Shown here: positions 1-64,000 of the stretch, in pieces
How the letters are laid out: every line of letters starts with the position of its first letter
Position numbering within the stretch: position 1 is the first letter of the stretch
From: an uncultured Candidatus Saccharibacteria bacterium
GTDB taxonomy: Bacteria > Patescibacteriota > Minisyncoccia > Phycocordibacterales > UBA5272
NCBI GenBank assembly: GCA_964621595.1
Contig: CAZUPO010000001.1
Location: 14,758-78,757 of the forward strand
Direction: 5' to 3'
Length of the DNA stretch: 64,000 nucleotides
Translations under genes and position numbers: made by a program
Notes under the pieces: generated by a model
Told to the model about the DNA's origin: nothing
What the model saw: the letters and a program-made list of their open reading frames with translations, nothing else
The model's database searches: none

Positions 1-2492
1 CCATTGCATCATCAAACGCTTCTATTCCTGTTGGGAATATTACCGTTGATACTATAAATTATCCAATAAAATTCTCTGGGGAATTTGAGAACGCGAAAGA
101 ACTTCCTGACATAGCAATAACTACTACACAAGGAGTTCCGGTATACCTACGTGATATAGCATTCATCGTGGACGGATTAGAGGTGCCAAGTACATATTCT
201 CGTGTCTCTATGAAAGGCACTCCTAGCGAACAAGCGCTGACATTGAACATCTATAAAAAATCTGGTGGTGATGTAACAAAAATCACTCGCGATGTAAAAG
301 AGAAGATTGAAGAACTCAAACAGGACAAACTTCTAGGTGCACAGGTTGTGATTTCTTTTGATAGAGGTCACCTTGTCGAAAAAGATTTGAAAGAACTAAC
401 ACGCGTAGGACTAGAAACAGTCACCTTGGTGATGATCATGCTCTTCCTCACAATTGGCTGGCGCGAAGCACTTGTGGCCGGCCTCTCGATTCCCCTTTCG
501 TTTGTCATTGCTTTTATTGGCCTCTATGCATCGGGAAATTCTATTAACTTCGTTTCTCTCTTCTCTCTTATCTTGGCAATTGGCATTCTTGTTGATTCTG
601 GTATTGTGGTTGCTGAAGCAATACACACCAGACGTAAACTACTTGGCTCTAGTTATGATGCTGCGGTTGCATCGATACGAGAATATGCCTGGCCACTTAT
701 TGCCGGAACAATGACCACGGTTGCGGTGTTCGTACCACTATTTTTTATATCTGGAACAACAGGTAAATTTATTGCCTCTATTCCGTTTACGATTATATTT
801 GTCCTCATTGCGTCTATCTTTGTAGCCCTCGGTATGGTGCCACTTCTTGCGATACTACTTACCAAGGACCATAAAAATCGTTTTGAGGATATGCAAGAAG
901 AGTGGTCGGAGAAAGCAAAAACGTGGTATAAGGCAAAACTCCTAACCATTCTCCACTCTAAGAAAATACAAAATATCTTTCTCGTGTCACTTGGTGTTGG
1001 ATTTGTGGTTGCCCTCTCACTTCCAGTAGCGGGTCTTGTGAAGGTACAATTCTTCCCTCAGGATAATCAAGATTTTATTTTTGTAAGTATTGAAAAGCAA
1101 GAAGGTACACCGCTTGCTCAAACAGATCTATCTGTTAGAGAGGTGGAGGAAATGCTCTACAGTAGTGAGCATGTTGATTCTTTTGTCACGACTATTGGAG
1201 AATCATCGGCATTTACAAATAATGGGTCAAGCAGGAATACAAAGTTAGCGAGTATCACTGTCTTACTCAAAAAAGACAGGGTGCTTACCTCTACCCAAAT
1301 TGTTGAGAAATTACGAACAGAATTCTTACCAATCACATCTGCCACCATCAAGGTTGACCAAGGAAATAATGGACCGCCAAGTGGGGCACCTGTGGTAATA
1401 AAATTCTTGGGAAATAACTTAGGGGAACTATCTATCGCCTCTGATAAAGCAGAATCTATTCTTAATGAGATTGCCGGTACGCAGGATGTTCAAACATCAC
1501 TCCGAGATGACGGAATACAATTTAATATTCATATTAATCGAACGAAAGCGTCACTGGTTGGCCTCTCTCCACTTAGTGTTGCACAAATTCTTCGAACATC
1601 TGTCTCTGGAACAACCGCGACGACCATTAAAGATGGGTCCGATGATGTAGATGTCGTTGTAAAACTAAACCTTAACAGTGCCTATATCAATCCAGAAGAC
1701 ACTATAAAGACCAACATAGATACGATCCGGCAACTTCCTGTAGTTACACCAACCGGAGGATCCATTCTTCTTGGATCAATATTGGATGTAGAACTTGGAC
1801 AGAGCAGAGCAATCATCAGCCACGAAGGAAAAGAACGTGTTGCGTCCGTTACAAGTAACGTAAAGCCTTCATTCACGGCCGTGGAGATTGTAAATGATTT
1901 CAAAAAACGAGAAAAGGAACTTAATCTTCCTCCAACCGTGAGTATAGACTATGGTGGTGAAAATGAAGAAGTAAACAGATCCTTTAGAGACATGTTCCTA
2001 GCCCTTATTGCTGGCATGGTTGGTATGCTGGCGATCCTTGTGCTCGAATTTAACTCAGTACGTTTTGCGATGTATTTACTATTTGCAGTTCCCCTTTCCC
2101 TCATTGGTGTCTTGGGAGGTCTTGCTATCACGGGAAAAACATTATCCTTCTCTTCCATGCTTGGATTTATTGCGCTTGCTGGAGTAATCATTAACCATGC
2201 CATCATATTGTTAGACTCGATACTCCACAGACTTCACAAAGAACAAGAACTTCGATCTCCTGCAACACTAGATATAATTATTACAGAATCATCCGCGGTT
2301 CGACTCCGACCAATCTTCCTTACAACAGTAACAACCGTTATCGGAATGATACCACTTGCTGGAGCCTCCGCACTCTGGGGACCACTTGCATTTGCAATTA
2401 TGTTTGGACTCACCTTTGCAATGATACTTACACTTGTTCTCGTTCCAGTACTGTTCTATCGTTACCCAGGAATCTACAAGGGTATGAAGTAA
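1..2492 (+). CDS. RND-family efflux transporter permease (AcrB/HAE1-like), 5'-partial at the window edge
   Basis: Frame is open from nt 3 with no stop until 2490-2492. Multi-TM C-terminal half with a large periplasmic loop typical of RND pumps; AT-rich native composition. Confidence 0.85.
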   Translation, partial: IASSNASIPVGNITVDTINYPIKFSGEFENAKELPDIAITTTQGVPVYLRDIAFIVDGLEVPSTYSRVSMKGTPSEQALTLNIYKKSGGDVTKITRDVKEKIEELKQDKLLGAQVVISFDRGHLVEKDLKELTRVGLETVTLVMIMLFLTIGWREALVAGLSIPLSFVIAFIGLYASGNSINFVSLFSLILAIGILVDSGIVVAEAIHTRRKLLGSSYDAAVASIREYAWPLIAGTMTTVAVFVPLFFISGTTGKFIASIPFTIIFVLIASIFVALGMVPLLAILLTKDHKNRFEDMQEEWSEKAKTWYKAKLLTILHSKKIQNIFLVSLGVGFVVALSLPVAGLVKVQFFPQDNQDFIFVSIEKQEGTPLAQTDLSVREVEEMLYSSEHVDSFVTTIGESSAFTNNGSSRNTKLASITVLLKKDRVLTSTQIVEKLRTEFLPITSATIKVDQGNNGPPSGAPVVIKFLGNNLGELSIASDKAESILNEIAGTQDVQTSLRDDGIQFNIHINRTKASLVGLSPLSVAQILRTSVSGTTATTIKDGSDDVDVVVKLNLNSAYINPEDTIKTNIDTIRQLPVVTPTGGSILLGSILDVELGQSRAIISHEGKERVASVTSNVKPSFTAVEIVNDFKKREKELNLPPTVSIDYGGENEEVNRSFRDMFLALIAGMVGMLAILVLEFNSVRFAMYLLFAVPLSLIGVLGGLAITGKTLSFSSMLGFIALAGVIINHAIILLDSILHRLHKEQELRSPATLDIIITESSAVRLRPIFLTTVTTVIGMIPLAGASALWGPLAFAIMFGLTFAMILTLVLVPVLFYRYPGIYKGMK

Positions 2493-2498
2493 AACCCC

Positions 2499-2533
2499 CT
2501 ACCCATTCTGCTTTTTCCATTTGTAGAGTGTTG
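2499..2533. repeat. Direct repeat copy 1 (32/35 nt identical to 3201-3235), immediately upstream of GC-rich cassette A
   Basis: ctacccattctgctttttccatttgtagagtgttg versus ctacccattctgctttctccattcgtagagtgtta. Confidence 0.7.
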
Positions 2534-2552
2534 TATATTTAATTTAAGCAAA

Positions 2553-2581
2553 TTGACCTACTGTTTTTAAACTGATAGTGT
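2553..2581 (+). promoter_or_regulatory. sigma70-like promoter TTGACC-17-TAGTGT for cassette A
   Basis: Hexamer spacing 17 nt; followed by AAGGAAAGGG RBS and ATG at 2630. Confidence 0.5.
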
Positions 2582-2629
2582 GTTACGAGCAGGTTCCCAA
2601 ATTGCAGCACACTAAGGAAAGGGCGGCAC

Positions 2630-3145
2630 ATGATAAGAAACATCGTAACCGGGGATATCACCGATCCGATGATCAATCCCGGCGACATCATCATCGGCAT
2701 GAACTCGAAACTCACACAGGCTTCCGCGATCGGGAGGCCGTTCGTACGCAACGTGGAGGTGATCAAGCAGATCGATCTCGGATCGGTGCTCACTTTCAAC
2801 TTCGAGCCGGGGCGCTTGCTCCACATGCTCATCTGCCACAAGATCGGCAAGGGTGGTTGGGCGTCGGCAGACAAGTTCGTGCGCTTCTGCCTGGACTACC
2901 TGTGGAAGGAACACGGGCGTCGGCAATACGGAGTCGTCCAGATCGGAACTGGTTCCATCGGCAAGCGTGACGGCGCCGACTCGGCCGCCATCAGGACGGC
3001 GATGACCACCAGCTTCCTCGAGATGGATCTCTTCATCAGACCCGAGGAAGAGGAGGCGGCGACACGGGTTACACAAACCCCGCTCGTCCCCTTCCGCACC
3101 TGGAGCATGGACAAGGGTGAACGCGAGATCCGCGTCCATCACTGA
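2630..3145 (+). CDS. Macro-domain-like protein (ADP-ribose-binding fold); GC-rich cassette A
   Basis: High GC in an AT-rich context. N-terminal VTGDITD...DIIIGMNSKL...AIGR and a later G-rich IGTGSIGK loop resemble Macro-domain motifs (V.GDIT / hhhNAAN..L / G.G.yG), but the NAAN motif is degenerate (GMNS). Confidence 0.45.
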   Translation: MIRNIVTGDITDPMINPGDIIIGMNSKLTQASAIGRPFVRNVEVIKQIDLGSVLTFNFEPGRLLHMLICHKIGKGGWASADKFVRFCLDYLWKEHGRRQYGVVQIGTGSIGKRDGADSAAIRTAMTTSFLEMDLFIRPEEEEAATRVTQTPLVPFRTWSMDKGEREIRVHH

Positions 3146-3162
3146 AACGAAGGCATGTCCAG

Positions 3163-3196
3163 AAGGCCCCCGTCCGAAAGGAAGGGGGCCTTTTGA
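3163..3196 (+). terminator. Intrinsic terminator (AAGGCCCCC / GGGGGCCTT stem followed by a T-run)
   Basis: GC-rich hairpin followed by TTTTG, directly after the cassette A stop. Confidence 0.7.
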
Positions 3197-3200
3197 AATA

Positions 3201-3235
3201 CTACCCATTCTGCTTTCTCCATTCGTAGAGTGTTA
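3201..3235. repeat. Direct repeat copy 2 (native 3' end of rlmB)
   Basis: Overlaps the rlmB stop codon and last codons; pairs with 2499-2533. Confidence 0.7.
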
Positions 3236-3947
3236 CAGCAATTGCATTAGACGCGTTCAGCGACTCACATAAGCCGTTAATAGGTATCGAGAGTTTGAAA
3301 TCACAATGTTCAAGAGTTTTGTGTGCTATCCCCTGACCTTCACTGCCAACGACTATAACAGTATTTTCATCAAAAACAGTCTCTGTTAGACGTGAATCAC
3401 CTCCCCCCGTTAAGCCGTATACCCAGAAACCTTTTTCTTTAAGAGATAAAAGGGTGTTGTTAACATTACTCACTGAAATTATTGGTATAGAAAAAATGGC
3501 ACCAGAGGATGCTTTGGCAACGACACTCGTTATTTGTGCCTGATTATGTTCTGGCATAATAACTGCATCAACACCAAAGGCCAGACAACTTCTCATGATT
3601 GCACCGACGTTGTGCGGATCTTCAAGATGATCTAGAACAACAATGATCTTTTTACCTTCCTTTTCTTCTGCTAAAACCTCGGGAAGAGTCTGATACAAAC
3701 TACCCCCATCGATCAATACCGCCACCCCCTGATGAACAGCACCCCTCCCAACATGATGTTCCAATTCTTCTTCTGTAACAATGCTGTACGTGAGACGATT
3801 AGACTGAATTGTACTCATGATGAAAGAGTCTTTTTCCCCAGCTCGTGTGAGATACACTTTTTGAATAGGAACACGGGCACCTCGTACACGCGCTTTAAAT
3901 AATTCTTCGACCGTATTTTTACCGTAGATATATAATCCCTGTGACAT
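3201..3947 (-). CDS. rlmB: 23S rRNA (guanosine-2'-O)-methyltransferase RlmB / SpoU-TrmH family
   Basis: N-terminal L30e-like substrate domain plus C-terminal SPOUT motifs (VVLDHLEDPHNVGAIMRS, VYGLTGGG, ESLNASNA). Confidence 0.85.
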   Translation of the reverse strand: MSQGLYIYGKNTVEELFKARVRGARVPIQKVYLTRAGEKDSFIMSTIQSNRLTYSIVTEEELEHHVGRGAVHQGVAVLIDGGSLYQTLPEVLAEEKEGKKIIVVLDHLEDPHNVGAIMRSCLAFGVDAVIMPEHNQAQITSVVAKASSGAIFSIPIISVSNVNNTLLSLKEKGFWVYGLTGGGDSRLTETVFDENTVIVVGSEGQGIAHKTLEHCDFKLSIPINGLCESLNASNAIAVTLYEWRKQNG

Positions 3948-4004
3948 ACTAGACAGTATAGCACAAATATTGTGATATAAAAATGCGGGACCTTTACTAC
4001 TATC

Positions 4005-4541
4005 CTATTTTTGTTTTAGATCTGTAAAGGTAACATCTTTTGGCAGATCAAAAGTTTCTTCTGTATATAACCAATCTTCGCATGAGTAATCACCCACCGT
4101 TTCCGCATTCCAAGAATACATGCGGGGCGTATCGGTTGCTGTTTCAGTATTTGAGACAGTTTTTGTCTTGTAACCCACACCCTTCATAAGCGGTGTCCAT
4201 GTATAGGTGTATCCATCACGAACAATGATATCTGTATCGATTGTTTTGTTGACAATAGAGGTTGTAAAATGGCCCTTCACCCTGTCCTTGTGTATAAACA
4301 CGTCTCCGGTTACAACATTTGCTCCAAGATTTTGAGATACATGGCAATGATACGTTCCCCCTTGTGCAAGAAGTTCTGTGAATGGAATTTTTTTAGTACT
4401 TGTAGATACGATGTCTTGTTCTTGGGTGGTTACTGTCGTTGATGGAATAACTTGGTCTTCTTTGTGACTCATGTAGTACACACCTATGAAAATGCTCCCA
4501 AGCACGATTACTGAGAAAACAAGTTTACCAAGTAACGTCAT
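4005..4541 (-). CDS. Hypothetical membrane-anchored protein
   Basis: N-terminal TM helix; AT-rich; followed by the giant surface-protein gene on the same strand. Confidence 0.55.
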   Translation of the reverse strand: MTLLGKLVFSVIVLGSIFIGVYYMSHKEDQVIPSTTVTTQEQDIVSTSTKKIPFTELLAQGGTYHCHVSQNLGANVVTGDVFIHKDRVKGHFTTSIVNKTIDTDIIVRDGYTYTWTPLMKGVGYKTKTVSNTETATDTPRMYSWNAETVGDYSCEDWLYTEETFDLPKDVTFTDLKQK

Positions 4542-4563
4542 AATAAGACTAGTATACCACGCG

Positions 4564-7500
4564 CTATTTAACGGTGACAGAATCGCGTACTACATAAGTA
4601 CCACGACAAGTGAGTGTATATGTTTTTCCGGTGACACTACTATAGAGACCGACATCTTCTGATCCAGTAGTATTCTTACCATTAGACCACGCGCCACTTG
4701 CCATACAAGACTTTAGATTCTCACCAGTCCAGGACAGAATAACTCTTCGTTTTCCATCTACCATTTTTGTGGAGTAGTTTAATGTAACAGCAGGATTCTT
4801 GTTTGTGTCTTTTGTTAACACAGTCTCAACAGCAGAAGAAATTGATTTTACCGGTGAGGCAATTGCGCCAAGTGCTTTATCTTTTAGAGCAGTGGCGGCA
4901 CGAACACCGTAATTCTTTGTGTCAAAACGAATTTCGCGAGATATCTCCCCGCCTGGTCCTCCACAGGTTAGTTTGAATCCTTGGGTTCCACCAACCTTAT
5001 CGACAGCATATGAACCTGATGTTTCCTGTGCACCGGACCATGAACCTGACGCCTTACACCAAAGTGCGTTCGTCGTTTCCCAGAGGAGTGACACTGGCTT
5101 TCCATATTGAATGATGTGAGGAGTTGCTACAAAGGAAAGTGTTGGCGGTGGAGAGTCTGAGAAATTAACCTCAACAAAACTTGAGATAGATCCCCCGTCG
5201 CCGGTACACGAGAGTACATAGTTTTTACTTCCTGTTATTGGTTGCGTAGTAAAGGTACCCGCAACATTCTTTACACCGTCCCAATCACCAGAAGCATCAC
5301 AAGATGAAACGTTTTCCGCTTTCCAAACAAGAGTAATTGGTTTATTTGGCGTAATCTTACTCTCCTGCATAGAGAATCGTAATTTTGGCTGTGGGGGCGG
5401 GTTCGTAGAAACAACCTCACGTCTAGGAGATCTAATTGTTTGAATAACAATGACTGGTTGCTCAGCGTTTATTGTTATAGGTAATGGTACAGATGGATCA
5501 CGATCGGGTATCACATTTTGTTGAGTAATTGTTTGTCGTACAGTCTCCAATATCTGAGGCACCGCAACTGTCTGTTCTTGTGCTACCGTTGCAACCGAAG
5601 TTGTATTCGAAACCGCTTCTCCTGAGGTAGTAACTGCGGCTGTAGAGAAAGTTTCTGCTGGTACAACCTGTGGAGCAACTGAAATACCGACCGATTGAGT
5701 TATTTCGCCTCCATCACCTGTACACGTAAGAAGATATGATTTGTCACTGGTGAGTGAATTTACTTGCTGTTCTCCTGCAAGACCTCTATTTACCGTCACC
5801 CAATCACCCCCAGAACTATAACACTCTGTTGCATTTCTTGCCCTCCATGAAAGAGTTGCTGTGCCACCATAAGAAACCGCATTCTCAGATGAACTAAAAG
5901 TAAGCGTCGGTGGTACTTTTCTAATTATTTCTACAGCCGTTACAGCTGGTGCCTGGTTTACAGTAATAATAGCTGACTGACTAGCCTTTCCACCGGGGCC
6001 CGTGCATTCAATTGTATATGTTGTATTTGCGCGCGGAGACACTGTTTGTGTATCAGATGTCGATGTTTTATCTGTCCATGGAGCACTACACGCCGTTGTG
6101 TTAGTGGAAGACCACGTGAGTATACTAGATTGCCCTTCAGTAATAGTTGTCTGTGATGAATCCAAACTCACTTGTGGTAATGGTTTAGTTTCTGCAACTA
6201 CCTGTGGAGCAGAAACAGTTACGGTAATTGCCTGCTCACCCCTTCCCCCTTCTCCAGTACACGAAATTCTATACGTGGTAGTTGTAGATGGCGAAACTGT
6301 CTCTGATCCAGATATAGCCGAATTATTTCCCCATGATGACGTACACGTCGTCGCGTTAGTAGAACTCCAAGATAACCTTGTGCTTTGCCCTTGGGTAAGG
6401 GTCGAGGGAGACGCATCGAGTGTGACCGTTGCTGGTTGAGCAACTTGGACTACCGGGGCTGGACCTACAGCGATATTTACAGAATCTCGTGCTTCTCCAC
6501 CAACTCCTGAACAAGTAATTGTAAATACAGAACTTTCAGTAAGTGGAGGTGTTGTAAAAGAGGAAACAGTGGCAACTGGACCCGTTCTCCATGAACCTGT
6601 ACATGAATCCGCGGCTGTGGAAGACCAGTTAAGCACCGTTGCTGTGTTGTATGTTAGATTATTTGATCTTGAAGTCAATGAAACTGTTGGTACAGGTGGA
6701 GGCGGTGCCACAGTGATGGTGATAGATTTTTTTGTTTCTTGTCCGGCAGCATTATAACAACTAATAGTGAATCTTTTATCTTGGACCAATCTAGGAAGAT
6801 CTTCTTGGCCCGATAGTGACTTATTACCAGACCAATCGTCACTTGCTACACATCGTGTAGCGTTCCCGGAGGACCAATACAGGGTTGCTGGTGAATTATA
6901 TGGGAGACTATTTCCCGAAGAAGAAAAATCTATTGTTGCTACTGGCGTTGTACATGTGCTTGCAGTATTCACCCAACTCCCCCAGACAGGCTGACCATAT
7001 GAATCGGGACATGTACTCGTGCGCGTCTGGGTTACAGTACCATTCTGACCCGTTGGACATGAGATGGTCTGCTGTTCTGAAGATGTTCTACATGTGGGAG
7101 TTGGGGTAACGCATGTGTTTGTAGTATTCACCCAACCGCCCCAGACAGGCTGACCGTATGGATCAGGGCATGTACTCGTACGTGTCTGTGTTATAGAGCC
7201 TGTTTGCCCAGTTGGACAAGACACAGTCTGGTTTTCTGACGATGTCCTGCACGTGGGAGTTGCTGGTGCGTCGTTCATGGTCACAAACGCAGACTCTTCT
7301 GGTAACCATGTCCCCACAGGATTTACGTTATAACAACTAAGCACAAAGAATGGTTTTGTAAACGTACTTTTTGCAGGAAGATTTCTAATGACTTCTGTTC
7401 CACTTACTGGTTTGTACCCGGAAGACCATAATCCAACTGGGACACTTCTTCCGTAACAACTATTCCCCTGAAAGACACCAACATTTTTTGCATCCCAAGA

Positions 7501-8400
7501 AAGAGTAACGCTACCACCAGCGTCTGCTGTAGTCGGGGTAACAGAGATACTAATAGTTGGTGTACCTGCTGTTGCTGTAAGACTAGTATCAGCCGCCGCC
7601 GTAGTGGTAACAGGAACTTGTGAAGGAAAATAATTTTCAACATCTGCATAACTTGGCTGTAAATCTCCGTTATAACAAGTAACCCTAAGAGTAAACGATG
7701 CTATTCCGTAATATGCAGGTACGGTTGATAGAACTTTGGACCCAGTACCACACTGACTACTGGTACATAAATAGCCAAGACCTGCTGGCACACCAGGTCT
7801 TCCTAAAGTACAGTAGAGTGCATTTGTTGTGTTCCAGTTTATTGTTGTTTTTACCCCATCTTGATTGGGTAAACTTGGAAACAAGTTGGGGACACTAGTA
7901 TATGTCTTGGAAAGCGTCACCGTTGCTGCTGGACCTGATGCGGGCGGACTAGAGACTGTTTGAGTACCGAAGTAATTTGTTGCTGTGGTAATTGTTCTCA
8001 CTTTGACATTCTGTTGTTGCCCTGTCATTGCCCAAAAGATCACCTTGTACGAAGAAGCACTACCTATTTGAAACGTTGTTGAATACGTATTTCCACTACG
8101 CCACACCGTCCTCTGAACACCAGAATCAAGTAACGCTTGGGGATTATTAAAATTTGGATTATCGGAATCAAAGATACTGAAATACCCAACATCTGGCGGA
8201 AGTTGCGCAGAAGTGTCCACACTCACCGTTATCGTTGAACCAGGAGCAGCAGATGTTGGTGTAGGAGACACGAAGTTAAATGGCACTGTTCCGGTCTGGA
8301 GTGGAGAGAGGGTAACACCTTGTGCATTAACAAGAAAACAAGAGGAGAATATTCCTAGAAATATCCCTACAAAAAGACTTCTGCGTATGTGCTGTGACAT
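4564..8400 (-). CDS. Giant secreted/cell-surface protein (1278 aa), Thr/Ser-rich with Cys-containing Ig-like repeats
   Basis: Signal peptide (…FLVNAQG). Repeated L.WSS.NA..C modules. Two tandem 53-aa Cys-rich repeats (TPTCRTSSE.QT.SCPTGQ…) encoded by ~159-bp tandem DNA repeats near 6955-7275. Confidence 0.8.
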   Translation of the reverse strand: MSQHIRRSLFVGIFLGIFSSCFLVNAQGVTLSPLQTGTVPFNFVSPTPTSAAPGSTITVSVDTSAQLPPDVGYFSIFDSDNPNFNNPQALLDSGVQRTVWRSGNTYSTTFQIGSASSYKVIFWAMTGQQQNVKVRTITTATNYFGTQTVSSPPASGPAATVTLSKTYTSVPNLFPSLPNQDGVKTTINWNTTNALYCTLGRPGVPAGLGYLCTSSQCGTGSKVLSTVPAYYGIASFTLRVTCYNGDLQPSYADVENYFPSQVPVTTTAAADTSLTATAGTPTISISVTPTTADAGGSVTLSWDAKNVGVFQGNSCYGRSVPVGLWSSGYKPVSGTEVIRNLPAKSTFTKPFFVLSCYNVNPVGTWLPEESAFVTMNDAPATPTCRTSSENQTVSCPTGQTGSITQTRTSTCPDPYGQPVWGGWVNTTNTCVTPTPTCRTSSEQQTISCPTGQNGTVTQTRTSTCPDSYGQPVWGSWVNTASTCTTPVATIDFSSSGNSLPYNSPATLYWSSGNATRCVASDDWSGNKSLSGQEDLPRLVQDKRFTISCYNAAGQETKKSITITVAPPPPVPTVSLTSRSNNLTYNTATVLNWSSTAADSCTGSWRTGPVATVSSFTTPPLTESSVFTITCSGVGGEARDSVNIAVGPAPVVQVAQPATVTLDASPSTLTQGQSTRLSWSSTNATTCTSSWGNNSAISGSETVSPSTTTTYRISCTGEGGRGEQAITVTVSAPQVVAETKPLPQVSLDSSQTTITEGQSSILTWSSTNTTACSAPWTDKTSTSDTQTVSPRANTTYTIECTGPGGKASQSAIITVNQAPAVTAVEIIRKVPPTLTFSSSENAVSYGGTATLSWRARNATECYSSGGDWVTVNRGLAGEQQVNSLTSDKSYLLTCTGDGGEITQSVGISVAPQVVPAETFSTAAVTTSGEAVSNTTSVATVAQEQTVAVPQILETVRQTITQQNVIPDRDPSVPLPITINAEQPVIVIQTIRSPRREVVSTNPPPQPKLRFSMQESKITPNKPITLVWKAENVSSCDASGDWDGVKNVAGTFTTQPITGSKNYVLSCTGDGGSISSFVEVNFSDSPPPTLSFVATPHIIQYGKPVSLLWETTNALWCKASGSWSGAQETSGSYAVDKVGGTQGFKLTCGGPGGEISREIRFDTKNYGVRAATALKDKALGAIASPVKSISSAVETVLTKDTNKNPAVTLNYSTKMVDGKRRVILSWTGENLKSCMASGAWSNGKNTTGSEDVGLYSSVTGKTYTLTCRGTYVVRDSVTVK

Positions 8401-8453
8401 AAATATACCTTACTGCGAAGTATATCGGGTCTTTAGTATACGGTAAACCCTCC

Positions 8454-9593
8454 TTATGCACGCACGTCATCGTACGGCACAAATGTGCAACTCACTTTCT
8501 TCCCCTTGTATTCCCGTACAATAACTTCTAGTTCTGCAGCAACATCTTTTTCAGTAGTTAGTTTTTCATTTTTTAAAAAACCATACTGCACACTACCAGA
8601 CTCTGTTTTTATAGTTATCACCCCACGTTGTTTCATAGTAACAATAGACTTTAGAAGACCTTTTTCAGTATCGGAGGTTTGCAATGAATCAATAATTGAA
8701 AAACAAGAATCGACGGAACGTTCGTAACGATACAGAGCATTCATCCAATCAAGGACTCTGTCGACGGGTAACCCACCCTGCAGAACCTTCTTCAATCGGC
8801 CTTGAAAATCTCTTTGGTATTTATCACTAAAGAGATTATGCACATTGTTTCCTGATAAAGCAGCATCAAATGCTTGTGCCACTTGACTATATACCATCTT
8901 GTGATCGTGAACAAATGAATCTAATTCGTCAACTTGTTGACTGTATTGCACCTCTTCATTCTCATCAGGAACATTTGCTTCGCTCTCTTGCTCAGTACTA
9001 GGGGTAGCAATTTTTCTTATTACAATAGACTTAAGGGCAGAGTCTTCTTTTAAACATACATGAATAACATCTCGCAATTCTTTCACGAATTCCTTTTTCA
9101 TTTTAAGTCTGTTGGTGGTCAGGAGAACAACGGGTAATGAAAAAATTCTTGTTGTTCCGTCAGCAAAAGTTGCTTTAATATTTGAAGAAATTGGGGTTTT
9201 AACAAGGTTAATAAGCGCTTCCTTCTCTTCATTTCTTACATTGAGAAAAGCAATCTCTCCTACTAACCCCTGATAACTCGAAACTTCTACCCGTTCAATT
9301 TTTTTGAGAAGTTCCTCCAACGTCTCTCGTTGTACACCGTGTTCAATCGCCGCTTTAATTTCTTGTATACAATTCTGTAAACGTTTATCTAAAGAAGTTA
9401 TCTTTGCATCAGTGTCTTCGGCGATATGCAGTGCGAGAGAAAATTCTTCCGACGATACGTCATGCTGCCATACGAACGTTTCGAGTGCTCGCATTTTTTC
9501 TTTTTCGTTATTGTGAGTTAGTTTCTCTGGTGGTCCTTCTCTGTCCATATAGTTCTTAGAAAAGATTGTACTAGTAAACGAAAATTTCTCCAA
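8454..9593 (-). CDS. Hypothetical protein
   Basis: Long AT-rich ORF, acidic and coiled-coil-like; no recognisable motif. Confidence 0.55.
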   Translation of the reverse strand: MEKFSFTSTIFSKNYMDREGPPEKLTHNNEKEKMRALETFVWQHDVSSEEFSLALHIAEDTDAKITSLDKRLQNCIQEIKAAIEHGVQRETLEELLKKIERVEVSSYQGLVGEIAFLNVRNEEKEALINLVKTPISSNIKATFADGTTRIFSLPVVLLTTNRLKMKKEFVKELRDVIHVCLKEDSALKSIVIRKIATPSTEQESEANVPDENEEVQYSQQVDELDSFVHDHKMVYSQVAQAFDAALSGNNVHNLFSDKYQRDFQGRLKKVLQGGLPVDRVLDWMNALYRYERSVDSCFSIIDSLQTSDTEKGLLKSIVTMKQRGVITIKTESGSVQYGFLKNEKLTTEKDVAAELEVIVREYKGKKVSCTFVPYDDVRA

Positions 9594-9800
9594 AGGAGTG
9601 TTGTGATTCCCTTGCGACTACTTTTAGATCTCTACGTACGACTTTTTGCTGATTAACAATAGTAGAGATACCGTGTTTTTCCAAAAATATCTCTCGATAT
9701 ATGAGCGCTCCGAGAATCAACCCGGCCACAAAAAGCGCCCATTGTACCTTCGTTCTTTTTCTTGGTGGAAGATGAGAGATCATGGTGAACTGGCACGTAC

Positions 9801-10688
9801 TTAAGAATTTCTTTTTTCAGTATACAGGTCCTGTCCATACCCACCCACACCGATGTATTCAACTTTATCCTCTTGCTTGTGGAGGATATACTCATATATT
9901 CGACAATGCATGCATCCGCCGCTCCCAGTTCCGGGATCATACGCGCCACGAGGACAAACGAGAGTCTCCTCACCGCTACGTGCACGATCGCGCGCATCTT
10001 TAACTTTTAGTGCCACCTCGAGCACGTCGCGCCTTGCTGTATCGATCTCTGGTAACTCTTTTTCAACCACAGTATTGCTCTCTAAGTACCAGTATGATGC
10101 TTTTGTGACTTTTCGTGATTGCAATGCATTACAAAGTAATAAATAAATTGGTAATTGAAGAGAAGAATCTTTTTCTTCATATTTACCAGTTTTGAAGTCA
10201 ATAATATGCAGCGAGTCAGTAAGTGGCACGTACTCTATCCAATCAATTAAACCATTTAAAATAATATTATCTTCTTCACTAAGATAGAAGTTAGGCGGCA
10301 TGGTATCACGCTTTAATCGTAAACACTTATTTGTAAGAAATTTGGGGTCCTTGATGACGTTATTGATCATTTCTTTTCCGCGCATTTTAAACACTTCTTC
10401 TTCTTTGTCGTCCTTAAATCCACCCTGTTTACCAGTTACTTTTTCCCAAGCTTCTTCAAACTTGGCACGAAGATCTTTGTTCATTCTTTCATTATTCGGA
10501 TACGCACTTAATCCTTCTAAGACTTCGTGTACAGCAATACCAAGAGACATATGTGGGGTGACGAGAGAAATTTTTCTTCCTGTTGCTGGTGACTTGTACA
10601 TATTGTGCAAATAGTAAAGACGAGGGCACTTCAAAAAATCTCCCATGGAAGAATGCGACACCCATACTGCAGAATATTTATCAGCCAT
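9801..10688 (-). CDS. PD-(D/E)XK nuclease, RecB/Cas4-like with a 4-Cys cluster (AddB-nuclease-like)
   Basis: IIDFKTGKY RecB-nuclease motif; Cys at the N-terminus (KCPR) plus C-terminal CPRG…C..C; lies downstream of the AddA-like helicase. Confidence 0.75.
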   Translation of the reverse strand: MADKYSAVWVSHSSMGDFLKCPRLYYLHNMYKSPATGRKISLVTPHMSLGIAVHEVLEGLSAYPNNERMNKDLRAKFEEAWEKVTGKQGGFKDDKEEEVFKMRGKEMINNVIKDPKFLTNKCLRLKRDTMPPNFYLSEEDNIILNGLIDWIEYVPLTDSLHIIDFKTGKYEEKDSSLQLPIYLLLCNALQSRKVTKASYWYLESNTVVEKELPEIDTARRDVLEVALKVKDARDRARSGEETLVCPRGAYDPGTGSGGCMHCRIYEYILHKQEDKVEYIGVGGYGQDLYTEKRNS

Positions 10689-10775
10689 AGTTTATGTAGT
10701 AATCCTAAGTATACATGACCCACACGCTAACTATGTTATAATATCCAACCAGATCCTAACCCGGAAGGAAACGTC

Positions 10776-11129
10776 GTGGAAACCAGCGAAATGAAGGTAT
10801 ACCCGTTTGGACTGATGTTCCAGATCGCCGTGAGCGCCCTGCCGGCAATGAGGCGGCTCATTTGCTTGCATGTCTATGGCGGGGTTCAAACTACCACCAT
10901 TCGGTCGCAAACAGGGCTCTCGAGGAAGTTCCGCCTGCGCGTTGGAGAGAAAATTCAGGACCTCCCGGTTCCTCTACCCAGAAGCGAAGAGGTGCCCGAA
11001 CTCTCGTCCAGGGAGGTACGAAAATTGCTTGAGGACCTCGGCATCACGCCCAAGAAGTTGTCGGAAATGTTCAACATCCCCGAGGAGATCCTGAAGGAGA
11101 TGTGCCCACCCCAGCCTCCACTACAATGA
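10776..11129 (+). CDS. Hypothetical protein, GC-rich cassette B (GTG start)
   Basis: GGAAGGA RBS 5 nt before GTG at 10776; extended -10 TGTTATAAT at 10734-10742; high GC; no family recognised. Confidence 0.45.
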   Translation: METSEMKVYPFGLMFQIAVSALPAMRRLICLHVYGGVQTTTIRSQTGLSRKFRLRVGEKIQDLPVPLPRSEEVPELSSREVRKLLEDLGITPKKLSEMFNIPEEILKEMCPPQPPLQ

Positions 11130-11138
11130 AGCACCAAG

Positions 11139-11170
11139 CCCGGCCCGAATAAGGCCGGGCCAGTTTGTTT
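11139..11170 (+). terminator. Intrinsic terminator (GCCCGGCC…GGCCGGGC followed by TTTGTTTAT)
   Basis: Perfect GC hairpin followed by a T-rich tract after the cassette B stop. Confidence 0.7.
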
Positions 11171-11200
11171 ATACACTACAGAAACAACCCCAAGAATCCA

Positions 11201-14200
11201 CTACACCGCCCCACTGAGCAAATCTTCTTCGAATTGCTCTACGCCTTTGCGTGAGAGTTCGTACGTACTCGTGTCAGGAAAATCGAGATTAATAATTTTG
11301 TCATACACAACTGACACCAATTTTTGGAACCGAGAATACTCATCACCAGATATCTGAGAAAAAACTAGTTCAAGCGATGTGGTTACATCTCCATCATCTT
11401 CTTCTACAAACATAAGCACCCCGCGATCTACACTCTCGCGCCTATAGTCTCGCGAATGTTCTATAAGCATTTTATACATCATGAGCTGATACTTATAATT
11501 CCTGATCTTCATATCCTCATGAATACTTGTGCCTTTGTCCCAGCGCAAAAGCGGTTTACCTGTCTTTATATCCATGACAGTCCAACCACCTTCTTTACGT
11601 GCAATAACCCGATCAATTTTCCCTGTAATGTGTGCACCATCTACAACAACACCTTGTCTCTTGAAATCAAGTTCTGCATAAACAATATCTGGAAGTCTCT
11701 TCTTTTCTTCAGGATAATACCGCGCAAGCATTTCGACTCCGCGTGCACACATCTTCTCTTCTTCATACCCCATGAGCCGCCCACGTCGCAACTCTTTCTC
11801 AAACGAATTAGTAACGAAGGAGAGTGCTGGGACCGTTCCTTTTTCTTTATATGATTTATACATATCCTCGAGTGCTTTATGGACAGCAGTTCCATAAACA
11901 GAACTCGCATGCTTTGCTTGTGGGAAACGTAAAAGATTTTGTTCCAAGAATTTCATAGGCCCCCCGTCTATAATATTGAGAAAGTTATTCAAATGCGTTG
12001 GGGAGAGTTGATATCCTTCAAGAACTTTTTTAAGGAGTGCCTTCTCGTTGTTTGCAAATGGTGGAGCGTGGTGAACTTTGAGACCCAGAGCAAGTAGTTC
12101 CTTTGTCTTTACCACCTCTTGATCTTGCACGTACGAAGAAAGAGATTCGTGTTGTAATACTCTAAACATTTGATCGTGATACGTAATAGTTATTGAATGT
12201 CGCGCGCGCGTAAGTGCCACATAGAACAACCGTATGAAATCATCTTCATCATCGGGAGATTGCGCAAGTGGTAAGTTAATAGGGAATCGAAGTTTTGCAC
12301 TCTTACTACCACTCGCCCAGATATCATCATGAGCAGAAATAATAAACACATTACCAAATTCCAACCCCTTGGCACCGTGTGAGGTAAGGAGTGTGATTGA
12401 TTCTTCGTTGTGAGCAAATGGTGTGTTATTGATAAGGGCAATGTTGTACGCCAGATGCATATCGACAAACGGCCCCACATCACGCGTATAGAGAATCTCG
12501 CCATCTTTATATTCTCGAAGCGCTTTCACGAACACCCGAAGTGATGACAAAAAGTGTATGTAACTACTGGGATTTTTTGCGTATACCTCCTTACCAAAAT
12601 AATACTCTTTATATGGTGAAGAATAATCAACATCAACTCGAATCGGAGCGAGCACCTCGTAGAGATCATCATGCTCGTCGTCACTTACCAATGGCACATC
12701 TCTACTTCCGATCAATGTATCCAAAATAATTTCTAGAGGTGTTGTCTTTGCAAGTACCGATAGTTCAATAAGAAAATGTGCGATGAGGCGCACCTTCTCT
12801 CCTGTAGAATCTTTCATCGCAGCAAGCCACGAACAGTGTTCGCGTTTTGCATATTCTGCTATTTCCCACACTGTGATACGATCCAATCCCCAAAATGGAA
12901 ATGACAAAATCTCTGGTAAAAGGTGATCTGCATCCCCTCGTTCGTCTAACATCGCAGAGAGGAAACGACAGAGTATTACGAGTTCTTTTACATGTTGTTC
13001 ATCGAACACATTTTCTTCTCGTGTGTATGTATACGGGATAGAGAGTGCATCAAGGTATGGGAGTATCGCACGCAATTGCTTGTGCTCACGTGCGATGACA
13101 ACAATCTCCTCTTTCTTTTCTCCTTTTTCGATGAGTGCCTGTACCTGCTCTGCGACGAATGAATACTCCTCCACATCAGAATGAAATCCATACATCCCGA
13201 TTGACCCTTTGGAGATTTTTTTATTATTCGCACGAAGATCCTTTCGAAGAGTTGGATCATGGCGCTCGAGACGATTCTTCCCTTGGGTAATTACCTCTCG
13301 CGCAACCGTAAGCACCTCCTGTGTCGAACGATAGTTTTCAACAAGGACGATTGTCGTCACGTCGGTATACAGTTTTTTGAAACGCGCAATGTTAGAAGTA
13401 TCCGCCCCTTGGAATTTGTACACCGCCTGATCATCATCCCCCACCACACACACATTCGCCCGACCTTCGTGTACCTGATTGCTAGAGAGAGCCTTCACAA
13501 GAGTGAGTTGTGCTGTGTTAGTGTCCTGGAATTCATCCACCATGATGTACTGGTACTGCTCTTCAAGTTCAGTTCGAAGTGTAGAATGTTTCTCCAGGGC
13601 ACTCACAACCTCAATAATCATATCTTCGTAATCAAAGTACCCTCTAGAAAACAATGTCTCTTGGTACTCTTTGTAGATATCTGCGAGAGCTAATAATTTC
13701 TCTGTTTGCAAACTATCTTTTAATACACGTGACTCATCCTCATCCTTGGTGGTGTAGTGTTGCTTCCATGCAGTGAGTGGGGCTGTTGTTCCCGTTGCAT
13801 CATACTCTTCGAGTGCCTCTTGTATTGCCGCTCCATAGAGCATACCAAGAGGTTCCACACGAGACATCTTCTCTTCCAAATGTTCAAACGCCTCTACTGC
13901 GCTTTTAGAAATACGCTCCGGTAAGTGCTCTTGTAGGAGCGCATTGAGTGTTGCATAGTGGCGCGCGTTTTCTTCTATGTAGGTGCGAAATGTTGCCGGA
14001 TCTAGATTCCCCTTTTTGATATCTTGTATTTTTGTTTTGACATCTTTCAAATAAGAATACCCGAGTTCTTTGTGATACGCACCAAGAGGATGCTTGTGTG
14101 GTAGACGAGAAAAAATCCTCTCAAGGATTTCGTTCTGCACAAGGTCGCTTGCCGGACGCACCCGAGCGGCATTATAAAAATATTCTGGATATTTACCCAT

Positions 14201-14509
14201 CACCTCGGTACAGAATCCGTGAAATGTGTAAATGGCCACCCGGTGCGCATCAGGGCCGATGAACTGTAACAATCTGTCACGCATGTTTGTGGACGCAGTT
14301 TCGGTAAAAGTAAGACAGAGAATATTCTCCGCGCGAGCATTTCCCACTCGCAATATCTCTCCTATACGTAGTGCAATAAGTTCCGTCTTCCCAGTTCCTG
14401 GACCCGCCAAAACAAGGAGAGGACCCTCGGTAGTTTGTACTGCTTTTTTCTGCTCTTTATTAAGGAGAGAAAACCGTTCATCAAATGTATGTATAGTCTT
14501 CTTTGCCAT
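11201..14509 (-). CDS. UvrD/PcrA-type helicase with a C-terminal RecB-like nuclease (AddA-like)
   Basis: Walker A LAGPGTGKTE, UvrD helicase motifs, and a C-terminal MDIKTGKP nuclease motif. Confidence 0.85.
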   Translation of the reverse strand: MAKKTIHTFDERFSLLNKEQKKAVQTTEGPLLVLAGPGTGKTELIALRIGEILRVGNARAENILCLTFTETASTNMRDRLLQFIGPDAHRVAIYTFHGFCTEVMGKYPEYFYNAARVRPASDLVQNEILERIFSRLPHKHPLGAYHKELGYSYLKDVKTKIQDIKKGNLDPATFRTYIEENARHYATLNALLQEHLPERISKSAVEAFEHLEEKMSRVEPLGMLYGAAIQEALEEYDATGTTAPLTAWKQHYTTKDEDESRVLKDSLQTEKLLALADIYKEYQETLFSRGYFDYEDMIIEVVSALEKHSTLRTELEEQYQYIMVDEFQDTNTAQLTLVKALSSNQVHEGRANVCVVGDDDQAVYKFQGADTSNIARFKKLYTDVTTIVLVENYRSTQEVLTVAREVITQGKNRLERHDPTLRKDLRANNKKISKGSIGMYGFHSDVEEYSFVAEQVQALIEKGEKKEEIVVIAREHKQLRAILPYLDALSIPYTYTREENVFDEQHVKELVILCRFLSAMLDERGDADHLLPEILSFPFWGLDRITVWEIAEYAKREHCSWLAAMKDSTGEKVRLIAHFLIELSVLAKTTPLEIILDTLIGSRDVPLVSDDEHDDLYEVLAPIRVDVDYSSPYKEYYFGKEVYAKNPSSYIHFLSSLRVFVKALREYKDGEILYTRDVGPFVDMHLAYNIALINNTPFAHNEESITLLTSHGAKGLEFGNVFIISAHDDIWASGSKSAKLRFPINLPLAQSPDDEDDFIRLFYVALTRARHSITITYHDQMFRVLQHESLSSYVQDQEVVKTKELLALGLKVHHAPPFANNEKALLKKVLEGYQLSPTHLNNFLNIIDGGPMKFLEQNLLRFPQAKHASSVYGTAVHKALEDMYKSYKEKGTVPALSFVTNSFEKELRRGRLMGYEEEKMCARGVEMLARYYPEEKKRLPDIVYAELDFKRQGVVVDGAHITGKIDRVIARKEGGWTVMDIKTGKPLLRWDKGTSIHEDMKIRNYKYQLMMYKMLIEHSRDYRRESVDRGVLMFVEEDDGDVTTSLELVFSQISGDEYSRFQKLVSVVYDKIINLDFPDTSTYELSRKGVEQFEEDLLSGAV

Positions 14510-14597
14510 GTATCTTAGTATACGTGTTATTTATAAAATAAAAATGCTGGGGAAATGTGATGTAAAAGTAGCACAATAATTTCTATATTTGTCACTA

Positions 14598-14626
14598 TTG
14601 ACAAAATACTATAATAATAGTAGTAT
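14598..14626 (+). promoter_or_regulatory. sigma70-like promoter TTGACA-17-TAGTAT for cassette C
   Basis: Consensus -35 with correct spacing, upstream of the GC-rich ORF at 14683. Confidence 0.5.
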
Positions 14627-14682
14627 TAAAAGTTAAGTAGTACCCCAAATAACCCCCCCGATATCCCCTAAAAGGAACCGCC

Positions 14683-15171
14683 ATGAAAGTGCTCCAAAAA
14701 CTCGTCGACGTGGTGTGGAACCACGTCATGCAGTCCATCTTCACCCTCTTCCTCTTCAGCGCCATGGGCTTCATTACCAAGTACTCCTACAAGAGCCTCC
14801 TCCAGGAAACCGGGGTGAGCGGCCTCATCCTCCCCCTCGTGATCCTCACCTTCATCGCCACCCTCTTCTTCTGGGGGATGTGCCAGAAGGAGCCCTTCCT
14901 GCGGCTGAAGTCCCCCTGGATGTTCTTCGGGAATGGCGTTGGCGCCCTAGCGATGCTCATCATCATCATCGCGTGGATGGCCCTCGCGTGGACCATGTCG
15001 GAAGGCCTGGGCTGGTACTTCAGCCCCGAAGACGCCCACTATCTGATCCACGGGTCGGTTAACATCTCCGGCTTGGCGATGATCGGCTGCGCGGCGCTGT
15101 ACTTCTTCGATGTCGGGGTGGCGGACTGGATCCGCCAACGGCTCGAGAAGTTCCGCTTCATCAAGAAGTAA
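14683..15171 (+). CDS. Hypothetical polytopic membrane protein (~4 TM), GC-rich cassette C
   Basis: AAAAGGAACCGCC RBS; hydrophobic segments; high GC. Confidence 0.5.
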   Translation: MKVLQKLVDVVWNHVMQSIFTLFLFSAMGFITKYSYKSLLQETGVSGLILPLVILTFIATLFFWGMCQKEPFLRLKSPWMFFGNGVGALAMLIIIIAWMALAWTMSEGLGWYFSPEDAHYLIHGSVNISGLAMIGCAALYFFDVGVADWIRQRLEKFRFIKK

Positions 15172-15175
15172 ACCC

Positions 15176-15235
15176 AACCTGGACGACGGAGGCGTCCAGG
15201 TGTAGTACCCCCCGGTTAACCATACCGGGGGTTAT
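15176..15235 (+). terminator. Two consecutive intrinsic terminator hairpins
   Basis: ctggacgacggaggcgtccagg and cccccggttaaccataccgggggtt, followed by T-rich sequence. Confidence 0.6.
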
Positions 15236-15328
15236 AGTTTTATATACAGAAAAAATTTCTTACCAGTTTCGAATATCTAAACAAATTTTAATAAAAAAAA
15301 TAGACAGATTAATTTTAAAACAATGTAT

Positions 15329-15358
15329 TTGACAGATCGTCAATATATATGGTATAAT
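15329..15358 (+). promoter_or_regulatory. Consensus sigma70 promoter TTGACA-18-TGgTATAAT (extended -10) for cassette D
   Basis: Perfect -35 and -10 hexamers with a TG extension; RBS AAAGG before ATG at 15399. Confidence 0.65.
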
Positions 15359-15398
15359 ATATATTAGTCGTCCCCTACAACCAACGAAAGGTCCGCCC

Positions 15399-15881
15399 AT
15401 GACCACCGAATACCGCACTCTCGAACCGAACGTGTTCACCCCCGTCGACGCGACGTTCATCACCAACAACCCGAACCTCCCCTTCAACTGGCTGATCCCG
15501 GGCATCGACGACATCCTCATGAACCTCGAGATCTGGCAGATCGGCCTGGTCATCCTCGCCTTCATCATGCTGAACTTCATCAACCGGCTGCGCGATCGCA
15601 TCAAGCAGCACGAGCAGTGGAAGTCGCAAGCCGCGCCGGAAATCGTCGCGAAGTACGCGGCGGAGAACACTCCGGCCGCGTGCGTGAAGAAGGTCATCGC
15701 CTTCTTCCGCGAGTACAAGTTCGGCGCGGCGTTCAAGCGCGTCGTGATGGTGGTCGGCGGCACGATCTGCGCCGCCATCATCATGTACTTCTTCGCCGGC
15801 ACCGCCGGCGCCTTCTGGGCCGCCGCAAGCGCCCTCGGCATGTTGTACCAAGCGACGAAAAAAAAGGAGGTGACGGACTAG
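15399..15881 (+). CDS. Hypothetical membrane protein (2-3 TM), GC-rich cassette D
   Basis: High GC; hydrophobic helices; own promoter and terminator. Confidence 0.5.
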   Translation: MTTEYRTLEPNVFTPVDATFITNNPNLPFNWLIPGIDDILMNLEIWQIGLVILAFIMLNFINRLRDRIKQHEQWKSQAAPEIVAKYAAENTPAACVKKVIAFFREYKFGAAFKRVVMVVGGTICAAIIMYFFAGTAGAFWAAASALGMLYQATKKKEVTD

Positions 15882-15907
15882 AAACCCCACCCACCCCCTG
15901 CGGCACA

Positions 15908-15938
15908 ACGGCCGGAGCCTCGCGCTCCGGCCGTTTTA
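15908..15938 (+). terminator. Intrinsic terminator (ACGGCCGGAGC…GCTCCGGCCGT followed by TTTT)
   Basis: 11-bp GC stem plus a T-run after the cassette D stop. Confidence 0.7.
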
Positions 15939-16112
15939 ACTTTTATACTGCCGACAAACAAACTATTTTACCTTCTTTGGTTTCTTTTTTTCTTTACGAT
16001 GAAATTTTTCTTCTTTTGCCATATGCAGAGAAGTGTATATCAAAAATCAATCCTCATATGTGGATAGGATCACTTTTTGGTACATGGTGTAAATCTATGG
16101 TAGAGTGATTCT

Positions 16113-16360
16113 ACCTAGCCGTTTCTTGCCCCCGCTTGTGTCTCCCACTTGCACAGGGTGCCGGACTAATGAGAGATCTCTATCTCGCACAAGCGCTTGA
16201 CCAAAAAGAGTCGCCTGCGCAGTGTTGACGGCCATGGTCTGCATTTCGTCGTGTGAGTATCTAGTAGGAGTGGGGGTTTCCTCTGAGCCCCTGGGGTCCG
16301 ACCGAACCACGACGTAAATGCTCCCTCGATTACTTCCTCCGGGAAGTGCTCGAGGGTTCT
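16113..16360 (+). ncRNA. Candidate structured ncRNA (~250 nt, ORF-free and GC-enriched), class unassigned
   Basis: Upstream promoter TTGGTA-18-TGgTAGAGT at 16077-16106. Internal long-range pairing (CGCTTGTG / CACAAGCG). Ends in a nested hairpin with a UCCG tetraloop plus T-run (16323-16368). No RBS-led ORF. Confidence 0.3.
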
Positions 16361-16376
16361 TTGTTTATACATCATA

Positions 16377-16727
16377 CTAGTTACACATTTTTGATATAGT
16401 TCTGCCGTGATTACGTGCATCCTCGTCATTTGCAAAATAGATTCTATTTTTAGTGAGAATGTTTTGACTCCCCTTACACCAAGAGAATGTATACGTTGTT
16501 CCGTGAACGCTTCCAAAGGGTCGTGTATCTGTTCCACTACGAACCTGAGGAACCGTTGCTGATTCCCTATAAACAATGTCCTTGCTGTCTCCATTTTCAA
16601 ACGATTGGTAGAGGAGCAATCCCGCTAGCGGTATAAGTAATAAGAAAAGAGCAAGTATGTCCCCTATCTGTATACTGCTATTGATTTTTTGCAACTTTTC
16701 TTGTATACTAGTGTCCATAATCATCAA
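16377..16727 (-). CDS. Hypothetical membrane-anchored protein with a C-terminal Cys-containing domain
   Basis: N-terminal TM; AT-rich; faint resemblance to Ada-type Zn-binding domains (not secure). Confidence 0.5.
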
Positions 16728-16744
16728 GTTATAAGTATACCTCT

Positions 16745-17026
16745 ATGGCAACAAGAAAGGCCGCAGGTTCGGCAAAAAACCTAACAGACAGTAAGCCAAA
16801 GTACTTAGGTACCAAGCTTTACGCAGGCGAAATGGCGTCCGCTGGGGCTATTATCGTTCGTCAGCGTGGAACAAAGATCATCGCTGGTAAAAACGTAGGT
16901 ATGGGCAAGGATCACACCCTCTACGCACGAAAGAGTGGCGTAGTATCATTCAGTGAAAAGAGAATGAAGCACCTCGACGGTTCCATGAAGCGAAAGAAGG
17001 TAGCGAATATAACCGAAGCAAAGTAG
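16745..17026 (+). CDS. rpmA: 50S ribosomal protein L27
   Basis: [26 protein letters not shown] matches the L27 core. Confidence 0.9.
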
Positions 17027-17050
17027 TACCAAAAGTACTCTAGAACTAAC

Positions 17051-17089
17051 AAAAATACCGCCAGTTGACCTGGTGGTATTTTTGTTTTT
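17051..17089. terminator. Bidirectional intrinsic terminator between rpmA (+) and rplI (-)
   Basis: A-run, then ATACCGCCAG / CTGGTGGTAT hairpin, then T-run. Confidence 0.6.
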
Positions 17090-17109
17090 CTTTAACCATC
17101 TAGGTACGG

Positions 17110-17550
17110 TTACATCACTGTGACCTTGATCGTTTCTTTTCTTCCAGACTCTTCCAAGATACACACGTGCTCTCCGAGAGATTTTATAATTTTTGGAAAA
17201 TGAATTTGCTTATTGGAAACAGATATCTTTGTTCGAGAAAAAATTGCATCCATTATATCAACGTCTTTGATCTGCGCAAAGAGTTGTCCTTTCTCATCAT
17301 GGCGCTTGCCAGTTATAACAATTGGATCTTTTTTGAGCGCTTCCACTACTTGCACAAAAGTATTGGTTGCTAATTCTTTTTCCCGACGTTTTGCATCTTC
17401 TTTTGACTTCCACTTTGCAAGTTCGCTTGATGTTGCAAGTACTGCTTGTCCCTTTTTAATAAGCACGTTAGTGCCGTATCCATCTGCTACATCTTTCACC
17501 TCGCCACGTCTTCCCACTCGCGCAATATCTTGCAGTAATATCACTTTCAT
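17110..17550 (-). CDS. rplI: 50S ribosomal protein L9
   Basis: MKVILLQDIARVGRRGEVKDVADGYGTNVLIKKGQAV matches the L9 N-domain; start taken at the MKV codon (17548-17550) rather than the upstream ORF-track M. Confidence 0.85.
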   Translation of the reverse strand: MKVILLQDIARVGRRGEVKDVADGYGTNVLIKKGQAVLATSSELAKWKSKEDAKRREKELATNTFVQVVEALKKDPIVITGKRHDEKGQLFAQIKDVDIMDAIFSRTKISVSNKQIHFPKIIKSLGEHVCILEESGRKETIKVTVM

Positions 17551-17625
17551 ATTGGCAAGTATACCATTTTTACTCATCTGTTTACATAGCCACACAGCAC
17601 GTGCTTTGTTGAATTTTGTATCTAC

Positions 17626-17690
17626 TATTCCCTACCACCTACAACCTATTCCCTACCACCTACCACCTATCCCCTATTACCTATCCCTAC
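17626..17690. repeat. Degenerate tandem repeat: two 21-bp units (tattccctaccacctacaacc / …ccacc) plus two shorter units, abutting the ctpA stop
   Basis: Direct reading of 17626-17690. Confidence 0.7.
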
Positions 17691-18940
17691 TTCATCCCTT
17701 TTACTACTTCGATTGCTTTCTTCAACTGTACATCAACCGGTGTCCCATCTTTGTTCTTTGGAGTACTAGTTCCAATCTCTACTTTTACATCAGGAACGAT
17801 ACCACTTTCTGAAATGTTAACGCCACCCGGTGTGTACCACTTAGCAACAGTTACTTTGAGAGATGAGCCATCGGTAAAGTTGAGTAATTCTTGAACAGAT
17901 CCTTTTCCAAATGTCTTTGTACCAACAACTTTTGCAATGCCATGATCCTTGAGCGCTCCGGAGAAAATTTCTGAAGCCGATGCAGATCCACCATCAACAA
18001 GCACAACTATTTTTATTCCAGTAGGAAGACCTTTGATGCCAGTACTTCGATGATTTAATTCTGTTTCGTTCTTGCCTTGCTTTTCGCTCACCACCACCTG
18101 ACCCTCACTTAAGAAGTAACTAGACATATTCACCGCCGCTTCCAAATACCCACCTGGGTTACCACGAAGATCGATAATCAAGTACTTCAATTTAGAATTA
18201 ACAAATTCTTCTAGACCCTTGCGGAAAAGATCTGGTGATTCTGCAGAGAAATTGTAAAGTTTAATAATAAAGACGCCATCTTTCTTCTCTGTATCGAGTG
18301 TTGGGATTTTGATCTCTTTTCTCACAATAGAAATATCTTTCGTTACTTTTTCCCCAGGATGAAGTACAGTTATAGTTACCTTTGTATCGAGTTCACCACG
18401 TATCAACGAAACTGCTTCATCAGATTGCATACCAATCATATTCTTTCCGTCCACCGCAGTGATGATATCTCCAGCTTTTATACCAGCTTTCATTGCAGGA
18501 GAATCCTTGAGCGGAGCGATAACCACGATGTTCCCATCCTTCATTCCGACATTCATACCAACTCCACCGAATGACCCTTTCACATTCTCGGCAAAATTCT
18601 TTGCTTCTTTTGGTGGAAAGAATATCGTATACGGATCTTTGTAACTTGCTACATAACCACTGATCATTCCATATTCACGCTCTTTGAGTGTTGGAAGTGT
18701 TGAAGATGACTTCCAGAAAACGAACTTCTCATCGATTTTGGACTGAACCTGGGTGAGCAAATCAAGACTGATAGCATTTGAATCTACGTTTTGTGCATAA
18801 GACACAGAACTAGTCGCATTACCAAGAAGAAATCCTGTCGCAAAGATTCCAAAGACAAGACTTCCGATTGCAATGCTTTTAATAACTAAACCTTTTGTGA
18901 TGTGGCTTGATGTGTGTGGGTGTGAAGATTCGTGATCCAT
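17687..18940 (-). CDS. ctpA: C-terminal processing peptidase, S41 family, with PDZ domain
   Basis: PDZ (GDIITAVDG) plus S41 catalytic region (LIIDLRGNPGG, GGSASASEIF, KTFGKGSVQ). Confidence 0.9.
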   Translation of the reverse strand: MDHESSHPHTSSHITKGLVIKSIAIGSLVFGIFATGFLLGNATSSVSYAQNVDSNAISLDLLTQVQSKIDEKFVFWKSSSTLPTLKEREYGMISGYVASYKDPYTIFFPPKEAKNFAENVKGSFGGVGMNVGMKDGNIVVIAPLKDSPAMKAGIKAGDIITAVDGKNMIGMQSDEAVSLIRGELDTKVTITVLHPGEKVTKDISIVRKEIKIPTLDTEKKDGVFIIKLYNFSAESPDLFRKGLEEFVNSKLKYLIIDLRGNPGGYLEAAVNMSSYFLSEGQVVVSEKQGKNETELNHRSTGIKGLPTGIKIVVLVDGGSASASEIFSGALKDHGIAKVVGTKTFGKGSVQELLNFTDGSSLKVTVAKWYTPGGVNISESGIVPDVKVEIGTSTPKNKDGTPVDVQLKKAIEVVKGMK

Positions 18941-19019
18941 ACGTTACCTTTATATTTCTTATGTTATAGAGAAGAGTATACACAAGATATGCTACAATGA
19001 AAGGAATATCCGGGAACCC

Positions 19020-20402
19020 ATGCAATCACTTCGTATCTATAATACAAAAACGAGAACTGTAGAAGAATTCAAATCCATTACTCCAGGAGTAGCACTTGTC
19101 TACTCGTGTGGACCAACAGTCTATCATTATGCTCATCTTGGAAATTTGCGTGCCTTTATCTTTGCAGATATCTTACGAAGAACACTAGAGGCGCACAACT
19201 ATAGTGTTAAACATGTGATCAACATAACAGATGTTGGCCACCTTACATCCGACGGTGACACAGGTGAAGACAAACTCGAGAAAGGTGCGAGTCGTGAAGG
19301 AAAGACTGTCTGGGAAGTAGCACAGTATTACGAAAATGAATTTAGAAAAGATCTCACACTATTACAGATCCCCTTAACTGCATACCAATTTCCGCGAGCT
19401 ACCGATTACATACAAGAACAAATTGACCTTATCCGAGTTCTTGAAGAAAAAGGATTCACCTACGACACAAGTGATGGGATATATTTTGATACTGCGAAAT
19501 TCCCTCACTATGGAGAACTGGCTCACCTCGATATCGAAGGATTACGTAGTGGCGCTCGAGTTGAAGAAAATACAGAGAAGAGAAACGTAACCGACTTTGC
19601 ACTTTGGAAATTTTCACCAAAAAATGAAAAGCGGCAGATGGAATGGGATTCTCCATGGGGAATTGGCTTTCCTGGGTGGCATATCGAGTGTTCTGCCATG
19701 TCACAAAAATTACTCGGCAAACATTTTGATATCCATACCGGAGGAATTGATCATATTTCTGTACACCATGAAAACGAAATTGCTCAGAGTGAATCTGCTA
19801 CAGGAGAACCATTTGTAAACTATTGGATGCACGTTAACTTCTTACTAGATACTACTGGTAAAATGTCAAAGTCTTCTGGTGATTTCTTGCGCCTCCAAAC
19901 TCTTACGGATAAGGGCTTGAACCCACTTGCGTATCGTTACTTCACTCTCACTGCCCACTATCGTAAAGAATTAACCTTCTCCTATGAAGCCCTCCAAGCA
20001 TCGAGCGTAGCGTACACGAAGTTGGTACATTTCGTCCTTGCTCATAGAAAGAACGGCGGAGAGATACTCCCAACGTATCTTGATGCGTGCAAGGAAGCAC
20101 TAGCAAATGACCTGAACTCTCCAGAAGCAATCGCCGTGATATGGAAAATGATGAAAGATACTACATTTGAAAAAAGTCACATCTGCGCCACATTGCTTGC
20201 GATAGACTCTATGCTTGGCCTTGGGCTACGAGAACTCCAGGAAGTACACATTCCACATGAAGTGGAACATCTTCTCGTAGAACGAACCACCGCACGTGAG
20301 AAGAAGGATTGGGCAACATCCGATCGAATCCGTGACGAAATACAAGCTAAAGGATTCACCGTACAAGATACTGACGAAGGACAAATCCTTCTCCAAGGAT
20401 AG
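19020..20402 (+). CDS. cysS: Cysteine--tRNA ligase
   Basis: CGPTVYHYAHLGN (HIGH-like motif) and KMSKSSGD. Confidence 0.95.
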   Translation: MQSLRIYNTKTRTVEEFKSITPGVALVYSCGPTVYHYAHLGNLRAFIFADILRRTLEAHNYSVKHVINITDVGHLTSDGDTGEDKLEKGASREGKTVWEVAQYYENEFRKDLTLLQIPLTAYQFPRATDYIQEQIDLIRVLEEKGFTYDTSDGIYFDTAKFPHYGELAHLDIEGLRSGARVEENTEKRNVTDFALWKFSPKNEKRQMEWDSPWGIGFPGWHIECSAMSQKLLGKHFDIHTGGIDHISVHHENEIAQSESATGEPFVNYWMHVNFLLDTTGKMSKSSGDFLRLQTLTDKGLNPLAYRYFTLTAHYRKELTFSYEALQASSVAYTKLVHFVLAHRKNGGEILPTYLDACKEALANDLNSPEAIAVIWKMMKDTTFEKSHICATLLAIDSMLGLGLRELQEVHIPHEVEHLLVERTTAREKKDWATSDRIRDEIQAKGFTVQDTDEGQILLQG

Positions 20403-20531
20403 ACACTCCTCGTGATGTGTGTTCCTTTTCCTTTATAGAATTTACGTTTTTTACTATCCACGCTATCCACGTCTAAAAACATATTTTTTCTTTGCGCAAG
20501 TAAGATTGTTTCCTGTACAATGTGACTCATC

Positions 20532-22004
20532 ATGTTACCACTAGATCAACTAAGTTCTGGACGAGGAGGAAAGAAACGGACCGGCAAAGGACCCTCAGAC
20601 AAACGCTCTTCAGTACTCGAGGATCCACTTCGCGGACCACGCGTTCCCCCACAAGACCTCGAAAGTGAGAAGGCACTTCTTGGATCTCTCTTATTGCAAG
20701 GCGACGCGCTTTTTGAAATTTCTGACATCGTAAATGCAAAGAGTTTTTATGCACGCAAACACCAAGTTATCTATGAAGTACTGGAGGAGTTGGTTAACAA
20801 GAAAGAACCGGTCGACATCCTCACTGTATCTGCACAACTTCGTGCACGAAAAGAGTTTGATCAAATTGGTGGCGCGCCGTACCTCTCTGAACTTCTTGGA
20901 CTTGTTGGATCAGCAGCAAATATAAAATACTACGCTCAGATCGTAAGAAAGAAAGAACTCCTCCGTAAACTAATCGAGGCAAGTTCTTATATCTCAGAAA
21001 TATCATACGAGGAAAGTGAACCCCTTGAATCTATTCTCGAAGAAGCAGAAAAAACTGTATACGAAATAACCACCTCTGGCGGATCATCGGATCGTCTCAT
21101 CGCATTTCAAGAAATGATTGAAGAAACGTGGGAACGTATTGAAAAACTTTCTGAAAACACTGGTGAGTTGCGTGGTGTGCCGAGCGGCTTCAAAGATCTG
21201 GATAACAAACTCTCCGGATTCCAAAAATCAGACCTTATCATTCTCGCAGCACGACCATCCGTTGGTAAGACATCCCTTGCGCTTGATTTTGCTCGCCATG
21301 CTGCTGTGAAATCAAATATCCCCGTAGCCATCTTCTCACTCGAAATGAGTAAAGAGCAGTTGGTGGACAGAATGCTCTCAGCACAGTCTCAAGTCGATGG
21401 CTGGAAACTCCGCACATCACGTCTCTCTCTTGATGAAGAGTTTGCTCGACTTCAGCAAGGTATGCACGACCTCATGAAGGCTCCTATCTTTGTTGATGAC
21501 AAAGCAGCGAACTCAATTCTTAACATGCGCAGTGTGTTGCGACGTCTAAATTCTGATAGACCAATTGGTCTTATTATCGTGGACTACCTCCAACTCATGA
21601 ATACTGCAAAGTCCTATGACAACATGGTAAATCAAGTGACAGAAATTTCTCGGTCTCTTAAAGGACTCGCGAAGGAATTCAATGTACCAGTGATCGCTCT
21701 CTCCCAACTCTCGCGTGCCGTTGAATCTCGTGGTGGTAGACCTCGCCTTTCAGACCTACGTGATTCTGGTTCCATCGAACAAGATGCTGACGTTGTGATG
21801 TTCATTCACCGAGAAGACAAGTACGGAACAAATGATGGTGGTGATAAGAAAAATGTGGTCGAGATACTTATCGAAAAGCATCGTAACGGCCCAACTGGTA
21901 TTGTCGAACTCTACTTCGATGATAAGAAGACTTCATTCCTCTCTGTCGAGAAAAGTGAATTTGGTGACTTCGTCATGCCACAGGTGAATGCTCCTGAGTT
22001 TTAA
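20532..22004 (+). CDS. dnaB: Replicative DNA helicase DnaB (with a short N-terminal basic extension)
   Basis: N-domain, then Walker A ARPSVGKTSLALDFA, RecA-like core and SQLSRAVE. Confidence 0.9.
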   Translation: MLPLDQLSSGRGGKKRTGKGPSDKRSSVLEDPLRGPRVPPQDLESEKALLGSLLLQGDALFEISDIVNAKSFYARKHQVIYEVLEELVNKKEPVDILTVSAQLRARKEFDQIGGAPYLSELLGLVGSAANIKYYAQIVRKKELLRKLIEASSYISEISYEESEPLESILEEAEKTVYEITTSGGSSDRLIAFQEMIEETWERIEKLSENTGELRGVPSGFKDLDNKLSGFQKSDLIILAARPSVGKTSLALDFARHAAVKSNIPVAIFSLEMSKEQLVDRMLSAQSQVDGWKLRTSRLSLDEEFARLQQGMHDLMKAPIFVDDKAANSILNMRSVLRRLNSDRPIGLIIVDYLQLMNTAKSYDNMVNQVTEISRSLKGLAKEFNVPVIALSQLSRAVESRGGRPRLSDLRDSGSIEQDADVVMFIHREDKYGTNDGGDKKNVVEILIEKHRNGPTGIVELYFDDKKTSFLSVEKSEFGDFVMPQVNAPEF

Positions 22005-22009
22005 CAAAT

Positions 22010-22047
22010 AAAAACTAAAAGGCCGGGTCGCTGTCGCGACCCGGCCC
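22010..22047 (-). terminator. Intrinsic terminator oriented for the minus-strand GC-rich genes E1/E2
   Basis: GGCCGGGTCGC…GCGACCCGGCC stem with a T-run on the minus strand. Confidence 0.6.
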
Positions 22048-22064
22048 TGCCTCGTGCCCGAGAC

Positions 22065-22253
22065 CTACTTCTTCTTCAGTCTCCGATTGCGAGGTACCAC
22101 TTCCACTTTGCGGCTGCTACGCACATCCGGCGGGCACTCGCGATGGATCCTCTGGAGTGCCGCCAGGTGGCGCGGCCCAACCACGAGGCGCGCACCCTCC
22201 GCCATCTCCTCCATGTGCCTGGCGGCATCGTTCTCGGGGTTACGCGTTGCCAT
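22065..22253 (-). CDS. Small hypothetical protein E2 (62 aa), GC-rich, overlapping the E1 stop
   Basis: Start lies 11 nt upstream of the E1 stop (possible translational coupling); stop at 22065, just before the terminator. Confidence 0.35.
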   Translation of the reverse strand: MATRNPENDAARHMEEMAEGARLVVGPRHLAALQRIHRECPPDVRSSRKVEVVPRNRRLKKK

Positions 22254-22767
22254 GACGACCCCGCCTTCTGGACTTCATCACCCCCTTCGGCCTCACGCGG
22301 GTCTTGCGACGCTTCGTGGGCTTGAGACCCTCCTTGCTCTTCATGACGCCGTTGATCAGGCGCTTCAACTTCCGGAGGCAGATCTTCTCCTCGTCCGAGA
22401 GGTTGGACGGGTAGGGCAAGATGGGCTTGCTCGCAATGAGGTTGCGCACGAGGCCACGCTGCATTTCCCGCGAGTGAGCCATCACCTTCAACCAGATCTC
22501 GCGCGCAAGTTCCCACGAAAGACCCAGACGTTCGAAGATGCTCTCCATCGCCAAACCTTGAGCGACTTCGCCTTCCGGGTCGAAAACGCTCAGGCGGTGA
22601 ACCCACCTCCTGTAGCCGACACCCTGTGTCGACCGAGAGCGTTCGCGCAAGAGGATCGCGAGCATGATGTCGATCACCTTGGTGCGTTCGCGGTACGGCC
22701 TGAACAACGGCTCCATCATGCGCTCCTGTGAGAGCCTGGCGCGTTCCTTGATACTTTCCGTAGTCAT
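22240..22767 (-). CDS. Hypothetical protein E1 with a Lys/Arg-rich C-terminal tail, GC-rich cassette E
   Basis: GGGAGG RBS 5 nt before ATG at 22767; high GC; the three frames all carry long spurious ORFs, so gene-level confidence is moderate. Confidence 0.45.
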   Translation of the reverse strand: MTTESIKERARLSQERMMEPLFRPYRERTKVIDIMLAILLRERSRSTQGVGYRRWVHRLSVFDPEGEVAQGLAMESIFERLGLSWELAREIWLKVMAHSREMQRGLVRNLIASKPILPYPSNLSDEEKICLRKLKRLINGVMKSKEGLKPTKRRKTRVRPKGVMKSRRRGRHGNA

Positions 22768-22926
22768 CTGTCCTCCCGGACGATTATAATGCGTTGTTGG
22801 GTTTGTGCTGCTTCCACGCAGTACTCTATCAAAAAATACCCACTTTGTTAAACGCACACTCTCCAAGAGGTAAACCCATGCGACCTTATCATGCATCTGC
22901 TATACTTTAGAAACTTACAATTTTCC

Positions 22927-23556
22927 ATGAATCCAACAGACAAACTAACAGAACTGTTCATGCGATTTCCGGGCATCGGTCCAAAGCAAGCACGTCGTTT
23001 TGTATATTTTCTCTTGCGTGAACATTTTCATTTCAAAGAAGAACTAATAAAGACACTTACGGATTTAAAATTCACCGGGAAACAGTGTGGAAAGTGTTAC
23101 CGATACTTTGGAGATGCTCGCCAGGATGAGACAACTAAAATCTGCTCACTTTGCACAAGCACATCTCGAGATACAAAGACTCTCATGATCGTCGAAAAAG
23201 AACTCGACATGGATGCTGTTGAAAAAACAGGTTCATACAATGGTTTGTATTTTATCTTGGGTGGTCTGGTCCCTCCCCTTGCAGAAAAACCAACGGACCT
23301 TATTCGTATCAAAGAATTAACTTCGCGAATTTATAATGATGTGAATGCAAACGAATTGAGCGAGATTATTTTTGCCCTCCCAGTAACTGATTACGGTGAT
23401 ACTACGAAAGAGTATGTTGAGAAAACAATAAAACAAATAGTGGGTATCGATCAGGTCAAACTTACAGCACTTGCTCGTGGCCTCTCATCTGGGCTCGAAT
23501 TAGAATACGTCGATAAAAATACATTCAAGAGCGCGCTCGATCATCGTTTGCAATAA
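22927..23556 (+). CDS. recR: Recombination protein RecR
   Basis: HhH motif FPGIGPKQARR, C4 zinc finger (C..C…C..C) and Toprim domain; start taken at MNPTDKL. Confidence 0.9.
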   Translation: MNPTDKLTELFMRFPGIGPKQARRFVYFLLREHFHFKEELIKTLTDLKFTGKQCGKCYRYFGDARQDETTKICSLCTSTSRDTKTLMIVEKELDMDAVEKTGSYNGLYFILGGLVPPLAEKPTDLIRIKELTSRIYNDVNANELSEIIFALPVTDYGDTTKEYVEKTIKQIVGIDQVKLTALARGLSSGLELEYVDKNTFKSALDHRLQ

Positions 23557-23575
23557 AAAAAGCCAGCGAACTGGC

Positions 23576-23940
23576 ATCTGGAGAACCACGAGACGAGGGA
23601 CCTGCGCACGTAACGCAGTGCATAGACTTCGCAAAGGAATCGACCTGACGGACAACTCTCGTGAAGCCGATCCCTACGCCTTAATCTCGTGGCCTCCAGA
23701 CAAATATAAGTATATACCACCAGAAAACGAAAACCCCCTCACATGAGGCATGTACAATGGGGGCGCAGGCCGGGGATGGACGACGAGGTTAAGGAGAACC
23801 CTTTCACACAGGAGACGGGCGCCTCCGCAAAGGCCCTAGGTAGGATGCCGCGGGCAGGGATGTGCCTTCGGCAATCCCTCCTGTCACCTCGTCGTCCTCC
23901 CGGCAATACCTATAGTATCACAAACTTCTATAACCAGAAA
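23576..23940. ncRNA. GC-rich ORF-free structured region between recR and rplU; candidate ncRNA(s), strand and class unresolved
   Basis: No RBS-led ORF. Terminator hairpin at the low-coordinate end (23555-23575, T-run on the minus strand) and a bidirectional terminator at 23944-23975. 12-bp long-range stem GGACGACGAGGT / ACCTCGTCGTCC (23790-23907). An AT-rich promoter-like patch at 23697-23730 may split it into two RNAs. Confidence 0.25.
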
Positions 23941-23943
23941 AAC

Positions 23944-23975
23944 AAAAACGACCCCTGGGGTCGTTTTTGTTTTTC
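23944..23975. terminator. Bidirectional intrinsic terminator (A-run, AACGACC…GGTCGTT, T-run)
   Basis: Symmetric A and T tracts flank a GC stem; lies downstream of rplU (-) and of the GC-rich region (+). Confidence 0.7.
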
Positions 23976-23988
23976 TTACAAATCGAGA

Positions 23989-24306
23989 TTACTTAATTGC
24001 GTCTACGGTAACCTTCATGAATGGCTGACGATGACCATTTCGCTTGTGGTATCGTGACTTCTGACGATAGCGTACCACCATCACCTTCTTATGCTTACCG
24101 ATTTCACTAATAGTTGCAGAAACGGTTGAACCTTTGATAAATGGTGCGCCGAGATCTGTGGTCTTTCCATCATCTGTAAGGACAACAGTATCAAATGTTA
24201 CCTTGTCTCCAACCTTGAGATCATCAGACAACTTCTCAATTGTTACAGTGTCCCCTTTGGAGACCTTGTACTGCTTTCCACCTGTTTGAATAACTGCGAA
24301 TGACAT
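23989..24306 (-). CDS. rplU: 50S ribosomal protein L21
   Basis: MSFAVIQTGGKQYKVSKGD…KVMVVRYRQKSRYHKRNGHRQPF is typical L21. Confidence 0.9.
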   Translation of the reverse strand: MSFAVIQTGGKQYKVSKGDTVTIEKLSDDLKVGDKVTFDTVVLTDDGKTTDLGAPFIKGSTVSATISEIGKHKKVMVVRYRQKSRYHKRNGHRQPFMKVTVDAIK

Positions 24307-24364
24307 AGTGATGGGTATTATACATTAATTTACTTATATTTGCAAGTGGTACGATTAAAAAGAT

Positions 24365-24393
24365 TTGACTCTATACTGTATATATTGTATAAT
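24365..24393 (+). promoter_or_regulatory. Consensus sigma70 promoter TTGACT-17-TATAAT for cassette F
   Basis: Perfect spacing and -10; RBS GAAAGGA before ATG at 24442. Confidence 0.6.
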
Positions 24394-24441
24394 GATATAT
24401 AACGCAGTTCCACGCAAAAAACCATAGAAAGGACCCACCCG

Positions 24442-24756
24442 ATGTTCACGCACTCCTCGTTTTTGCTTTCTCTGCTGTGCGTCTTGGCATGGCTCACCCT
24501 GGGACTCCTGAGTGTCCTGGTGCACTTCCAAGATTTGCACTTCCGCGAGGAGGTGCTCGATGACCTCGACGGAAGCAACGGCCCGGTGGCGTTCGTATCC
24601 GGGTGGATAGCGGGCGTGATCTACGTCTGCATCATCGGCGGGTTTTATGCCATTGCCCACATCGTGGAGAAGATCAAAGCCGGTCTCCAGGCAATCAAGG
24701 AGACCCTGCAACTCTACTACGAGTTGCTCTTCCCTGACGACGATGCCGAGGCCTGA
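24442..24756 (+). CDS. Small hypothetical membrane protein (2 TM), GC-rich cassette F
   Basis: Two hydrophobic helices and an acidic C-terminus; high GC. Confidence 0.45.
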   Translation: MFTHSSFLLSLLCVLAWLTLGLLSVLVHFQDLHFREEVLDDLDGSNGPVAFVSGWIAGVIYVCIIGGFYAIAHIVEKIKAGLQAIKETLQLYYELLFPDDDAEA

Positions 24757-24787
24757 CCAGCGTCATTAGCCCCCAACCCGTTCGCTT

Positions 24788-24816
24788 CAAACCCCCGCCC
24801 GTGCGGGGGTTGTTTC
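24788..24816 (+). terminator. Intrinsic terminator (CCCCCGC…GCGGGGG followed by a T-run)
   Basis: AAA, then a 7-bp GC stem, then TTGTTTC. Confidence 0.7.
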
Positions 24817-24833
24817 ATTCTAGAGAAACATTT

Positions 24834-25877
24834 TTATTCTTCCTCAAAATTTGGTTTATCAAGGAGTGATGGTGTGACACCGTGCTCTTCTCCGGTAATA
24901 CGAAGCACGTCTTTATCAATCTTTTTTAATTCTTTGTATGCGGTATTGTAATGATTCACTGTTGTACCGAGCGTAAGGCCGAGTTTCTTCATGTATTCTT
25001 CATACACAGCGATATGTCGACCGAGTTCCCCTACGCGCTTTTCTATATGTTTTGCACTTTCTTCAATTTGAAATGCTTTGAATCCAAAGAGTACTGATTG
25101 CAGATATGCGTAGAATGTCGTCGGAGAAACAATCACAACCTTTTTCTTATGATATGCGTACTCAATCAAATTCTGTGTATTGATGGCACCGGCCGCAACT
25201 TTATTAACCAAAAGATCGTAGTAAATGCCTTCGGCTGGTATGAACATAAATGCAAACGGTAGCGTCCCCTCATCTGGGCGAATATATTTCGCCGTCTCAT
25301 CGATGCGCTCTTTTATGTCTTTCTTAAACTCTGTTTGATAGTATGCCTCGTCTTCCTCGTCGACGGCATTCATGAGACGATGATAGTTATCGAGTGAATA
25401 CTTTGCGTCGATCGGAATGATGCCATCTTTGGTACGGATGATTGCGTCTACCACCTCACTGTTGTCGAATCGATACTGCATCTCATACTGACCTGGGGCG
25501 AGCATGTTGGAGAGAATGAGCTCAAGAGACGCTTCTCCTAAATTTCCACGTTGCTTTTGATGAGTAAGTACTTTCTCCAAATTTTGTAATTGCTCTGTCA
25601 TGGAAAACACTTGTTTGTTCCCCTCTTTGACTTCAGTTAATTCTCGTGTGATTTCGGTGATCAGCCTCTTCGCTTCCGAGTCCTGTCGATGAAGCACTTG
25701 GTGCAATTCTGATTGTGATCGCTCCAATTTATGCTCGACTGCATTACGCAACTTTTCCAACTGATCCTGAAGAATGAGTAACCCTTGATCAGAATTTTCC
25801 TCTTTTGGTTTCTTAAAAATAATAACAAGGAGTAAGACAATGACAACCCCACTTAGAATATAAAAAGATACTTCCAT
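24834..25877 (-). CDS. rmuC: DNA recombination protein RmuC
   Basis: N-terminal TM plus coiled coil, C-terminal RmuC nuclease-like domain; start taken at MEVSFYIL. Confidence 0.8.
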   Translation of the reverse strand: MEVSFYILSGVVIVLLLVIIFKKPKEENSDQGLLILQDQLEKLRNAVEHKLERSQSELHQVLHRQDSEAKRLITEITRELTEVKEGNKQVFSMTEQLQNLEKVLTHQKQRGNLGEASLELILSNMLAPGQYEMQYRFDNSEVVDAIIRTKDGIIPIDAKYSLDNYHRLMNAVDEEDEAYYQTEFKKDIKERIDETAKYIRPDEGTLPFAFMFIPAEGIYYDLLVNKVAAGAINTQNLIEYAYHKKKVVIVSPTTFYAYLQSVLFGFKAFQIEESAKHIEKRVGELGRHIAVYEEYMKKLGLTLGTTVNHYNTAYKELKKIDKDVLRITGEEHGVTPSLLDKPNFEEE

Positions 25878-25898
25878 ATGTAGTAATGGTACCACACC

Positions 25899-25927
25899 TT
25901 AGATAAAATATTTCTATGTGGTATAAT
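25899..25927 (+). promoter_or_regulatory. sigma70-like promoter TTAGAT-17-TGgTATAAT (extended -10) driving the ORF-free GC-rich region
   Basis: Read directly; followed by the ORF-free GC-rich region. Confidence 0.5.
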
Positions 25928-25933
25928 CCCCTG

Positions 25934-26255
25934 ATCATTCTCGTAACTCCCTCCACCGTAACGGTTGGGCATAGCGGGGATGACACCGGGGGTCTGTGGT
26001 CGCGCGTTGTGCAACCGTGCGTTCACACGTAGATGCCCGGGTTCCGCCGGTTACACGAATGTAACACTATAAGTCTCAGCTAGATTAGGGTCGCAAGAAT
26101 CCAAAAGACAGCCCAATCAACCCTGATGCATTCGCCGTAGCCGGTTTACTCGATGCCCCTTCCAGAGGGGTAATGACCCTTAACCAGGGTCGGTCAACAT
26201 GACCATCGCTGTACCCGCCCGGGCCACCATCGTGTGTGCCCGGGCAAACTCTTTA
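25934..26255 (+). ncRNA. Candidate structured ncRNA (~320 nt, GC-rich, no ORF), class unassigned
   Basis: Promoter just upstream; many GC hairpins (the GCCCGGGC palindrome twice, CCCCT…AGGGG); ends before the yqeY promoter. tmRNA and RNase P signatures were looked for by eye but not confirmed. Confidence 0.3.
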
Positions 26256-26276
26256 TGTGGTATACTTATGTACACT

Positions 26277-26720
26277 ATGCAAGAAAAAATTAAATCAGCT
26301 ATCAAACCAGCAATGCTCGCGAAGGATACAGTGCGTCTGGGCACTCTTCGTATGCTCGTTGCTGCTTTTACAAATGAACTTGTCTCTCAAGGACACCCTC
26401 CTACAGACCCTCTTTCTGACGAAGATTGCATGAAAGTGATCAAGCGTCTCGCAAAGCAGCGCAAGGACTCTATCGACCAATTCATCGCTGGTGGACGACC
26501 AGAACTTGCAGAAGATGAAAAAGCAGAACTTGCTATCATCGAAGAATTTCTCCCGCAACAGATGAGTGAAGCAGAAATCGAAGCAAAGATAAAAGAAAAG
26601 ATTGCCGCGTCTCCTGTAGACCCAACCAAGAAAGGCCAGTTTGTCGGCATGATGATCAAGGAACTTGGCGACAGTGCTGACGGTGCTGTGGTGAAGAGGA
26701 TAATAGACTCTCTTGTCTAA
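26277..26720 (+). CDS. yqeY: GatB/YqeY domain-containing protein
   Basis: MQEKIKSAIKPAMLAKD…VRLGTLRML…AKQRKDSIDQF is typical YqeY; start taken at MQEK (GC drops here). Confidence 0.8.
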   Translation: MQEKIKSAIKPAMLAKDTVRLGTLRMLVAAFTNELVSQGHPPTDPLSDEDCMKVIKRLAKQRKDSIDQFIAGGRPELAEDEKAELAIIEEFLPQQMSEAEIEAKIKEKIAASPVDPTKKGQFVGMMIKELGDSADGAVVKRIIDSLV

Positions 26721-26729
26721 AGAACTACC

Positions 26730-27038
26730 ATGCCACAACAACTTGGATTTCAATTCGACGGTGAAAGAATTCCTCCTAACCCCTCCTCTTTGGTAACAGA
26801 GAGTCCAGAGAATATGCAGCGTATTAAAGACCTGGAAACTCTCCGGAAAATAGAATCTAAAGAAGTAACTAGTTTTTTTGAAATACAGTCTTTTTTTGTG
26901 AGGATTCTTGGTGATTCTATAATTAGTAAAGAAAAAGACCCTTATACGGGAGAGCCTGATAACGGAATCAATCTAAATGAATCAATAGCAGCAGCACGAG
27001 AAGTATTAACCAAAGGAGAAACCCCTACTCATCACTAA
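26730..27038 (+). CDS. Hypothetical protein
   Basis: AT-rich ORF starting 10 nt after yqeY. Confidence 0.4.
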   Translation: MPQQLGFQFDGERIPPNPSSLVTESPENMQRIKDLETLRKIESKEVTSFFEIQSFFVRILGDSIISKEKDPYTGEPDNGINLNESIAAAREVLTKGETPTHH

Positions 27039-27089
27039 AGTTCTTGCAGACACTCGTAGTATTTTAAATAGGTGGAAAAACTAGGTGTA

Positions 27090-27118
27090 TTGACTTAGTA
27101 AGTTTTTTATTTTATTAT
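27090..27118 (+). promoter_or_regulatory. sigma70-like promoter TTGACT-17-TATTAT for the G operon
   Basis: Read directly; RBS GAGGAG before ATG at 27167. Confidence 0.55.
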
Positions 27119-27166
27119 TAAGGTCGGAAAGTTCCCACCACCCCGCAACCAGAGTGAGGAGACCCC

Positions 27167-27517
27167 ATGGGGAAACGTCAGTACAGCCATGAGGACGCCC
27201 TCCTCGCGGTGCGTTTCGCAGTGTGGTACGCAGCCGCACGCGAGAGTTGGAAAAAAGGTGAACCTCACCCGATCCGGCTCACCCGCAAGTTCGCAGAGGA
27301 TAAGGATATTCTGGCCCGACATATGGGTCATGATTCCTACCGAGCGATGCCTGCCGATACGAAAAGTTTGATCGGTATGGCTGCTGCCAAGATGAAGAAG
27401 CAAAAGAAGGAGTTGAGAGATGGCGCCCGTAATGATCTCGACCCCTTCGAACTCGTCCTTCGCGACGTCATCGCTGACCTCACGAAGGGCGAGCAGATCA
27501 ACGCCGTACCGAAATAA
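27167..27517 (+). CDS. Hypothetical protein G1 (116 aa), GC-rich
   Basis: High GC; operon with G2 (11-nt gap, RBS GGAGACCC). Confidence 0.45.
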   Translation: MGKRQYSHEDALLAVRFAVWYAAARESWKKGEPHPIRLTRKFAEDKDILARHMGHDSYRAMPADTKSLIGMAAAKMKKQKKELRDGARNDLDPFELVLRDVIADLTKGEQINAVPK

Positions 27518-27528
27518 GGAGACCCATC

Positions 27529-27774
27529 ATGTCGGACCCCGACACTTTGAAGGAAATCGAGACGACACTTGCGGGGGTGATCAACCCCAACACGGTCGTT
27601 GCGATCATGAGCGAATTCCTCGGCATCACCAAGGAACAGCTCGAGAAGAATCACGACGGCTCGACCCCGTGGGTGCGCCAAGAAGTGCTGAAGGTCGCAT
27701 CCAAGAAGAACTCCGCTGATCGAACGCACATGCTGGCGAAAATCCAGCAGATCATCGCAGAGAACTCGCGATGA
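27529..27774 (+). CDS. Hypothetical protein G2 (81 aa), GC-rich
   Basis: Immediately downstream of G1; followed by a strong terminator. Confidence 0.45.
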   Translation: MSDPDTLKEIETTLAGVINPNTVVAIMSEFLGITKEQLEKNHDGSTPWVRQEVLKVASKKNSADRTHMLAKIQQIIAENSR

Positions 27775-27792
27775 GGCACGAACCGGCGGAAA

Positions 27793-27826
27793 GAAGCCCG
27801 CCCCGGAACAACGGGGGCGGGCTTCA
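27793..27826 (+). terminator. Intrinsic terminator (AGCCCGCCCC…GGGGGCGGGCT)
   Basis: 10-bp GC stem and a weak T tract. Confidence 0.6.
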
Positions 27827-27856
27827 ATACTTTATATACCACGAACCCTTTTTTAA

Positions 27857-28576
27857 TTATCTAAAACTGCAGACGACCGGCATAGACACCCGCGTTACGT
27901 CGCTGGCAGACACCGCATTACCTGATTGAAAGATCATCATGCACTGTAACTTATCAGGAAGAGTACCTTCTATTTTTACTTGAAAACGTTTCCAACCAAG
28001 CGGTGACCATGCATTTGTCATATACGCAGTGGATGCGGCAATAGGTCTACCTTGACTATCAGCGATAAGAACCACGAATTTCCCATCACGGAAAAAAGTT
28101 TCTTTTGCCTCACCACCAAAGGTCAAACCACCGTAAACGTATCCCCCTTGATAGATAGAGAGGTTGCGAATATATGACTCTTTGGACGCGTATGCCTGTC
28201 GTACCACCTCCCCATTATTTGTAACAGGATTACCAGAAGAATCCACGACAACTGCACCATCATTGGTAAATGTTAAAAACTTCGTCTCCGTCCATGTATA
28301 TCCAGACTGATACGGTGCTGTACCATACCCGTTGTACGGCGCTGTGGGGACAAATTCTCGTGGTTGTGCCGGCTCTGCTTTGTACGCAAGCAACCCCGTT
28401 AAACTTCCTGGTGGAGGCAACCATGTAAATGACATCGTAGTAGTATCAAACGATACAAAATTGCGCAAACGCACAGTAGGGAAAAGTTCTGTGATGAGCC
28501 ACCACACAATCGCAAAGAAAAGCAATGCAACTGCAAACCGTACGAGAAATGATAGAAGGTAGCGAATAATATCCAT
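27857..28576 (-). CDS. Hypothetical membrane-anchored extracellular protein
   Basis: N-terminal TM; beta-rich Gly/Tyr/Thr composition. Confidence 0.55.
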   Translation of the reverse strand: MDIIRYLLSFLVRFAVALLFFAIVWWLITELFPTVRLRNFVSFDTTTMSFTWLPPPGSLTGLLAYKAEPAQPREFVPTAPYNGYGTAPYQSGYTWTETKFLTFTNDGAVVVDSSGNPVTNNGEVVRQAYASKESYIRNLSIYQGGYVYGGLTFGGEAKETFFRDGKFVVLIADSQGRPIAASTAYMTNAWSPLGWKRFQVKIEGTLPDKLQCMMIFQSGNAVSASDVTRVSMPVVCSFR

Positions 28577-28589
28577 ACATTACTAAAAA

Positions 28590-29180
28590 TTACTGAGAAA
28601 AGTTTTTACTACCAGAACATGTCTCTGGTGCCCAGAGACCACGCTTGGATGTACGTGCGAGATTTTGTAATTCTCTAAATTCTTTCTGATATGCGTATGG
28701 AGTCATGTATGTATATTCATATGCATACCCCTCAGCAATTAACTGACGATTCACCATGACTCCATCTTCGAGGTACACATAAGCAAGGATTCTGTTGTAC
28801 GCATCACGAGTCCCCTGCGAATCATCATACTCGAGCCGGACTATCTTTCCAGACATCAATTCTTTTGCACGTGCAGAGGCCTCTTTTCCGAAACACTGTA
28901 CTGGTCTTCGTGGATCGACTGTTTCGGGAGTGTTAATACCAAGGAGCCGAACTTTTTCATTCACACCTTGCATCTCGAGCGTAACTGTATCTCCATCAAC
29001 AACCTTCACCACCTTATAATAGACAGATGATGTGTGTAGTGATGACGTCGCTTCATGCATCTTGTCTGCCACAGTCTCAACTGCAACAATGTCCCTATGA
29101 ATCTGAGAATAAAAAGCGAGTAAAAGAAGTATGATACCGCCTATTCCCAACTTTTTTGCTACTGGAGGGGTGAGTGACAT
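28590..29180 (-). CDS. Thermonuclease (staphylococcal nuclease homologue), membrane-anchored
   Basis: VVDGDTV…RLLGINTPE…YDRYGRLLA-like SNase motifs. Confidence 0.85.
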   Translation of the reverse strand: MSLTPPVAKKLGIGGIILLLLAFYSQIHRDIVAVETVADKMHEATSSLHTSSVYYKVVKVVDGDTVTLEMQGVNEKVRLLGINTPETVDPRRPVQCFGKEASARAKELMSGKIVRLEYDDSQGTRDAYNRILAYVYLEDGVMVNRQLIAEGYAYEYTYMTPYAYQKEFRELQNLARTSKRGLWAPETCSGSKNFSQ

Positions 29181-29198
29181 ACAAAGAAGTGTATCACA

Positions 29199-29804
29199 TT
29201 AGCATGTGAGCGGACTGTTAACTTTCTTAGATAAATGGTATGTGGCCATGAACAAAAAGAGTAATCCTATGTATCCGATCTCTTCACCTCCGTAGGGCAA
29301 ATACGAAAGCATGGAAGAGAAACCAAGAAGCGAAAGTACGACACTTAAGAATGCACTTCCGCATGCCGCACAACCAATACCCAAGAATGCAACAATGAGT
29401 CCGAGGCCATTATACATACCACTGTCCAGCAAGACTTCTCCACGCAATCTCATATACGTATACGCAAGCGAGATATTGATACCACCGATTAAGGATCCAA
29501 GTACTGCGAGAATGAGCGTCCCCGATGTAAACGTGCCTGATATATCAAACAATGTTTTCCAAGCAAGAACAAGTCGCTTACCAAATGGTAAAATAGTGAA
29601 ACCAAGTGCATCACGTACAAGAGAAAAATTTTGTATGAGGAGTAATAAGGAAAATAAAATCCCTGCTGATACGATGATGACCAGTCGACTATCCCCTCTT
29701 CGCATCAACAAAGAAAAACTAGATGCTATATCTTTCATACCACATATACGAAGTATACAGTGAGTCTCTACATAGTGCACATACCTAACACACATACCCC
29801 ACAC
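29199..29804 (-). CDS. Hypothetical polytopic membrane protein with a GCAAC motif
   Basis: Five or six hydrophobic segments. Confidence 0.5.
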   Translation of the reverse strand: MWGMCVRYVHYVETHCILRICGMKDIASSFSLLMRRGDSRLVIIVSAGILFSLLLLIQNFSLVRDALGFTILPFGKRLVLAWKTLFDISGTFTSGTLILAVLGSLIGGINISLAYTYMRLRGEVLLDSGMYNGLGLIVAFLGIGCAACGSAFLSVVLSLLGFSSMLSYLPYGGEEIGYIGLLFLFMATYHLSKKVNSPLTC

Positions 29805-29821
29805 ACAATCTGAAGAGAATC

Positions 29822-30112
29822 TTATCGTATTTCGTTACCAACGCGACGCTTACCAATGTAGTCTTCTAACTGTGATATCTCGGTCTCAATTGCTTCCATC
29901 CATTCTTTATCTGTTCCGTTAACAGCACGCAATTTCGCCTTGAAGTTTATATAGAGTGGGTATAGTAGTTCTGGGTCTTGCTTAAGGATATCTAGAAATT
30001 CCTGTTGTTCGTCATCTGTGAGCAACGAAAGACCAGTTTCAAAAGCCCTTGCCTCTTCAAAGGTAAGTGCAGATTCTTCCAAAAATTGTTCTAAATCCTT
30101 GCGCAACGCCAT
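29822..30112 (-). CDS. Hypothetical protein
   Basis: AT-rich ORF, acidic. Confidence 0.45.
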   Translation of the reverse strand: MALRKDLEQFLEESALTFEEARAFETGLSLLTDDEQQEFLDILKQDPELLYPLYINFKAKLRAVNGTDKEWMEAIETEISQLEDYIGKRRVGNEIR

Positions 30113-30250
30113 AATTTCCTTATTTTGCCTTTATTTTAAAGGCTCGAATGTACCCCAAATCTCTCATAAACTCTGCAAGTCGTCAAGGGCACCCTGTGCA
30201 TAGAGAATTTTAGCCAAGATACGTAGATAGGTACTATTTATGAAGAAAGA

Positions 30251-30529
30251 TTATGATACATCTGCACCACGAACCGCAGCGATTGAGAGTAATTCTGCAG
30301 CGAGGACTGCATTCATATAAAATGGAATCTCTGTTTGTGCTGTATCGTCTGCCCTCTCTGCGGTTGCTTCTGCTTCGGAATAACGCTTCTTTGCAACATC
30401 TAATTTTTTCTGTAGTGAGTCGCGACGCAATACAGTAGGAACATCACTTCTACTTTCTGTATGAATTTCTGGTGGTTGTGGTGTGAATTCGTGTGTCATA
30501 CAAAACGTGATGTAATTATCCCTTCGCAA
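30251..30529 (-). CDS. Hypothetical protein
   Basis: AT-rich ORF; a 14-bp perfect palindrome AGGAGTATACTCCT lies in its upstream region (30566-30579). Confidence 0.4.
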   Translation of the reverse strand: MRRDNYITFCMTHEFTPQPPEIHTESRSDVPTVLRRDSLQKKLDVAKKRYSEAEATAERADDTAQTEIPFYMNAVLAAELLSIAAVRGADVS

Positions 30530-30737
30530 GTAATAGGTAGGAGTATACTCCTATTATTTTGATTCGTGCAAGTGAATTTTGTGTGGTGTTGTGTGGATGT
30601 ATAAATATGTTTTAAAAACATCTGCAATACTAGTCAAAAATTTGACTTTTTCATTAAAACTATGTGAAGAAGAAAGAATAACCCTTAAAGTGTTGGGTTA
30701 TTTTTTCGGTTCACTGGTACTAATAATTTATCCTGTC

Positions 30738-31148
30738 TTACCAAAGCACCAAGGTCACTGCCATAGACACAATTACCACAAGAGAGGCAGCCATCTCAAA
30801 AAGACCGTGTTTCACCTTCCTTCCCATCCAAATGACTTCGATTGCCGCATTTGTAGCACTAAATCCAAGCCACAACCAAAATCCAATGATAGCGGCACGT
30901 AGCGCGGTAGGCTCCCCCATAAATGGCGATGAAAATGCTACCCACATCGCAAGTGATAGAACAAACGCCGTCACAATATTTGCAACGTAGTTCTGTATCA
31001 TCTGCGGAATCATATCAGAAAACTTCTCCTTCCCTGTTGGATGAATATTAGCAAGACGCATCCAAAGTTTTCCAAAGAGTGGCCCGTGAATAAGGAATCC
31101 AACAACGAATCCAACTGCTGCCGCAACCAAAATAGCAATAATACTCAT
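30738..31148 (-). CDS. DUF1761-like integral membrane protein
   Basis: Four TM helices; pattern matches the DUF1761 family (moderate). Confidence 0.55.
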   Translation of the reverse strand: MSIIAILVAAAVGFVVGFLIHGPLFGKLWMRLANIHPTGKEKFSDMIPQMIQNYVANIVTAFVLSLAMWVAFSSPFMGEPTALRAAIIGFWLWLGFSATNAAIEVIWMGRKVKHGLFEMAASLVVIVSMAVTLVLW

Positions 31149-31205
31149 ATAATAATTCTAGTATTTAGTAATAAAGAATCTACACCCTACAGTATACCAA
31201 GTAAA

Positions 31206-31880
31206 TTACTCCCCTAGGTGTGCGTGATCATTGTGTATCCAAAGTCTCCAATTATTCATACTATCGAATCCTCCTTGGTAGCGAAGAACTGTAATGCCTG
31301 TATTTTCTAAGAAAATGTATCGATGAAAGTTACGAAATGCTTCTGGAGTAAGTGATTCCCGGAGCAGGATTCGCGCAAGGATAGTGTGTATAAAATAACT
31401 ATGACTCACTACAACAATATTTTTTTCTGATCTTCTTTCAAGAAATGCGAGAGCGTCGTCTGCTCGCTGTACTATTTCCTCAAAGTTCTCTCCATCGAGT
31501 ACTTTCTCGCCGGTTGTGTGCATGGTTTTTCTCCACTCTTTATAAACTTCGGTTGCGGCAAGATCGGTAAATGGTTTCCCGTTAACAACTGTTGGCTTGA
31601 TTCGCTCGACAAATAAGTTGGAGTACTCGACGTCTTTACCGGTAAGCGTGGATATCTCCTCAGCAGTTGATTTCGCACGAGCAAACGGGCTCGAGATGAG
31701 TGTGTCAAAAGAAATAGCCGCGATGCGTTGTGCTATCTTGCTTGCTTGTACCTTCCCATGATTGCTTAGTTCTGCTGTGGGTGCTTGGTACACCGGTAAA
31801 ATATTATGTTCGGACTGGCCATGTCGTATCAAGTACACAACTTTTTCTATTGGATATGACGACATGGCGCCATTATACAC
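31206..31880 (-). CDS. Histidine phosphatase family protein (PGM-like branch)
   Basis: LIRHGQSEHN catalytic motif. Confidence 0.8.
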   Translation of the reverse strand: MYNGAMSSYPIEKVVYLIRHGQSEHNILPVYQAPTAELSNHGKVQASKIAQRIAAISFDTLISSPFARAKSTAEEISTLTGKDVEYSNLFVERIKPTVVNGKPFTDLAATEVYKEWRKTMHTTGEKVLDGENFEEIVQRADDALAFLERRSEKNIVVVSHSYFIHTILARILLRESLTPEAFRNFHRYIFLENTGITVLRYQGGFDSMNNWRLWIHNDHAHLGE

Positions 31881-31933
31881 GACAATGACCTGAAATTCAC
31901 GTGAGGAATATACGTGTAGAAAACAAAAACAAA

Positions 31934-32296
31934 CTACTGTGTTTGAAGAACTCCTATGAAGAAACTATCGAGCACACCTTGAGCGTTCTTTTCTGCGTGT
32001 TCATCTTCTCGATCAAAGAGAGTCGTGGCATCCTTCCCACACGCCTTTATAATCTCTTTTCCTCCTGGGTGACTGGGGATGAATTTCGTAACATCATAGA
32101 CATAGCCACGTACCACCGTCCAACAATCCATTTCTGTTGCATGCTTTGCAACATCTGAAAGAGCATATCGTGCTGTAGAAGACGAGACAACAACTTTCGA
32201 AGGAGTAACCTCTGCAGGCGCCATACGACCCTGCATCAGCACGTATAGAACACCAAGGATCGCAACACAGAAAATAATGAGTATGTATTTCTTCAT
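31934..32296 (-). CDS. Cytochrome b5-like heme-binding domain protein, membrane-anchored
   Basis: HPGG motif and Y/H ligands pattern. Confidence 0.65.
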   Translation of the reverse strand: MKKYILIIFCVAILGVLYVLMQGRMAPAEVTPSKVVVSSSTARYALSDVAKHATEMDCWTVVRGYVYDVTKFIPSHPGGKEIIKACGKDATTLFDREDEHAEKNAQGVLDSFFIGVLQTQ

Positions 32297-32335
32297 AGAG
32301 TTATAGTAATTTAGTTAATGTGTAACGACTCGCCA

Positions 32336-33241
32336 CTATAGCACGGTCATGTACTTATTTTTACCTTGTGAGAACATTGTTTCGTACGCTTTTTTAATTT
32401 TATTCGTTATTGTGCGATCACCTGTACCAATAGCACGCGCATCTACCTCAGATATAGGTGCGACAAAGGCTGACGTCCCGCAAGCAAATACTTCCTCTGC
32501 AATGTAGAGTTCTGTTAAATCTATAGCACGCTCGATAACTGGAATACGTAGACTCTTCGCCAACTCAAGTACTACCGCTCTGTTAATACCCTCTAGAATA
32601 TCGCTGGATCTCTCTGGTGTAATAAGTGTTCCATTTCTCACCATGAATATGTTCGCTGCACTTAGTTCACACACATGACCATTAGCATCCAAGAACAAAC
32701 AATCGTCGTATCCACTATCAATTGCATCTTGTTTACCTAAAACAGAGTTCACGTAGGCACCATTTACCTTTGCACGAGATGGAATAGCGTAGTCAGGAAC
32801 CCTTCTCCAAACACTTGTCTTAAGGCGTGCGCCATTCTGCGGAATAATCGGTGTCGCCTCATAGATAAACATACTCACAACCGTCTTTAAACCACGGGAT
32901 CGTGTACCAGGAACAAGTTCAGATACATGCACCGTAGCACGCACGAAGACCCTCTCCTTGATTGGATTTTTCTTAATGAGCGCTGTAACCGCATTCTTAA
33001 ACTTTTTGTAATCCCACGTGGATTCAAATGTATCGATACCGATAATCTTTGCAGAATTCACAAGCCGCGCATAGTGCTCCGGAAGACAAAAAGCTGCTAC
33101 CCCCTTTCCAACGGGAACAATAGGAAATACTGTATACACACTCAATCCATACAACACTGCTGAACTTGCCACAGAGAGTGTCGCGTCCTTTATATCTACC
33201 ACCTTATCATTGAAATATGCGTATGTATATACTTTTGCCAT
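32336..33241 (-). CDS. Class IV aminotransferase (branched-chain / D-amino-acid aminotransferase)
   Basis: Fold-type IV PLP motifs (E..F.CGT, catalytic K region). Confidence 0.85.
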   Translation of the reverse strand: MAKVYTYAYFNDKVVDIKDATLSVASSAVLYGLSVYTVFPIVPVGKGVAAFCLPEHYARLVNSAKIIGIDTFESTWDYKKFKNAVTALIKKNPIKERVFVRATVHVSELVPGTRSRGLKTVVSMFIYEATPIIPQNGARLKTSVWRRVPDYAIPSRAKVNGAYVNSVLGKQDAIDSGYDDCLFLDANGHVCELSAANIFMVRNGTLITPERSSDILEGINRAVVLELAKSLRIPVIERAIDLTELYIAEEVFACGTSAFVAPISEVDARAIGTGDRTITNKIKKAYETMFSQGKNKYMTVL

Positions 33242-33321
33242 AGTAATTTAAATTGTACCACACGATATAGAGAGGTTGGTGACTAGAGCATTGTCATGAC
33301 TCAAGTTCATGACACCAAACA

Positions 33322-33627
33322 CTAACGAAGGTATGAATACAAAAGGGTGGAGAAAAATACAAAAACAGTTACTGAAAAATATAAGACGGTGGTGGTAAAG
33401 AATTTCAGTGCTTCTTGTTTCTTATTTTCAGCATATAGGCACAGTGGCTTATAAAAAAATAAAAATGCCATTACCGTAACAGATAGAACAAGGAGTGAGA
33501 GCATAAACATTGGTATAAGGAGTGTGTCTTGCTTGTCGTGTCCGTATTTAGTTAACACCTGTATAAGAGCAATTACGAAACCAATGTAACAGGTGGCCCC
33601 GAGAGCATTTAGAAGTGGTGTTTTCAT
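33322..33627 (-). CDS. Small hypothetical membrane protein
   Basis: Three hydrophobic helices. Confidence 0.45.
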   Translation of the reverse strand: MKTPLLNALGATCYIGFVIALIQVLTKYGHDKQDTLLIPMFMLSLLVLSVTVMAFLFFYKPLCLYAENKKQEALKFFTTTVLYFSVTVFVFFSTLLYSYLR

Positions 33628-33668
33628 AGAGTAAAGTGTACCACGACTTGCGATTAAGAAATGTGAAA

Positions 33669-33722
33669 GCCCCCGGCCACCCGCCCGCGTTTTCCTTTCG
33701 CGAGGCGAGGTGGCTGGGGGCC
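33669..33722 (-). terminator. Imperfect GC-rich hairpin terminator downstream of the H operon
   Basis: GCCCCCGGCCACC…GGTGGCTGGGGGC. Confidence 0.4.
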
Positions 33723-33733
33723 TTTGCCGCCTT

Positions 33734-33982
33734 TCACGGCGCCTCCATTGTGCAGACCATCGGGTCGGCGTTGATCGCGTCGCACAGCGCCTGCAAGTGC
33801 CGACGCAACTGCCGCGGGGTCATCTCCTCCACCGGGTCGGTGAGCAACTCGTGTTTTCCGTCCAGAGTTGCCAGCACCTCACTGGCTTTCTCGATCTCGG
33901 AGAGGAGATTACTGCGCTCCACTTCCGGTGACGCGTGTCCGCAGGGTTTCGCGGTGTACGGCATGATTCTCCTTTCTGCCAC
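33734..33982 (-). CDS. Hypothetical protein H2 (82 aa), GC-rich
   Basis: Second gene of a two-gene GC-rich operon; RBS AAGGAG. Confidence 0.45.
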   Translation of the reverse strand: MAERRIMPYTAKPCGHASPEVERSNLLSEIEKASEVLATLDGKHELLTDPVEEMTPRQLRRHLQALCDAINADPMVCTMEAP

Positions 33983-33992
33983 AAGGGCAAGT

Positions 33993-34241
33993 TTACGTAG
34001 TCAAGGTTTGGATTGTCTTCTGCAAGTCCGCTTGGTACTTCTCGAGGGCCTTCACGAACTCGAGATCACCTACCGGCTTGCGTCCGTCATTCCACTTTGC
34101 CAGATGATTGTCGATATCATCTGAGCCCCGGAGAAGTTTGTGCTTCGGGTCGAGTTTGCGCAACTCACCTTCGGCACCAGCAACCATCTCGGATAGTTGG
34201 TTGAGTGCAACCATAGCCTCCCGTTTTACTAGGGTGTTCAT
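33993..34241 (-). CDS. Hypothetical protein H1 (82 aa), GC-rich
   Basis: First gene; RBS GAGGGGAGACGGAGC; coiled-coil-like. Confidence 0.45.
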   Translation of the reverse strand: MNTLVKREAMVALNQLSEMVAGAEGELRKLDPKHKLLRGSDDIDNHLAKWNDGRKPVGDLEFVKALEKYQADLQKTIQTLTT

Positions 34242-34486
34242 GCTCCGTCTCCCCTCATAACTACAGTTATAAACGCGTCCTCACTACCACAAGGGAGGAA
34301 GACATTTGTACAGATTGATCTCCATAGTACCCTATTACCAAGAAGATTTCAAACCATATTAATGTTCTAAGATCAAAGTAATTACAAAAGCAAGATAGAA
34401 GATTCATTCTGTCAGCCGATATATACATAAATGAAAAAGTTTAAAATTTGTAAAACATTTGCCATGTGTTCTACGTGATACAAATA

Positions 34487-34551
34487 TAACGCAACCAAGT
34501 TGCTATATTAAATAAAATGATGTAGTATATAATAGCAACTTAGTTGCGTTA
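34487..34551. promoter_or_regulatory. Operator-like inverted repeat (TAACGCAACCAAGTTGCTAT … ATAGCAACTTAGTTGCGTTA) overlapping the -10 of the ATPase gene
   Basis: 19/20-bp arms, 25-bp spacer containing TATAAT; shares the TAGTTGCGTTA half-site with 36598-36630. Confidence 0.55.
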
Positions 34552-34557
34552 TTATTT

Positions 34558-35397
34558 ATGAGAATTGCCTTTGTTGGTAAGGGAGGAAGTGGAAAAAGTT
34601 CAGTTGCTTGGCTTGCCGTAAAAACCTTAGAAGAAAGCGGTGTTTTTGTTCTTGCTATAGATGCTGACCACAATATGGACTTAACTAGCAATCTTGGATT
34701 GGATCCTGAAAAAACTCCGCTCATGCACAAAACTGATCGAGTCTTTATGGAAAAAGTTGGTTTATCTGAAGATAAACAATGGTCTCGCATTATCACAGAA
34801 AGCGATAAAATTCTCCCCACGTTTACTCTTTCCCCAATGGATCCATACACCTCGTCTATTAGTACTACAATCTCTCCCAATCTTTCTCTCATCAACATCG
34901 GACTTGGATCACCAGATGTACTTTTCAGTGATAAATGTGCTCATGGGCTTTCTGGACCGCTTAAATACTATCTGGGACTACTCGACGAAAAAGATGCTTG
35001 GGTTGTTGCTGATAGTGTTGCCGGTTCCGATATGATTAATTATGGATTATATTCTGGTATTGATGCGGTTATCGGTGTTGTAGAACCACATCGAAACAGT
35101 ATAAAAGTATTTGAACAAATTCGGGAGATATGTAGAAAAACTATGATCCCCTGCTACGCAATTATAAACAAACCAGCAAAAAATGAGTTTTATGATTTAT
35201 TCATGGAACAACACAAGACTGTGGTTATTGGAGAAGTTCCACTAGATCCAGGTATATTAGCGTACAATTTTCATACCGTCAGCAACGAAACAAAGGAATC
35301 TATAAAAACAATCATTGCAAAAATAAAAACATTTAAGAAACGAAAAGGTATTTCTGGTCTGCAAACATTCCACGAAGTAAAAAAATCTAGTAAGTAA
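34558..35397 (+). CDS. ParA/MinD-superfamily ATPase (CooC/Mrp-like deviant Walker A)
   Basis: AFVGKGGSGKSS deviant Walker A; Asp-rich switch regions. Confidence 0.75.
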   Translation: MRIAFVGKGGSGKSSVAWLAVKTLEESGVFVLAIDADHNMDLTSNLGLDPEKTPLMHKTDRVFMEKVGLSEDKQWSRIITESDKILPTFTLSPMDPYTSSISTTISPNLSLINIGLGSPDVLFSDKCAHGLSGPLKYYLGLLDEKDAWVVADSVAGSDMINYGLYSGIDAVIGVVEPHRNSIKVFEQIREICRKTMIPCYAIINKPAKNEFYDLFMEQHKTVVIGEVPLDPGILAYNFHTVSNETKESIKTIIAKIKTFKKRKGISGLQTFHEVKKSSK

Positions 35398-35510
35398 ATT
35401 ACTCCCCGGATCTATGTATATAAACTATGTGAGTTTGTATGCATATATGTGGGGAGAAATACCCCACAAAAATTGTCTTTTCACCACCAACCAAAGTCAG
35501 GAGATTACCC

Positions 35511-36278
35511 ATGTGCACAGTCAATGATGGTAGTTCGTTCTTCCGGCCGATGACCATGATGGACATCGCCTTCATTGCCACCAAGTACAACGAGTTGCCG
35601 AGGCAATTGCTGTACGACCTCTACGAGGCAATGACGGATCACAACACGGTCCGGCCGGCGGTTATGCTGGTGATCCTCGAGAGCCTTCACCGGCTCAAGA
35701 GCGGTCATCTGGGTGCCAGCGCCTACGGTGCCGTCTTCGCCTACAGCGCCCTTCAGATCAAGGATGGTGGTGATGGCAACATCTTCCACCGGTACCAGGA
35801 TCCGATCATGTCGCACATCCACGACGCGATGCTTCAATTCGCTCTCGCGGAACGCAACATGCGCAAGGTTCAGGAAGTCCTCCGTCGCTATCAGTACGAC
35901 TTCGTCCACTTTTGCGATTGCGGCTGCATAACCACTGTGGTCGACGTCGATTTCATGGAGACGGAGGAGTACAAGGCGGTGAACCTCATCCGCTCCTATG
36001 GCGAATCGATTGGGGCGCCGGTGCACCAGGTGAAATCGATCGACGATCTCCCCCTTCACCTGACCGACATGCATCCGCACGAGGTCGCCGGTTACAAGAA
36101 GATCTGGGGCACCCTGCAGATGCTCCCCGTCCATCCCTTCGAGGGTACGCTGGAACTCTCGCAGGCATTCGAATACTTGACCAGCATGAAGGAGGGTAGC
36201 AATGCCGGTAGCGGCCGTCGTTCGTGTATCAACGCAGTGGGGGCCAAGACACCGGTTGCAGATCACGCTGCCCGATAA
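35511..36278 (+). CDS. Hypothetical protein I1 (255 aa), GC-rich cassette
   Basis: AGGAG RBS 8 nt before ATG at 35511, where GC rises; the 35439 start in the ORF track lacks an RBS. Confidence 0.45.
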   Translation: MCTVNDGSSFFRPMTMMDIAFIATKYNELPRQLLYDLYEAMTDHNTVRPAVMLVILESLHRLKSGHLGASAYGAVFAYSALQIKDGGDGNIFHRYQDPIMSHIHDAMLQFALAERNMRKVQEVLRRYQYDFVHFCDCGCITTVVDVDFMETEEYKAVNLIRSYGESIGAPVHQVKSIDDLPLHLTDMHPHEVAGYKKIWGTLQMLPVHPFEGTLELSQAFEYLTSMKEGSNAGSGRRSCINAVGAKTPVADHAAR

Positions 36279-36501
36279 CGATGTGGTTAACGTACGCCTC
36301 CATGCGTGCGAAGACTGCAGCTTCATCGAGTGGAGTAAAGCAACCGGAAAAGAGGTTGCTCAGACAACCGTAAGTGAAGCATTCCTCCGGGCTGTGGCGA
36401 ATTTGGTCACCTCCGGAGAAAACCGAAAACTCCCTGAACTTGTCGCCGAAGGGCAGCAAGCACTTGGAGATTACGCCAAGAACCCGCCCTTCAACACATA
36501 G
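36202..36501 (+). CDS. Hypothetical protein I2 (99 aa), GC-rich, overlapping the I1 3' end out of frame
   Basis: 77-nt overlap with I1; followed by a weak terminator at 36519-36550. Confidence 0.35.
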   Translation: MPVAAVVRVSTQWGPRHRLQITLPDNDVVNVRLHACEDCSFIEWSKATGKEVAQTTVSEAFLRAVANLVTSGENRKLPELVAEGQQALGDYAKNPPFNT

Positions 36502-36597
36502 GGACCAGGATTGTGGCAAGCCGTCCTCGTGAGGGGGCGGTTTATTTTTATAATTCTAATCTTTGTGCCTCCAATAGACTCCAGAACATATTGCAAT

Positions 36598-36630
36598 ATA
36601 GTTGCGTTAATGCTATACTAATGCAACTAT
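36598..36630. promoter_or_regulatory. Operator-like imperfect palindrome ATAGTTGCGTTAA…TTAATGCAACTAT overlapping the start codon of the Fur-family gene
   Basis: 13/15 outer positions are palindromic; likely an autoregulatory box. Confidence 0.55.
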
Positions 36631-37036
36631 GAAATTTGAAGAGATTTTAAAAGAACATGGTTACCGAGTAACGTCTAAGCGTATCAAGCTACTATCCTTT
36701 CTTAGTTCTGCAAAAAAACCTTTAACTGTTTCTGAAATACGTTTAAAGATGCACATGGACAAAGTAACCCTTTATCGAGCATTAGAGGATTTTGTCTCCT
36801 CTCATCTTATTGCAAAAATAAACCTTCATGATAAGGCTGCGTATTATGAATTCATCCATACGAACCATCACCATCACCATATTATTTGCGAAATCTGTGG
36901 GAAACTAGAAGACATTGAGCATTGCAATCCGATTCTACTCCAAAAAGAAATTTTAAAATTTTCTAAAAAATTCAAAGTTATTAATTCCCATTCGCTAGAA
37001 TTTTTTGGTGTATGCACTACCTGTAGTAAGATATAA
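36629..37036 (+). CDS. Fur-family metalloregulator (Zur/Fur/PerR-like)
   Basis: N-terminal wHTH, HHHHH plus CxxC…CxxC metal sites. Confidence 0.85.
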   Translation: MKFEEILKEHGYRVTSKRIKLLSFLSSAKKPLTVSEIRLKMHMDKVTLYRALEDFVSSHLIAKINLHDKAAYYEFIHTNHHHHHIICEICGKLEDIEHCNPILLQKEILKFSKKFKVINSHSLEFFGVCTTCSKI

Positions 37037-37039
37037 TTA

Positions 37040-38185
37040 ATGACACAGACACGTAACTTACATTATTACATGCGTAACATAGTTATATCCTTTATTCTCG
37101 CTAGTACTATTGTTGGTGTTGCATGTGCACAGGCAACCCTTGTACCTGATATAGATGTCATTGAAAAAGCTAAGGTACTTGAGGTCTCAGATGCCACAAC
37201 CAGTTCAGAACTTGCTATAGAAAGAAAAATACAAACGCTTAAGGTGGAAATACTTGAGGGTCTTGATGAAGGGAAAATAATTACATTCAAAAATGACTCA
37301 CCAACACAACTTAGTAAAGATGAATTATTTTATATACGACATCAAAAAGACACCTTTTCAGATAACGACTACTGGATAGTATCAGACCCCTATCGCCTAG
37401 ATGTACTACTATATCTGTTACTGATGTTTCTTGTTCTACTCTTTTTGTTCGGAGGGCTACAAGGTATTCGTGGGTTAGCATCTCTTGCTGGTAGTCTGGT
37501 ATTAATTTTTTATGTTTTGATTCCTGGCATACTAGAGGGATATTCAGCTACAATTACAAGCATTGGTGTCGCTTCACTGATTATCATTACTGGATCCTAT
37601 ATAACTCATGGATTTACAAGAACCACCTCTTCTGCCGTACTTGGTATGATCGCAACTGTGATCGTCGTTGGTTTGGTAACTTACTATGCTATTTATTCTG
37701 GGCGACTCACAGGTTTTAGTTCTGAGGAAAGCATGTACCTTAGCATGAATTCTCAAGGGATAATTAATATGGTTGGATTGTTATTCGGGGGCATTATGAT
37801 AGGTCTTCTTGGTGTCCTCTACGACATAGCCATTGGTCAAGCCGTTGCAGTAGAAGAACTCTACCGAGCAGGACACCACCTAACACGAAAAGAAATTTAT
37901 AGGCGTGCGATTCGTATTGGAAGAGAACATATTGGCGCACTTGTAAATACACTCGCTATTGCTTACGTTGGTGTCGCGCTTCCACTTATTCTTCTAGCTA
38001 CACAAACCAAAGGAACAGGGCTACTGCCTATTATCAACAGTGAAATATTTGCCACTGAAGCCGTTCGTATTCTTGTGGGAAGTATGGGGCTTATTATTGC
38101 AGTACCAATCACCACAGGTATTGCCACATACATGCTTTCTCATATGGAGGGTAAGGGCGGTTCCACACATAGCCACAAACATTAG
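37040..38185 (+). CDS. YibE/F-family membrane protein with a His-rich C-terminus
   Basis: N-terminal extracellular domain plus a polytopic YibE/F-like core; co-oriented directly after the Fur-family gene. Confidence 0.7.
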   Translation: MTQTRNLHYYMRNIVISFILASTIVGVACAQATLVPDIDVIEKAKVLEVSDATTSSELAIERKIQTLKVEILEGLDEGKIITFKNDSPTQLSKDELFYIRHQKDTFSDNDYWIVSDPYRLDVLLYLLLMFLVLLFLFGGLQGIRGLASLAGSLVLIFYVLIPGILEGYSATITSIGVASLIIITGSYITHGFTRTTSSAVLGMIATVIVVGLVTYYAIYSGRLTGFSSEESMYLSMNSQGIINMVGLLFGGIMIGLLGVLYDIAIGQAVAVEELYRAGHHLTRKEIYRRAIRIGREHIGALVNTLAIAYVGVALPLILLATQTKGTGLLPIINSEIFATEAVRILVGSMGLIIAVPITTGIATYMLSHMEGKGGSTHSHKH

Positions 38186-38214
38186 GTGTTTAAAACATAC
38201 TGATCAATGTTTAA

Positions 38215-38745
38215 TCACAACTCCTTTTCTCTAAACAAAGTTGTGTAATCAACCCCGGGTGTTGTTTCTGTGGCATAGAGTTTGAACTCTAGTTTTTCAT
38301 ACAAAATTTGCGCAGTTGCTTCACCTGGATGTGTTGTTGTGTATAGCCGCATTCTTTTATAACCCATATCACGGGCGCGATCTATGGTCCATTCCAAAAT
38401 CTCTTTGCCAAATCCTTTTCTTCGTTCTTCTTTGCTTACACAATACCACCCCAGCCAAATGATATCTTTTGGTTCATCCAAAACGGTATACCAACCTGTA
38501 ACTCCAATTGTTTTCTGTTCCTCATTTTTTACGATAAAGTATTTCAATATATCTAAACGGTGCCTCGTGATAAATTCTTTATGAGCCTCTCCATCAACAC
38601 TTACACGATAGGCAACTTCAGGACTATCATCCGTATCAAAATCATCAGGAAACACTTCCCGCACCAACCTAATCGCGTCATCAATATTTTCTGAAGAAAG
38701 TGGGAAGTACGAGAGCATACGCCTAAGTATATCGAAAAATAGCAC
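38215..38745 (-). CDS. GNAT-family N-acetyltransferase
   Basis: RRKGFGKEILEW acetyl-CoA-binding motif. Confidence 0.75.
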   Translation of the reverse strand: MLFFDILRRMLSYFPLSSENIDDAIRLVREVFPDDFDTDDSPEVAYRVSVDGEAHKEFITRHRLDILKYFIVKNEEQKTIGVTGWYTVLDEPKDIIWLGWYCVSKEERRKGFGKEILEWTIDRARDMGYKRMRLYTTTHPGEATAQILYEKLEFKLYATETTPGVDYTTLFREKEL

Positions 38746-38808
38746 GCGATACGAATCACTACCCTAAATACAGGCTACTATTCGCAATCGGAGAGAATTT
38801 AAAAAATA

Positions 38809-39261
38809 CTACTTCCCCTTCTCCACAATTTTTTTGAGTTCGTCTATCACTGCTTTTTCCCAGAATTTCATTGAGTACCACTTGATAAGTGGGGTTGCTA
38901 CCACTCGTAGCCATGCTTTATGAATAGTGACTTGGTATGTGTAGTCGATGAGTGCACCACCTTCGTGCGGCGATATGAGAAGTTCTTCATGACCTGAGGT
39001 TCCAAACTGATAACTATCATTATCTGATATGAATCCCCTACCCGGAAGAATTTCTGTTTTCATCTTCACGCGAAACTGACTCCCAAACGATTTCACTGTT
39101 GCTTCCATCTCTAAATGATTTCCATCTTGTTTAAGAACATCTATCGACTGTGCAACTTTTGGAAAATGTTTCGGAAAATTTTTGAAATCAGCCATGATAC
39201 CAAACACATCTTCTGGAGTTGCTTTGATAATCCACGTTTTATGAAGTGTGGTGTGATTCAT
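38809..39261 (-). CDS. SRPBCC-superfamily protein (START/Bet v1-like)
   Basis: Length and pattern fit the polyketide cyclase / AHSA1-like fold. Confidence 0.55.
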   Translation of the reverse strand: MNHTTLHKTWIIKATPEDVFGIMADFKNFPKHFPKVAQSIDVLKQDGNHLEMEATVKSFGSQFRVKMKTEILPGRGFISDNDSYQFGTSGHEELLISPHEGGALIDYTYQVTIHKAWLRVVATPLIKWYSMKFWEKAVIDELKKIVEKGK

Positions 39262-39509
39262 AGGCGTCCCAAATAAGCGAGTGTTGTTAGTATAAGAAGT
39301 TGCACAAGGATAGCAAGAGGAAGTTTTTTAGATTCTGAAAGGGATGAGAGGAATACCGTGAAAGATAACGCATAGACAACACCTGCGGTTACAACAACGA
39401 TTAAAAGATTCGGTCCCTCCGGATCATCAAAAAATGCAAACATCGACCTCGAACCCAAAAGCGCGGTGACCGCAAGAAGGGTTAGTGAGATTTTTTTAGA
39501 TAGGTGCAT
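39258..39509 (-). CDS. Small hypothetical membrane protein
   Basis: Two or three TM helices; 4-nt overlap with the upstream gene. Confidence 0.4.
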   Translation of the reverse strand: MHLSKKISLTLLAVTALLGSRSMFAFFDDPEGPNLLIVVVTAGVVYALSFTVFLSSLSESKKLPLAILVQLLILTTLAYLGRL

Positions 39510-39512
39510 ATA

Positions 39513-39992
39513 TTACTCCCCTCGTCGGGCGGCGTCTATTTTTGCTACATCTATTTTCTGCATGGTCATCATAGCGTCGAATGCTCGCTTCGCCTCATCT
39601 CCTCCTTTTGTGAGTGCTTCTGTTAGTGTTCGTGGGGTGATCTGCCATGACACTCCCCACTTGTCCTTACACCAACCACAAGCACTTTCCACTCCACCAT
39701 TTCCAACTATTGCATTCCAGTACTTATCTGTCTCTTCTTGATCATCTGTTGCAATCTGAAAAGAAAATGATTCACTTTGTTTGAATGTTGGCCCACCATT
39801 TATTCCCATACACTGTATTCCACACACGGTAAAGTATGCCGTGAGTACATCGCCCTCCTTTCCATCTGGAAAATCGCTCGGGGCATTAAACACGTGAATT
39901 AATTTACTGTCAGGAAACGTTGCCTCATAAAATTTTGCTGCATCTTCTGCTCCCTTCTCGAACCACAAACAAATTGTATTTTTAGGTATCAT
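39513..39992 (-). CDS. PhnB-like VOC-superfamily protein (3-demethylubiquinone-9 3-methyltransferase-domain type)
   Basis: ICLWFEKGAEDAAKFY…GWCKDKWGVSWQI typical of PF06983. Confidence 0.75.
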   Translation of the reverse strand: MIPKNTICLWFEKGAEDAAKFYEATFPDSKLIHVFNAPSDFPDGKEGDVLTAYFTVCGIQCMGINGGPTFKQSESFSFQIATDDQEETDKYWNAIVGNGGVESACGWCKDKWGVSWQITPRTLTEALTKGGDEAKRAFDAMMTMQKIDVAKIDAARRGE

Positions 39993-40041
39993 GAAAATAA
40001 GTATAGCAGGTAAAATTTCGAAAATTTATAACCCATCTAAA

Positions 40042-40650
40042 CTAGATATTTTTATACCCTTTCCATTCTCTTTTCAGAAGACTGTAAAGAAGATCGTTTT
40101 GATATTCTCCGTTTACCTTGTGATAGTCTCTTAAAATTCCTTCGCACGTAAATCCGAGTCTTTCTGGTATTGCTTTGCTTTTGAGATTATTCATCTCACA
40201 CTGGATTTCAATACGATTGAGATTTAATTCCGTAAAACCATAGTTGATGATTGCTTTCACACACGCAGTCATGATCCCCTTACCCTGATACTCTCTATCG
40301 AGCCAATACCCTATGGCGGCCCTGTGGTGATCGTGTCGGATATCATGAAAGCCCATTGAACCGACCCACTTCCCCTCGTACAGAACTCCGAAGTCGGCGC
40401 TTGTTTTTTCTTCAAAACCCTTTTTACATTTCAGAATAAAATCTTCTACATCTTTATCAGATGTTGTTGTATCGATCCAATCCAAATATGGACGAAACGC
40501 TTCTCGATTCTTTTCCACCAACTGAAAAAAGTGTTGAGCATCTTCCGGCTTTCTTAATCGTAAAGAAAGATTATCGTGTACTTTTAGTTCAAAATCCATA
40601 CTGGAAGTATACCACTTGGGTTGTTGGGCAGGATTGAAATTTAAAAGCAA
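40042..40650 (-). CDS. GNAT-family N-acetyltransferase (RimJ/RimL-like)
   Basis: GYWLDREYQGKGIMTACVKA motif. Confidence 0.8.
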   Translation of the reverse strand: MLLNFNPAQQPKWYTSSMDFELKVHDNLSLRLRKPEDAQHFFQLVEKNREAFRPYLDWIDTTTSDKDVEDFILKCKKGFEEKTSADFGVLYEGKWVGSMGFHDIRHDHHRAAIGYWLDREYQGKGIMTACVKAIINYGFTELNLNRIEIQCEMNNLKSKAIPERLGFTCEGILRDYHKVNGEYQNDLLYSLLKREWKGYKNI

Positions 40651-40695
40651 AAACCCGCAGAAGCGGATCGTTGCTAATGCGAGTGGTATTGGGCC

Positions 40696-41061
40696 CTAGG
40701 GCTGGACGGTCGTCGCCTTGAAGAGGTCGAATTCGTCGTCACCCAGCGGGTTGTTGTAGTCCGGCATGAAGTCCATGTCGCGACGCGCATCCACGGAACT
40801 ATCGTGAGTGCGGAAGTCGCAGTCGTCACCGAAGGTGATGCCGGGATCACCGTTGGCGGCAGCCCCTTCGCAGATGTGCCGCTGGAGTTCCTCCGCCTTG
40901 GGAGTCATGACGCGGAGCACCTTCATGCCACCCATCCGACCACGCTGCACCTTGGTGATGCCGAAACCCGTGGCCGTGTTCCTCAGGTACTTGATGAGCC
41001 GCTCCACCTCCACGGAGGTGTCGTAGCCGGTGTAGACATCCAAGCAGTACGATTCTTGCAA
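40696..41061 (-). CDS. Hypothetical protein J, GC-rich cassette (probable TTG start)
   Basis: AAGGAG RBS 7 nt before TTG at 41061, where GC rises; the alternative ATG at 41121 lacks an RBS. Confidence 0.4.
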   Translation of the reverse strand: MQESYCLDVYTGYDTSVEVERLIKYLRNTATGFGITKVQRGRMGGMKVLRVMTPKAEELQRHICEGAAANGDPGITFGDDCDFRTHDSSVDARRDMDFMPDYNNPLGDDEFDLFKATTVQP

Positions 41062-41184
41062 GGCAATTCTCCTTTTCAAAATTACTCTATTAAGGGAAGG
41101 GTTGTACCCGTCTTGTAACATACTACAATATGAAAATAATTCTGTCTAGTTGCTGGTCGAATCGAACTAAAAATTCTTGGAACA

Positions 41185-41474
41185 AAATTGGATGTATTAT
41201 ACATTCCTCTAATCTTCAGATTTACTATCAAACTCCGTCTGCATTCTGGTCATCCATGCGTTTTTATTTTCACCAGTTCTGGCTTCCATACTCATAATAC
41301 TAGCCGTGTGTGCTTCATCAGATGTCATGTGAGGCATTCCTTTCTGGATAACTTCCATAAAAGTATCTCCAGAAAATTTCTCGTCGCAAGTTCCTCCCAA
41401 TTCTCGACATGTAAATGTTTTGCTCATATGAATTGAGTATACCATTTTTTCTGCGCTATTTTTGTGTGTTGCTG
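41185..41474. repeat. 290-bp direct repeat R1a (100% identical to 44141-44430) carrying a DUF1059 gene
   Basis: Identical ORF translations at +2956 offset; nucleotide-level identity over 290 bp. Confidence 0.9.
41209..41427 (-). CDS. DUF1059-family small protein (copy 1)
   Basis: MSKTFTCRELGGTCDEKFSG…H…H fits the DUF1059 C..G.CD pattern; the plus-strand 82-aa ORF is antisense noise. Confidence 0.6.
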   Translation of the reverse strand: MSKTFTCRELGGTCDEKFSGDTFMEVIQKGMPHMTSDEAHTASIMSMEARTGENKNAWMTRMQTEFDSKSED

Positions 41475-41580
41475 AGCGTCTCGGGTTAGAACCAAAGGGT
41501 TCATTGCACTGTAAGGCTTTGGTGGCTATTTTTAGTATAGCATTTCCACGCGTCTCGAGCGCTGTAAAATTACTGTCGAA

Positions 41581-42996
41581 TTACTTATAGTTGTTTCTTT
41601 TGTGTTCAATATAATCAACGAGCAATTCATAAAATAAACTCTCGTCTCTAACATCTTCTGCCTTTACAAAAGAATTTTCAAAAGTATCCCATTCAATTAG
41701 ATATTTTTTCCAATAGAATGATTTTTCTGGTCTTTCTGGTTTTAGCGATTTAAGCATAGCCGTTATATAAGGCTTGAACGGCATTCTCTCTTGTGTTCTT
41801 CGTGGTGATTCTTTGATGATAGAAATGACTTTTAGGAAGCCTTTTATGTCTGTAAAGCTTAATATTGCGACCCGGATAGCAATATTAAAATACATTTCAA
41901 ATTCATCAGTTCTCAAGTTTTGAATATTAAATCCACCCTTTTTTAACTCTAGGAATTGAAACCGAGTAGGCTTAAGCAACCCTCGAAGTGTCAACGCCTG
42001 ACTTTCAACTGCACGAACAAAAATATGTTCAAGAAACAATTTAATATATCCTCCCTCCCCAATAGCACTTATCATTTGAGGATTTTCATTTTTTATACTT
42101 TTAACTATTTCTTCAACAGTATCTACCACAGCTTGCTGGTTATCGAAGCGATACGGAGCAATAGTAAAAAACTTATTCACGTAACCTGAAAAGTCCGTCT
42201 CAACGCCATACTTGTGATGAAATATGTGCTCAAGATTTGCGTAATCTGCGACAACGATTATGATATCGAACCCAAACCTATTCTCATTTTCTCGTTCAAA
42301 AAAGGCAGAGAGGAGATTTAGCACCCTAAATATATGCTCTGGATCTACCCTGTCTAAATCATCCAAAATAAGAACACTTTTCTTTATGCCTTTTTGTTGT
42401 GAAATTTTTTCTTTTACCAGATTGCTAACATAATCCGGCTCAGTAATATTCTTAGATTTTATTTCAGCAGTATATTTTTCTATTAGGCCTTTATCACCTG
42501 CCTTATATTCTGTCTTAAACTCCTGAAAATCCTTATCGAGATCTAGTAAGTCTTTCAACGGTCTGCCTAATTTTGCTAAAACACTGGTTATTGGATCGGC
42601 AGACAACGAGGCAACATCTTCACCTCCTGAAATAATTTTCTGAAGAACATCGTTTACTGTATATCTATCTTTTATCCACGACCAAAATAGTAGAGACGAT
42701 TCTTTGATCCCGTTCACAGATTTTTCTTCAAAAATATCTTTATTCTTTTTTAGAAGCTCGATAATGACATCGTATTTAAGGAGACCCACAATATCATCAT
42801 TAGCACTAATTTGATAGTTTATTGGATACAAATGAAAGGCTTCATATGAATCATGATTTTCTTTGAAAAACTCATTGAGAAAATGTGTCTTTCCTGCACC
42901 AAACTTACCTGAAAATAGAATTCGAGAATTTTCTTCCATTGAAAGAAACTCACTGAAATCTTTCTTTGCGGTATCAATTGGTATTTTAATAGCCAT
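41581..42996 (-). CDS. KAP-family P-loop NTPase
   Basis: Walker A GKFGAGKTHFL and the KAP-specific Walker B VLILDDLDRVDP; 471 aa. Confidence 0.75.
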   Translation of the reverse strand: MAIKIPIDTAKKDFSEFLSMEENSRILFSGKFGAGKTHFLNEFFKENHDSYEAFHLYPINYQISANDDIVGLLKYDVIIELLKKNKDIFEEKSVNGIKESSLLFWSWIKDRYTVNDVLQKIISGGEDVASLSADPITSVLAKLGRPLKDLLDLDKDFQEFKTEYKAGDKGLIEKYTAEIKSKNITEPDYVSNLVKEKISQQKGIKKSVLILDDLDRVDPEHIFRVLNLLSAFFERENENRFGFDIIIVVADYANLEHIFHHKYGVETDFSGYVNKFFTIAPYRFDNQQAVVDTVEEIVKSIKNENPQMISAIGEGGYIKLFLEHIFVRAVESQALTLRGLLKPTRFQFLELKKGGFNIQNLRTDEFEMYFNIAIRVAILSFTDIKGFLKVISIIKESPRRTQERMPFKPYITAMLKSLKPERPEKSFYWKKYLIEWDTFENSFVKAEDVRDESLFYELLVDYIEHKRNNYK

Positions 42997-43060
42997 GAGT
43001 TGATTATATCGCTGTTAGTAAAAAAACAGAATGGACGCATCCTGAGCGACGCTCTTGTTT

Positions 43061-43251
43061 GCTGGGGTACAAGGACTCGGTCACGAAGTCTATTTTTAGA
43101 TTACAAAAAATATAAGACTTCTCGACCCCGTATTCGAGTCCTTGCCGAAAGTGACGCAGGTCACTTTCTTACCCCATCAAAGCGTAAGTTTAAAGAATGC
43201 TACGCATACAGTATATAATTCGCTTTGCTGGGGTACAAGGACTCGAACCTC
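43061..43251. repeat. 191-bp direct repeat R2a (copy of 46597-46786) containing two tRNA-Gln 3'-end fragments
   Basis: tRNA 3'-end copies at 43059-43080 and 43227-43252; internal 9-bp perfect hairpin GAAAGTGAC-GCAG-GTCACTTTC. Confidence 0.85.
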
Positions 43252-43381
43252 TTCGGATGCCAGGAACTCAGCTCAAGTTGGGTTGATATGGACAAAGTAT
43301 AAAAAATATTGTAGTGTACTTTTTAGCGGGTCACTCTTCCCCAACCAATTAAGAGGATCATTCCACCTATGAGGAGGCTCT

Positions 43382-43981
43382 ATGCCCGCACTCGATCGAC
43401 AAGAAGGATACTTGGTAGCGCACGAAACCCTGCTGGCCGAACTCAAGGCCATGTGGGCAGATCCCAAGGTCCAGCTCTACAACGATGCGGAGCTTCCCGC
43501 GTTCAGCGATACCGCCGTGTTCCTGGCCGGGCCGACGTCGCGCAACCAGATCCTGGAATGCCAGTGGCGTGCCAAAGCGGTCGCGTTTCTGCGCAAATAC
43601 GGCTTCGAAGGATGGATCTACTGCCCGGAACCGCGGGGATTCGAAGCTCCCGGCGATTTCACCGAACGGGGCTACATCCACCGCTGGGAATCCAGTCGGC
43701 TCTTCACGCCCACCACGTGTGCTGAGTACGCCGTGTTCTGGATCCCGCGCAAGGCCGACGAACTGCTCGGGCTCAACACGAACCTCGAGCTCGGCATCAT
43801 GATCGGCAAGTGCATGATGCGAAACGATTACGAGCGGAGGAAGCTCTTCGTCGGTTGGCCGGACAGCGCGGAGCGCATGGGACTCCCGAACCATTACATG
43901 GGCGAGATCGTCCTCGAGCGGTACACCGCGCTTGACACAATCTGCGCCGACCTGGCCGCATCCGTCAGGAATCGCCGTTAG
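43382..43981 (+). CDS. Nucleoside 2-deoxyribosyltransferase / DNPH1(Rcl)-like protein, GC-rich cassette K
   Basis: AVFLAGPTSRN (cf. YFCGSIRGG) and NTNLELGIMIGK (cf. S.GVGYELG, catalytic Glu); RBS AGGAGG. Confidence 0.5.
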   Translation: MPALDRQEGYLVAHETLLAELKAMWADPKVQLYNDAELPAFSDTAVFLAGPTSRNQILECQWRAKAVAFLRKYGFEGWIYCPEPRGFEAPGDFTERGYIHRWESSRLFTPTTCAEYAVFWIPRKADELLGLNTNLELGIMIGKCMMRNDYERRKLFVGWPDSAERMGLPNHYMGEIVLERYTALDTICADLAASVRNRR

Positions 43982-44001
43982 GATCTCTTCACGAGGTCCG
44001 G

Positions 44002-44030
44002 AAGCCACCTTCGGGTGGCTTTTTTCTTTC
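44002..44030 (+). terminator. Intrinsic terminator (GCCACC-TTCG-GGTGGC followed by TTTTTTCTTTC)
   Basis: UUCG tetraloop hairpin plus T-run. Confidence 0.75.
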
Positions 44031-44140
44031 ATAAAATAAGTTAAAAGTTCGAGTGCCCTAAGAGGGTCAATAAAACTACATTTTTTGTTCACACAAAACC
44101 CTTATGAATTCAGTGCAACTTGGACGCTAGAACCTAGCTC

Positions 44141-44430
44141 AAATTGGATGTATTATACATTCCTCTAATCTTCAGATTTACTATCAAACTCCGTCTGCAT
44201 TCTGGTCATCCATGCGTTTTTATTTTCACCAGTTCTGGCTTCCATACTCATAATACTAGCCGTGTGTGCTTCATCAGATGTCATGTGAGGCATTCCTTTC
44301 TGGATAACTTCCATAAAAGTATCTCCAGAAAATTTCTCGTCGCAAGTTCCTCCCAATTCTCGACATGTAAATGTTTTGCTCATATGAATTGAGTATACCA
44401 TTTTTTCTGCGCTATTTTTGTGTGTTGCTG
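44141..44430. repeat. 290-bp direct repeat R1b (identical to 41185-41474)
   Basis: See R1a. Confidence 0.9.
44165..44383 (-). CDS. DUF1059-family small protein (copy 2, identical)
   Basis: Identical to copy 1. Confidence 0.6.
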   Translation of the reverse strand: MSKTFTCRELGGTCDEKFSGDTFMEVIQKGMPHMTSDEAHTASIMSMEARTGENKNAWMTRMQTEFDSKSED

Positions 44431-44506
44431 GGAGTTGGGTGGGAAGTTGAAACTTTTTTGTTTGTAAATGGGGTATAATTCAATTATATATATTAATTAT
44501 AAAAAA

Positions 44507-45121
44507 ATGAAAAAAACACTTGTTTTTGTCTTTTGTTTCTTGCTAACACAATCAGTTTTTGCTCTAACTCTAACTCCACCAAGAATTGAACTCACACTAA
44601 GTAGGGGTGAGAGCGCCTCAAGTGAACTTGTTGTAATAAATGAAGAACTTCCAAACAATACACCAGATAAAACTTATTATATTTCTGTTGAAAAACTCAA
44701 TAACAAGAAGTCAGGAATATCTTTTACATCAGGTGACTATAGTAATTTAGTTAAAGTGCCCGAGAAGATTACAATTAGGAACGGGGCAACTGTAAAAATA
44801 CCATTCTTAGTCACTCTTCCAGACGACGCTATCCAAACATACAATTTTACGATATTTTTGAGTACTTATAAACCCGAAGATGAAGGGGAAGTTGTTGGAG
44901 CAAAAGTGGGTTCTTTTCTTTTGATTCATGTGCCAAATGGTTACACAGAATCAGCGGTAGTTACTCAACCTGTAAAAGTAAATTTAGTTAAGAAAGCTCC
45001 TGCAATAACCCTAGTAAGTACCAGCACAAAAGAACAACCTGTTTCTGGTTCAGTAAGAAGTTTTAGGGATAAATTTATGAATTGGATTATCTCTTTTAAA
45101 AACATTTGGGTTAATAATTAA
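44507..45121 (+). CDS. Hypothetical secreted protein
   Basis: Signal peptide MKKTLVFVFCFLLTQSVFA; start taken at the MKKT codon. Confidence 0.55.
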   Translation: MKKTLVFVFCFLLTQSVFALTLTPPRIELTLSRGESASSELVVINEELPNNTPDKTYYISVEKLNNKKSGISFTSGDYSNLVKVPEKITIRNGATVKIPFLVTLPDDAIQTYNFTIFLSTYKPEDEGEVVGAKVGSFLLIHVPNGYTESAVVTQPVKVNLVKKAPAITLVSTSTKEQPVSGSVRSFRDKFMNWIISFKNIWVNN

Positions 45122-45241
45122 TACTTTATTAAATTAGTTATTTTGTTTCTGATCTCATCGGATTCGGATATTTCCATACCTTACCCAGCAAACTTTTATA
45201 AGCATTTTCAGTTGTACTATTTTAATGCACTTCGGAACAAC

Positions 45242-45679
45242 CTAATTCCACCTGAGGAGGTATAGGAAACCTCCAATAATTACCCCTGCTACAACAGCAA
45301 GAAAAACTATTCCAAATGGTTTTTCATACCAATTTTTCGGATGTCGTTTTTCATTTTTTTGATTTTCGAACTTTATAAGAGTGCCGTCACCAACTATAGT
45401 GTTATCTTTAATTACCCCGCTGAAATAATTGTGATTTTCCTGACTGTGGCTACTCACACTATTACCAGTTCTACTTTTTACCGAAAGCCTTTCATATAAA
45501 AGTTTTCTTTTGTATTCGGTATCAGCAATATCTTTTTTAATTAAATAGATATCTCTACCTCTCCAACGATATGATTCTTCACTAGCATTCTTCTCTTCAC
45601 GTAATTGAATTAGCCTAGAATCAAGAAGCTCTAGTTGTTGTTCTTCGGGGAGTCCTCTTCTCCAAAAATAATTGTCCAT
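45242..45679 (-). CDS. Hypothetical protein with a C-terminal TM anchor
   Basis: AT-rich ORF; C-terminal hydrophobic helix. Confidence 0.5.
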   Translation of the reverse strand: MDNYFWRRGLPEEQQLELLDSRLIQLREEKNASEESYRWRGRDIYLIKKDIADTEYKRKLLYERLSVKSRTGNSVSSHSQENHNYFSGVIKDNTIVGDGTLIKFENQKNEKRHPKNWYEKPFGIVFLAVVAGVIIGGFLYLLRWN

Positions 45680-45711
45680 AGTTATGTTGTATTTAACTTC
45701 TCCTACACATT

Positions 45712-46554
45712 TTATTTTTCTGAAATTTCTTCTATCGCCTCGCGTGTGGTTTTTATTTGTTTACCATTTGGTAATGTTAGAATTGTCTCAATCCGAGCGA
45801 GCAACTCTGTTGGTTCCTGTCTATTATCCTCAACTCGAATCTCTCCTGTTTTACCATCAATAATCAAATGGGCTTTTTCACTAGTACCATCCCTTTTTCC
45901 TATTAAAAGATGTTGATCCTCGCCTTGGGAACGGGACTCAACGAAAAGACCTTCTGTCTCAAGTCGTTTCTTGATTGTTTTTTCAGCTTCATGCTGAGAA
46001 AGTAAATCGAGATAAGGTTGAAATGAGGGCCAGGCGGCCGGGTACGGATATCCGTCCTCAGTAGACCACCAAATTTGTCTTACAGTTTGAAGTTTTCTAA
46101 ATCGTAATCCAGGTAAGCTGTCTGGAGATAAGGTGACTTTTAAATGCTCAATTAATCCTTCGTGTAAAACCTGAACCTCGCTTGTAGTCAGCAAGTTTTC
46201 TTTTATAGCCGTTTCCTTTGCCCAAATTTCTTTTAAAACAGATTTATCTGTTTTTTCTGAACTAACAACAATGGGCAGAGATTCTTTTACTTCAGAAAGA
46301 AGGCCGTTTAAGATACGCTTTCTATTGTCTAATTCTTTGAGGTATTGAGAGCGATTAAAACTCGGATCAATATAAGAAGTTGTCATAGTCCTCTGTTGTT
46401 TAAAAAGATTTAAACCATCCCCTCCAAAAATCTGTCTTACAAGTTTTTCTGTAGACTGTTCCCATATTTGGTATTCCGGTCCCCAATTTTCAATACCTCT
46501 TAATGTATCAATTTTTGAGATTTGTTCTTTTAATTTTGAAAGGTTTTCATCCAT
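45712..46554 (-). CDS. Hypothetical protein (280 aa)
   Basis: AT-rich ORF; no motif recognised. Confidence 0.5.
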   Translation of the reverse strand: MDENLSKLKEQISKIDTLRGIENWGPEYQIWEQSTEKLVRQIFGGDGLNLFKQQRTMTTSYIDPSFNRSQYLKELDNRKRILNGLLSEVKESLPIVVSSEKTDKSVLKEIWAKETAIKENLLTTSEVQVLHEGLIEHLKVTLSPDSLPGLRFRKLQTVRQIWWSTEDGYPYPAAWPSFQPYLDLLSQHEAEKTIKKRLETEGLFVESRSQGEDQHLLIGKRDGTSEKAHLIIDGKTGEIRVEDNRQEPTELLARIETILTLPNGKQIKTTREAIEEISEK

Positions 46555-46596
46555 ATAGCTTTAATGTTTTAATACTCTTCGAACTCGCTCAACGTG

Positions 46597-46786
46597 GCTG
46601 GGGTACAAGACTCGGTCACGAAGTCTATTTTTAGATTACAAAAAATATAAGACTTCTCGACCCCGTATTCGAGTCCTTGCCGAAAGTGACGCAGGTCACT
46701 TTCTTACCCCATCAAAGCGTAAGTTTAAAGAATGCTACGCATACAGTATATAATTCGCTTTGCTGGGGTACAAGGACTCGAACCTC
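46597..46786. repeat. 190-bp direct repeat R2b; its last 24-26 nt are the genuine 3' end of tRNA-Gln
   Basis: Differs from R2a by a single G deletion in the first tRNA-fragment copy. Confidence 0.85.
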
Positions 46787-46833
46787 GATACTCAGGACCA
46801 AAACCTGATGTCCTACCATTAGACGATACCCCA
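46763..46833 (-). tRNA. tRNA-Gln (anticodon UUG)
   Basis: The reverse complement gives TGGGGTATCGTCTAATGGTAGGACATCAGGTTTTGGTCCTGAGTATCGAGGTTCGAGTCCTTGTACCCCAG: 7-bp acceptor, TTTTGGT anticodon loop, GGTTCGAGTCC T-loop; close to E. coli tRNA-Gln. Confidence 0.85.
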
Positions 46834-46855
46834 AGATAGTTATTAGTTCTTAGTT

Positions 46856-46880
46856 ATTCGTAATTAGTTACATTACGAAT
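46856..46880. promoter_or_regulatory. Perfect 9-7-9 inverted repeat ATTCGTAAT-tagttac-ATTACGAAT upstream of the M15 peptidase promoter
   Basis: Half-sites equal the Bacillus-type Zur-box half-sites (TCGTAAT / ATTACGA), but with a 7-nt rather than 1-nt spacer. Confidence 0.45.
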
Positions 46881-46983
46881 ACCAGGTAAACACCAAATAA
46901 CGCTTGCGTATAATACCACTTTTTCTCAAATTTTGGAAGGTGGGGAAGAAGAATGCATACGCGGTGCTATACTCGTATTCAGT

Positions 46984-47919
46984 ATGGACCATAGATCAAA
47001 TGATGCGAACAAGCGACGGCTCTCCCCTCTTGAAATCACAAGCACAATACTCCTTCTTGTGGTTGCGTACCAAGCATTCAAAATGCACTCCCTCGAAACA
47101 CGCGTGAACACTCTCTCAAGCGAACTCGCCTCCACCACAGAGAGTTACAGGACAACGATGGACATCCTCTCGCAAGGTTTTTCATCATTAAGCAGAGAGA
47201 CTCTAGGACTCTCTACTACCATCACCTCGACCAAAGAACATGTCGAGGCTGTTAGTTCCCAGGTTGCAGGCGTACAGGAAACTGTTGGCTCTATTTCTGG
47301 TACCGTCAACACACTACAAAAACTCTCAACCGTAGATGCAGAAATATTGAAAAAGTATTCCAAAATATTTTTCTTAAGCGAGAACTATGTGCCAGCCCAT
47401 CTCTCTATCATTCCCCCGACATATACCTACAGTTCATCTCGTACAGAAAAAATAGTTTCTGAGGTGTGGCCATTTTTAGAAAAACTACTGATACAAGCAA
47501 ATAATGACGGTGTTGCGTTGTACGTAAAGTCTGGCTACCGATCTTTCGCAGAACAAAAATCTCTTAAATCTACATACTCTGTTATCTATGGTGCTGGTAC
47601 TGCTAACACTTTCTCTGCAGATCAAGGATATTCTGAACATCAGTTGGGTACAACCGTCGATTTCATCACGAGCGGCCTTGGAGGAAATCTAGGTGGGTTC
47701 GACTCGACCAAAGCATACGAATGGTTAGAGGCGAATGCATACCGGTACGGATTTGTCCTCTCGTACCCAAAAGATAATGCGTACTACATCTACGAACCGT
47801 GGCACTGGAGATTCGTTGGAATACGTCTAGCTACGTACCTCCACAACAACAACCAACATTTTTACGACCTGGACCAGCGCACTATCGACACCTATTTAGC
47901 AAACACCTACGATTATTAA
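46984..47919 (+). CDS. M15-family D-Ala-D-Ala carboxypeptidase (VanY-like), membrane-anchored
   Basis: SGYRSFAEQ, EHQLGTTVDF, EPWHWRF zinc-peptidase motifs; extended -10 promoters at 46903-46912 and 46966-46974; start taken at MDHRS. Confidence 0.8.
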   Translation: MDHRSNDANKRRLSPLEITSTILLLVVAYQAFKMHSLETRVNTLSSELASTTESYRTTMDILSQGFSSLSRETLGLSTTITSTKEHVEAVSSQVAGVQETVGSISGTVNTLQKLSTVDAEILKKYSKIFFLSENYVPAHLSIIPPTYTYSSSRTEKIVSEVWPFLEKLLIQANNDGVALYVKSGYRSFAEQKSLKSTYSVIYGAGTANTFSADQGYSEHQLGTTVDFITSGLGGNLGGFDSTKAYEWLEANAYRYGFVLSYPKDNAYYIYEPWHWRFVGIRLATYLHNNNQHFYDLDQRTIDTYLANTYDY

Positions 47920-47953
47920 ACCGCGTTACAAGAATGATATACTGCCCGACATC

Positions 47954-49468
47954 ATGAAAGCACACAGAGCAACTATTGGCGAACTAAAAAGACGATTACA
48001 AGAACACAAAAGACTCAGCTCGATTATCTTCATTCTCGAATGGGACCAAACGGTGAATATGCCGGCGAAAGCAGCGAAATCTCGTGGTGAATCAATCTCA
48101 GAATTAAGTAGTATCGTGCACACAAAATTCTTGGCCCTCAATGAAGATGGGCTACTCACAAAACTCAAGAAACAAGTCGACACTGGCGCACTGCGTGGTA
48201 GCGATGTCGCACTTGTAGAAGAAACATGGCGCGACTACACGCGTGCGAAGAAACTTCCCGACGCATTCATCCGCGAACGAGCGCTCCTCATCACCCAAGC
48301 ACACACTGCCTGGGAACAAGCACGCCACCAGAAACGACGAGAACTCTTTCTCCCCTATCTCGAAAAAATAATCGCACTCAAACGAAAAGAAGCAAAACTT
48401 CTTGGTTACAAGGATCATCCATATGACGCACTGCTTGATGAATTCGAACCAGGTATGAAAACAAAAGAAGCAGAAGTAATTCTAGAAGAACTGAAGACAT
48501 TCCTTGTTCCCTTTCTACGAAAGACGCAAAAGGCATCAAAGAAAAGAAAAAGTCTTCGCGTTCAAGGACATTTTCCAATTGAAAAACAGGTTGCATTTAA
48601 TACTATGATGGCAAAAGAAATAGGCTTTGACTTCGAAATGGGACGTCTGGATACATCTGTGCACCCATTTACTACAACCATTCACGCAGAAGATGTACGC
48701 ATCACAACGCGCTACAAGGAAAATGACGCACTCTATGCTCTATCGTCGACCATCCATGAAACAGGTCACGCCCTCTACGAACAAGGGCTGCTTGCAGAAC
48801 ATTTCGGTACGCCTCTTGGAGATTACATCTCTCTTGGAATACATGAATCCCAATCACGTATGTGGGAAAGAATTATCGGGACGAGTAAACCATTTTGGAA
48901 ATATTTCTATCCCAAATTACAAAAAGCATTTCCACAGCCATACAAAAAAGTTTCGTTTGATGATTTCTACCACCACATCAACACCGTGACTCCGTCTTTC
49001 ATCCGCACAGAAGCAGATGAAGTAACGTATAATCTCCACATCATCCTCCGATTTGAACTAGAAAAAGAGCTCATCTCTGGGAAACTCTCCGTGCGAGATC
49101 TACCAAATGCTTGGAATAAGAAAATGAAAGAATACTTCGGTATCACAGTGAAAGAAGACAATTTAGGATTCCTTCAAGATGTTCACTGGTCAATTGGTGC
49201 GTTTGGATATTTCCCTACGTATACATTTGGGAATCTCTACTCTGCACAATTCTACAATGCAATGAAACGAGACATACCAACCCTCGAAAAAGATTTCGAG
49301 AAAGGAAATTTCAAGAAAGCGCTCGCGTGGCTACGCGCCAAGATTCATAACCACGGCAAACTCTACAAAGCAAAAGATCTGGCACACCAGGTGACGGGAG
49401 AGGCTCTCACAAGCGTCCACTTTACAAACTATTTGAAAGAAAAGTATACGAATCTGTACAATCTATAG
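47954..49468 (+). CDS. M32 carboxypeptidase (Taq-like)
   Basis: HETGHALYEQG (HExxH), HESQS, IRTEADE, GYFPTYTFG motifs. Confidence 0.85.
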   Translation: MKAHRATIGELKRRLQEHKRLSSIIFILEWDQTVNMPAKAAKSRGESISELSSIVHTKFLALNEDGLLTKLKKQVDTGALRGSDVALVEETWRDYTRAKKLPDAFIRERALLITQAHTAWEQARHQKRRELFLPYLEKIIALKRKEAKLLGYKDHPYDALLDEFEPGMKTKEAEVILEELKTFLVPFLRKTQKASKKRKSLRVQGHFPIEKQVAFNTMMAKEIGFDFEMGRLDTSVHPFTTTIHAEDVRITTRYKENDALYALSSTIHETGHALYEQGLLAEHFGTPLGDYISLGIHESQSRMWERIIGTSKPFWKYFYPKLQKAFPQPYKKVSFDDFYHHINTVTPSFIRTEADEVTYNLHIILRFELEKELISGKLSVRDLPNAWNKKMKEYFGITVKEDNLGFLQDVHWSIGAFGYFPTYTFGNLYSAQFYNAMKRDIPTLEKDFEKGNFKKALAWLRAKIHNHGKLYKAKDLAHQVTGEALTSVHFTNYLKEKYTNLYNL

Positions 49469-49493
49469 AAATGCTATACTTCTAAGTATCTCT

Positions 49494-49817
49494 ATGAACG
49501 ATCCACAAACAATACAAGAACTGATGAACTACATAGCGGAGCGCTACGCCTTCACAGAAGAAAAATATCCAGAACTTAGACTTCTCGACGAACAAGGTAG
49601 GTACGCTTTTGCAGTACGTCACTTGGGTATCCACTTTGCAAAAACCGCAGGGAAAATAGTTACGGTAAGTGAAGCAGTGGATCATGGGGGGGGCGATCGA
49701 CGAAGAGAGTCTGAAAGTAGACGTAGCAAAATCTCTCCTAAGCACACTACGACTCGCAGAACTTTTGCATATGAATACCGATGATCTTGTTTCTCGTATT
49801 AAGCAATACGTTAAATA
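49494..49817 (+). pseudogene. Small hypothetical gene interrupted by a G8 homopolymer frameshift (G-run at 49686-49693)
   Basis: Frame 0 reads …VDHGGGDRRRE to a stop at 49784; with 7 Gs the reading continues in frame +1 as …HGGAIDEESLKVDVAKSLLSTLRLAELLHMNTDDLVSRIKQYVK to the stop at 49815-49817. Confidence 0.5.
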
Positions 49818-49820
49818 ACT

Positions 49821-50060
49821 ATGAAGGAAGGAACATATTGTCACAGTTGCCTCATGCCATTTGAAAAAGATCCGGGTGTAAGAGAACACGATAACTATTG
49901 TAGTTTGTGTTTTAAAAATGGGAAACTATGTTATGAAGGAAATGACCTACGAGAGTTTAAAAGAATGTGTTACAAAAGTATGCTCGGGCGTGGCACACCC
50001 ACACTTTTAGCAAAATTCTACACGTTTATGGTGCAATTTGCTCCGCGCTGGAAACAATAG
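49821..50060 (+). CDS. Small Cys-rich zinc-ribbon-like protein
   Basis: C.H.C…C.LC pattern; AT-rich. Confidence 0.45.
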   Translation: MKEGTYCHSCLMPFEKDPGVREHDNYCSLCFKNGKLCYEGNDLREFKRMCYKSMLGRGTPTLLAKFYTFMVQFAPRWKQ

Positions 50061-50062
50061 TC

Positions 50063-50347
50063 ATGCAGATACGCTCTCGTGCAAAATTATGGAAATATGA
50101 GGGACCCGCCTCGTGGTATTTCATTACACTGCCAACAAAAACTAGTGATGAAATACAGAAAAGTCAGGTACACAAATCATCATGGGGTATTGTGCGAGTA
50201 CAAGCAACTATTGGTACCAGCACCTGGAAAACATCTCTCTTCCGAGACACAAAAAGAAACGCCTATCTCTTACCGATAAAGAAAGACATTCGTACACGAG
50301 AAAATCTCAGTGACGGAAAGACTGTCTCGTTTGTCCTTACGCTATAA
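50063..50347 (+). CDS. DUF1905-like small protein
   Basis: ASWYFITLPTK… pattern; start taken at the internal ATG (MQIRS). Confidence 0.5.
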   Translation: MQIRSRAKLWKYEGPASWYFITLPTKTSDEIQKSQVHKSSWGIVRVQATIGTSTWKTSLFRDTKRNAYLLPIKKDIRTRENLSDGKTVSFVLTL

Positions 50348-50364
50348 ATAGCAACACTCCGGAA

Positions 50365-50823
50365 CTACTTCTTCTTTGATTTCTTTATTGCAGGATACGA
50401 AAAATCTTTTCGGAACGATACTCCGTGTGGCATGTACCCAAGAGATTTATAAAATGTATGAAGCCATTCCTTGCTGGTGTGAAGACTAGACTTGTAGTGA
50501 CCTCCCTCTTCTGTAATTTGATTTATTTTGTCCATAATTGCTCTTCCTACACCTCCACCTCGATACGCCTCGTCAACAAGAAGTCCTTCGAATATAGCGT
50601 ACGGACGACCGTCATGCTTCTTGCGATCAACACCAGGATCATGAACACCTGTTATCACCATCCCCCAACCAAATTCCTTCTTTGTTTTCTTATCGACCGC
50701 AACAACAATCTTTGGAATAAGCGGTTTACCACGGACAACTTTAAGTGTGTAGGAACTATTCTTAGATGCTCCAGAAACTTTTGCAGGAACTTTTTTTGTA
50801 GCGTTTGCTTTTTTAGTTGCCAT
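50365..50823 (-). CDS. GNAT-family acetyltransferase
   Basis: LLVDEAYRGGGVGRAIM motif; start taken at MATKK. Confidence 0.7.
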   Translation of the reverse strand: MATKKANATKKVPAKVSGASKNSSYTLKVVRGKPLIPKIVVAVDKKTKKEFGWGMVITGVHDPGVDRKKHDGRPYAIFEGLLVDEAYRGGGVGRAIMDKINQITEEGGHYKSSLHTSKEWLHTFYKSLGYMPHGVSFRKDFSYPAIKKSKKK

Positions 50824-50890
50824 GGTGATTATTATTGTATGAGTATGGTGTAAGCGTACCACTTAGGCTAGAGTGGTGTCAAAATGACAT

Positions 50891-50915
50891 AGGAAAAGCC
50901 GCGCGTGGGCGCGGC
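50891..50915 (-). terminator. Intrinsic terminator for L1 (GCCGCGC-GTGG-GCGCGGC, T-run on the minus strand)
   Basis: Sits inside a 46-bp segment identical to 51382-51427. Confidence 0.65.
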
Positions 50916-50938
50916 GTCTTCCAACCAGCGGGTGATGA

Positions 50939-51283
50939 TCATTGCTGCGGGCGCGGTGGACCGATGAAGGGACTCCACTTCAACACCCCGCCGAAGGGCT
51001 CCTCCTCGCGAGCGACAACTTCAGTGCGTTCGAGGTCTTCGAGAACCTTCAGCACCTCTTCGTCGGTACATGGGCTGTAGCCCCATTCCATCAACTGACG
51101 ACCGATAGCGACGACTATCTGCCCGGTGCGCAAGGGCCCACCTTGCTCGAGGACCTCATACCTGACCATTCGGGCGAGTATCCCTAAACGCCGCTTCCCC
51201 TGCTCACGGATCCTGAGAATCTCGACCCCTCCGTAGAGAAGGGCTATGAACAGAACGGGCCAGAAATCCTGGATGACTTGCAT
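50939..51283 (-). CDS. Small membrane-anchored protein L1 (N-terminal TM plus C-terminal wHTH-like), GC-rich
   Basis: Promoter TTGACT-17-TAGTAT; 5'UTR motif TATTCCAA; RBS GGAGGAGG. Confidence 0.5.
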   Translation of the reverse strand: MQVIQDFWPVLFIALLYGGVEILRIREQGKRRLGILARMVRYEVLEQGGPLRTGQIVVAIGRQLMEWGYSPCTDEEVLKVLEDLERTEVVAREEEPFGGVLKWSPFIGPPRPQQ

Positions 51284-51384
51284 GACACACCTCCTCCAAT
51301 TGGAATATATTCATACTAGAATAGAGGTGAGGCGAAGTCAAATACTTTCAAATAATTTAGATAGTATAAAAATAAAATTACCAT

Positions 51385-51409
51385 AGGAAAAGCCGCGCGT
51401 GGGCGCGGC
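51385..51409 (-). terminator. Intrinsic terminator for L2 (identical to the L1 terminator)
   Basis: Same hairpin within the 46-bp perfect repeat. Confidence 0.65.
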
Positions 51410-51433
51410 GTCTTCCAACCAGCGGGTAAAGGG

Positions 51434-51799
51434 TTACGACGAGAGTGGCTCCCATATGTAACTCTCACCCTCCTTCTTCCGAATCACCCTCCCTTCTCGG
51501 TGCAGTTTCTCGAGAATGGTCATCACCCTTTCTTCGGATACGGGTGGTCTGAACGGGATGCTCCAGTAGTCATTGACGATGCTAGTAACCCCCACGACGT
51601 TTCCCCTACCGATCATAGGAAGTCCCCGAGTTTCGATGAACAACTCGAGCGTTTTCTCGCTCGTCTTCTTCCAAGTCAATTTGAGGTAAGCATGTTCCAC
51701 GAGCCACCGCAGGAAAGGAAACAGGCAGATCAATAACAACAACCAGGCAATCCAGTGTTGATACTTCTCCAAGATCGTGGTAACCATGGAGAGTTGCAT
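51434..51799 (-). CDS. Small membrane-anchored protein L2 (paralogous architecture)
   Basis: Promoter TTGACC-17-TATAAT; TATTCCAA motif; RBS GGAGGAGG. Confidence 0.5.
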   Translation of the reverse strand: MQLSMVTTILEKYQHWIAWLLLLICLFPFLRWLVEHAYLKLTWKKTSEKTLELFIETRGLPMIGRGNVVGVTSIVNDYWSIPFRPPVSEERVMTILEKLHREGRVIRKKEGESYIWEPLSS

Positions 51800-51896
51800 G
51801 ACACCTCCTCCTTACTAGGTTGGAATAATTTAATTATACAATAAAAAAATATTTTGGTCAATTCATCTTACAGCATTGAAATATAAAAATTTCCAT

Positions 51897-51924
51897 AGGA
51901 AAAGCCGCGTGTACAAACGCGGCT
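51897..51924 (-). terminator. Intrinsic terminator for L3 (AGCCGCG…CGCGGCT)
   Basis: Degenerate version of the L1/L2 terminator. Confidence 0.6.
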
Positions 51925-51946
51925 GATCCAACAGCGAGTGAGACCG

Positions 51947-52282
51947 CTACGCAGGGGTGATTTTCCACCCCACGACTGCCCTGGTCGGTACCCATACCTG
52001 GGCAACGTTACCTAGGCGTTTACGCTCAGAGAGAATGCTGAGCACCTCTTCTTGGGTAAAGCGATCTCCGTTGTCGATGAAGCCCTCATGCCACTTCATC
52101 GCGTAATCGTTAACCTGCATGAGAATTTCGTCGATCGAGGCGGGATCATTGGAGAGGTGCTGGTTGAGCAACCCCTCCAGGTATTTCCTCCTCTGTTCGA
52201 TATTCTTGCGCACAAGGAAATCTATACCCCGTGCAAAGCAGACAATCGCCAGTATGGCGATTGCAAATACGGTCATTTTCAT
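51947..52282 (-). CDS. Small membrane-anchored protein L3 (paralogous architecture)
   Basis: Promoter TTGACC-17-TATAAT; TATTCCAA motif; RBS GGAGGAGGG. Confidence 0.5.
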   Translation of the reverse strand: MKMTVFAIAILAIVCFARGIDFLVRKNIEQRRKYLEGLLNQHLSNDPASIDEILMQVNDYAMKWHEGFIDNGDRFTQEEVLSILSERKRLGNVAQVWVPTRAVVGWKITPA

Positions 52283-52344
52283 TGTAACAAACCCTCCTCC
52301 GTTGGAATACCGTTATTATACAACAAAAAATGTTCTGGGTCAAT

Positions 52345-52755
52345 CTACTGTCCTTGAGATCGCATTTGAGGTAAGCCATCACGTAACTGTAATGTTTCCG
52401 CTGTGATACTTCCATCACTATTTTGCGTGCCCATAATGACAACAGATGATCCGGTCTTCACATCACTTTTTACACCAGTGACTGACTTCAATACTTTGGT
52501 GGTATCTGTGACAACGATTACCTTGCTTCCACCATCACGCCCCTTGAGAGTTAACATTTGATTGTCGAAAGAAATGACTTCTCCTTGAGTTACTCCCCCT
52601 CCTCCGAAACCCCTTGAAGCACGTTGTCCCCCTTGAAACTGCCGTGGAGAATCAGAAGAAGATTTCTTCATTCCAGCATAATATCCTAGACCAGAAAAAA
52701 TAACTGCGGTAATAATGAGTGAACTGTATATTTGTTTTTTCGAATGTATAAACAT
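52345..52755 (-). CDS. Hypothetical membrane-anchored Gly/Ser-rich protein (last gene of the ABC efflux operon)
   Basis: N-terminal TM; AT-rich. Confidence 0.5.
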   Translation of the reverse strand: MFIHSKKQIYSSLIITAVIFSGLGYYAGMKKSSSDSPRQFQGGQRASRGFGGGGVTQGEVISFDNQMLTLKGRDGGSKVIVVTDTTKVLKSVTGVKSDVKTGSSVVIMGTQNSDGSITAETLQLRDGLPQMRSQGQ

Positions 52756-52790
52756 AGTTGTATATCTACGTGTGTAATTAGTTAGTAACC

Positions 52791-54014
52791 CTACTCATGC
52801 CGCAGGGCATCAATTGGGTTAAGAGCAGATGCTTGTCGTGCGGGGTAGTAGCCAAAGACAACTCCAATAGCAGCAGAAACGCTAAATGATAAGAGAATGG
52901 ATGAAAGAGAGGTTGAAGTTGCTATATTCATGAGACTACTTACCAAAAAAGAAATAATACTTCCTAAGACTATTCCTATCGCACCACCAACGAATGTAAG
53001 CATGAGAGCTTCAAGAAGAAACTGGAGTCGAATATCTTTATTCTTTGCTCCGATTGCCTTTCGAAGGCCAATCTCTCGTGTGCGTTCTGTTACTGTGGTA
53101 AGCATCATATTCATAATCCCTATACCACCAACAAGGAGAGAAATGCTCGCGACCGCACCGAGAAACACGGTGAAGGTTGTCGTGACACTTGTTGCCGTTG
53201 CGACGATGTCCGATTGATTAAGTACACTAAAATCAGCTTGTAATGGATTTGTTATCTTGTGGCGAGAGAGAAGTAACGCTGTCACATCGTTTTGCAATGT
53301 TACCATTGCATCCTGAGAGTTTGCAGAGATACTGATTGTGTTTACATACTCACTCCCCGCCAAGTAGCGAGACATAGTTGAGAGTGGAATAATGATTCTG
53401 TCGTCTTGGTTGTTAAAACCTGTCCCCCCTTTTGCTTTTGTAATACCTATCACGGTAAAGACGAGCCCGTTAATACGTACTGTTTGACCAAGAGGATCAT
53501 TCCCTTCTCCGAAAAGATCAATTGCGGTGGTGGGTCCAAGAACTGCGACTCTCGAGAGGCTGCGCTCATGGGTGTCTGTGATAAACGACCCTGTATCGAC
53601 TTCGATGTTTCGTACCATCGCATAATCAGAAAGAGTGCCAATTACTTGTGTATTGGTATTTTTCCCTTTAGTTGCAACCTGGTACCGCTTTGTTATATCA
53701 GGTGCTATAGCCTGGATATTTTGCACACTTTCTTTGATGGCAAGAGCATCGTCGAGAGTCAGCGTCTGCGCACTACCACGGCCTTGATTTAACCCACCGC
53801 CAAAACTACGCTGATTACCAGGCATAACCATGATGAGGTTAGAGCCGATTGACTGTATGTTGCTCTGAATAGATTGAGATGCCCCCTGTCCAATCGAGAT
53901 AAGCGCAATTACAGATCCTATACCGATCACAATACCAAGCATGGTAAGTCCGCTTCGAATTTTATTCGCGGTAATGGAAATATATGTTTCGTGAAGTAAA
54001 TCTTTGGTGGTCAT
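52791..54014 (-). CDS. ABC transporter permease, FtsX/MacB-like
   Basis: N-terminal TM, large periplasmic domain, three C-terminal TMs. Confidence 0.85.
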   Translation of the reverse strand: MTTKDLLHETYISITANKIRSGLTMLGIVIGIGSVIALISIGQGASQSIQSNIQSIGSNLIMVMPGNQRSFGGGLNQGRGSAQTLTLDDALAIKESVQNIQAIAPDITKRYQVATKGKNTNTQVIGTLSDYAMVRNIEVDTGSFITDTHERSLSRVAVLGPTTAIDLFGEGNDPLGQTVRINGLVFTVIGITKAKGGTGFNNQDDRIIIPLSTMSRYLAGSEYVNTISISANSQDAMVTLQNDVTALLLSRHKITNPLQADFSVLNQSDIVATATSVTTTFTVFLGAVASISLLVGGIGIMNMMLTTVTERTREIGLRKAIGAKNKDIRLQFLLEALMLTFVGGAIGIVLGSIISFLVSSLMNIATSTSLSSILLSFSVSAAIGVVFGYYPARQASALNPIDALRHE

Positions 54015-54727
54015 ACGTGGTGATGTTCGCCATGTCGAACGACACTATGATTCTTTTTATCGGATATAATCTCGCCATCTTTAATATGAATAATACGATC
54101 TGCGTAAGAAGCCACGTCTGGCTCGTGAGTGATGAGTATAATTGTACCCCCTTGCTCTTTATTTATTGCTTGAAAAGTACTGAGTACAATTTGTCCAGTT
54201 TTTGTATCGAGATTCCCTGTTGGTTCATCTGCCAAAATGATACTAGGATTGTTAACAAGAGCACGCGCGATTGCAACACGCTGAATTTGTCCACCGGAAA
54301 GTTGATTTGATAAATGGTAGTAGCGAGATTCATCCAGACCTGCTTTCTGTAGAGCTTCTCGGGCTAGGTGTTCACGTTTCTCTTCTTGTATGTCGGTATA
54401 CAATAGCGGCAACATAACATTACGAAGTACCGTCGTTCTTGGAAGTAAGTTAAACGCCTGAAATACAAACCCTATCTTTGTTTTTCGAATGTCAGCGAGC
54501 GCGTCGTCTGAAAGTTTTGAAACATCGTGACCATCGAGTACGTATGTACCACTTGATGGTGTATCGAGTGCTCCCAAAATATGCATCATGGTAGATTTTC
54601 CTGATCCAGATGGCCCCATAATTGCAACGAACTCACCATCTTGTATTGTGAAAGAAACGTTTTTTAAAACTTTTGTTTCTGTATCACCATTTATATATGT
54701 TTTTGTAATGTTCTTAATTTCTATCAT
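54011..54727 (-). CDS. ABC transporter ATP-binding protein (MacB/LolD-like)
   Basis: Walker A GPSGSGKST, signature LSGGQIQRVAIARAL, Walker B ILADEPTGNLD. Confidence 0.9.
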   Translation of the reverse strand: MIEIKNITKTYINGDTETKVLKNVSFTIQDGEFVAIMGPSGSGKSTMMHILGALDTPSSGTYVLDGHDVSKLSDDALADIRKTKIGFVFQAFNLLPRTTVLRNVMLPLLYTDIQEEKREHLAREALQKAGLDESRYYHLSNQLSGGQIQRVAIARALVNNPSIILADEPTGNLDTKTGQIVLSTFQAINKEQGGTIILITHEPDVASYADRIIHIKDGEIISDKKNHSVVRHGEHHHV

Positions 54728-54730
54728 TGT

Positions 54731-56452
54731 TTATCGTCCAGTCGTCGCGCGAACAGCGCCACCACCTTGGTTACGAGAAGAACCTAGAAGTGAGAAGCCT
54801 GTTTGCTGTGTTTGGGCAGTAGTGGTTTGTGATATTGTTCTAGAAACAACCCAATCACCCTCCTCGAGACCGGAAATAATTTCTGTTACTGAATCGTTGG
54901 AAATACCTACTATAACAGATTTTCTGGTAGGAGATGTTGGGAGCTTAACCCCAGAAGTTGCATTAGTAAATGTTTGAGAAGAATCTCCGGCAGTATCCAC
55001 ATATGAAGTTGTTCCTTGGTGTTTAACTGCTTGATTAGAAACAACGAGTACATCTGGATGAATGTCAGTGATGATGTTTGCGTTCACACTCATCCCTGGT
55101 TTGATAACCTCTTCATCTGTATCGAATGCAACTTTTACATTATAGGTAACAACTCCTTGTGACACGGTACCGAGCGGACTCACTTCACTTACCGTACCAG
55201 CAAGTGTTAGATCTTCTATCGCATCAAAGGTGAGTGTGACTTTTTGGCCTAGTTTAATTTTCGTTGCATCAACTTCGTTAAGGGAGAGGTCGGCGAACTT
55301 GTTAGCTGTAATAAGTGTCACGGCACTACTTCCGGAACTGGCGCTATCACCAATCTTTACGCCAATGGCGCCTACAACTGCATCAAACGGTGCACGGATA
55401 ATTGTATTTGCATAATTCTGTTGTGCAGATAAATAATTTGCCTCCGCGCTCACAAGTTGTGCTTTTGCAATTGTTAGATCATCTTCTGTTGGTGGAGCAA
55501 CTTTGAGCGTATACGAGAGATTATTTTGTGCGAGTGTGGTGGAGGCGGCATCGATAGACTGTCCTGCTGTGATTGTACTAGAAATGAGCGAACTGACTGA
55601 GGATCGCGCCGTAGAAACTGTATTTTTGTAACTATCAATCGAGGTTGATTGAGTACCATTAAGGACAGAACTGATTGCGTCGAGGTATTGTGCTACTTGA
55701 TTAAGTCTATCTGTTGTCTTGGTTAAGTCGGTGGAAAGAGATGAATCAACGGTGAGTGTATTTAGATCATTTTTCCAAAGTGGCAACATCGCGACAATTG
55801 CAGAACGACTTGTCTCGATTTGTGATTGAACATTCTGATTGTTAAGAGGTAGTCCTGTTATAGAAAATGTTGGTGAGAGTGTGTTGGGGTTTAAGAAAAA
55901 ACTAGCCGTCTTGGTGTACACAACATCAGAGGCTTGAATATACGCGTCCTGCATCTTTGCTATAGCGTTTTGTTTTGCAGAAATAAGAGAAAGTTTGCTC
56001 GAATCTACTGCAGACTTACTAGCAAGAATCGTTTCCTCTGTAGCCCCACTTTCTGTCTTCTTATATGTTGCTTTTGCACTTTCGTAAGAAGCCTCTGCTT
56101 GTTTAAGGGAAATGAGTGCTGAACGAGAATCAAGTGAGACAAGGATTTGACCTCGTTGCACCTTTTGACCAACTGTTATTGGTATATACGTAACTGTACC
56201 ACTTGTTTGTGGCTTTAGGTCAATCTGATTTTTGACAACAACCTGACCAGTAGAAGACAGGCTGGCAATAACTGTTTCTCTTTTTACCTGTTCGAGACCA
56301 TAGAGAGTATTGTTTGAACCAACAAGAAGTGATCCGCCATAATACACTGCAACAAAGGTAACCACCACGCCACCTAGAGACCTGTACGGGTGAATGCGTA
56401 TATATTCCTTGCTTTTGTTGTAGATAGATATAATGTGATCTCGTGTGAACAT
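54731..56452 (-). CDS. HlyD/MacA-family periplasmic adaptor (long coiled coil)
   Basis: N-terminal TM, extended coiled coil, beta-barrel-type C-terminal region. Confidence 0.75.
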   Translation of the reverse strand: MFTRDHIISIYNKSKEYIRIHPYRSLGGVVVTFVAVYYGGSLLVGSNNTLYGLEQVKRETVIASLSSTGQVVVKNQIDLKPQTSGTVTYIPITVGQKVQRGQILVSLDSRSALISLKQAEASYESAKATYKKTESGATEETILASKSAVDSSKLSLISAKQNAIAKMQDAYIQASDVVYTKTASFFLNPNTLSPTFSITGLPLNNQNVQSQIETSRSAIVAMLPLWKNDLNTLTVDSSLSTDLTKTTDRLNQVAQYLDAISSVLNGTQSTSIDSYKNTVSTARSSVSSLISSTITAGQSIDAASTTLAQNNLSYTLKVAPPTEDDLTIAKAQLVSAEANYLSAQQNYANTIIRAPFDAVVGAIGVKIGDSASSGSSAVTLITANKFADLSLNEVDATKIKLGQKVTLTFDAIEDLTLAGTVSEVSPLGTVSQGVVTYNVKVAFDTDEEVIKPGMSVNANIITDIHPDVLVVSNQAVKHQGTTSYVDTAGDSSQTFTNATSGVKLPTSPTRKSVIVGISNDSVTEIISGLEEGDWVVSRTISQTTTAQTQQTGFSLLGSSRNQGGGAVRATTGR

Positions 56453-56539
56453 GGGATGGTAATGATTGTTACTAATTAACTACAAGACACCTCTCTCGTA
56501 CATAGTACGAGTATACGCTATTTTTATTTCAAACAACAC

Positions 56540-57001
56540 TTAATGAAGATTTGTCTCTTCAAACATATCCCCCTTTCGCATTACCGCAAAGTTACCAGCG
56601 CGAACCCAGGTAGGTGTGATCTTTATAAATAACATCTTACTGCCTTCCATTTGCGCAACCGGAGGAATGGCACTATGTTCTGTTGCTCGTTTAATAAGTT
56701 TTGAAAAGTAAGCATTCTCTTCGTGGGCATCTGTTACCATCTGAGCAGTACCTTCGAATTGAATGGTTTTAGGCGGATTCTCCTCTGTAACGACGAAGGC
56801 GACGTGGGGGTTAGCAAGAATGTTTTCATATTTTTTGCTCCCTTCACGTGCAAGAAAATATAGATTCAATTGTTCATCTGCAATATAAAACACCGATGTG
56901 GCATGTGGTACACCGTCTTTGGAAATTGTAGCAAGAACACCAAGGGGCTGATTAAGAGTTTCTATTTCATTAAAAATTGTTTGGGTGGTTATAGCCATAT
57001 A
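56540..57001 (-). CDS. Pyridoxamine 5'-phosphate oxidase-like FMN-binding split-barrel protein
   Basis: Pattern typical of the family; start taken at MAITTQ to avoid overlap with eno. Confidence 0.6.
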   Translation of the reverse strand, partial: YMAITTQTIFNEIETLNQPLGVLATISKDGVPHATSVFYIADEQLNLYFLAREGSKKYENILANPHVAFVVTEENPPKTIQFEGTAQMVTDAHEENAYFSKLIKRATEHSAIPPVAQMEGSKMLFIKITPTWVRAGNFAVMRKGDMFEETNLH

Positions 57002-57029
57002 TGCTTTATAGTGTACTTTGTTTCTTGGT

Positions 57030-58304
57030 CTATTGTCCAGGAAAAAATGGTCGTGAATATGCAGGCACTTCCTCAGAAATGCGAAGTAATTCATTGTACT
57101 TCGCAAGTCGCTCAGTACGTGATAGAGATCCAGTTTTTATCTGGCCAGCACCGGAGGCCACTGCGATGTGTGCAATAGTAACATCCTCTGTCTCTCCAGA
57201 GCGATGTGAGATGATTGTTCGAAATCCATTACTGTGGGCAAGTTCTATCGCATCAACCGTCTCCGAAAGAGTGCCAATTTGATTTACTTTTATAAGAACA
57301 GCATTTCCTGCGTGCTCTTCGATACCTTTTTTGATATATGTTGTATTTGTAACAAAAAGATCATCCCCGACGAGTTGCGTTGTAGTTCCGAGTACGCTAG
57401 TTAATTTTTTCCAACCCTCCCAATCATCCTCACTCAAACCGTCTTCGATTGATACGATAGGAAAATGATCACGAAGTTTTTTTAGATACTCAATCATCTC
57501 ATCGCTTGTATACGAAACACCATCACAAGCAAGTGTATACATACCACCCTCATAAAACTCGCTTGAAGCAGCATCGAGAGCAAACACAATGTCTTCTCCT
57601 GGGTTAAGACCCGCCTCTTTCACAGCACGGGTAAGCATGATGAGTGCTTCACGGTTACTGATAGCACCAACAATCGGGAATCCTCCCTCGTCCCCTACGC
57701 CACTTACACCACGCTTATGCATAATCTCACGAAGTCGATAGAAGACTTTTGTGAGTTGCTCTAGCGCTAGTGGAAATGTCTCTGCGCGAACGGGAACAAT
57801 CATCCATTCTTGGATATCCGTAGAGTGTGGCGCGTGCTTGCCTCCATTTAAGACATTAACAAGCGGGGTTGGCAGTGAAGGCTCTTTCTGGAATGTAAAA
57901 TCTTGGCGCAAGGATTGATAAAGAGGGATATTCCTTTGGGAAGCAATTGCTTTTGCTACAGCAAGAGACAAAACAAGGAGAGTGTTTGCTCCGAGCCGGG
58001 ACTTGTTAGGAGTGCCATCTAGTTGAAGCAAGTGCATATCAAACTCTCGCTGAGAAGCAAATTCTCGGGAGATAACACTTGGAATAACTTCATTACGAAG
58101 ATAGGTAAGCGCAGTCTCAACACCCTTTCCATCAAACTTCTCACCACCATCTCGTAATTCAAGCGCTTCTCTCGAGCCAGTAGATGCGCCGGAGGGAACA
58201 CTCGCACGCCCTGTACCCCCTCCTAGAAGAGTGACATCAACCTCAAGCGTTGGGTATCCGCGAGAATCAAATATCATACGAGGTGTTACGTGCTCTAGTT
58301 TCAT
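57030..58304 (-). CDS. eno: Enolase
   Basis: Canonical enolase motifs (SIEDGLSEDDWEGW, metal ligands). Confidence 0.95.
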   Translation of the reverse strand: MKLEHVTPRMIFDSRGYPTLEVDVTLLGGGTGRASVPSGASTGSREALELRDGGEKFDGKGVETALTYLRNEVIPSVISREFASQREFDMHLLQLDGTPNKSRLGANTLLVLSLAVAKAIASQRNIPLYQSLRQDFTFQKEPSLPTPLVNVLNGGKHAPHSTDIQEWMIVPVRAETFPLALEQLTKVFYRLREIMHKRGVSGVGDEGGFPIVGAISNREALIMLTRAVKEAGLNPGEDIVFALDAASSEFYEGGMYTLACDGVSYTSDEMIEYLKKLRDHFPIVSIEDGLSEDDWEGWKKLTSVLGTTTQLVGDDLFVTNTTYIKKGIEEHAGNAVLIKVNQIGTLSETVDAIELAHSNGFRTIISHRSGETEDVTIAHIAVASGAGQIKTGSLSRTERLAKYNELLRISEEVPAYSRPFFPGQ

Positions 58305-58343
58305 ATCTATAAGTATATATCACAATTACAAAATCACCTTAGC

Positions 58344-60023
58344 GTGATACACTTATCTACTATAGATATGACTCGTTTATATTTTTATGACATTCAAGAG
58401 GCAGAAAAAGAGCCGCTCCAGAGATCTCTCACACACCTAGAACCCGTATATATAGAGCAACCGATACGTTTGGACCTTGTTCATGAAGATGCAGAAATTG
58501 TGTCGCTCTTTGTTTCAAGCACTCTCACAAGAGAAATGATCGACAAGATGCCAAATTTAAAACTAGTCGTCACACGCTCTACTGGATTTGATCACATTGA
58601 TATACAAGCACTGAGTGAACGCACCATCCCAGTACTCAATGTACCAAGTTACGGCGAACACACCGTTGCAGAATACGGATTTGGATTACTCCTTGGTCTT
58701 ACTAGAAAAATTCCGATCGCAACTAAAATGACGCGAGAAAACGTGTGTGTACCTCCAGAGGAGGTACGTGGTGTTGATCTTTCCGGAAAAACTCTTGGGG
58801 TTGTTGGCGCTGGAAGAATCGGTAGAAAAATGATTGCTATGGGAAGAGGTTTTGGTATGAATGTGCTCGCATATGACCCGCACGAGGACGCCGCTTCTGC
58901 TACATCGCTTGGTTTCCGTTACGCCCCACTTGAAGAAGTTCTAAGAGCTTCTGATGTTATTAGTCTTCACATGCCAGCAACGCCAGAAAATCATCACATG
59001 ATTTCGCGTGATGTTTTGCAACATGTCGTGAAAAAAGGAGTTTACATCATTAATACCGCTCGTGGTGAACTTATCGATACTGAGGCTCTCATAGAAGCAC
59101 TTCAGGGTGGAATTGTTGCGGGTGCCGGACTCGATGTGTGTGAAGGAGAAGAGTTACTTAAACGTCGTTGTTCGATAGAAGTCTTTAATGCAGCTAACAG
59201 TACTGAATTATTGAAAGAGTCGGCACATATTTCTATATTGAAGAGTCTTCCTAATGTACTTCTTACACCTCACATCGCATATGACACTGTAGAGGCGCTC
59301 GGTAGAATTTGTGATACAACCGCCTCCAACATACAATCATTTTTGCAAGGCACAATCGTCAATCAAGTAAAATCTGGAGTAAAACCGTTTGGGAAACTTA
59401 TTCTCATTCGTCACGCAGAGTCAGAATGGAATGCTCAGGGTATGTGGACTGGTACACGAGACAAACATCTTACCGACAAAGGATTCCAAGATGCCCGAGT
59501 GCTGGGTACCATTATTGAAGATATCCATATCGATCATGCTTTTGCGTCGACACAACTACGTACAATCGAAACACTGTCTTCTATCTTGGGGACTATGCAC
59601 CAACTGACGGTTCCAATATCTCGAGATTCGTCACTCAATGAACGCGACTATGGTGACTATACCGGAAAAAATAAACATGAGATGAAAGAAATCCTTGGTG
59701 AAGAACAATTTGAAAAAGTTCGACGAGGATGGAATGTGCCTATTCCAAACGGTGAGACGTTAGAGATGGTCTATAACCGTACAGTACCCTACTACCAGTC
59801 TAGTATTGTGCCACGCTTACAGAAGGGAGAAAATGTTCTCATTGTGTCTCATGGAAATGCTTTACGTGCTCTTATGAAATATATTGAATCGCTTTCGGAT
59901 GAACAGATAGAGCATACCGAGATGATGTTTGGCGGTGCTGTCGTCTATACCGTTAATGAGCAAGGTCTGATGACTCACAAAGAAACTCGCGAGACCCCCT
60001 CCCTCTCATACGATCATGTTTAA
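58344..60023 (+). CDS. Fusion protein: D-isomer-specific 2-hydroxyacid dehydrogenase (PGDH-like) + 2,3-bisphosphoglycerate-dependent phosphoglycerate mutase (GpmA)
   Basis: N-terminal GVVGAGRIGRKM Rossmann region plus catalytic R/E/H; C-terminal LILIRHAESEWN and downstream dPGM motifs from ~59360; one uninterrupted 559-aa frame. Confidence 0.8.
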   Translation: MIHLSTIDMTRLYFYDIQEAEKEPLQRSLTHLEPVYIEQPIRLDLVHEDAEIVSLFVSSTLTREMIDKMPNLKLVVTRSTGFDHIDIQALSERTIPVLNVPSYGEHTVAEYGFGLLLGLTRKIPIATKMTRENVCVPPEEVRGVDLSGKTLGVVGAGRIGRKMIAMGRGFGMNVLAYDPHEDAASATSLGFRYAPLEEVLRASDVISLHMPATPENHHMISRDVLQHVVKKGVYIINTARGELIDTEALIEALQGGIVAGAGLDVCEGEELLKRRCSIEVFNAANSTELLKESAHISILKSLPNVLLTPHIAYDTVEALGRICDTTASNIQSFLQGTIVNQVKSGVKPFGKLILIRHAESEWNAQGMWTGTRDKHLTDKGFQDARVLGTIIEDIHIDHAFASTQLRTIETLSSILGTMHQLTVPISRDSSLNERDYGDYTGKNKHEMKEILGEEQFEKVRRGWNVPIPNGETLEMVYNRTVPYYQSSIVPRLQKGENVLIVSHGNALRALMKYIESLSDEQIEHTEMMFGGAVVYTVNEQGLMTHKETRETPSLSYDHV

Positions 60024-61044
60024 GGTACTTACACATACACCCGAGGTTATAGCAACAATAGGACCAAGTTCTGAAAGTGAAGAAGTGCTTCGTACTATGC
60101 TTTCGAATGGGTTACGTATTGGTCGTTTTAATTTTAGTCACGGTGATTACGAAACACAAAAAAAGCGAGTGGATCTTTTCCTTTCACTTGCACAAGAAGG
60201 GTCTATACCCCATCTTGTATTCGCAGATCTTTCTGGACCAAAAGTCCGTGTAGGCAAATTAGAGAATGGCTCTGTCGAACTTCTTGTTGGCGCTTCGTTT
60301 AGTCTCACAACCAAGGAAATCGTTGGCTCAGCGATCTGTGCACATGTCACGTACGCACATTTTACAAAAGGTATCCAAGCAGGAATGAAAATCCTTCTGG
60401 ATGATGGCAGAATTGAACTGGTGGTAGAAAATGTTACCGAGGATACTGCTCAAACACGCGTGCTTCGTGGTGGAATGCTTCTTGAAGAAAAAGGAGTGAA
60501 TGTGCCCGAAGCGCTCTGGAGTCTCTCTTCGCTTACAGAAAAAGATCTTCAGGACCTATCATTTATCATGAATGAGAACTATCACGCAATCGCCCTTTCA
60601 TTTGTACGCTCAAAAGAAAACATCGAGGAAGCAAGGAAGTACATGCAAACCACATTTAATAAAACCTTGCCAATTATTACAAAGATAGAAACCAGGCAAG
60701 CGCTTCACAACTTAGAGACCATCATAGAAAGTTCGGACGTTGTCATGGTCGCTCGCGGAGACTTGGGAGTGGAGATTGGTCTCGAACATGTGCCGATGCA
60801 TCAGAAACGTATTTGTGAAGTTGCTTCTCGCTACAACAAGCCTGTGATCGTAGCAACACAACTGCTTGAATCTATGGTGGAGTCACCGACACCTACACGG
60901 GCAGAGGTGAGCGATGTCGTAAACGCGATACTTGATGGCGCATCATACATTATGCTTTCTGATGAAACAACCACAGGTAAATACCCTATTGAGGCCGTCT
61001 CAACGCTTTCTACTATTATCAAAGACTACAACGCAACTGTGTAA
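60016..61044 (+). CDS. pyk: Pyruvate kinase, short form lacking the C-terminal regulatory domain
   Basis: MVARGDLGVEIG, KPVIVATQLLESM motifs; 342 aa; 8-nt overlap with the upstream gene. Confidence 0.85.
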   Translation: MFKVLTHTPEVIATIGPSSESEEVLRTMLSNGLRIGRFNFSHGDYETQKKRVDLFLSLAQEGSIPHLVFADLSGPKVRVGKLENGSVELLVGASFSLTTKEIVGSAICAHVTYAHFTKGIQAGMKILLDDGRIELVVENVTEDTAQTRVLRGGMLLEEKGVNVPEALWSLSSLTEKDLQDLSFIMNENYHAIALSFVRSKENIEEARKYMQTTFNKTLPIITKIETRQALHNLETIIESSDVVMVARGDLGVEIGLEHVPMHQKRICEVASRYNKPVIVATQLLESMVESPTPTRAEVSDVVNAILDGASYIMLSDETTTGKYPIEAVSTLSTIIKDYNATV

Positions 61045-61050
61045 ATTATC

Positions 61051-62016
61051 TTATCGAGTGAAGGTAAATGTCTTTGCTATGTCTCCTGCTGTTGTGTAGT
61101 AACCGCTGAGCGCTGCCTCACTTAATCCTGGCTTCATGGTGTCATCTTTGTATGTTGATTGATGGCGTATCTGCTCAATAACGTAACACATATTATTGTG
61201 AACGGTACGATAACTTTCTCCCTTCATCATTTTCATCATTCCCGCATCCTCAAAACTAAAGCGCTTGAACGTCACACCGTTAATACTTACGTTAAGAATT
61301 TTTTGTGATGTATACCCAGGATCCATGGAGTAACACTCTTGTACATTTGGACTAACTCCAACGCGTGTCTCCGCTACGTAAAATAGTGGATAATTCTTTC
61401 CAGAGGATACGGTTCCCTGATCAATTCGATATACTGGGAACGACACGACGACTTTACCTTGATTATTAAGTGCTGCATTTATTCTCCAGTTACTTGCTAC
61501 ATCGTAAAAGGTTGTGAAGTATGGCTGTGAAGTTACTGTAGCTGGAAATCTCATCGAAAATCCATACTCACTATTTGCATAACTGCGAGGAAACGATGAT
61601 TTGGTGGCAGTCTTTTGTGATGGCCCAGTACTAGATGAAGAACTTTTTGTAGTGGTGGTAGCTACGGTGCTCGTAACCGCACTCTGGTCGGATGGCGTGG
61701 TGCAGTTTGAATATGTTGTACTTGATCCTTCCGTGAGCCATGCAGTGTCGCCCTTATTCCAAAACACAACACTCTCGTCTTTGTTTCCATAACGAGCACC
61801 GGAGGCAGACACAAGATGGGCAAGTGCCATAACGCGCCCATCACTTAGCCGAAGAGAAACTTTTTCATCATCTTTAGGATAAAATGTCGCCCGGATAGTA
61901 GAACTCCCTTCACAAGAAAATAAGTATGTTTGTTTCTCTTGTTTAATAAAAAATGCCCATACTAAAATAAGAATTCCGACGCCTACAAGAAATGCTTTTG
62001 AAGTGACAATTTTCAT
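61051..62016 (-). CDS. Membrane-anchored protein with an N-terminal MliC-like (lysozyme-inhibitor fold) domain and a Thr/Ser-rich linker
   Basis: C…Y…V.L……SGA.Y……FW.KG……C pattern; start taken at MKIVTSK. Confidence 0.5.
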   Translation of the reverse strand: MKIVTSKAFLVGVGILILVWAFFIKQEKQTYLFSCEGSSTIRATFYPKDDEKVSLRLSDGRVMALAHLVSASGARYGNKDESVVFWNKGDTAWLTEGSSTTYSNCTTPSDQSAVTSTVATTTTKSSSSSTGPSQKTATKSSFPRSYANSEYGFSMRFPATVTSQPYFTTFYDVASNWRINAALNNQGKVVVSFPVYRIDQGTVSSGKNYPLFYVAETRVGVSPNVQECYSMDPGYTSQKILNVSINGVTFKRFSFEDAGMMKMMKGESYRTVHNNMCYVIEQIRHQSTYKDDTMKPGLSEAALSGYYTTAGDIAKTFTFTR

Positions 62017-62119
62017 ATATGGTGTATATAACAAGTGTATCACTGGGGTATGGTACCTGTATATAAGGGTATAAAAACCTTTGTTTTACATAGGTAACGT
62101 GTGGTATGCTTGAAATTAT

Positions 62120-62815
62120 ATGAAACAGCAAGTAACTACAGCCATTATTCTTTGTGCGGGTCGTGGTACTCGTATGGGAACGCTTACTGATACATTACCT
62201 AAACCCCTTCTCCCCCTTTCAACGGGGGTCACTCTTCTTGAAGCCAAGTTACAAGCCCTCCCGGAGAGTATCACCCGCATCATTCTTATTGTTGGATATA
62301 TGGGTGACAAAATTCGCCAACACATCGGCACAATGTACCAAGGCAAGGAAGTTCTCTACATTGAGCAAGATATCGAGAAATCCTACGGCGTGGGTGCGGC
62401 ACTCTACCTATGTAAACCATATATACATGACGAAATAGTACTTGTCATGATGGGGGATGATATTTATGCAAAAGAAGATCTGCGGAAACTTTGTGAGTAT
62501 GAATATTCTATCCTCTTGGCATATCTTGGGGAACAAAAATATAACGCTAAGTGGCAAGTTGCCGTACGAGATAACTCTACTCTACAAGAATTTTATCCTG
62601 AGGTTCCACCCAAAGAAAAGCAGACCGGCATCATCAACGCCGCTGCGTACACATTCGGACCAAAATATTTTGATCTAGAGCCGGTACAAGGACTAAGTGG
62701 GGAACTAGAAATACCTCCAACAATGATGAAACTAATAGCGCTTGGAACAGATTTCCATGTTGTGCGTGCAACATATTGGAAACAAGTAACTGCACCGGAA
62801 GATTTAGTTCTTTAG
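62120..62815 (+). CDS. Sugar-phosphate nucleotidyltransferase (NTP_transferase family)
   Basis: AIILCAGRGTRMG signature. Confidence 0.8.
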   Translation: MKQQVTTAIILCAGRGTRMGTLTDTLPKPLLPLSTGVTLLEAKLQALPESITRIILIVGYMGDKIRQHIGTMYQGKEVLYIEQDIEKSYGVGAALYLCKPYIHDEIVLVMMGDDIYAKEDLRKLCEYEYSILLAYLGEQKYNAKWQVAVRDNSTLQEFYPEVPPKEKQTGIINAAAYTFGPKYFDLEPVQGLSGELEIPPTMMKLIALGTDFHVVRATYWKQVTAPEDLVL

Positions 62816-63249
62816 AGTGGGAGACGTTTTGGCATAGCCAAGATTCTTTTTGGATCTTTTTTCCACGCATCACTTACGTCAACATAGAGTTCCAATTCAT
62901 TATTATCTGGATCAAGAATATAGAGGCTATGGGTAACATGATGATCTGCACTCCCTACTATTTGCACTTCGCGAGAAATAAGTTCCCGCTGCACCTCGCG
63001 TAATTCCTCGGTACTATTCCCAACCTTGAATCCAATGTGATAGAGGCCGGGCTCTGGCCGCCCCATGGTTCTTGGCTCTCCACCAACTTCGATGAGTAAT
63101 AATTCATGATGCGTCCTTCCACCAGAATATAGTGCGGTGTGCAAATCTCGATGTATCTCATGAAAACCTAAAATATCTCTATAGAATGATGCTGATTTTC
63201 CGAGGTTTGAAACATACAGCACAACGTGCCCAAGTTCAAGTATCTTCAT
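62812..63249 (-). CDS. VOC-family glyoxalase / dioxygenase-like protein
   Basis: Paired beta-alpha-beta-beta-beta modules with H/E metal ligands. Confidence 0.7.
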   Translation of the reverse strand: MKILELGHVVLYVSNLGKSASFYRDILGFHEIHRDLHTALYSGGRTHHELLLIEVGGEPRTMGRPEPGLYHIGFKVGNSTEELREVQRELISREVQIVGSADHHVTHSLYILDPDNNELELYVDVSDAWKKDPKRILAMPKRLPL

Positions 63250-63305
63250 ATCTAGGAGTATACCAAATACTGAAAAACGACCGTTTTACTATGGTACACT
63301 TAATT

Positions 63306-64000
63306 CTACGTACATGAAAAGTGTCCTCATTTCACTCTATAGTTCCTTTGCGGTGTTTGCATCATTTCTGCTTGGTATTTTGCTCTATGGACCACGTACT
63401 GCGGTTTCCCCTGCCCCTCTTATAACAAAAAACATAGAGATGGTCGCGACAACATCTCTGCTTGTTGTACAACAAGAGCAATCAACTAAGCCAATAGCTA
63501 CAACATCCTCAAACGTAGCCATTAAGGCTCCAATAAAAAAAGTACTTCCACAAGTTACTAAACCTGTTGCCATAACACCAACAACAGATACACACATCGA
63601 TACGATGACTGACACGGTTCGTTCTTCATCGTACAAAAATCCATGTCTTGAAACAGTAACGTACGGTCTTGGGAAATTTGATGAACGTTTTGGAATTTCA
63701 AAAGACGCATTACTTTCCACACTTGAACGATCTGTAACCACATGGAATACGGCGGGACAAAAAATATTCTTTAGGGTTGCAACGTCATCTCCAGATATAC
63801 GCGTCGATCTTATATATGATGAACGTCAAGAAAACACGGTTAGTAATAATTTCTTAAAAGCAGAAATCGATAACTCCAAACAAAATGCCGAAGGAATACG
63901 CAATGAGTACGAAGCTATGAAGGTGTCATTCACCACAAAAAAAACTACCTACCTAAACGACTCTGAAGTATTTACACAACAACAAAAGCAATACAACGAT
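63306..64000 (+). CDS. Hypothetical secreted/membrane-anchored protein, 3'-partial at the window edge
   Basis: Open frame from ATG 63306 to the window end; N-terminal hydrophobic segment. Confidence 0.5.

Follow-up and report, generated by a model that had tools for sequence, protein, structure and literature searches.

Thirteen GC-rich units, most of them with the predicted make-up of a complete transcription unit, are scattered through a 64,000-nt stretch of DNA (hereafter the window) from the chromosome of an uncultured ultra-small bacterium, a Paceibacteria (Patescibacteria/CPR) species of ~41% GC. The relatives of its DnaB protein at 79-86% identity are, without exception, Patescibacteria/Paceibacteria MAGs. 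The units were probably imported naturally, as whole transcription units, from GC-richer Patescibacteria, and their build is that of phage morons.

Composition and predicted architecture of the units

With each unit counted from its -35 box through its terminator, all 13 together cover 9,377 nt (14.7% of the window, or 18.8% of positions 2499-52345) and have a GC content of 55.2% versus 41.3% elsewhere in the window, where host genes range from 33 to 48%. The GC islands described in an earlier note on this sequence were found at the positions given there, with sharp steps in composition; the background, put at 35-40% in that note, measures ~41%. GC3 separates the 18 cassette ORFs (0.59-0.93, mean 0.75) from 52 host ORFs (0.23-0.51, mean 0.35) without any overlap of ranges (Mann-Whitney p = 1.7e-10). 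The features are as follows (coordinates, strand, description):

2499-2532, no strand assigned: relic of the trmH 3′ end (last 34 nt), left arm of the direct repeat around A
2553-3194, plus: cassette A; TTGACC-17-TAGTGT, Shine-Dalgarno, ORF 2630-3145 (171 aa, GC3 0.80)
3165-3194, plus: terminator of cassette A, GC hairpin and T-run
3201-3234, minus: live copy of the 34-nt direct repeat (right arm), at the 3′ end of the SpoU/TrmH methyltransferase gene
10715-11170, plus: cassette B; ATGACC-16-TGtTATAAT, ORF 10776/10791-11129 (112-117 aa, GC3 0.7), terminator 11138-11160
14598-15241, plus: cassette C; TTGACA-17-TAGTAT, ORF 14683-15171 (162 aa, GC3 0.91), terminator 15209-15231
15329-15945, plus: cassette D; TTGACA-18-TGgTATAAT (12/12), ORF 15399-15881 (160 aa, GC3 0.93), terminator 15907-15935
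22009-22851, minus: cassette E, occupying the gap between DnaB and RecR; TTAACA-17-TGaTAGAGT, terminator 22019-22048
22240-22767, minus: E1, 175 aa, very basic
22065-22253, minus: E2, 62 aa, start overlapping the end of E1
23578-23978, minus (inferred): unit F, GC-rich, without credible ORF; flanked at one end by a minus-strand terminator (23552-23575) and at the other by a 41-nt palindromic terminator (23936-23976)
24365-24821, plus: cassette G; TTGACT-17-TATAAT (11/12), ORF 24442-24756 (104 aa, GC3 0.79), terminator 24790-24811
27090-27835, plus: cassette H; TTGACT-17-TATTAT, H1 27167-27517 (116 aa), H2 27529-27774 (81 aa), hairpin 27793-27825
33650-34352, minus: cassette I; TTGAAA-17-TACTAT, I1 33993-34241 (82 aa), I2 33734-33982 (ATG ~33963)
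~33660-33721, minus: terminator of cassette I, long GC hairpin
35400-36553, plus: cassette M (I1/I2 of the earlier note); M1 35511-36278 (255 aa), terminator 36518-36543
36202-36501, plus: M2, 99 aa, tentative start
40642-41148, minus: cassette J; TAGACA-17-TAGTAT, terminator 40652-40669
~40696-41061, minus: ORF of J, ~121 aa, TTG start after AAGGAG, GC3 0.83
43226-43250, minus: 25-nt copy of the tRNA-Gln 3′ end, immediately left of cassette K
43283-44033, plus: cassette K; TTGATA-18-TATTGT, ORF 43382-43981 (199 aa, GC3 0.79), terminator 44000-44023
46762-46833, minus: intact tRNA-Gln(UUG)
50888-51341, minus: cassette L1; TTGACT-17-TAGTAT, ORF 50939-51283 (114 aa, N-terminal TM segment), terminator 50898-50915
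51382-51861, minus: cassette L2; TTGACC-17-TATAAT (11/12), ORF 51434-51799 (121 aa), terminator 51392-51409
51893-52343, minus: cassette L3; TTGACC-17-TATAAT (11/12), ORF 51947-52282 (111 aa), terminator 51903-51924

Promoters and terminators are consensus predictions from the sequence, the terminators of A, H and I having been read by eye. All four promoter-like sites in the window that score at least 11/12 belong to cassettes, and at 10/12 or better cassette promoters make up 9 of 23 sites, as compared to 0.27 expected by chance (Poisson p = 1.6e-11). The near-consensus sigma70 promoter that the earlier note ascribed to every unit is present in several units in a strong form; the promoters of A, E, J, K and I reach 8-9/12 and that of M is unclear. 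Of the ~15 terminator-like hairpins with at least 5 G-C pairs, 10 end a cassette. The GC profile runs from 0.28 in the 60-nt promoter region through 0.49 in the 5′ UTR to 0.65 in the last 60 nt, and drops to 0.33 past the terminator. The GC-rich stretch coincides with the predicted transcript, with boundaries exactly at promoters and terminators. No regulatory block common to unrelated cassettes was detected when the cassettes of the window were compared with one another.

The units generally hold one or two ORFs, as had been noted, except for F, which has a very stable predicted RNA fold and looks like an RNA. Many lie in gaps between conserved housekeeping genes, while some neighbours are GNATs, hypotheticals or a KAP NTPase; cassette B is located, on the opposite strand, between a PD-(D/E)XK nuclease gene and a UvrD/AddA-like gene. 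A 162-aa plus-strand ORF at cassette I was discarded as an antisense artefact. The payloads are accessory: small membrane proteins make up 6 of the 18 cassette proteins (with 3-4 TM-like segments in the C protein and two each in those of D and G), and apart from these and the macrodomain and deoxyribosyltransferase proteins of A and K the rest are putative ORFans. The D protein is a strict ORFan, without a homologue in 5.8 billion proteins.

The codon dialect of the cassettes, in which CTC is preferred over CTG, matches that of GC-rich Patescibacteria. Cassette frequencies are 0.47 and 0.24 for Leu CTC and CTG, 0.74 for AAG, 0.90 for TTC and 0.83 for ATC; loci of GC-rich Patescibacteria show 0.50-0.61, 0.16-0.17, 0.75-0.80 for AAG and 0.55-0.80 for ATC. 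The GC3 of sampled GC-rich Patescibacteria (0.65) is nevertheless below the cassette mean and below the 0.91-0.93 of C and D, and the amino-acid make-up of the cassettes goes only half-way towards these organisms. C and D combine an extreme codon choice (TTC 27:0, ATC 28:1) with a FYMINK fraction of 0.34-0.36, like that of AT-rich genomes; no donor among the sampled GC-rich Patescibacteria predicts the combination of GC3 and amino acids seen in the cassettes.

Natural occurrence and families A and K

An assembly or binning chimera, one of the explanations put forward earlier, would have GC-rich fragments of another organism stitched into an AT-rich contig. Beyond the sharp composition steps, its one point of support is a short related contig that looks like a hybrid CysS. 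At the level of assembled contigs it is refuted, and of negligible probability, because independent assemblies of at least 10 samples (JGI, ENA and Logan), produced with different assemblers, contain contigs that are 99.6-100% identical to the window across cassettes A-H, L1-L3 and their junctions; the units are real and fixed. Furthermore, host-cassette junctions are spanned by two SPAdes contigs of one sample whose coverage is similar (5.1x and 4.2x), and the unit boundaries fall exactly at promoters and terminators. The same contigs, recurring in many environmental metagenomes of an uncultured CPR bacterium, likewise rule out an engineered construct with codon-optimised inserts, as do the natural homologues of A and K and the similar units held by related MAGs; no vector, marker or standard-part sequences were found. 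We give this reading next to no credence, even though consensus promoters, clean terminators and the codon choice of C and D alongside host-like amino-acid usage might have been taken as signs of design.

Fold analysis bore out the earlier guesses of a Macro-like A protein and a DNPH1-like K protein: the former has a macrodomain-like fold (putative ADP-ribose handling), the latter a nucleoside 2-deoxyribosyltransferase-like fold resembling DNPH1. The A family comprises 62 homologues in metagenomes, the named ones from Patescibacteria only, and the gene looks native in genomes of 55-60% GC (L129, L153) while forming an island in those of 32-40% GC (L130, L152). In the GC-rich genomes it lies in the core syntenic context AlaRS ... 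infA-rpsM, and a promoter of the form TTGAC[CT]-17-TAG[AT][GT]T is common to cassette A and the family members in L152, L129 and L153. Among the 106 homologues of K the named ones are from Pacebacteria or Moraniibacteria; gene GC is 0.49-0.59 regardless of host, matching the surrounding DNA where the contig has 51-55% GC and forming an island where it has 36-42% GC. The promoter, 5′ UTR and terminator of K align along with the ORF in three genomes with differing neighbours. This suggests that in families A and K the promoter travels together with the ORF. In one and the same pair of genomes, K is more similar than DnaB at four-fold sites (identity 0.57 versus 0.38), although its protein is the more diverged of the two (74% versus 82%).

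Only A and K have an insertion scar; none was found at the remaining 11 of the 13 units. At A, 32 of the 34 nt at 2499-2532 match 3201-3234 (score 29 versus a shuffled mean of 7.5); the trmH relic has A and the live copy G at both mismatches, and the relic starts 6 nt past the stop codon of an AcrB-like gene. At K, a direct repeat of ~195 nt (43050-43250 and 46592-46786) includes the 25-nt tRNA-Gln copy. K-type cassettes lie 3′ of tRNA-Gln in three genomes, where K could be an old resident in all three, and K-family genes lie immediately 3′ of tRNA-Tyr in three further contigs.

Corresponding loci in relatives

Synteny of AddA-like, L27, L9, CtpA, CysS, DnaB, RecR, L21, RmuC and YqeY is kept in dozens of loci. 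The gap between DnaB and RecR is 886 nt long in the window, compared with a median of 60 nt across 74 relatives; that between RecR and L21 is 432 nt long here, compared with a median of 132 nt across 64 relatives. The E and F units are gains, because their sites are empty in these 64-74 relatives; repeated cassette-type insertion, as the earlier note had proposed, is thereby supported in substance. No tblastn match to cassette ORFs B to H was obtained in the loci of these syntenic relatives. The relatives carry similar units at lower density, and two of them (L013 and L015) have unrelated cassettes in the same gap between DnaB and RecR.

G is not a plain insertion, since its promoter block and slot are common to relatives, whose slot holds a family of small TM proteins; at equal genome GC, the GC3 of this family varies between 0.31 and 0.67. 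From the sequence comparison, its coding part looks to have been replaced behind a resident promoter. The slot between AddA and a 113-aa protein also holds unrelated TM genes in relatives, so that some of the "cassettes" represent variable slots that were already resident, not new insertions. Comparison of strains revealed no presence/absence polymorphism, and hence no insertion event was caught in the act. Three points are not explained by import: GC3 above that of the sampled donors, the position of G behind a resident promoter and the RNA-like nature of F.

Origin of the units and comparison with known systems

Under the import that we favour, the host would have acquired, over time, a dozen or more foreign transcription units in complete form, each with a sigma70-type promoter, a GC-rich 5′ UTR with Shine-Dalgarno site, one or two small ORFs and an intrinsic terminator. 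With its own start and stop signals such a unit would be expressible wherever inserted, without read-through into neighbours, and this insulation would explain why units are tolerated between or antisense to packed core genes (dnaB-recR, recR-rplU, addA-addB). We infer the direction of transfer, the donors most likely being GC-richer (55-65%) Patescibacteria; the units may have had no time, or may not be free, to drift to host composition. In at least two cases recombination at a resident gene's end would have been the route of entry, with the last 34 nt of trmH duplicated at cassette A, and K lying among tRNA-Gln 3′-end fragments at a putative hot spot where later insertions stacked. L1-L3 may stem from tandem duplication, after which the coding part diverged rapidly; L1 and L2 share a 53-nt terminator block at 94% identity.

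It is unlikely that the units are instead old residents, fast-evolving genes in permissive intergenic slots that a force on their transcribed part or their synonymous sites holds GC-rich against the AT bias of the host, be it selection for stable or structured mRNA, escape from an AU-directed nuclease, or GC-biased gene conversion where DNA recombines often. This would suit the coincidence of the GC-rich stretch with the predicted transcript, GC3 above every sampled donor with amino-acid usage near that of the host (clearest in C and D), the conserved slot and promoter of G with its range of GC3 at equal genome GC, K-family genes holding 0.5-0.6 GC whatever the host, and K adjoining tRNA-Gln in three genomes. 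It is at odds with the empty sites E and F, with A and K being compositionally native in GC-rich Patescibacteria and with the CTC-rich dialect fitting the latter. Moreover, host genes that are probably highly expressed lack high GC3 (enolase 0.34, L9 0.33, L21 0.42), and we know of no mechanism that would single out the cassette genes for GC-richness. Still less likely is that the units are cargo (morons or satellites) of an unseen GC-rich mobile element of Patescibacteria (a phage, a plasmid or an integrative element) whose recombinase would have delivered and inserted them in trans at gene or tRNA 3′ ends. The moron-like anatomy, the att-like duplications at A and K, the six contigs with K-family genes 3′ of tRNA-Gln or tRNA-Tyr, an ORFan content typical of mobile gene pools and the PeSL-like terminator-promoter blocks of L1-L3 (see below) would fit such an element. 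Against it, no recombinase/integrase, capsid or other phage gene is present in the window, the 18 cassette proteins have no PHROG matches, searches of IMG/VR turned up no relatives of the A and K families, M1, E1 and C, INPHARED gave no matches for M1, E1 and A, the A gene has a core syntenic context in GC-rich genomes, and unrelated cassettes have no regulatory blocks in common.

The anatomy of the units fits the definition of phage morons of the HK97/HK022 type, which have an independent promoter and terminator and an accessory payload (PMC3594210). In both, one or a few genes form a unit of their own between genes that are adjacent in relatives, GC differs from that of the neighbours, and the accessory payloads are often small or membrane proteins. 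Unlike morons, the units described here are embedded in a cellular chromosome, amid genes for ribosomal proteins, tRNA synthetases and replication, rather than in a phage or prophage, and no viral-contig relative was found. They are also GC-richer than the host, whereas mobile DNA is usually AT-richer. In the PeSL (promoter-early stem-loop) modules of T4-type phages, strong sigma70-like promoters and stem-loop terminators flank small ORFan genes (PMC2839356); the terminator-promoter blocks of L1-L3 recall them in being far better conserved than the ORFs, as would be expected of blocks that guide recombination, but blocks are shared only within this array and the context is not a phage.

Like islands targeted to tRNA or gene 3′ ends and the derivatives of these that lack an integrase, K is bracketed by tRNA-Gln 3′-end copies with later insertions apparently stacked at the tRNA, and A duplicates the trmH 3′ end and restores the gene. 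The units differ from such islands in being just 0.6-0.9 kb, in lacking an integrase and, in 11 of 13, in lacking repeats; with 165 nt of flank included, the K repeat resembles the product of a single crossover (Campbell-type) more than it does a short att core. Integron gene cassettes are similarly small, mostly single-ORF and very diverse in cargo, but they are promoterless, attC-ended and arrayed by intI/attI, whereas the units have promoter and terminator, are scattered and have neither an attC-like shared element nor an integrase. Within the same phylum, transfer of individual genes is reported to be common, mostly between Patescibacteria and amounting to up to 13% of the genome; in the passages searched, that report makes no mention of promoters and does not describe a promoter-ORF-terminator unit (PMC12455944). 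Given these reported transfers and the moron-like anatomy, the earlier statement that this is not a normal pattern of horizontal transfer is overstated.

Composition and reality of the GC-rich units

An earlier note on this DNA had described about 13 GC-rich, insulated cassettes lying between host genes, and had offered insertion, an assembly chimera or a synthetic construct as explanations. A sliding GC profile recovered sharp peaks of 50-62% GC at the island positions indicated there. When the limits of each of the 13 units (A to M, of which F holds no credible ORF and L is a tandem, L1-L3) were redrawn from the -35 box to the end of the terminator, the units summed to 9,377 nt (14.7% of the window, or 18.8% of the span flagged earlier), with a GC content of 55.2% vs 41.3% in the remainder of the window. 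The GC step therefore stands, but the native background is about 41%, as measured outside the redefined units, and not the 35-40% proposed earlier.

With coding frames assigned by frame-wise GC, third-position GC (GC3) was 0.59-0.93 in the 18 cassette ORFs vs 0.23-0.51 in 52 host ORFs, with no overlap (p = 1.7e-10). Two plus-strand ORFs, 22054-22731 (225 aa) and 33636-34124 (162 aa), were rejected as antisense artefacts of the GC3 periodicity, the real genes being the minus-strand E1/E2 and I1/I2, respectively. The mean GC3 of the cassettes (0.75) exceeds that of the sampled GC-rich Patescibacteria (0.65), whereas their GC1, GC2 and amino-acid usage go only half-way towards those genomes; cassettes C and D even combine a GC3 of 0.91-0.93 (TTC 27:0, ATC 28:1) with an AT-genome-like FYMINK fraction. 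The cassettes favour CTC over CTG for leucine, as well as AAG, TTC and ATC, and use GCC about as often as GCG. The same codon dialect is found in the GC-rich Patescibacteria loci L076, L129 and L153; in most GC-rich bacteria, by contrast, CTG dominates. Translational selection was dismissed as an explanation for the high GC3, since the genes for enolase, pyruvate kinase and ribosomal proteins L9 and L21 have ordinary values. A search for recombination tracts reaching into the flanking genes gave no convincing pattern, GC3 being slightly raised at some 3′ ends only.

Relatives of the window's DnaB among GTDB species genomes were all Patescibacteria, mostly Paceibacteria/Parcubacteria MAGs, the closest being 79-86% identical. 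Contigs of the same population were retrieved by exact-protein look-ups with DnaB, L21, L27, TrmH and a 136-aa neighbour. JGI, ENA and Logan contigs from at least 10 samples match the window at 99.6-100% identity over A-H, L1-L3 and their junctions, and in one sample two SPAdes contigs running across host-cassette junctions are covered to a similar depth (5.1x and 4.2x). Because the same junctions and near-identical contigs recur in assemblies of at least 10 samples, and the junction contigs are similarly covered, both a chimeric and an engineered origin are excluded. The cassettes are fixed in the sampled population. No strain-level presence or absence of a cassette was seen among the look-up contigs, all of which match the window; apparent strain differences were traced to gene-calling differences or to contig ends in the L repeat.

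Transcript limits and genomic slots

Consensus scans and manual reading predicted a promoter-like site in 12 of the 13 units, M being without a clear one, and a terminator hairpin in all 13, those of A, H and I being read by eye. Promoters were counted when correctly oriented and within about 130 nt of the cassette start. In the scan of the window, all four sites scoring at least 11/12 were cassette promoters, as were nine of the 23 sites scoring at least 10/12 (vs 0.27 by chance); A, E, I, J and K have moderate matches only. Ten of about 15 strong terminator-like hairpins close a cassette. Along the units, GC rises from 0.28 in the 60 nt of the promoter through 0.49 in the 5′UTR to 0.65 over the final 60 nt, then drops to 0.33 past the terminator; the GC steps coincide with the predicted transcript ends. 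The E1 and E2 ORFs overlap (ATG...TAA) in the manner of a coupled pair. The tandem paralogues L1-L3 have promoter and 53-nt terminator blocks up to 94% identical, yet their ORFs give no BLAST match to one another. Outside L1-L3, no regulatory module common to unrelated cassettes was found among the other ten units, and a candidate C/A-rich 5′UTR motif (TTCCmAAC) was too frequent across the window to be informative.

The genes flanking B-H (AddA-like, L27, L9, CtpA, CysS, DnaB, RecR, L21, RmuC, YqeY) are syntenic in dozens of relatives, and tblastn with the cassette ORFs of B-H found no match in any of 80 relatives' loci. The DnaB|RecR gap, which holds E, has a median of 60 nt in relatives (n = 74) vs 886 nt in the window, and the RecR|L21 gap, which holds F, a median of 132 nt (n = 64) vs 432 nt. 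As the gaps are so much shorter in relatives, E and F are gains. Similar units occur at lower density in the relatives' loci, for example at L014 4784-5077 (12/12 promoter and terminator) and L017 893-1930, and loci L013 and L015 carry unrelated cassettes within the same DnaB|RecR gap; the payloads of these units do not resemble one another.

Other slots are occupied in relatives as well. The L21|RmuC slot, where G lies, has a median gap of 432 nt in relatives and holds there a gene for a small two-TM protein on the opposite strand. This gene makes up a detectable family, whose GC3 differs among genomes of equal GC (L010 0.60, L016 0.59, L018 0.31, L023 0.38, L014 0.67). A block of about 90 nt with the back-to-back promoters of L21 and the slot gene is conserved in the window, which indicates that cassette G uses a resident promoter; its ORF would either have replaced the slot gene or be an orthologue of it that has diverged to an extreme degree (profile E = 0.026, in a tiny database). 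In the slot between AddA and the 113-aa gene, which holds C and D here, relatives carry unrelated, host-like TM genes. This suggests that some of the units were inserted and that others took the place of a gene in a variable slot.

Two contigs depart from the window in this region. On the related contig L003:1-810 (JGI 3300045347) a hybrid CysS is encoded behind a partial ORF that is GC-rich. Identity is about 50% over the first 200 residues of this CysS (54-58% GC), and the last 260 are 100% identical to the window; either a GC-richer relative has recombined with this locus or the short contig is chimeric. L091:1-3302 (JGI 3300045356) follows the window as far as position 26002, beyond which the DNA differs and a gene of more than 1150 aa stands in place of YqeY; the change reflects either a rearrangement in a strain or a join made in assembly.

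Origin, entry and relation to known systems

Family K has 106 homologues, the named ones belonging to Pacebacteria or Moraniibacteria. Over 20 loci the gene has a GC of 0.49-0.59 whether the flanks are at 0.36 or 0.55 (0.41 in one contig of 24% GC), blending into contigs of 51-55% GC and standing out in AT-rich ones. In the three closest genomes its promoter, 5′UTR and terminator co-align with the ORF, next to different neighbours. In the one genome pair compared, identity at four-fold sites is 0.57 for K vs 0.38 for DnaB, but the K protein is the more diverged, a combination that would fit transfer after the host split followed by fast protein evolution. Family A (62 homologues; only Patescibacteria named) looks native where the genome has 55-60% GC, lying there in an AlaRS...infA-rpsM context that is conserved, and stands out as an island where the host has 32-40% GC; its members keep the promoter form TTGAC[CT]-17-TAG[AT][GT]T. 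For M1 there are just 37 representatives in 1.8 billion, and D has no homologue at all among 5.8 billion proteins searched.

Direct repeats flanking the units were sought at all 13, and were clear for A, marginal for K and absent from the other 11. On the two sides of A the 3′ end of trmH is directly repeated over 34 nt, with two G/A differences: a relic copy lies 6 nt past the stop codon of the AcrB-like gene, and the live one completes trmH. The surroundings of K are as follows.

41185-41479 and 44141-44435: 295-nt repeat, 99% identical, adjoining J and K; each copy encodes, on the minus strand, a 78-aa Cys-containing protein with a sub-threshold DUF1059 match (20.2 vs a cut-off of 21.1 bits)
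41581-42996, between J and K: AT-rich gene (34% GC) for a KAP-family P-loop NTPase with weak matches to the PADLOC candidate system PDC-S20; an island of opposite compositional sign to the cassettes
43050-43250 and 46592-46786: direct repeat of about 195 nt, made up of a 165-nt flank and the last 25 nt of tRNA-Gln
43226-43250: copy of the last 25 nt of tRNA-Gln, abutted by K

The 195-nt repeat brackets a 3.5-kb insertion that ends at the intact tRNA-Gln and contains cassette K, a copy of the DUF1059-like gene and three AT-rich ORFs (33-37% GC) without Pfam match. Insertions have stacked up at the tRNA-Gln locus, a hot spot of integration. K also lies 3′ of tRNA-Gln in L087 and L089, and K-family genes lie directly 3′ of tRNA-Tyr in three other contigs. 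No recombinase domain was found in any ORF of the 3.5-kb insert or the rest of the 64-kb window. The patterns would fit an entry of A and K by recombination at gene 3′ ends, either site-specific or by single crossover.

Six of the 18 cassette proteins (C, D, G, L1-L3) have TM-like segments, and the E1 protein is very basic. Searches of Pfam, PHROGs and PADLOC with the cassette proteins gave nothing beyond sub-threshold hints, namely CM_2 (in a wrong-frame ORF), Nuc_deoxyri_tr2 (K) and a wHTH in L2, and no defence-system model matched. The A protein has no Pfam match, Macro models included, and the A and K profiles matched no PDB sequence. AlphaFold (AF2) models were built for A and K with family alignments. 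The A model (pLDDT 84) matches TARG1 by Foldseek (4j5r; E = 1e-5, TM 0.54/0.65), as well as viral and bacterial macrodomains; the K model (pLDDT 88) has as its best PDB match 4mcj, a putative nucleoside deoxyribosyltransferase (E = 1e-4, TM 0.59/0.75). As modelled, A thus has a macrodomain fold and K a nucleoside deoxyribosyltransferase fold, and the Macro-like and DNPH1-like guesses of the earlier note were borne out, since confident models match such folds. The window's K protein scores 22.9 bits against PF15891 (gathering cut-off 30), and many family members have a precomputed match to it. The payloads are taken to be accessory membrane and nucleotide/ADP-ribose-handling proteins.

In build the units are like phage morons (PMC3594210), being self-contained, shifted in composition and placed between conserved neighbours. 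The units differ from their neighbours in GC3, and the predicted promoters (12 of the 13) and terminators (all 13) would make them independent transcription units; E and F lie between genes that are adjacent in relatives, whereas for G and C/D the relatives' slots hold genes. The neighbours here, however, are rpmA, rplI, rplU, cysS, dnaB, recR, eno and pyk. The window gave no match to a phage family of Pfam, and the 18 cassette proteins none to PHROGs; nor was a phage or viral-contig relative found for any of the cassettes tested (IMG/VR for the A and K families, M1, E1 and C; INPHARED tblastn for M1, E1 and A). Not being in a phage, the units are not members of the moron class. They are not integron cassettes either: those consist of a promoterless ORF with a 3′ attC, arrayed by intI/attI, whereas the units have their own promoters and 3′ hairpins that are mutually unrelated except in L1-L3, and the window holds no integrase. 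K alone recalls tRNA-targeted islands through its direct repeats of the tRNA 3′ end, but its insert encodes no tyrosine or serine recombinase. The homologous blocks around the diverged L1-L3 ORFs recall the PeSL modules of T4-type phages (PMC2839356); PeSL modules, however, repeat genome-wide, and the L blocks are not common to unrelated units. Gene exchange among Patescibacteria has been reported as prevalent (PMC12455944), and the units fit such exchange. They would extend that picture by a local density that is unusually high, a GC-rich directionality and a clear anatomy of the single unit.

The genomes of CPR/Patescibacteria, besides being tiny, are regarded as streamlined. In this core region of replication, translation and glycolysis genes, 15-19% consists of imported or replaced accessory units, each of which appears, from its predicted signals, to be pre-packaged for expression and insulation. 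We consider it unlikely that GC-richness is a maintained property of the units, and similarly improbable that they form a shared Patescibacteria pool of plug-in units whose GC-richness is intrinsic, tied to the transcript and persistent across host compositions. This reading draws on the restriction of the GC-rich stretch to the predicted transcript, the resident G slot in relatives, the flat GC of family K across hosts and a GC-richness that is above every sampled donor and, in C and D, decoupled from amino-acid usage. If true, it would imply either an unrecognised GC-rich vector, one that installs units at gene 3′ ends and in intergenic slots with no recombinase remaining, or a force, be it selection or conversion, that works on synonymous sites in these particular genes while the streamlined genomes around them drift towards AT. 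The apparent pre-packaging of the units, for its part, suggests a simple way for very small genomes to keep sampling new proteins with their tightly packed operons undisturbed, the products (small membrane and nucleotide/ADP-ribose-handling proteins) being of a type expected to matter in an episymbiotic life style. The flow from GC-rich to AT-rich lineages and the codon dialect would together be a practical marker of recent acquisitions in MAGs, and binning or decontamination tools could mistrim such GC islands as contamination.

Unit F and minor features

Several further features of the window were noted.

15972-16025: element of about 55 nt, 76-87% identical in nine relatives, upstream of the 113-116-aa gene by rpmA (L27); a candidate leader or regulatory element
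22761-22790, plus strand: promoter-like TAGTCA-18-TATAAT in the AT-rich head of E, facing recR
23578-23978, recR/rplU gap: unit F, GC-rich, 400 nt, with no credible ORF
25900-26198: promoter-like TAGATA-16-TGgTATAAT, followed by 270 nt of GC-rich leader before the YqeY-domain gene
6953-7262: imperfect 151-nt direct repeat (81% identical) within a 1278-aa ORF
34491-34547: two 13-nt palindromes, GCAACCAAGTTGC and GCAACTTAGTTGC, directly upstream of an orphan ParA-like ATPase gene

The predicted fold of F is very stable (z = -7.0 on the plus strand and -9.3 on the minus strand), and the minus strand carries a terminator as well as an extended -10 (TGATACTAT). In 64 relatives only a short gap is present here, and F may be an imported structured RNA. 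Rfam gave no match for F or for the YqeY leader; the RmuC|YqeY gap is GC-rich in several relatives too (L014 0.53, L024 0.51). The plus-strand site in the head of E may have taken over recR expression once E separated dnaB from recR. The 1278-aa ORF has no Pfam domain, and one JGI gene call splits it (492 aa). The ParA-like ATPase gene is located between cassettes I and M.

Follow-up and report, generated by a model that had tools for sequence, protein, structure and literature searches.

In the 64-kb stretch of DNA analysed here (the window), a sequence identical or nearly identical to the end of rlmB occurs on both sides of a small gene of deviant composition, hereafter cassette A, and this arrangement raises the question of how a second copy of a gene end came to lie there. 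The preliminary description had read the repeat as an insertion footprint, made either by target duplication or by homology arms used for recombination. The window is an ordinary chromosome of the Patescibacteria/Paceibacterota, with genes for L9, CysRS, DnaB, RecR, RmuC, YqeY, AddAB-like proteins, enolase, pyruvate kinase, and MacB, and among named relatives a Candidatus Parcubacteria MAG is the nearest.

The repeat and the unit that it encloses

The direct repeat, CTACCCATTCTGCTTT[T/C]TCCATT[T/C]GTAGAGTGTT, is 34 nt long, and its two copies (Table 1) are identical at 32 of 34 positions, with T in the left copy and C in the right copy at both mismatches. It had been described as a 35-bp duplication with 32/35 identity; the repeat is real and the count is numerically right, but the 35th base differs between the copies (G2533 versus A3235) and the true length is 34 nt. 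Homology ends abruptly at both edges, and no degenerate homology extending past the 34 nt was found when it was looked for at both copies.

When up to three mismatches were allowed, the 34-mer had exactly two matches in the 64 kb and none in 100 shuffles, and among 195 fetched loci the pattern was confined to contigs of the RND-rlmB locus. A 1-kb junction region was 100% identical in the 10 contigs that span all of it, and four shorter contigs were also 100% identical over the part that they cover. As the junctions are identical across these 14 contigs from three assembly sources (JGI, ENA, and Logan, representing different samples), the repeat is not an assembly artefact. The preliminary description had pointed out that a REP-like element would have many copies; the window and the 195 fetched loci together yielded two, both at one locus, and none at any unrelated locus. 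With only two copies, none expected by chance, and identical junctions across assemblies, the probability that the repeat is a generic intergenic (REP-like) element, a chance match, or an artefact is negligible.

The right copy constitutes the final 11 codons and the stop of an intact SpoU_methylase/rlmB ORF, and the left copy begins 6 nt past the TAA (2490-2492) of the convergent AcrB/RND gene. From the position of the left copy, we infer that before the event only 6 nt separated the stops of rlmB and RND. The left copy would encode LYKW, with Lys in place of a Glu that is invariant in rlmB homologues: all of the ~119 C-terminal matches among the 120 homologues listed read LYE[W/F]. The second difference between the copies (R/K) falls at a position that varies among lineages. 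A sibling species from the same sample series, whose rlmB is 72% identical and whose RND gene is 85% identical, and a third lineage (62% in rlmB) both carry the right-copy base at the Glu position, and the E and R residues of the right copy match those of the sibling. Because Lys occupies an invariant Glu position at which the relatives share the right-copy base, the left copy is a non-functional, decaying relic that has been mutated since the event by C-to-T changes in an AT-rich genome, and its two substitutions provide a rough clock.

Between the copies lie 668 bp that form one complete transcription unit, consisting of a promoter, a CDS, and a terminator. The preliminary description had placed a GC-rich unit exactly between the copies; the exact bracketing stands, but only the transcribed part is GC-rich, the promoter stretch (2533-2629) having 39% GC. 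The GC3 of the CDS is 0.80, compared to 0.34-0.35 for RND and rlmB. The promoter scores below the threshold of a consensus scan. A relative of the cassette that is 74% identical and lies in another genomic context (L195) has the same TTGAC-N17-TAGTGT arrangement with a similar spacer, and since this arrangement is kept beside a different gene, the promoter belongs to the mobile unit. Homology between L195 and cassette A begins at the -35 box, and the repeat boundary at 2533 is located within 20 nt of this start of the mobile unit. At third-position differences between the two, the window had G/C and L195 had A/T at 64 sites, with the reverse at 17, a bias that fits a recent stay in a GC-richer donor. 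Terminal inverted repeats were looked for around the insert, and none were found.

The unit is foreign and mobile and has exact limits. The unit of acquisition is the full 668-bp transcription unit, whose left limit lies ~20 nt before the -35 box and whose right limit lies 5 nt beyond the terminator, and cassette A is the only one of the ~14 cassettes of foreign composition in the window whose exact limits are marked. As a separate observation, the -10 region at 2576-2586 (TAGTGTGTTAC) matches at 10 of 11 positions the rlmB sequence at 3226-3236 (TAGAGTGTTAC), which runs across the inner repeat boundary. This match is probably due to chance; the -10 is conserved in L195, and the matching tail is not.

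Table 1. Positions in the window of the rlmB-end repeat, the parts of cassette A, the flanking genes, and the GC3-rich cassettes
Feature	Position	Strand	Remarks
AcrB/RND transporter gene, 3' part	1..2492	+	Pfam ACR_tran E=2e-119; stop TAA 2490-2492; convergent with rlmB
Left repeat copy	2499..2532	-	stranded pseudo-3' end of rlmB; would encode ..TLYKWKKQNG*
AT-rich 20 nt, left edge of insert	2533..2552	+	from repeat boundary to -35 box; no homology to relative L195
Cassette promoter	2553..2581	+	TTGACC, 17 nt, TAGTGT; extended -10 TG at 2573-2574; read from sequence
Shine-Dalgarno-like AAGGAAAGGG	2614..2623	+	6 nt before ATG; leader unstructured
Cassette CDS, 171 aa	2630..3145	+	macrodomain-like fold (predicted); GC 58.9%, GC3 0.80
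Intrinsic-terminator hairpin ending TTTT	3160..3195	+	dG -29.6 kcal/mol, z = -5.0; 5 nt before right repeat
Right repeat copy	3201..3234	-	functional last 11 codons and stop of rlmB (..TLYEWRKQNG*)
rlmB, intact, SpoU-family 23S rRNA 2'-O-methyltransferase, 248 aa	3201..3947	-	Pfam SpoU_methylase (E=5e-41) and SpoU_sub_bind
GC3-rich cassettes, first seven	2630-3145, 10776-11129, 14683-15171, 15399-15881, 22066-22767(-), 24442-24756, 27167-27775		
GC3-rich cassettes, last seven	33740-34240(-), 35511-36501, 40696-41070(-), 43382-43981, 50939-51283(-), 51434-51799(-), 51947-52282(-)		

Relatives of the cassette and of the rlmB-end slot

The AF2 model of the 171-aa protein had a pLDDT of 86.6. A Foldseek search against the PDB returned 97 matches at E≤1e-3, and the top of the list consisted mostly of macrodomains, including alphavirus nsP3, YmdB, TARG1, and Poa1p (prob 1.0, E ~1e-5, TM ~0.5), which predicts a macrodomain-like fold. 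Macrodomain proteins such as YmdB, TARG1, Poa1p, and viral nsP3 bind or hydrolyse ADP-ribose. The cassette A protein resembles them in its predicted fold but differs in having no sequence-level match to Pfam (Macro families included) or to PDB sequences, for which a profile search gave nothing below E=0.29, and in belonging to a small and rare family. A defence role and a phage origin were considered as well and rejected, the first after a PADLOC search without a match and the second after no relatives were found in PHROGs or IMG/VR.

The family comprises 62 homologues in a word-indexed search and ~119 clusters among 1.84 billion representatives. Its members are stand-alone proteins of ~170 aa, and the contigs that encode them are of Patescibacteria type, with 33-59% GC. 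The neighbourhoods are unrelated: some members follow alaS, yqeY, or the gene for a TraG-like ATPase, others lie near pyruvate kinase, and none of the family loci examined lies beside rlmB. Flanking repeats were not found at five other family members, except for a shared 5'UTR in L168 and a marginal 15-mer in L190. In L168, a relative with 33% GC, the cassette A homologue and the next small gene share a near-identical ~60-nt 5'UTR/RBS (4941-5003 and 5690-5752), which suggests serial cassettes built on a common leader.

Two known kinds of small inserted unit bear comparison with cassette A. Phage morons are promoter-gene-terminator units of deviant composition inserted between genes, and cassette A is likewise an autonomous promoter-ORF-terminator unit of deviant composition between unrelated genes; however, it is located in a cellular chromosome (RND, rlmB, AddAB, and DnaB) rather than in a prophage, and its family has no IMG/VR or PHROG relatives. 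Integron cassettes are promoterless ORFs with an attC site, served by the IntI integrase, and their insertion leaves no target duplication. They share with cassette A the form of small single-gene units inserted singly, whereas cassette A has its own promoter and ends in a plain GC-stem and T-run terminator, not in attC, and no integron integrase was found in the window.

For the insertion site itself, GTDB genomes and JGI metagenomes scanned with rlmB gave a best identity of 54% without synteny, and a large protein database gave the 72% sibling and the 62% third lineage mentioned above. In the sibling (L174, 8748-9363), the slot contains, from the RND gene to the rlmB stop, a promoter, 124-aa and 41-aa ORFs of host-like GC, and a terminator, the 124-aa filler being an AT-rich membrane-protein cassette. 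In the third lineage (L192, 5750-5830), the slot holds another convergent gene, whose GC hairpin terminator is separated from the rlmB stop by 36 nt. The rlmB end is duplicated in neither of the two, and the space by the rlmB stop is filled differently in each lineage.

Beyond these relatives, no downstream duplicate of the rlmB end was found at any of 143 other rlmB loci, which scored like the controls (~10), compared to 28 for the window under similar ungapped scoring, indicating that the end of rlmB does not serve recurrently as an att site. The exact rlmB protein was present on 18 contigs, all of which carry the cassette, and the assembled contigs contained no variant allele, no empty site, and no circular junction; the population is clonal. 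One short ENA contig (L179, 1740-1968), in which the first 160 rlmB codons are joined to unrelated sequence, is likely an assembly chimera; it was left out and does not testify to another allele.

Origin of the duplicated gene end

A second bracketed insertion is present in the same window. A 178-nt perfect direct repeat (43074-43251 and 46609-46786) encloses 3.4 kb in which cassette K, itself GC-rich, is accompanied by a duplicated small ORF and by three ORFs that are AT-rich and have no Pfam match. The right copy ends 25 nt inside tRNA-Gln (46762-46833, minus strand), the sole intact tRNA in the window, and 22-nt relics of the tRNA 3' end at 43058 and ~46594 enclose a 145-nt remnant. No integrase was found in the insert, and the arrangement looks like a classic case of recurrent integration at the 3' end of a tRNA gene with subsequent decay. 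Cassette A had been called the only cassette with such a footprint, which is true for the immediate flanks of the 14 cassettes, the other 13 having no flanking direct repeats there, but not for the larger insert that holds cassette K. Taking the rlmB scar, the tRNA-Gln case, and the differing fillers in the sister lineages together, insertions in these uncultured bacteria appear to land repeatedly at gene 3' ends. In the same region, a 295-nt repeat (41185-41479 and 44141-44435, 99% identical) contains a small minus-strand CxxC ORF of ~68 aa; one copy lies beside cassette J, and the other lies in the tRNA-Gln insert beside cassette K.

Integrative elements are known at the 3' ends of genes, as with ICESt1 and its CIME at fda, and phage 21 and e14 at icd. 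The att repeats of tyrosine recombinases measure 8-60 bp and are found where a tRNA or housekeeping gene has its 3' end; one repeat contains that end, which leaves the gene undisrupted, and the repeats persist around remnants that lack an integrase, called CIMEs (PMC5704250). As the best of the explanations considered, we tentatively read the 34-nt repeat as the trace of a decayed att-like (Campbell-type) integration into the rlmB 3' end. Before such an event, rlmB and the convergent RND gene would have nearly abutted, with their stops 6 nt apart, and the empty site would have read ..ATGAAGTAAAACCCC + 34-mer + ACAGCAATTG... The 668-bp self-contained unit, coming from the accessory gene pool of the Patescibacteria, would have entered 34 nt inside rlmB through one reciprocal crossover, carried out by a supposed enzyme, between the chromosomal rlmB end and a 34-nt copy on incoming circular DNA; in att-type excision, the junction expected on the 702-bp circle would be ..CCTTTTGAAATA + 34-mer + GTATATTTAA... 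The crossover would leave one repeat on each side and rebuild the target gene. The right copy would then have stayed under selection as the real rlmB end, while the left copy would have become junk and gained C-to-T changes, and the mobility genes would have been lost or never have been present in cis, leaving a CIME-like remnant without an integrase.

Several observations speak for this att-like integration. The 34-mer is both unique and non-random, it extends from the point of insertion to exactly the stop codon of rlmB so that the ORF is restored, and the left copy has decayed at the invariant Glu. The length of the repeat (within 8-60 bp) and its position at a gene end, with an intact rlmB end as the right copy, fit known att sites, and the insert is foreign in composition, as in integrative elements, whose decay to integrase-less forms is known (PMC5704250). 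The second bracketed insertion at tRNA-Gln, the homologues in varied contexts, the promoter that travels with its gene, and the turnover of the slot, with different fillers in two related lineages, point in the same direction. Against it, no integrase, recombinase, or transposase was found among the ~45 ORFs of the 64 kb, and the insert, at 668 bp and one gene, is far smaller than usual integrative elements. The rlmB site is not reused at the 143 other loci and no relative of the cassette lies beside rlmB; the other 13 cassettes show no flanking repeats; and the clonal population offers no empty site, variant allele, or excision product in assembled contigs. Moreover, a circle carrying the lineage's own 34-mer implies that a close relative had earlier housed it beside rlmB, and the account then needs one more step. 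Since the structural features agree with those of an integrase-less remnant while the searches for an integrase in the 64 kb and for recurrent use of the site at the 143 other rlmB loci came back negative, we suggest, with the same reserve, that cassette A works like such a remnant, and we do not claim that it is one.

The main rival, a serious one although on balance unlikely, is that the repeat arose by non-homologous duplicative insertion at a staggered break or via replication template switching, in which case the 34-nt junction overlap would be the duplicated target. Foreign DNA, for example from natural competence, would have been inserted, and selection would have kept only the duplicating variant, because a non-duplicative insertion in the 6-nt convergent gap would destroy one gene. 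Competence-based uptake suits this account, as Patescibacteria are thought to gain genes by competence among other routes (PMC12455944). The account also needs no recombinase, in keeping with a window in which none was found, and it explains both why the footprint is seen at cassette A only, the other cassettes lying in roomier gaps, and why the rlmB end is not a recurrent target. It fits less well with a repeat that ends exactly at the stop codon, which has a chance of ~1 in 7 even after selection, and with the site-specific look of the tRNA-Gln case. In addition, we know of no well-documented bacterial process by which an insert of 668 bp comes to be flanked by a 34-nt duplication of its target; a known enzymology is lacking for this account. 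We consider it improbable that the cassette was imported from a related strain carrying it downstream of rlmB, by homology-facilitated illegitimate recombination in which one end was anchored by homology inside rlmB and the other was joined illegitimately; the right copy would then be the donor allele and the left copy the displaced end of the recipient. Donors whose slot is occupied are plausible, given that related lineages carry different cassettes beside the rlmB stop, and the R/K difference lies at a lineage-variable position. However, the illegitimate joint would fall inside the anchor homology, which is awkward for strand invasion, and the Glu-to-Lys change cannot represent a functional recipient allele, so decay after the event would be needed anyway. 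Neither the protein-database searches nor the exact-protein searches found a donor-like relative.

Target duplications made by transposons and IS elements are typically 2-15 bp. A direct repeat flanks an insert here too, but it measures 34 nt compared to 8 bp in a transposase example (PMC5704250), no terminal inverted repeats accompany it, no transposase was found in the 64 kb, and none of the 13 sister cassettes is flanked by a duplication. An origin as a classical transposon or IS target-site duplication is therefore extremely improbable and close to refuted, and the target duplication proposed in the preliminary description is unlikely in this transposase-type form. A broader version, which we regard as very improbable, would treat the ~14 GC3-rich units as undescribed miniature mobile elements moved by a trans-acting enzyme with widely staggered (~34 nt) cuts; the cassette A repeat would then be the only duplication still visible, with one half of it under selection as the rlmB end. 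Homology arms, the other mechanism named in the preliminary description, fail in their usual sense: a double crossover would not leave a duplication, and only a single crossover (Campbell or att type) or duplicative break repair would.

The reading of the repeat as a footprint of cassette A is itself supported by a unique repeat, the exact bracketing of a foreign unit, and a working rlmB end with a relic opposite it, although the two mechanisms, target duplication and homology arms, are inseparable by sequence alone. We regard the footprint as a real but fairly ordinary scar, of a kind already known but here unusual in its miniature size and its lack of an integrase, from a poorly known phylum, and on present evidence it reveals no new mechanism. 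It does show how a Patescibacteria genome that is streamlined and has hardly any space between genes can accept a gene without losing a neighbour.

The GC3-rich cassettes of the window

The broader pattern of many autonomous GC3-rich cassettes is a more interesting lead than the footprint of cassette A. About 14 units of the same design (Table 1) begin with a consensus-like promoter and a C-rich leader, followed by a CDS whose GC3 is 0.64-0.93 and by a GC hairpin; the housekeeping genes of the window have a GC3 of 0.28-0.39. Matches in Pfam, PHROG, or PADLOC are almost entirely absent, apart from weak ones to Nuc_deoxyri_tr2 (K) and CM_2 (E), and a search of the literature on GC-rich cassettes in CPR genomes found nothing specific. 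Cassette B, one of those in the roomier gaps mentioned above, is inserted in the AddA-AddB gap, which measures only ~30 nt in the third lineage (L192), and it shows no duplication.

Cassette I (35511-36278) has a 63%-identical homologue in L193 (5001-5765), in the same slot after a ParA/CbiA-like gene. The host proteins of L193 are 62-72% identical to those of the window, and the homologue has a GC3 of 0.51 between flanks of 35-39% GC. Either the slot has been reused or a high GC3 persists, and this shared slot with elevated GC3 indicates that not all cassettes are recent arrivals.

A candidate boundary motif, TTTATAC, which follows several terminators, was only weakly enriched and was rejected, most instances being the -10 boxes of neighbouring genes. 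In the adjacent, same-strand cassettes L, M, and N, the terminator hairpin is part of a shared 53-nt 3' module (50881-50933, 51375-51427, and 51887-51939), with identities of 94% and 64%; the proteins of L and M have no detectable sequence similarity. Finally, three GC-rich non-coding islands (25910-26283, 23557-23938, and 16100-16370) each have an upstream -10-like box and a terminal hairpin. None of the three had an Rfam match even at E≤1, and the segment at 25925-26262 folds well (z = -3.8). These islands may be undescribed structured RNAs.

Follow-up and report, generated by a model that had tools for sequence, protein, structure and literature searches.

Integrase-less elements flanked by att sites and lying next to an ICE are known as CIMEs in the accretion-mobilisation scheme, as exemplified by ICESt1/3 of Streptococcus thermophilus. 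Among serine recombinases, phiRSM integrates at a tRNA-Ser gene; its enzyme, from a filamentous Ralstonia phage, is small and resolvase-like and is devoid of a large C-terminal domain. Small serine recombinase integrases of the phiRSM type are cited in PMC7192596 (ref. 22). In the tandem arrays of IGEs described there, the att core is restored at both ends of the element, so that more elements insert beside the first, and recombination of neighbours within the array gives rise to hybrids (PMC7192596). These arrays are overwhelmingly built by tyrosine integrases, and S-Ints are 'not known for targeting tRNA genes', 14 of 297 being predicted, unproven cases (PMC7192596). A survey of large serine recombinases (LSRs) makes no mention of tRNA (PMC10083194).

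The window analysed here, that is, the whole stretch of 64,000 nucleotides from an uncultured Candidatus Saccharibacteria bacterium, carries an island of repeats and genes that extends from position 41185 to the end of an intact tRNA-Gln(UUG) gene at 46833. We explain it best, with a probability of about 0.65, as a decayed tandem array ('accretion') of LSR-type integrative elements that, in a Patescibacteria (CPR) genome, target tRNA-Gln(UUG) at its 3' end, an interpretation under which the structure is of an ordinary kind and the integrase that built it of an unusual one. As in CIMEs, the cargo is bounded by att-type repeats, is without recombination genes and lies in tandem with or beside the site used by an integrase-bearing relative, whose integrase might mobilise it; unlike CIMEs, which have a tyrosine integrase and fda as target, it differs in host phylum, integrase class and target. 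The island resembles the tandem IGE arrays (PMC7192596) in its four cores, its core-bounded units and its presence/absence variants, but is unlike those described in that an LSR is associated with it, in that all units of the window are without integrase and in that its repeats (190 and 290 nt) are much longer than the core. Its features are, from left to right:

41185-41474, no strand: R1a, 290-nt repeat, 100% identical to R1b
41209-41445, minus strand: DUF1059-like gene, copy a, 78 aa (72 aa from an internal ATG); Pfam PF06348 at 20.2 bits, slightly below the cut-off of 21.1
41581-42996, minus strand: P-loop NTPase of the KAP family, 471 aa, carried as cargo by the distal unit; Pfam PF07693 at 51.7 bits against a cut-off of 20
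43027-43044, minus strand: terminator-like hairpin with T-run (pattern match), following core 4 at a distance of 17 nt when read in tRNA orientation
43061-43079, minus strand: core 4, which repeats 19 nt of the tRNA-Gln 3' end, stops in the T loop and is read as an att scar of the far-end type
43080-43226, no strand: R2a spacer, 147 nt, identical to the R2b spacer
43222-43299, plus strand: LSR gene fossil, last 26 codons (tblastn with residues 566-591 of the LSR of contig L070; 96% identity, E = 2.6e-10)
43227-43253, minus strand: core 3, which repeats 27 nt of the tRNA 3' end (T arm and acceptor strand) and is joined to the K flank
43382-43981, plus strand: cassette K, 199-aa nucleoside 2-deoxyribosyltransferase-like gene, 58% GC; weak Pfam PF15891 match, 22.9 bits
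44000-44023: terminator-like hairpin after the K gene (pattern match)
44141-44430, no strand: R1b, carrying copy b of the DUF1059-like gene (44165-44401, minus strand)
44468-45121, plus strand: 217-aa protein whose N-terminal segment is hydrophobic; no family match
45242-45679, minus strand: 145-aa protein whose C-terminal segment is hydrophobic; no family match
45712-46554, minus strand: 280-aa protein of a family conserved in Patescibacteria (159 homologues), with no assigned function
46597-46614, minus strand: core 2, which repeats 18 nt of the tRNA 3' end, one base being deleted
46615-46761, no strand: R2b spacer, 147 nt, identical to 43080-43226
46762-46788, minus strand: core 1, the 3' 27 nt of the intact tRNA-Gln(UUG)
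46762-46833, minus strand: intact tRNA-Gln(UUG) (ARAGORN; Rfam 59.9 bits)

The interleaving of the R1 and R2 copies along the island, the gene order and the presence of four copies of the tRNA 3' end had been proposed in a first-pass annotation and are all confirmed. The R1 copies are identical throughout, and R2a (43061-43251) and R2b (46597-46786), of 191 and 190 nt, are separated by one indel, with 178 nt matching perfectly. The sequence GCTGGGGTACAAG occurs four times, at 43061, 43227, 46597 and 46762, against a chance expectation of 0.05, and the two tRNA 3' copies within each R2 are spaced by 166/165 nt. Two kinds of core are distinguished: in cores 1 and 3 the match to the tRNA reaches the 5' half of the T stem (27 nt), and in cores 2 and 4 it is just 18-19 nt long and stops in the T loop, which would be the pattern expected of near-end and far-end junctions. 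Core 2 is followed by CCA in tRNA orientation, as is the copy in the LSR tail of L070. The inverted T-arm-like fragment and the 9-bp hairpin previously noted in each R2 were both located. The inverted piece TTCGAGTCCTTG, at 43133 and 46668, belongs to a fuller copy, likewise inverted, of the tRNA 3' end and its trailer (TTCGAGTCCTTG...TACCCCATCAAAGCG; 43133-43193 in R2a) that is split by a 25-nt hairpin, and the 9-bp hairpin GAAAGTGAC-GCAG-GTCACTTTC lies at 43147-43168 and 46682-46703. The inverted copy pairs with core 1 or core 3 into a long imperfect palindrome (DNA fold z = -8.6). The R2a spacer may be what is left of an element that suffered an internal deletion. On the KAP side, core 4 is followed by the terminator-like hairpin at 43027-43044, possibly the native tRNA terminator; the count of terminator-like sites found in the region by pattern match is not above the shuffled expectation.

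In agreement with the first-pass annotation, no recombinase was found in the 64-kb window, either by Pfam on all ORFs of at least 118 aa or by tblastn with the LSR; the LSR tail fossil lies where core 3 meets K. No unit of the window has an integrase gene at its end nearest the tRNA; such a gene is seen only in the sister-strain contig L070 (JGI 3300045356, 4,991 bp), which reads 172aa - 48aa - AAA_25 helicase - 74aa - 591-aa LSR, followed by the core, K and the initial 55 nt of R1. Its core/K/R1 stretch is 99.8% identical to 43222-44195 of the window; the LSR and the AAA_25 helicase module adjoin the same junction of tRNA fragment and K as in the window, the LSR ORF continues through the core, and the 4-kb LSR module occupies the position of the window's R2a spacer. 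The core-adjacent end of the R2 spacer shows a weak likeness to the L070 LSR tail (about 16 of 19 positions agree, given a 2-nt indel), so that the stump would come at best from a related element. An LSR beside the intact tRNA-Gln of the window species is seen in no contig, and the LSR–core–K arrangement of L070 may represent either an attP-type junction (circle) or the junction of a tandem array.

Like the serine integrases phiC31, Bxb1, SPbeta and TP901-1 (PMC10083194, PMC7192596), the L070 protein combines a Resolvase domain (PF00239, 59.3 bits, cut-off 23.3) with a Recombinase domain (PF07508, 32.7 bits, cut-off 21.1) and a weak, sub-threshold zinc ribbon (19 versus 25.3), and like phiC31-type LSRs it is placed at one end of the element, beside an att site. 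Residues Y12, R14, S16 and Q24 are invariant in 24 homologues, and C298, C301, C315 and C318 are invariant Cys columns of the LSR alignment. The N-terminal Resolvase catalytic domain with its conserved serine, together with the Recombinase domain, identifies the predicted protein as an LSR, and from comparative evidence, the overlap of the ORF end with a tRNA 3' end in related loci, it may recombine attP with attB at the tRNA site. As in the phiRSM type, a serine recombinase would place an element at the 3' end of a tRNA gene, but the architecture of the small phiRSM enzyme is unrelated to that of the L070 LSR family.

This family comprises 2,220 homologues at E < 1e-20; few of the matches bear source names, and nearly all of those belong to Patescibacteria lineages. 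A convergent tRNA gene overlaps the end of the LSR ORF in 34 of 80 related metagenome loci, and an intron-split tRNA-Asn lies at the same place in two more (L072 and L076), which gives a total of at least 36 of the 80 loci with an antisense overlap, 3' end to 3' end; fewer than one would be expected by chance, as estimated from the density of other tRNAs in the loci. The aligned LSR tail enters the tRNA by a median of 25 nt, with the stop codon 10-133 nt inside the tRNA, and the targets are tRNAs for Asn, Gln, His, Trp, Ser, Tyr and Ala. At the C-terminus of the LSR, the conserved ...PxWL is encoded by the antisense strand of the tRNA end, CCA included. Whereas known LSRs target protein-coding genes, in this family the last codons of the ORF are the antisense of a tRNA 3' end, so that integration would rewrite the 3' end of the tRNA. 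The locus L132, with a tRNA-Gln (UUG), has the tRNA 3' end in three copies and a 7.5-kb LSR element framed by a 23-nt direct repeat that stops in the T loop. In the tandem array L073, the tail of a second LSR overlies a displaced copy of the tRNA-Asn 3' end, followed by the next element, a junction of the same type as that of L070. A long far-end direct repeat within 10 kb is absent from most of the related LSR loci. On balance, we favour the view that a large and so far undescribed Patescibacteria LSR lineage inserts its elements into tRNA 3' ends, with the last codons of the integrase antisense to them.

The insertion polymorphism to which the first-pass annotation had looked for support was also found. 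The form LF–R1–217aa (LF being the chromosomal left flank, on the side of a 141-aa ORF), without the 2,956-bp KAP–R2a–K–R1 segment, is present in seven assemblies (L049, L058, L061-65), and a 280aa–R2–K junction in three contigs from separate samples (L006, L007, L055). The L070 junction, the overlaps in at least 36 of 80 loci, this polymorphism and a window without integrase make repeated integration into the tRNA gene, as originally supposed, the best explanation. Of the 'classic' scar that had been invoked, integration at the tRNA 3' end stands, but the enzyme would be a large serine recombinase and not a tyrosine recombinase.

We infer that the LSR found in L070 made the scars, a possible course of events being as follows. 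Read on its opposite strand, the 3' end of the LSR gene would supply a new tRNA 3' end in place of the old one, so that integration would regenerate the tRNA beside the LSR gene and shift the displaced 3' end across the element to its other end; each successive integration would thus leave one tRNA-3' 'core' per unit boundary. In the window strain, the integration and replication modules would all have been lost, leaving as remnants the four cores, the 147-nt element stump in two copies (which with the cores make up R2) and the 26-codon LSR tail, and two integrase-less cargo units, one with DUF1059 and the KAP NTPase, the other with K, DUF1059 and the 217-, 145- and 280-aa genes. The identity of R1 (100%) and R2 (99.5%) reaches far past any att core, which points to a shared backbone, gene conversion or homologous recombination; since site-specific recombination alone is insufficient for it, an extra step of gene conversion, homologous recombination or capture is required. 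The R1 and R2 pairs may be shared backbone or scar segments that were homogenised by gene conversion or captured via homologous recombination. Today, R1 and R2 would be substrates for homologous recombination, and the cores possibly for an LSR acting in trans, and recombination by this route would yield the structural variants that natural populations show.

It is unlikely that the island originated by duplication through homologous recombination alone. R1 (DUF1059 gene) and R2 (tRNA trailer) would then be the ordinary, conserved flanks of a variable hotspot, in which unequal crossing-over, or a chromosomal circle that integrated, set the KAP and 217/145/280 alleles in tandem; the tRNA fragments would have been carried along passively in the duplicated trailer, and the insertion seen in the LSR contig would be later and unrelated. 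Such an origin accounts for the extent of the R1/R2 identity, for a single-unit form that differs by exactly one R1-bounded segment, for the R1–cargo–R2 layout of each unit and, through R2 x R2 exchange, for the 280–R2–K junction. It leaves unexplained the two direct and one inverted tRNA-3' copies inside R2, the end of core 3 exactly at the T stem and its joining to foreign high-GC DNA, the 26 LSR tail codons at the core 3/K junction and the presence of an LSR of a tRNA-targeting family at that very junction, and a source of K is still required.

It is quite unlikely that the integrase-less units are still mobile, with a 3,535-bp K–R1–217–145–280–R2 unit (or the 166-bp core–spacer–core) moved in trans by a co-resident LSR and the identical R2 copies being independent insertions or attP regions instead of decay products. 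The two spacers are identical, and the 280–R2–K junction of the three separate samples would be the circle or tandem junction of the 3,535-bp unit; in sample 3300045356 it occurs together with L070. However, plain homologous recombination, tandem duplication or an alternative integration order give the same junction, and 280–R2–K together with the LSR–core–K of L070 fits circles and equally tandem arrays or an alternative order. Moreover, a 166-bp circle is implausibly small as a substrate, and the spacer hairpin was not found in the fetched loci outside this species, nor in the metagenome and viral collections scanned, of which the metagenome collection missed known R2-bearing JGI contigs too. 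Doubtful as well is the conjunction of an undescribed tRNA-targeting LSR lineage with core-flanked integrase-less units that it still moves in trans, namely the 3.5-kb K–DUF1059–217–145–280 and possibly even the 166-bp core–spacer–core with its tRNA-mimicking palindrome; if true, such units would be satellite cassettes of a serine integrase.

An assembly artefact, in which strain variants of one locus were concatenated across collapsed repeats, is very improbable. Short-read contigs end at R1 and R2, several structural forms occur together in samples of one study, and the full order is seen only in the window itself; yet each of the window's four whole-repeat junctions recurs in at least one independent metagenome contig (L051, L001, L050/L053, L003/L004) and a single order chains them, a SNP distinguishes R2a from R2b within one sample (C versus T, 43145/46680), and the flanks outside R1 and R2 differ, which argues against the simple duplication of one stretch. 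There is scarcely a case for a classical tyrosine-integrase island with its integrase lost or encoded elsewhere: direct repeats of the tRNA 3' end are typical for tyrosine integrases, and t(m)RNA genes are used by 44.5% of Y-Int elements versus 4.9% for S-Ints (PMC7192596), but Pfam finds no Phage_integrase-domain gene among the scanned ORFs of the window or in L070, and the sole recombinase found at a core is an LSR of a family that systematically overlaps tRNA 3' ends.

The KAP gene had been presented as cargo of a class found in defence islands: the KAP P-loop assignment holds, and what speaks for a role in defence is this domain and a weak match to the PADLOC candidate PDC-S20 (E = 3.4e-7); no PADLOC model matched any of the remaining six island proteins. 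The 78-aa DUF1059-like ORF lies within each R1 copy, and its 72-aa product is recorded in 6 contigs. The K protein has 106 homologues, many with a precomputed PF15891 label. The 'cassette' label of K prompted a comparison with integron cassette arrays, but no integrase was found, and K is bounded by R2 and R1, which are mutually unrelated repeats. Either cargo may be the native one: the terminator-like hairpin after core 4 lies on the KAP side, but the single-unit form with the 217-, 145- and 280-aa genes is the commoner one, and a homologue of the 280-aa protein with 86% identity (L067) is also found downstream of a tRNA-Gln(CUG).

Comparison of the whole 64-kb sequence with itself reveals only two pairs of long repeats, R1 and R2, and bears out the interleaving of the two pairs that had been described in the first-pass annotation. 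They lie beside the sole tRNA gene of the window, in the following arrangement:

41185–41474: R1a, direct repeat of 290 nt, 100% identical to R1b; R1 contains a 78-aa DUF1059-like ORF slightly below the Pfam cut-off
41581–42996: KAP P-loop NTPase (51.7 bits; weak match to the PADLOC candidate PDC-S20)
43061–43251: R2a, direct repeat of 191 nt, one indel relative to R2b, 178 nt perfect
43382–43981: K, weak nucleoside 2-deoxyribosyltransferase-like match, 58% GC vs about 42% GC for the genome
44141–44430: R1b
between R1b and R2b: proteins of 217, 145 and 280 aa, with no family match
46597–46786: R2b, 190 nt
46762–46833, minus strand: tRNA-Gln(UUG)

The 13-mer GCTGGGGTACAAG, which is the reverse complement of the 3' strand of the tRNA acceptor and T stem, occurs at four sites (43061, 43227, 46597 and 46762) against 0.05 expected by chance, so that the four copies of the tRNA 3' end recognized earlier are real and non-random. 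These copies, or cores, are numbered from the tRNA outward, core 1 being the live tRNA end, and are of two kinds, near-end and far-end. Cores 1 and 3 match the tRNA over 27 nt and reach the 5' half of the T stem; in cores 2 and 4 the match is limited to 18–19 nt, and both diverge in the T loop into GTCACGAAGTC. The two cores of each R2 are separated by a spacer of 147 nt, identical in R2a and R2b, which includes an inverted copy of the tRNA 3' end and trailer (TTCGAGTCCTTG ... TACCCCATCAAAGCG) split by a 25-nt insertion with a 9-bp hairpin. This inverted copy and core 1 or 3 pair as a long imperfect palindrome (fold z of −5.6 as RNA and −8.6 as DNA). A terminator-like hairpin with a T-run, identified by pattern match only, follows core 4 after 17 nt in the tRNA orientation; as the KAP side has this hairpin and a core which, like the live tRNA, is devoid of CCA, its cargo is one candidate for the native one.

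A search of the 40–48 kb region against Rfam yielded nothing beyond the tRNA, that is, no intron, riboswitch or sRNA in R2. A group I intron behind the truncated tRNA copy beside K is ruled out by this result and by the identity stopping in the T stem, not in the anticodon loop. The exact R2 hairpin (31 nt) has no match in viral_contigs, nor in metagenome_contigs, which also missed the R2-bearing JGI contigs. The sequence GCTGGTCGAATCGAAC (41153–41168), located between the 141-aa high-GC ORF and R1a, bears a loose likeness to a collapsed tRNA-Gln core (GCTGG...TCGAAC) and could be a fifth, degenerate scar at the outer end of the array, or a chance match.

No recombinase, transposase or integrase emerged when every window ORF of 118 aa or more was searched with Pfam, in agreement with the precomputed labels of an overlapping contig and with what had been noted from the sequence at first reading. 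Reading K as an integron cassette with attC sites was discarded, there being no integrase and the flanking repeats being unrelated to each other. The K and 280-aa protein families each have more than 100 homologues, the few named matches being Patescibacteria lineages. Host assignment to Patescibacteria/CPR is based on housekeeping genes (dnaB, cysS, recR, L9, AddA-like helicase, enolase) and on the best genome matches. No close sequenced relative was found: the nearest genome, by M32 peptidase in genome_contigs, is only 58% identical, which precludes a species-level empty-site comparison. In one fetched contig (L014), no repeats lie near the tRNA-Gln. The other candidate for the native cargo is that of the 217/145/280 side, which is the more frequent form; the 280-aa family is found downstream of tRNA-Gln(CUG) in contig L067, from which the repeated tRNA end is absent, and in a different context in contig L068. 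In L067, within 8440–9260, 17 nt of the tRNA D-arm (ATCGTCTAATGGTAGGA) are also repeated 750 nt upstream of tRNA-Gln(CUG), and a LAGLIDADG-like ORF separates the two D-arm copies; an insertion of a different sort may have taken place at this tRNA-Gln locus.

A look-up with a K variant of 99% identity led to a sister-strain contig, L070 (JGI 3300045356, 4,991 bp). Its positions 4018–4991 are 99.8% identical to 43222–44195 of the window, from core 3 through K into the initial 55 nt of R1. On the upstream side of the core, L070 contains low-GC DNA whereas the window contains the spacer, core 4 and KAP. This low-GC stretch encodes proteins of 172, 48, 374 (AAA_25 helicase-like) and 74 aa, and a large serine recombinase (LSR) of 591 aa (Resolvase, 59.3 bits; Recombinase, 32.7 bits; weak zinc ribbon), the ORF of which runs through the core and ends 50 nt within the K flank. 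In the window only the last 26 codons of this gene are retained (43222–43299, 96% identity by tblastn). K, R1, the KAP segment and the L070 module sum to about 6.8 kb, and an identical LSR occurs on a JGI contig of 6,879 bp; the closeness of the two values would fit a circular K–DUF1059–KAP–...–LSR element, but is possibly a coincidence. L070 may be either a circle or an array junction.

At E < 1e-20 the LSR has 2,220 homologues, of which the few with a named source are nearly all Patescibacteria lineages; there are no relatives in viral_contigs. Alignment of 24 homologues reveals a conserved C-terminal ...ASxPxWL, whose WL is encoded by the strand opposite the tRNA end, CCA included. Among 80 metagenome loci of related LSRs (L071–L150; proteins of about 570–600 aa), the end of the LSR ORF is overlapped by an opposite-strand tRNA gene in 34; there the aligned LSR tail reaches into the tRNA by 25 nt (median), with the stop codon 10–133 nt inside. 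Two more loci have an intron-split tRNA-Asn at the LSR end (compare PMC13011429), with group I introns (L072, 11382–11589; L076, 2084–2339) that hide these tRNAs from ARAGORN, bringing the overlaps to at least 36 of 80; several other loci stop at a contig edge. Fewer than one such overlap would be expected by chance, as estimated from the density of other tRNAs in the loci. The targets are tRNA-Asn (14 + 2), Gln (5), His (5), Trp (4), Ser (4), Tyr and Ala. As a lead from sequence comparison, this Patescibacteria LSR family appears to target tRNA ends, with the gene end antisense to the target. Two of the loci are close analogues of the window island. L132, also at a tRNA-Gln(UUG), has three copies of the tRNA end and a 7.5-kb LSR element bounded by 23-nt direct repeats that end in the T loop. 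In L073 (496–11755), two different LSR elements, with recombinases 28% identical, form a tandem array at one tRNA-Asn: the distal LSR tail lies over a displaced 15-nt copy of the tRNA-Asn 3' end, and between this copy and the tRNA comes the next element, which encodes a D5-type primase and an LSR of its own. The junction is of the same type as in L070, the LSR being followed by the core and the core by the far end of the next element.

In the sister strain, an LSR element of this tRNA-end-associated family thus sits at core 3, and its tail fossil persists in the window. Together with the near- and far-end cores and the variation between strains, this indicates that the original reading, repeated integration into the tRNA gene, was essentially right, and we infer that the island arose by tandem accretion of LSR-type integrative elements at tRNA-Gln. 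Each integration would deliver a new tRNA 3' end on the 3' end of the integrase gene and push the old end outward. After later deletion of the integration and replication modules, what is left would be the R2 spacer, as a stump of 147 nt, and two cargo units lacking an integrase, DUF1059–KAP and K–DUF1059–217–145–280. CIMEs are integrase-less, att-flanked segments found beside an active relative, and the segments of the window resemble them. Homologues of K, DUF1059, KAP and the 217-, 145- and 280-aa proteins are absent from the 80 LSR loci; the cargo is therefore not conserved in the LSR element family. Mobilization of integrase-less units in trans is possible but not required by the data. 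The long, near-identical R1 and R2 pairs cannot be produced by site-specific recombination at a core of 20–30 nt, which implies that host sequence was captured, that a circle integrated by homology or that gene conversion took place. A rival model with duplication by homologous recombination only does not account for the internal structure of R2, for the T-stem breakpoint with its join to foreign DNA or for the LSR tail fossil.

Exact-protein look-ups in JGI, ENA and Logan assemblies provided 40-odd short variant contigs, 99.8–100% identical to the window; no exact record was found for the VanY protein, hence no extra contigs from the tRNA side. All window junctions across whole repeats recur in other contigs: left flank–R1–KAP (L051; the left flank is the chromosomal side with the 141-aa ORF), KAP–R2–K (L001), K–R1–217 (L050, L053) and 280–R2–tRNA (L003, L004). 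The full order is displayed by the window only; an assembly chimera is nevertheless unlikely, every junction having been assembled independently and the junctions chaining in a single order. Seven assemblies (L049, L058, L061–L065) show left flank–R1–217 without the 2,956-bp KAP–R2a–K–R1 segment, most with a SNP in R1 and one 100% identical, and three JGI samples (L006, L007, L055) show a 280–R2–K junction. Insertion polymorphism, set beforehand as a test, is therefore present, and the locus is structurally polymorphic in nature. In sample 3300045392, R2a and R2b differ at one SNP (C vs T, 43145/46680). K–R1–KAP and KAP–R2–tRNA junctions were not found among all contigs obtained. Exchange between the R1 copies would give the single-unit form and exchange between the R2 copies the 280–R2–K junction, which might also result from an LSR acting on cores 1 and 3 or from integration of a K-ended element into a single-unit chromosome. 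The involvement of a tyrosine integrase finds no support.

For the window, the locus is best regarded as a recombination-prone, polymorphic scar array and not as a functioning element; the island itself is a decayed structure of an ordinary kind. Integrative elements arrayed in tandem at tRNA genes, and the hybrids that recombination produces within such arrays, are well described (PMC7192596). The window differs from these in the class of enzyme: a tandem series of att scars beside a tRNA is textbook material, a serine recombinase is not. Large serine integrases were not known to target tRNA genes, with 14 of 297 predicted to do so and proof requested (PMC7192596), and a large LSR survey does not mention tRNA (PMC10083194). 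In the literature searched we found no description of tRNA-end LSR elements in CPR bacteria, nor of an LSR gene end antisense to a tRNA 3' end in this family. If the family truly targets tRNA 3' ends, it would offer a way to study gene flow in a phylum whose genomes are tiny and for which few mobile elements have been described, add a set of LSRs with short, highly conserved and predictable attB sites, and account for strain-level variable islands in CPR genomes, here with a KAP NTPase. The lead opened by the island is of real, though moderate, interest.

Elsewhere in the window, at least 11 short patches of 51–62% GC interrupt the genome of about 42% GC (2591–3240, 10741–11280, 14641–16380, 21961–22840, 24401–24850, 27091–27930, 33571–34290, 35511–36550, 40601–41110, 43311–44070, 50821–51670). 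Most consist of one ORF between housekeeping genes, e.g. dnaB/recR, and K (weak) is the only one of the patch ORFs with a Pfam match. Copies of a 34-nt direct repeat (2499–2532 and 3201–3234) flank the first patch. Transfer from a high-GC lineage is one possibility for their origin. Three small tandem ORFs on the minus strand at 50860–52350 (114, 121 and 111 aa; 50–59% GC) are each preceded by a GGAGG motif and followed by a near-identical GC-rich hairpin (AAAAGCCGCGCGTGGGCGCGGC; 54-nt repeat at 50881 and 51374); they look like a tandem set of paralogues with their own terminators. The 1,278-aa ORF at 4564–8400, with no Pfam match, includes an internal direct repeat of 151 nt (6953–7262, 81% identity). 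Finally, near-perfect intergenic palindromes of 41 nt (23936–23976) and 39 nt (17048–17086) were observed.
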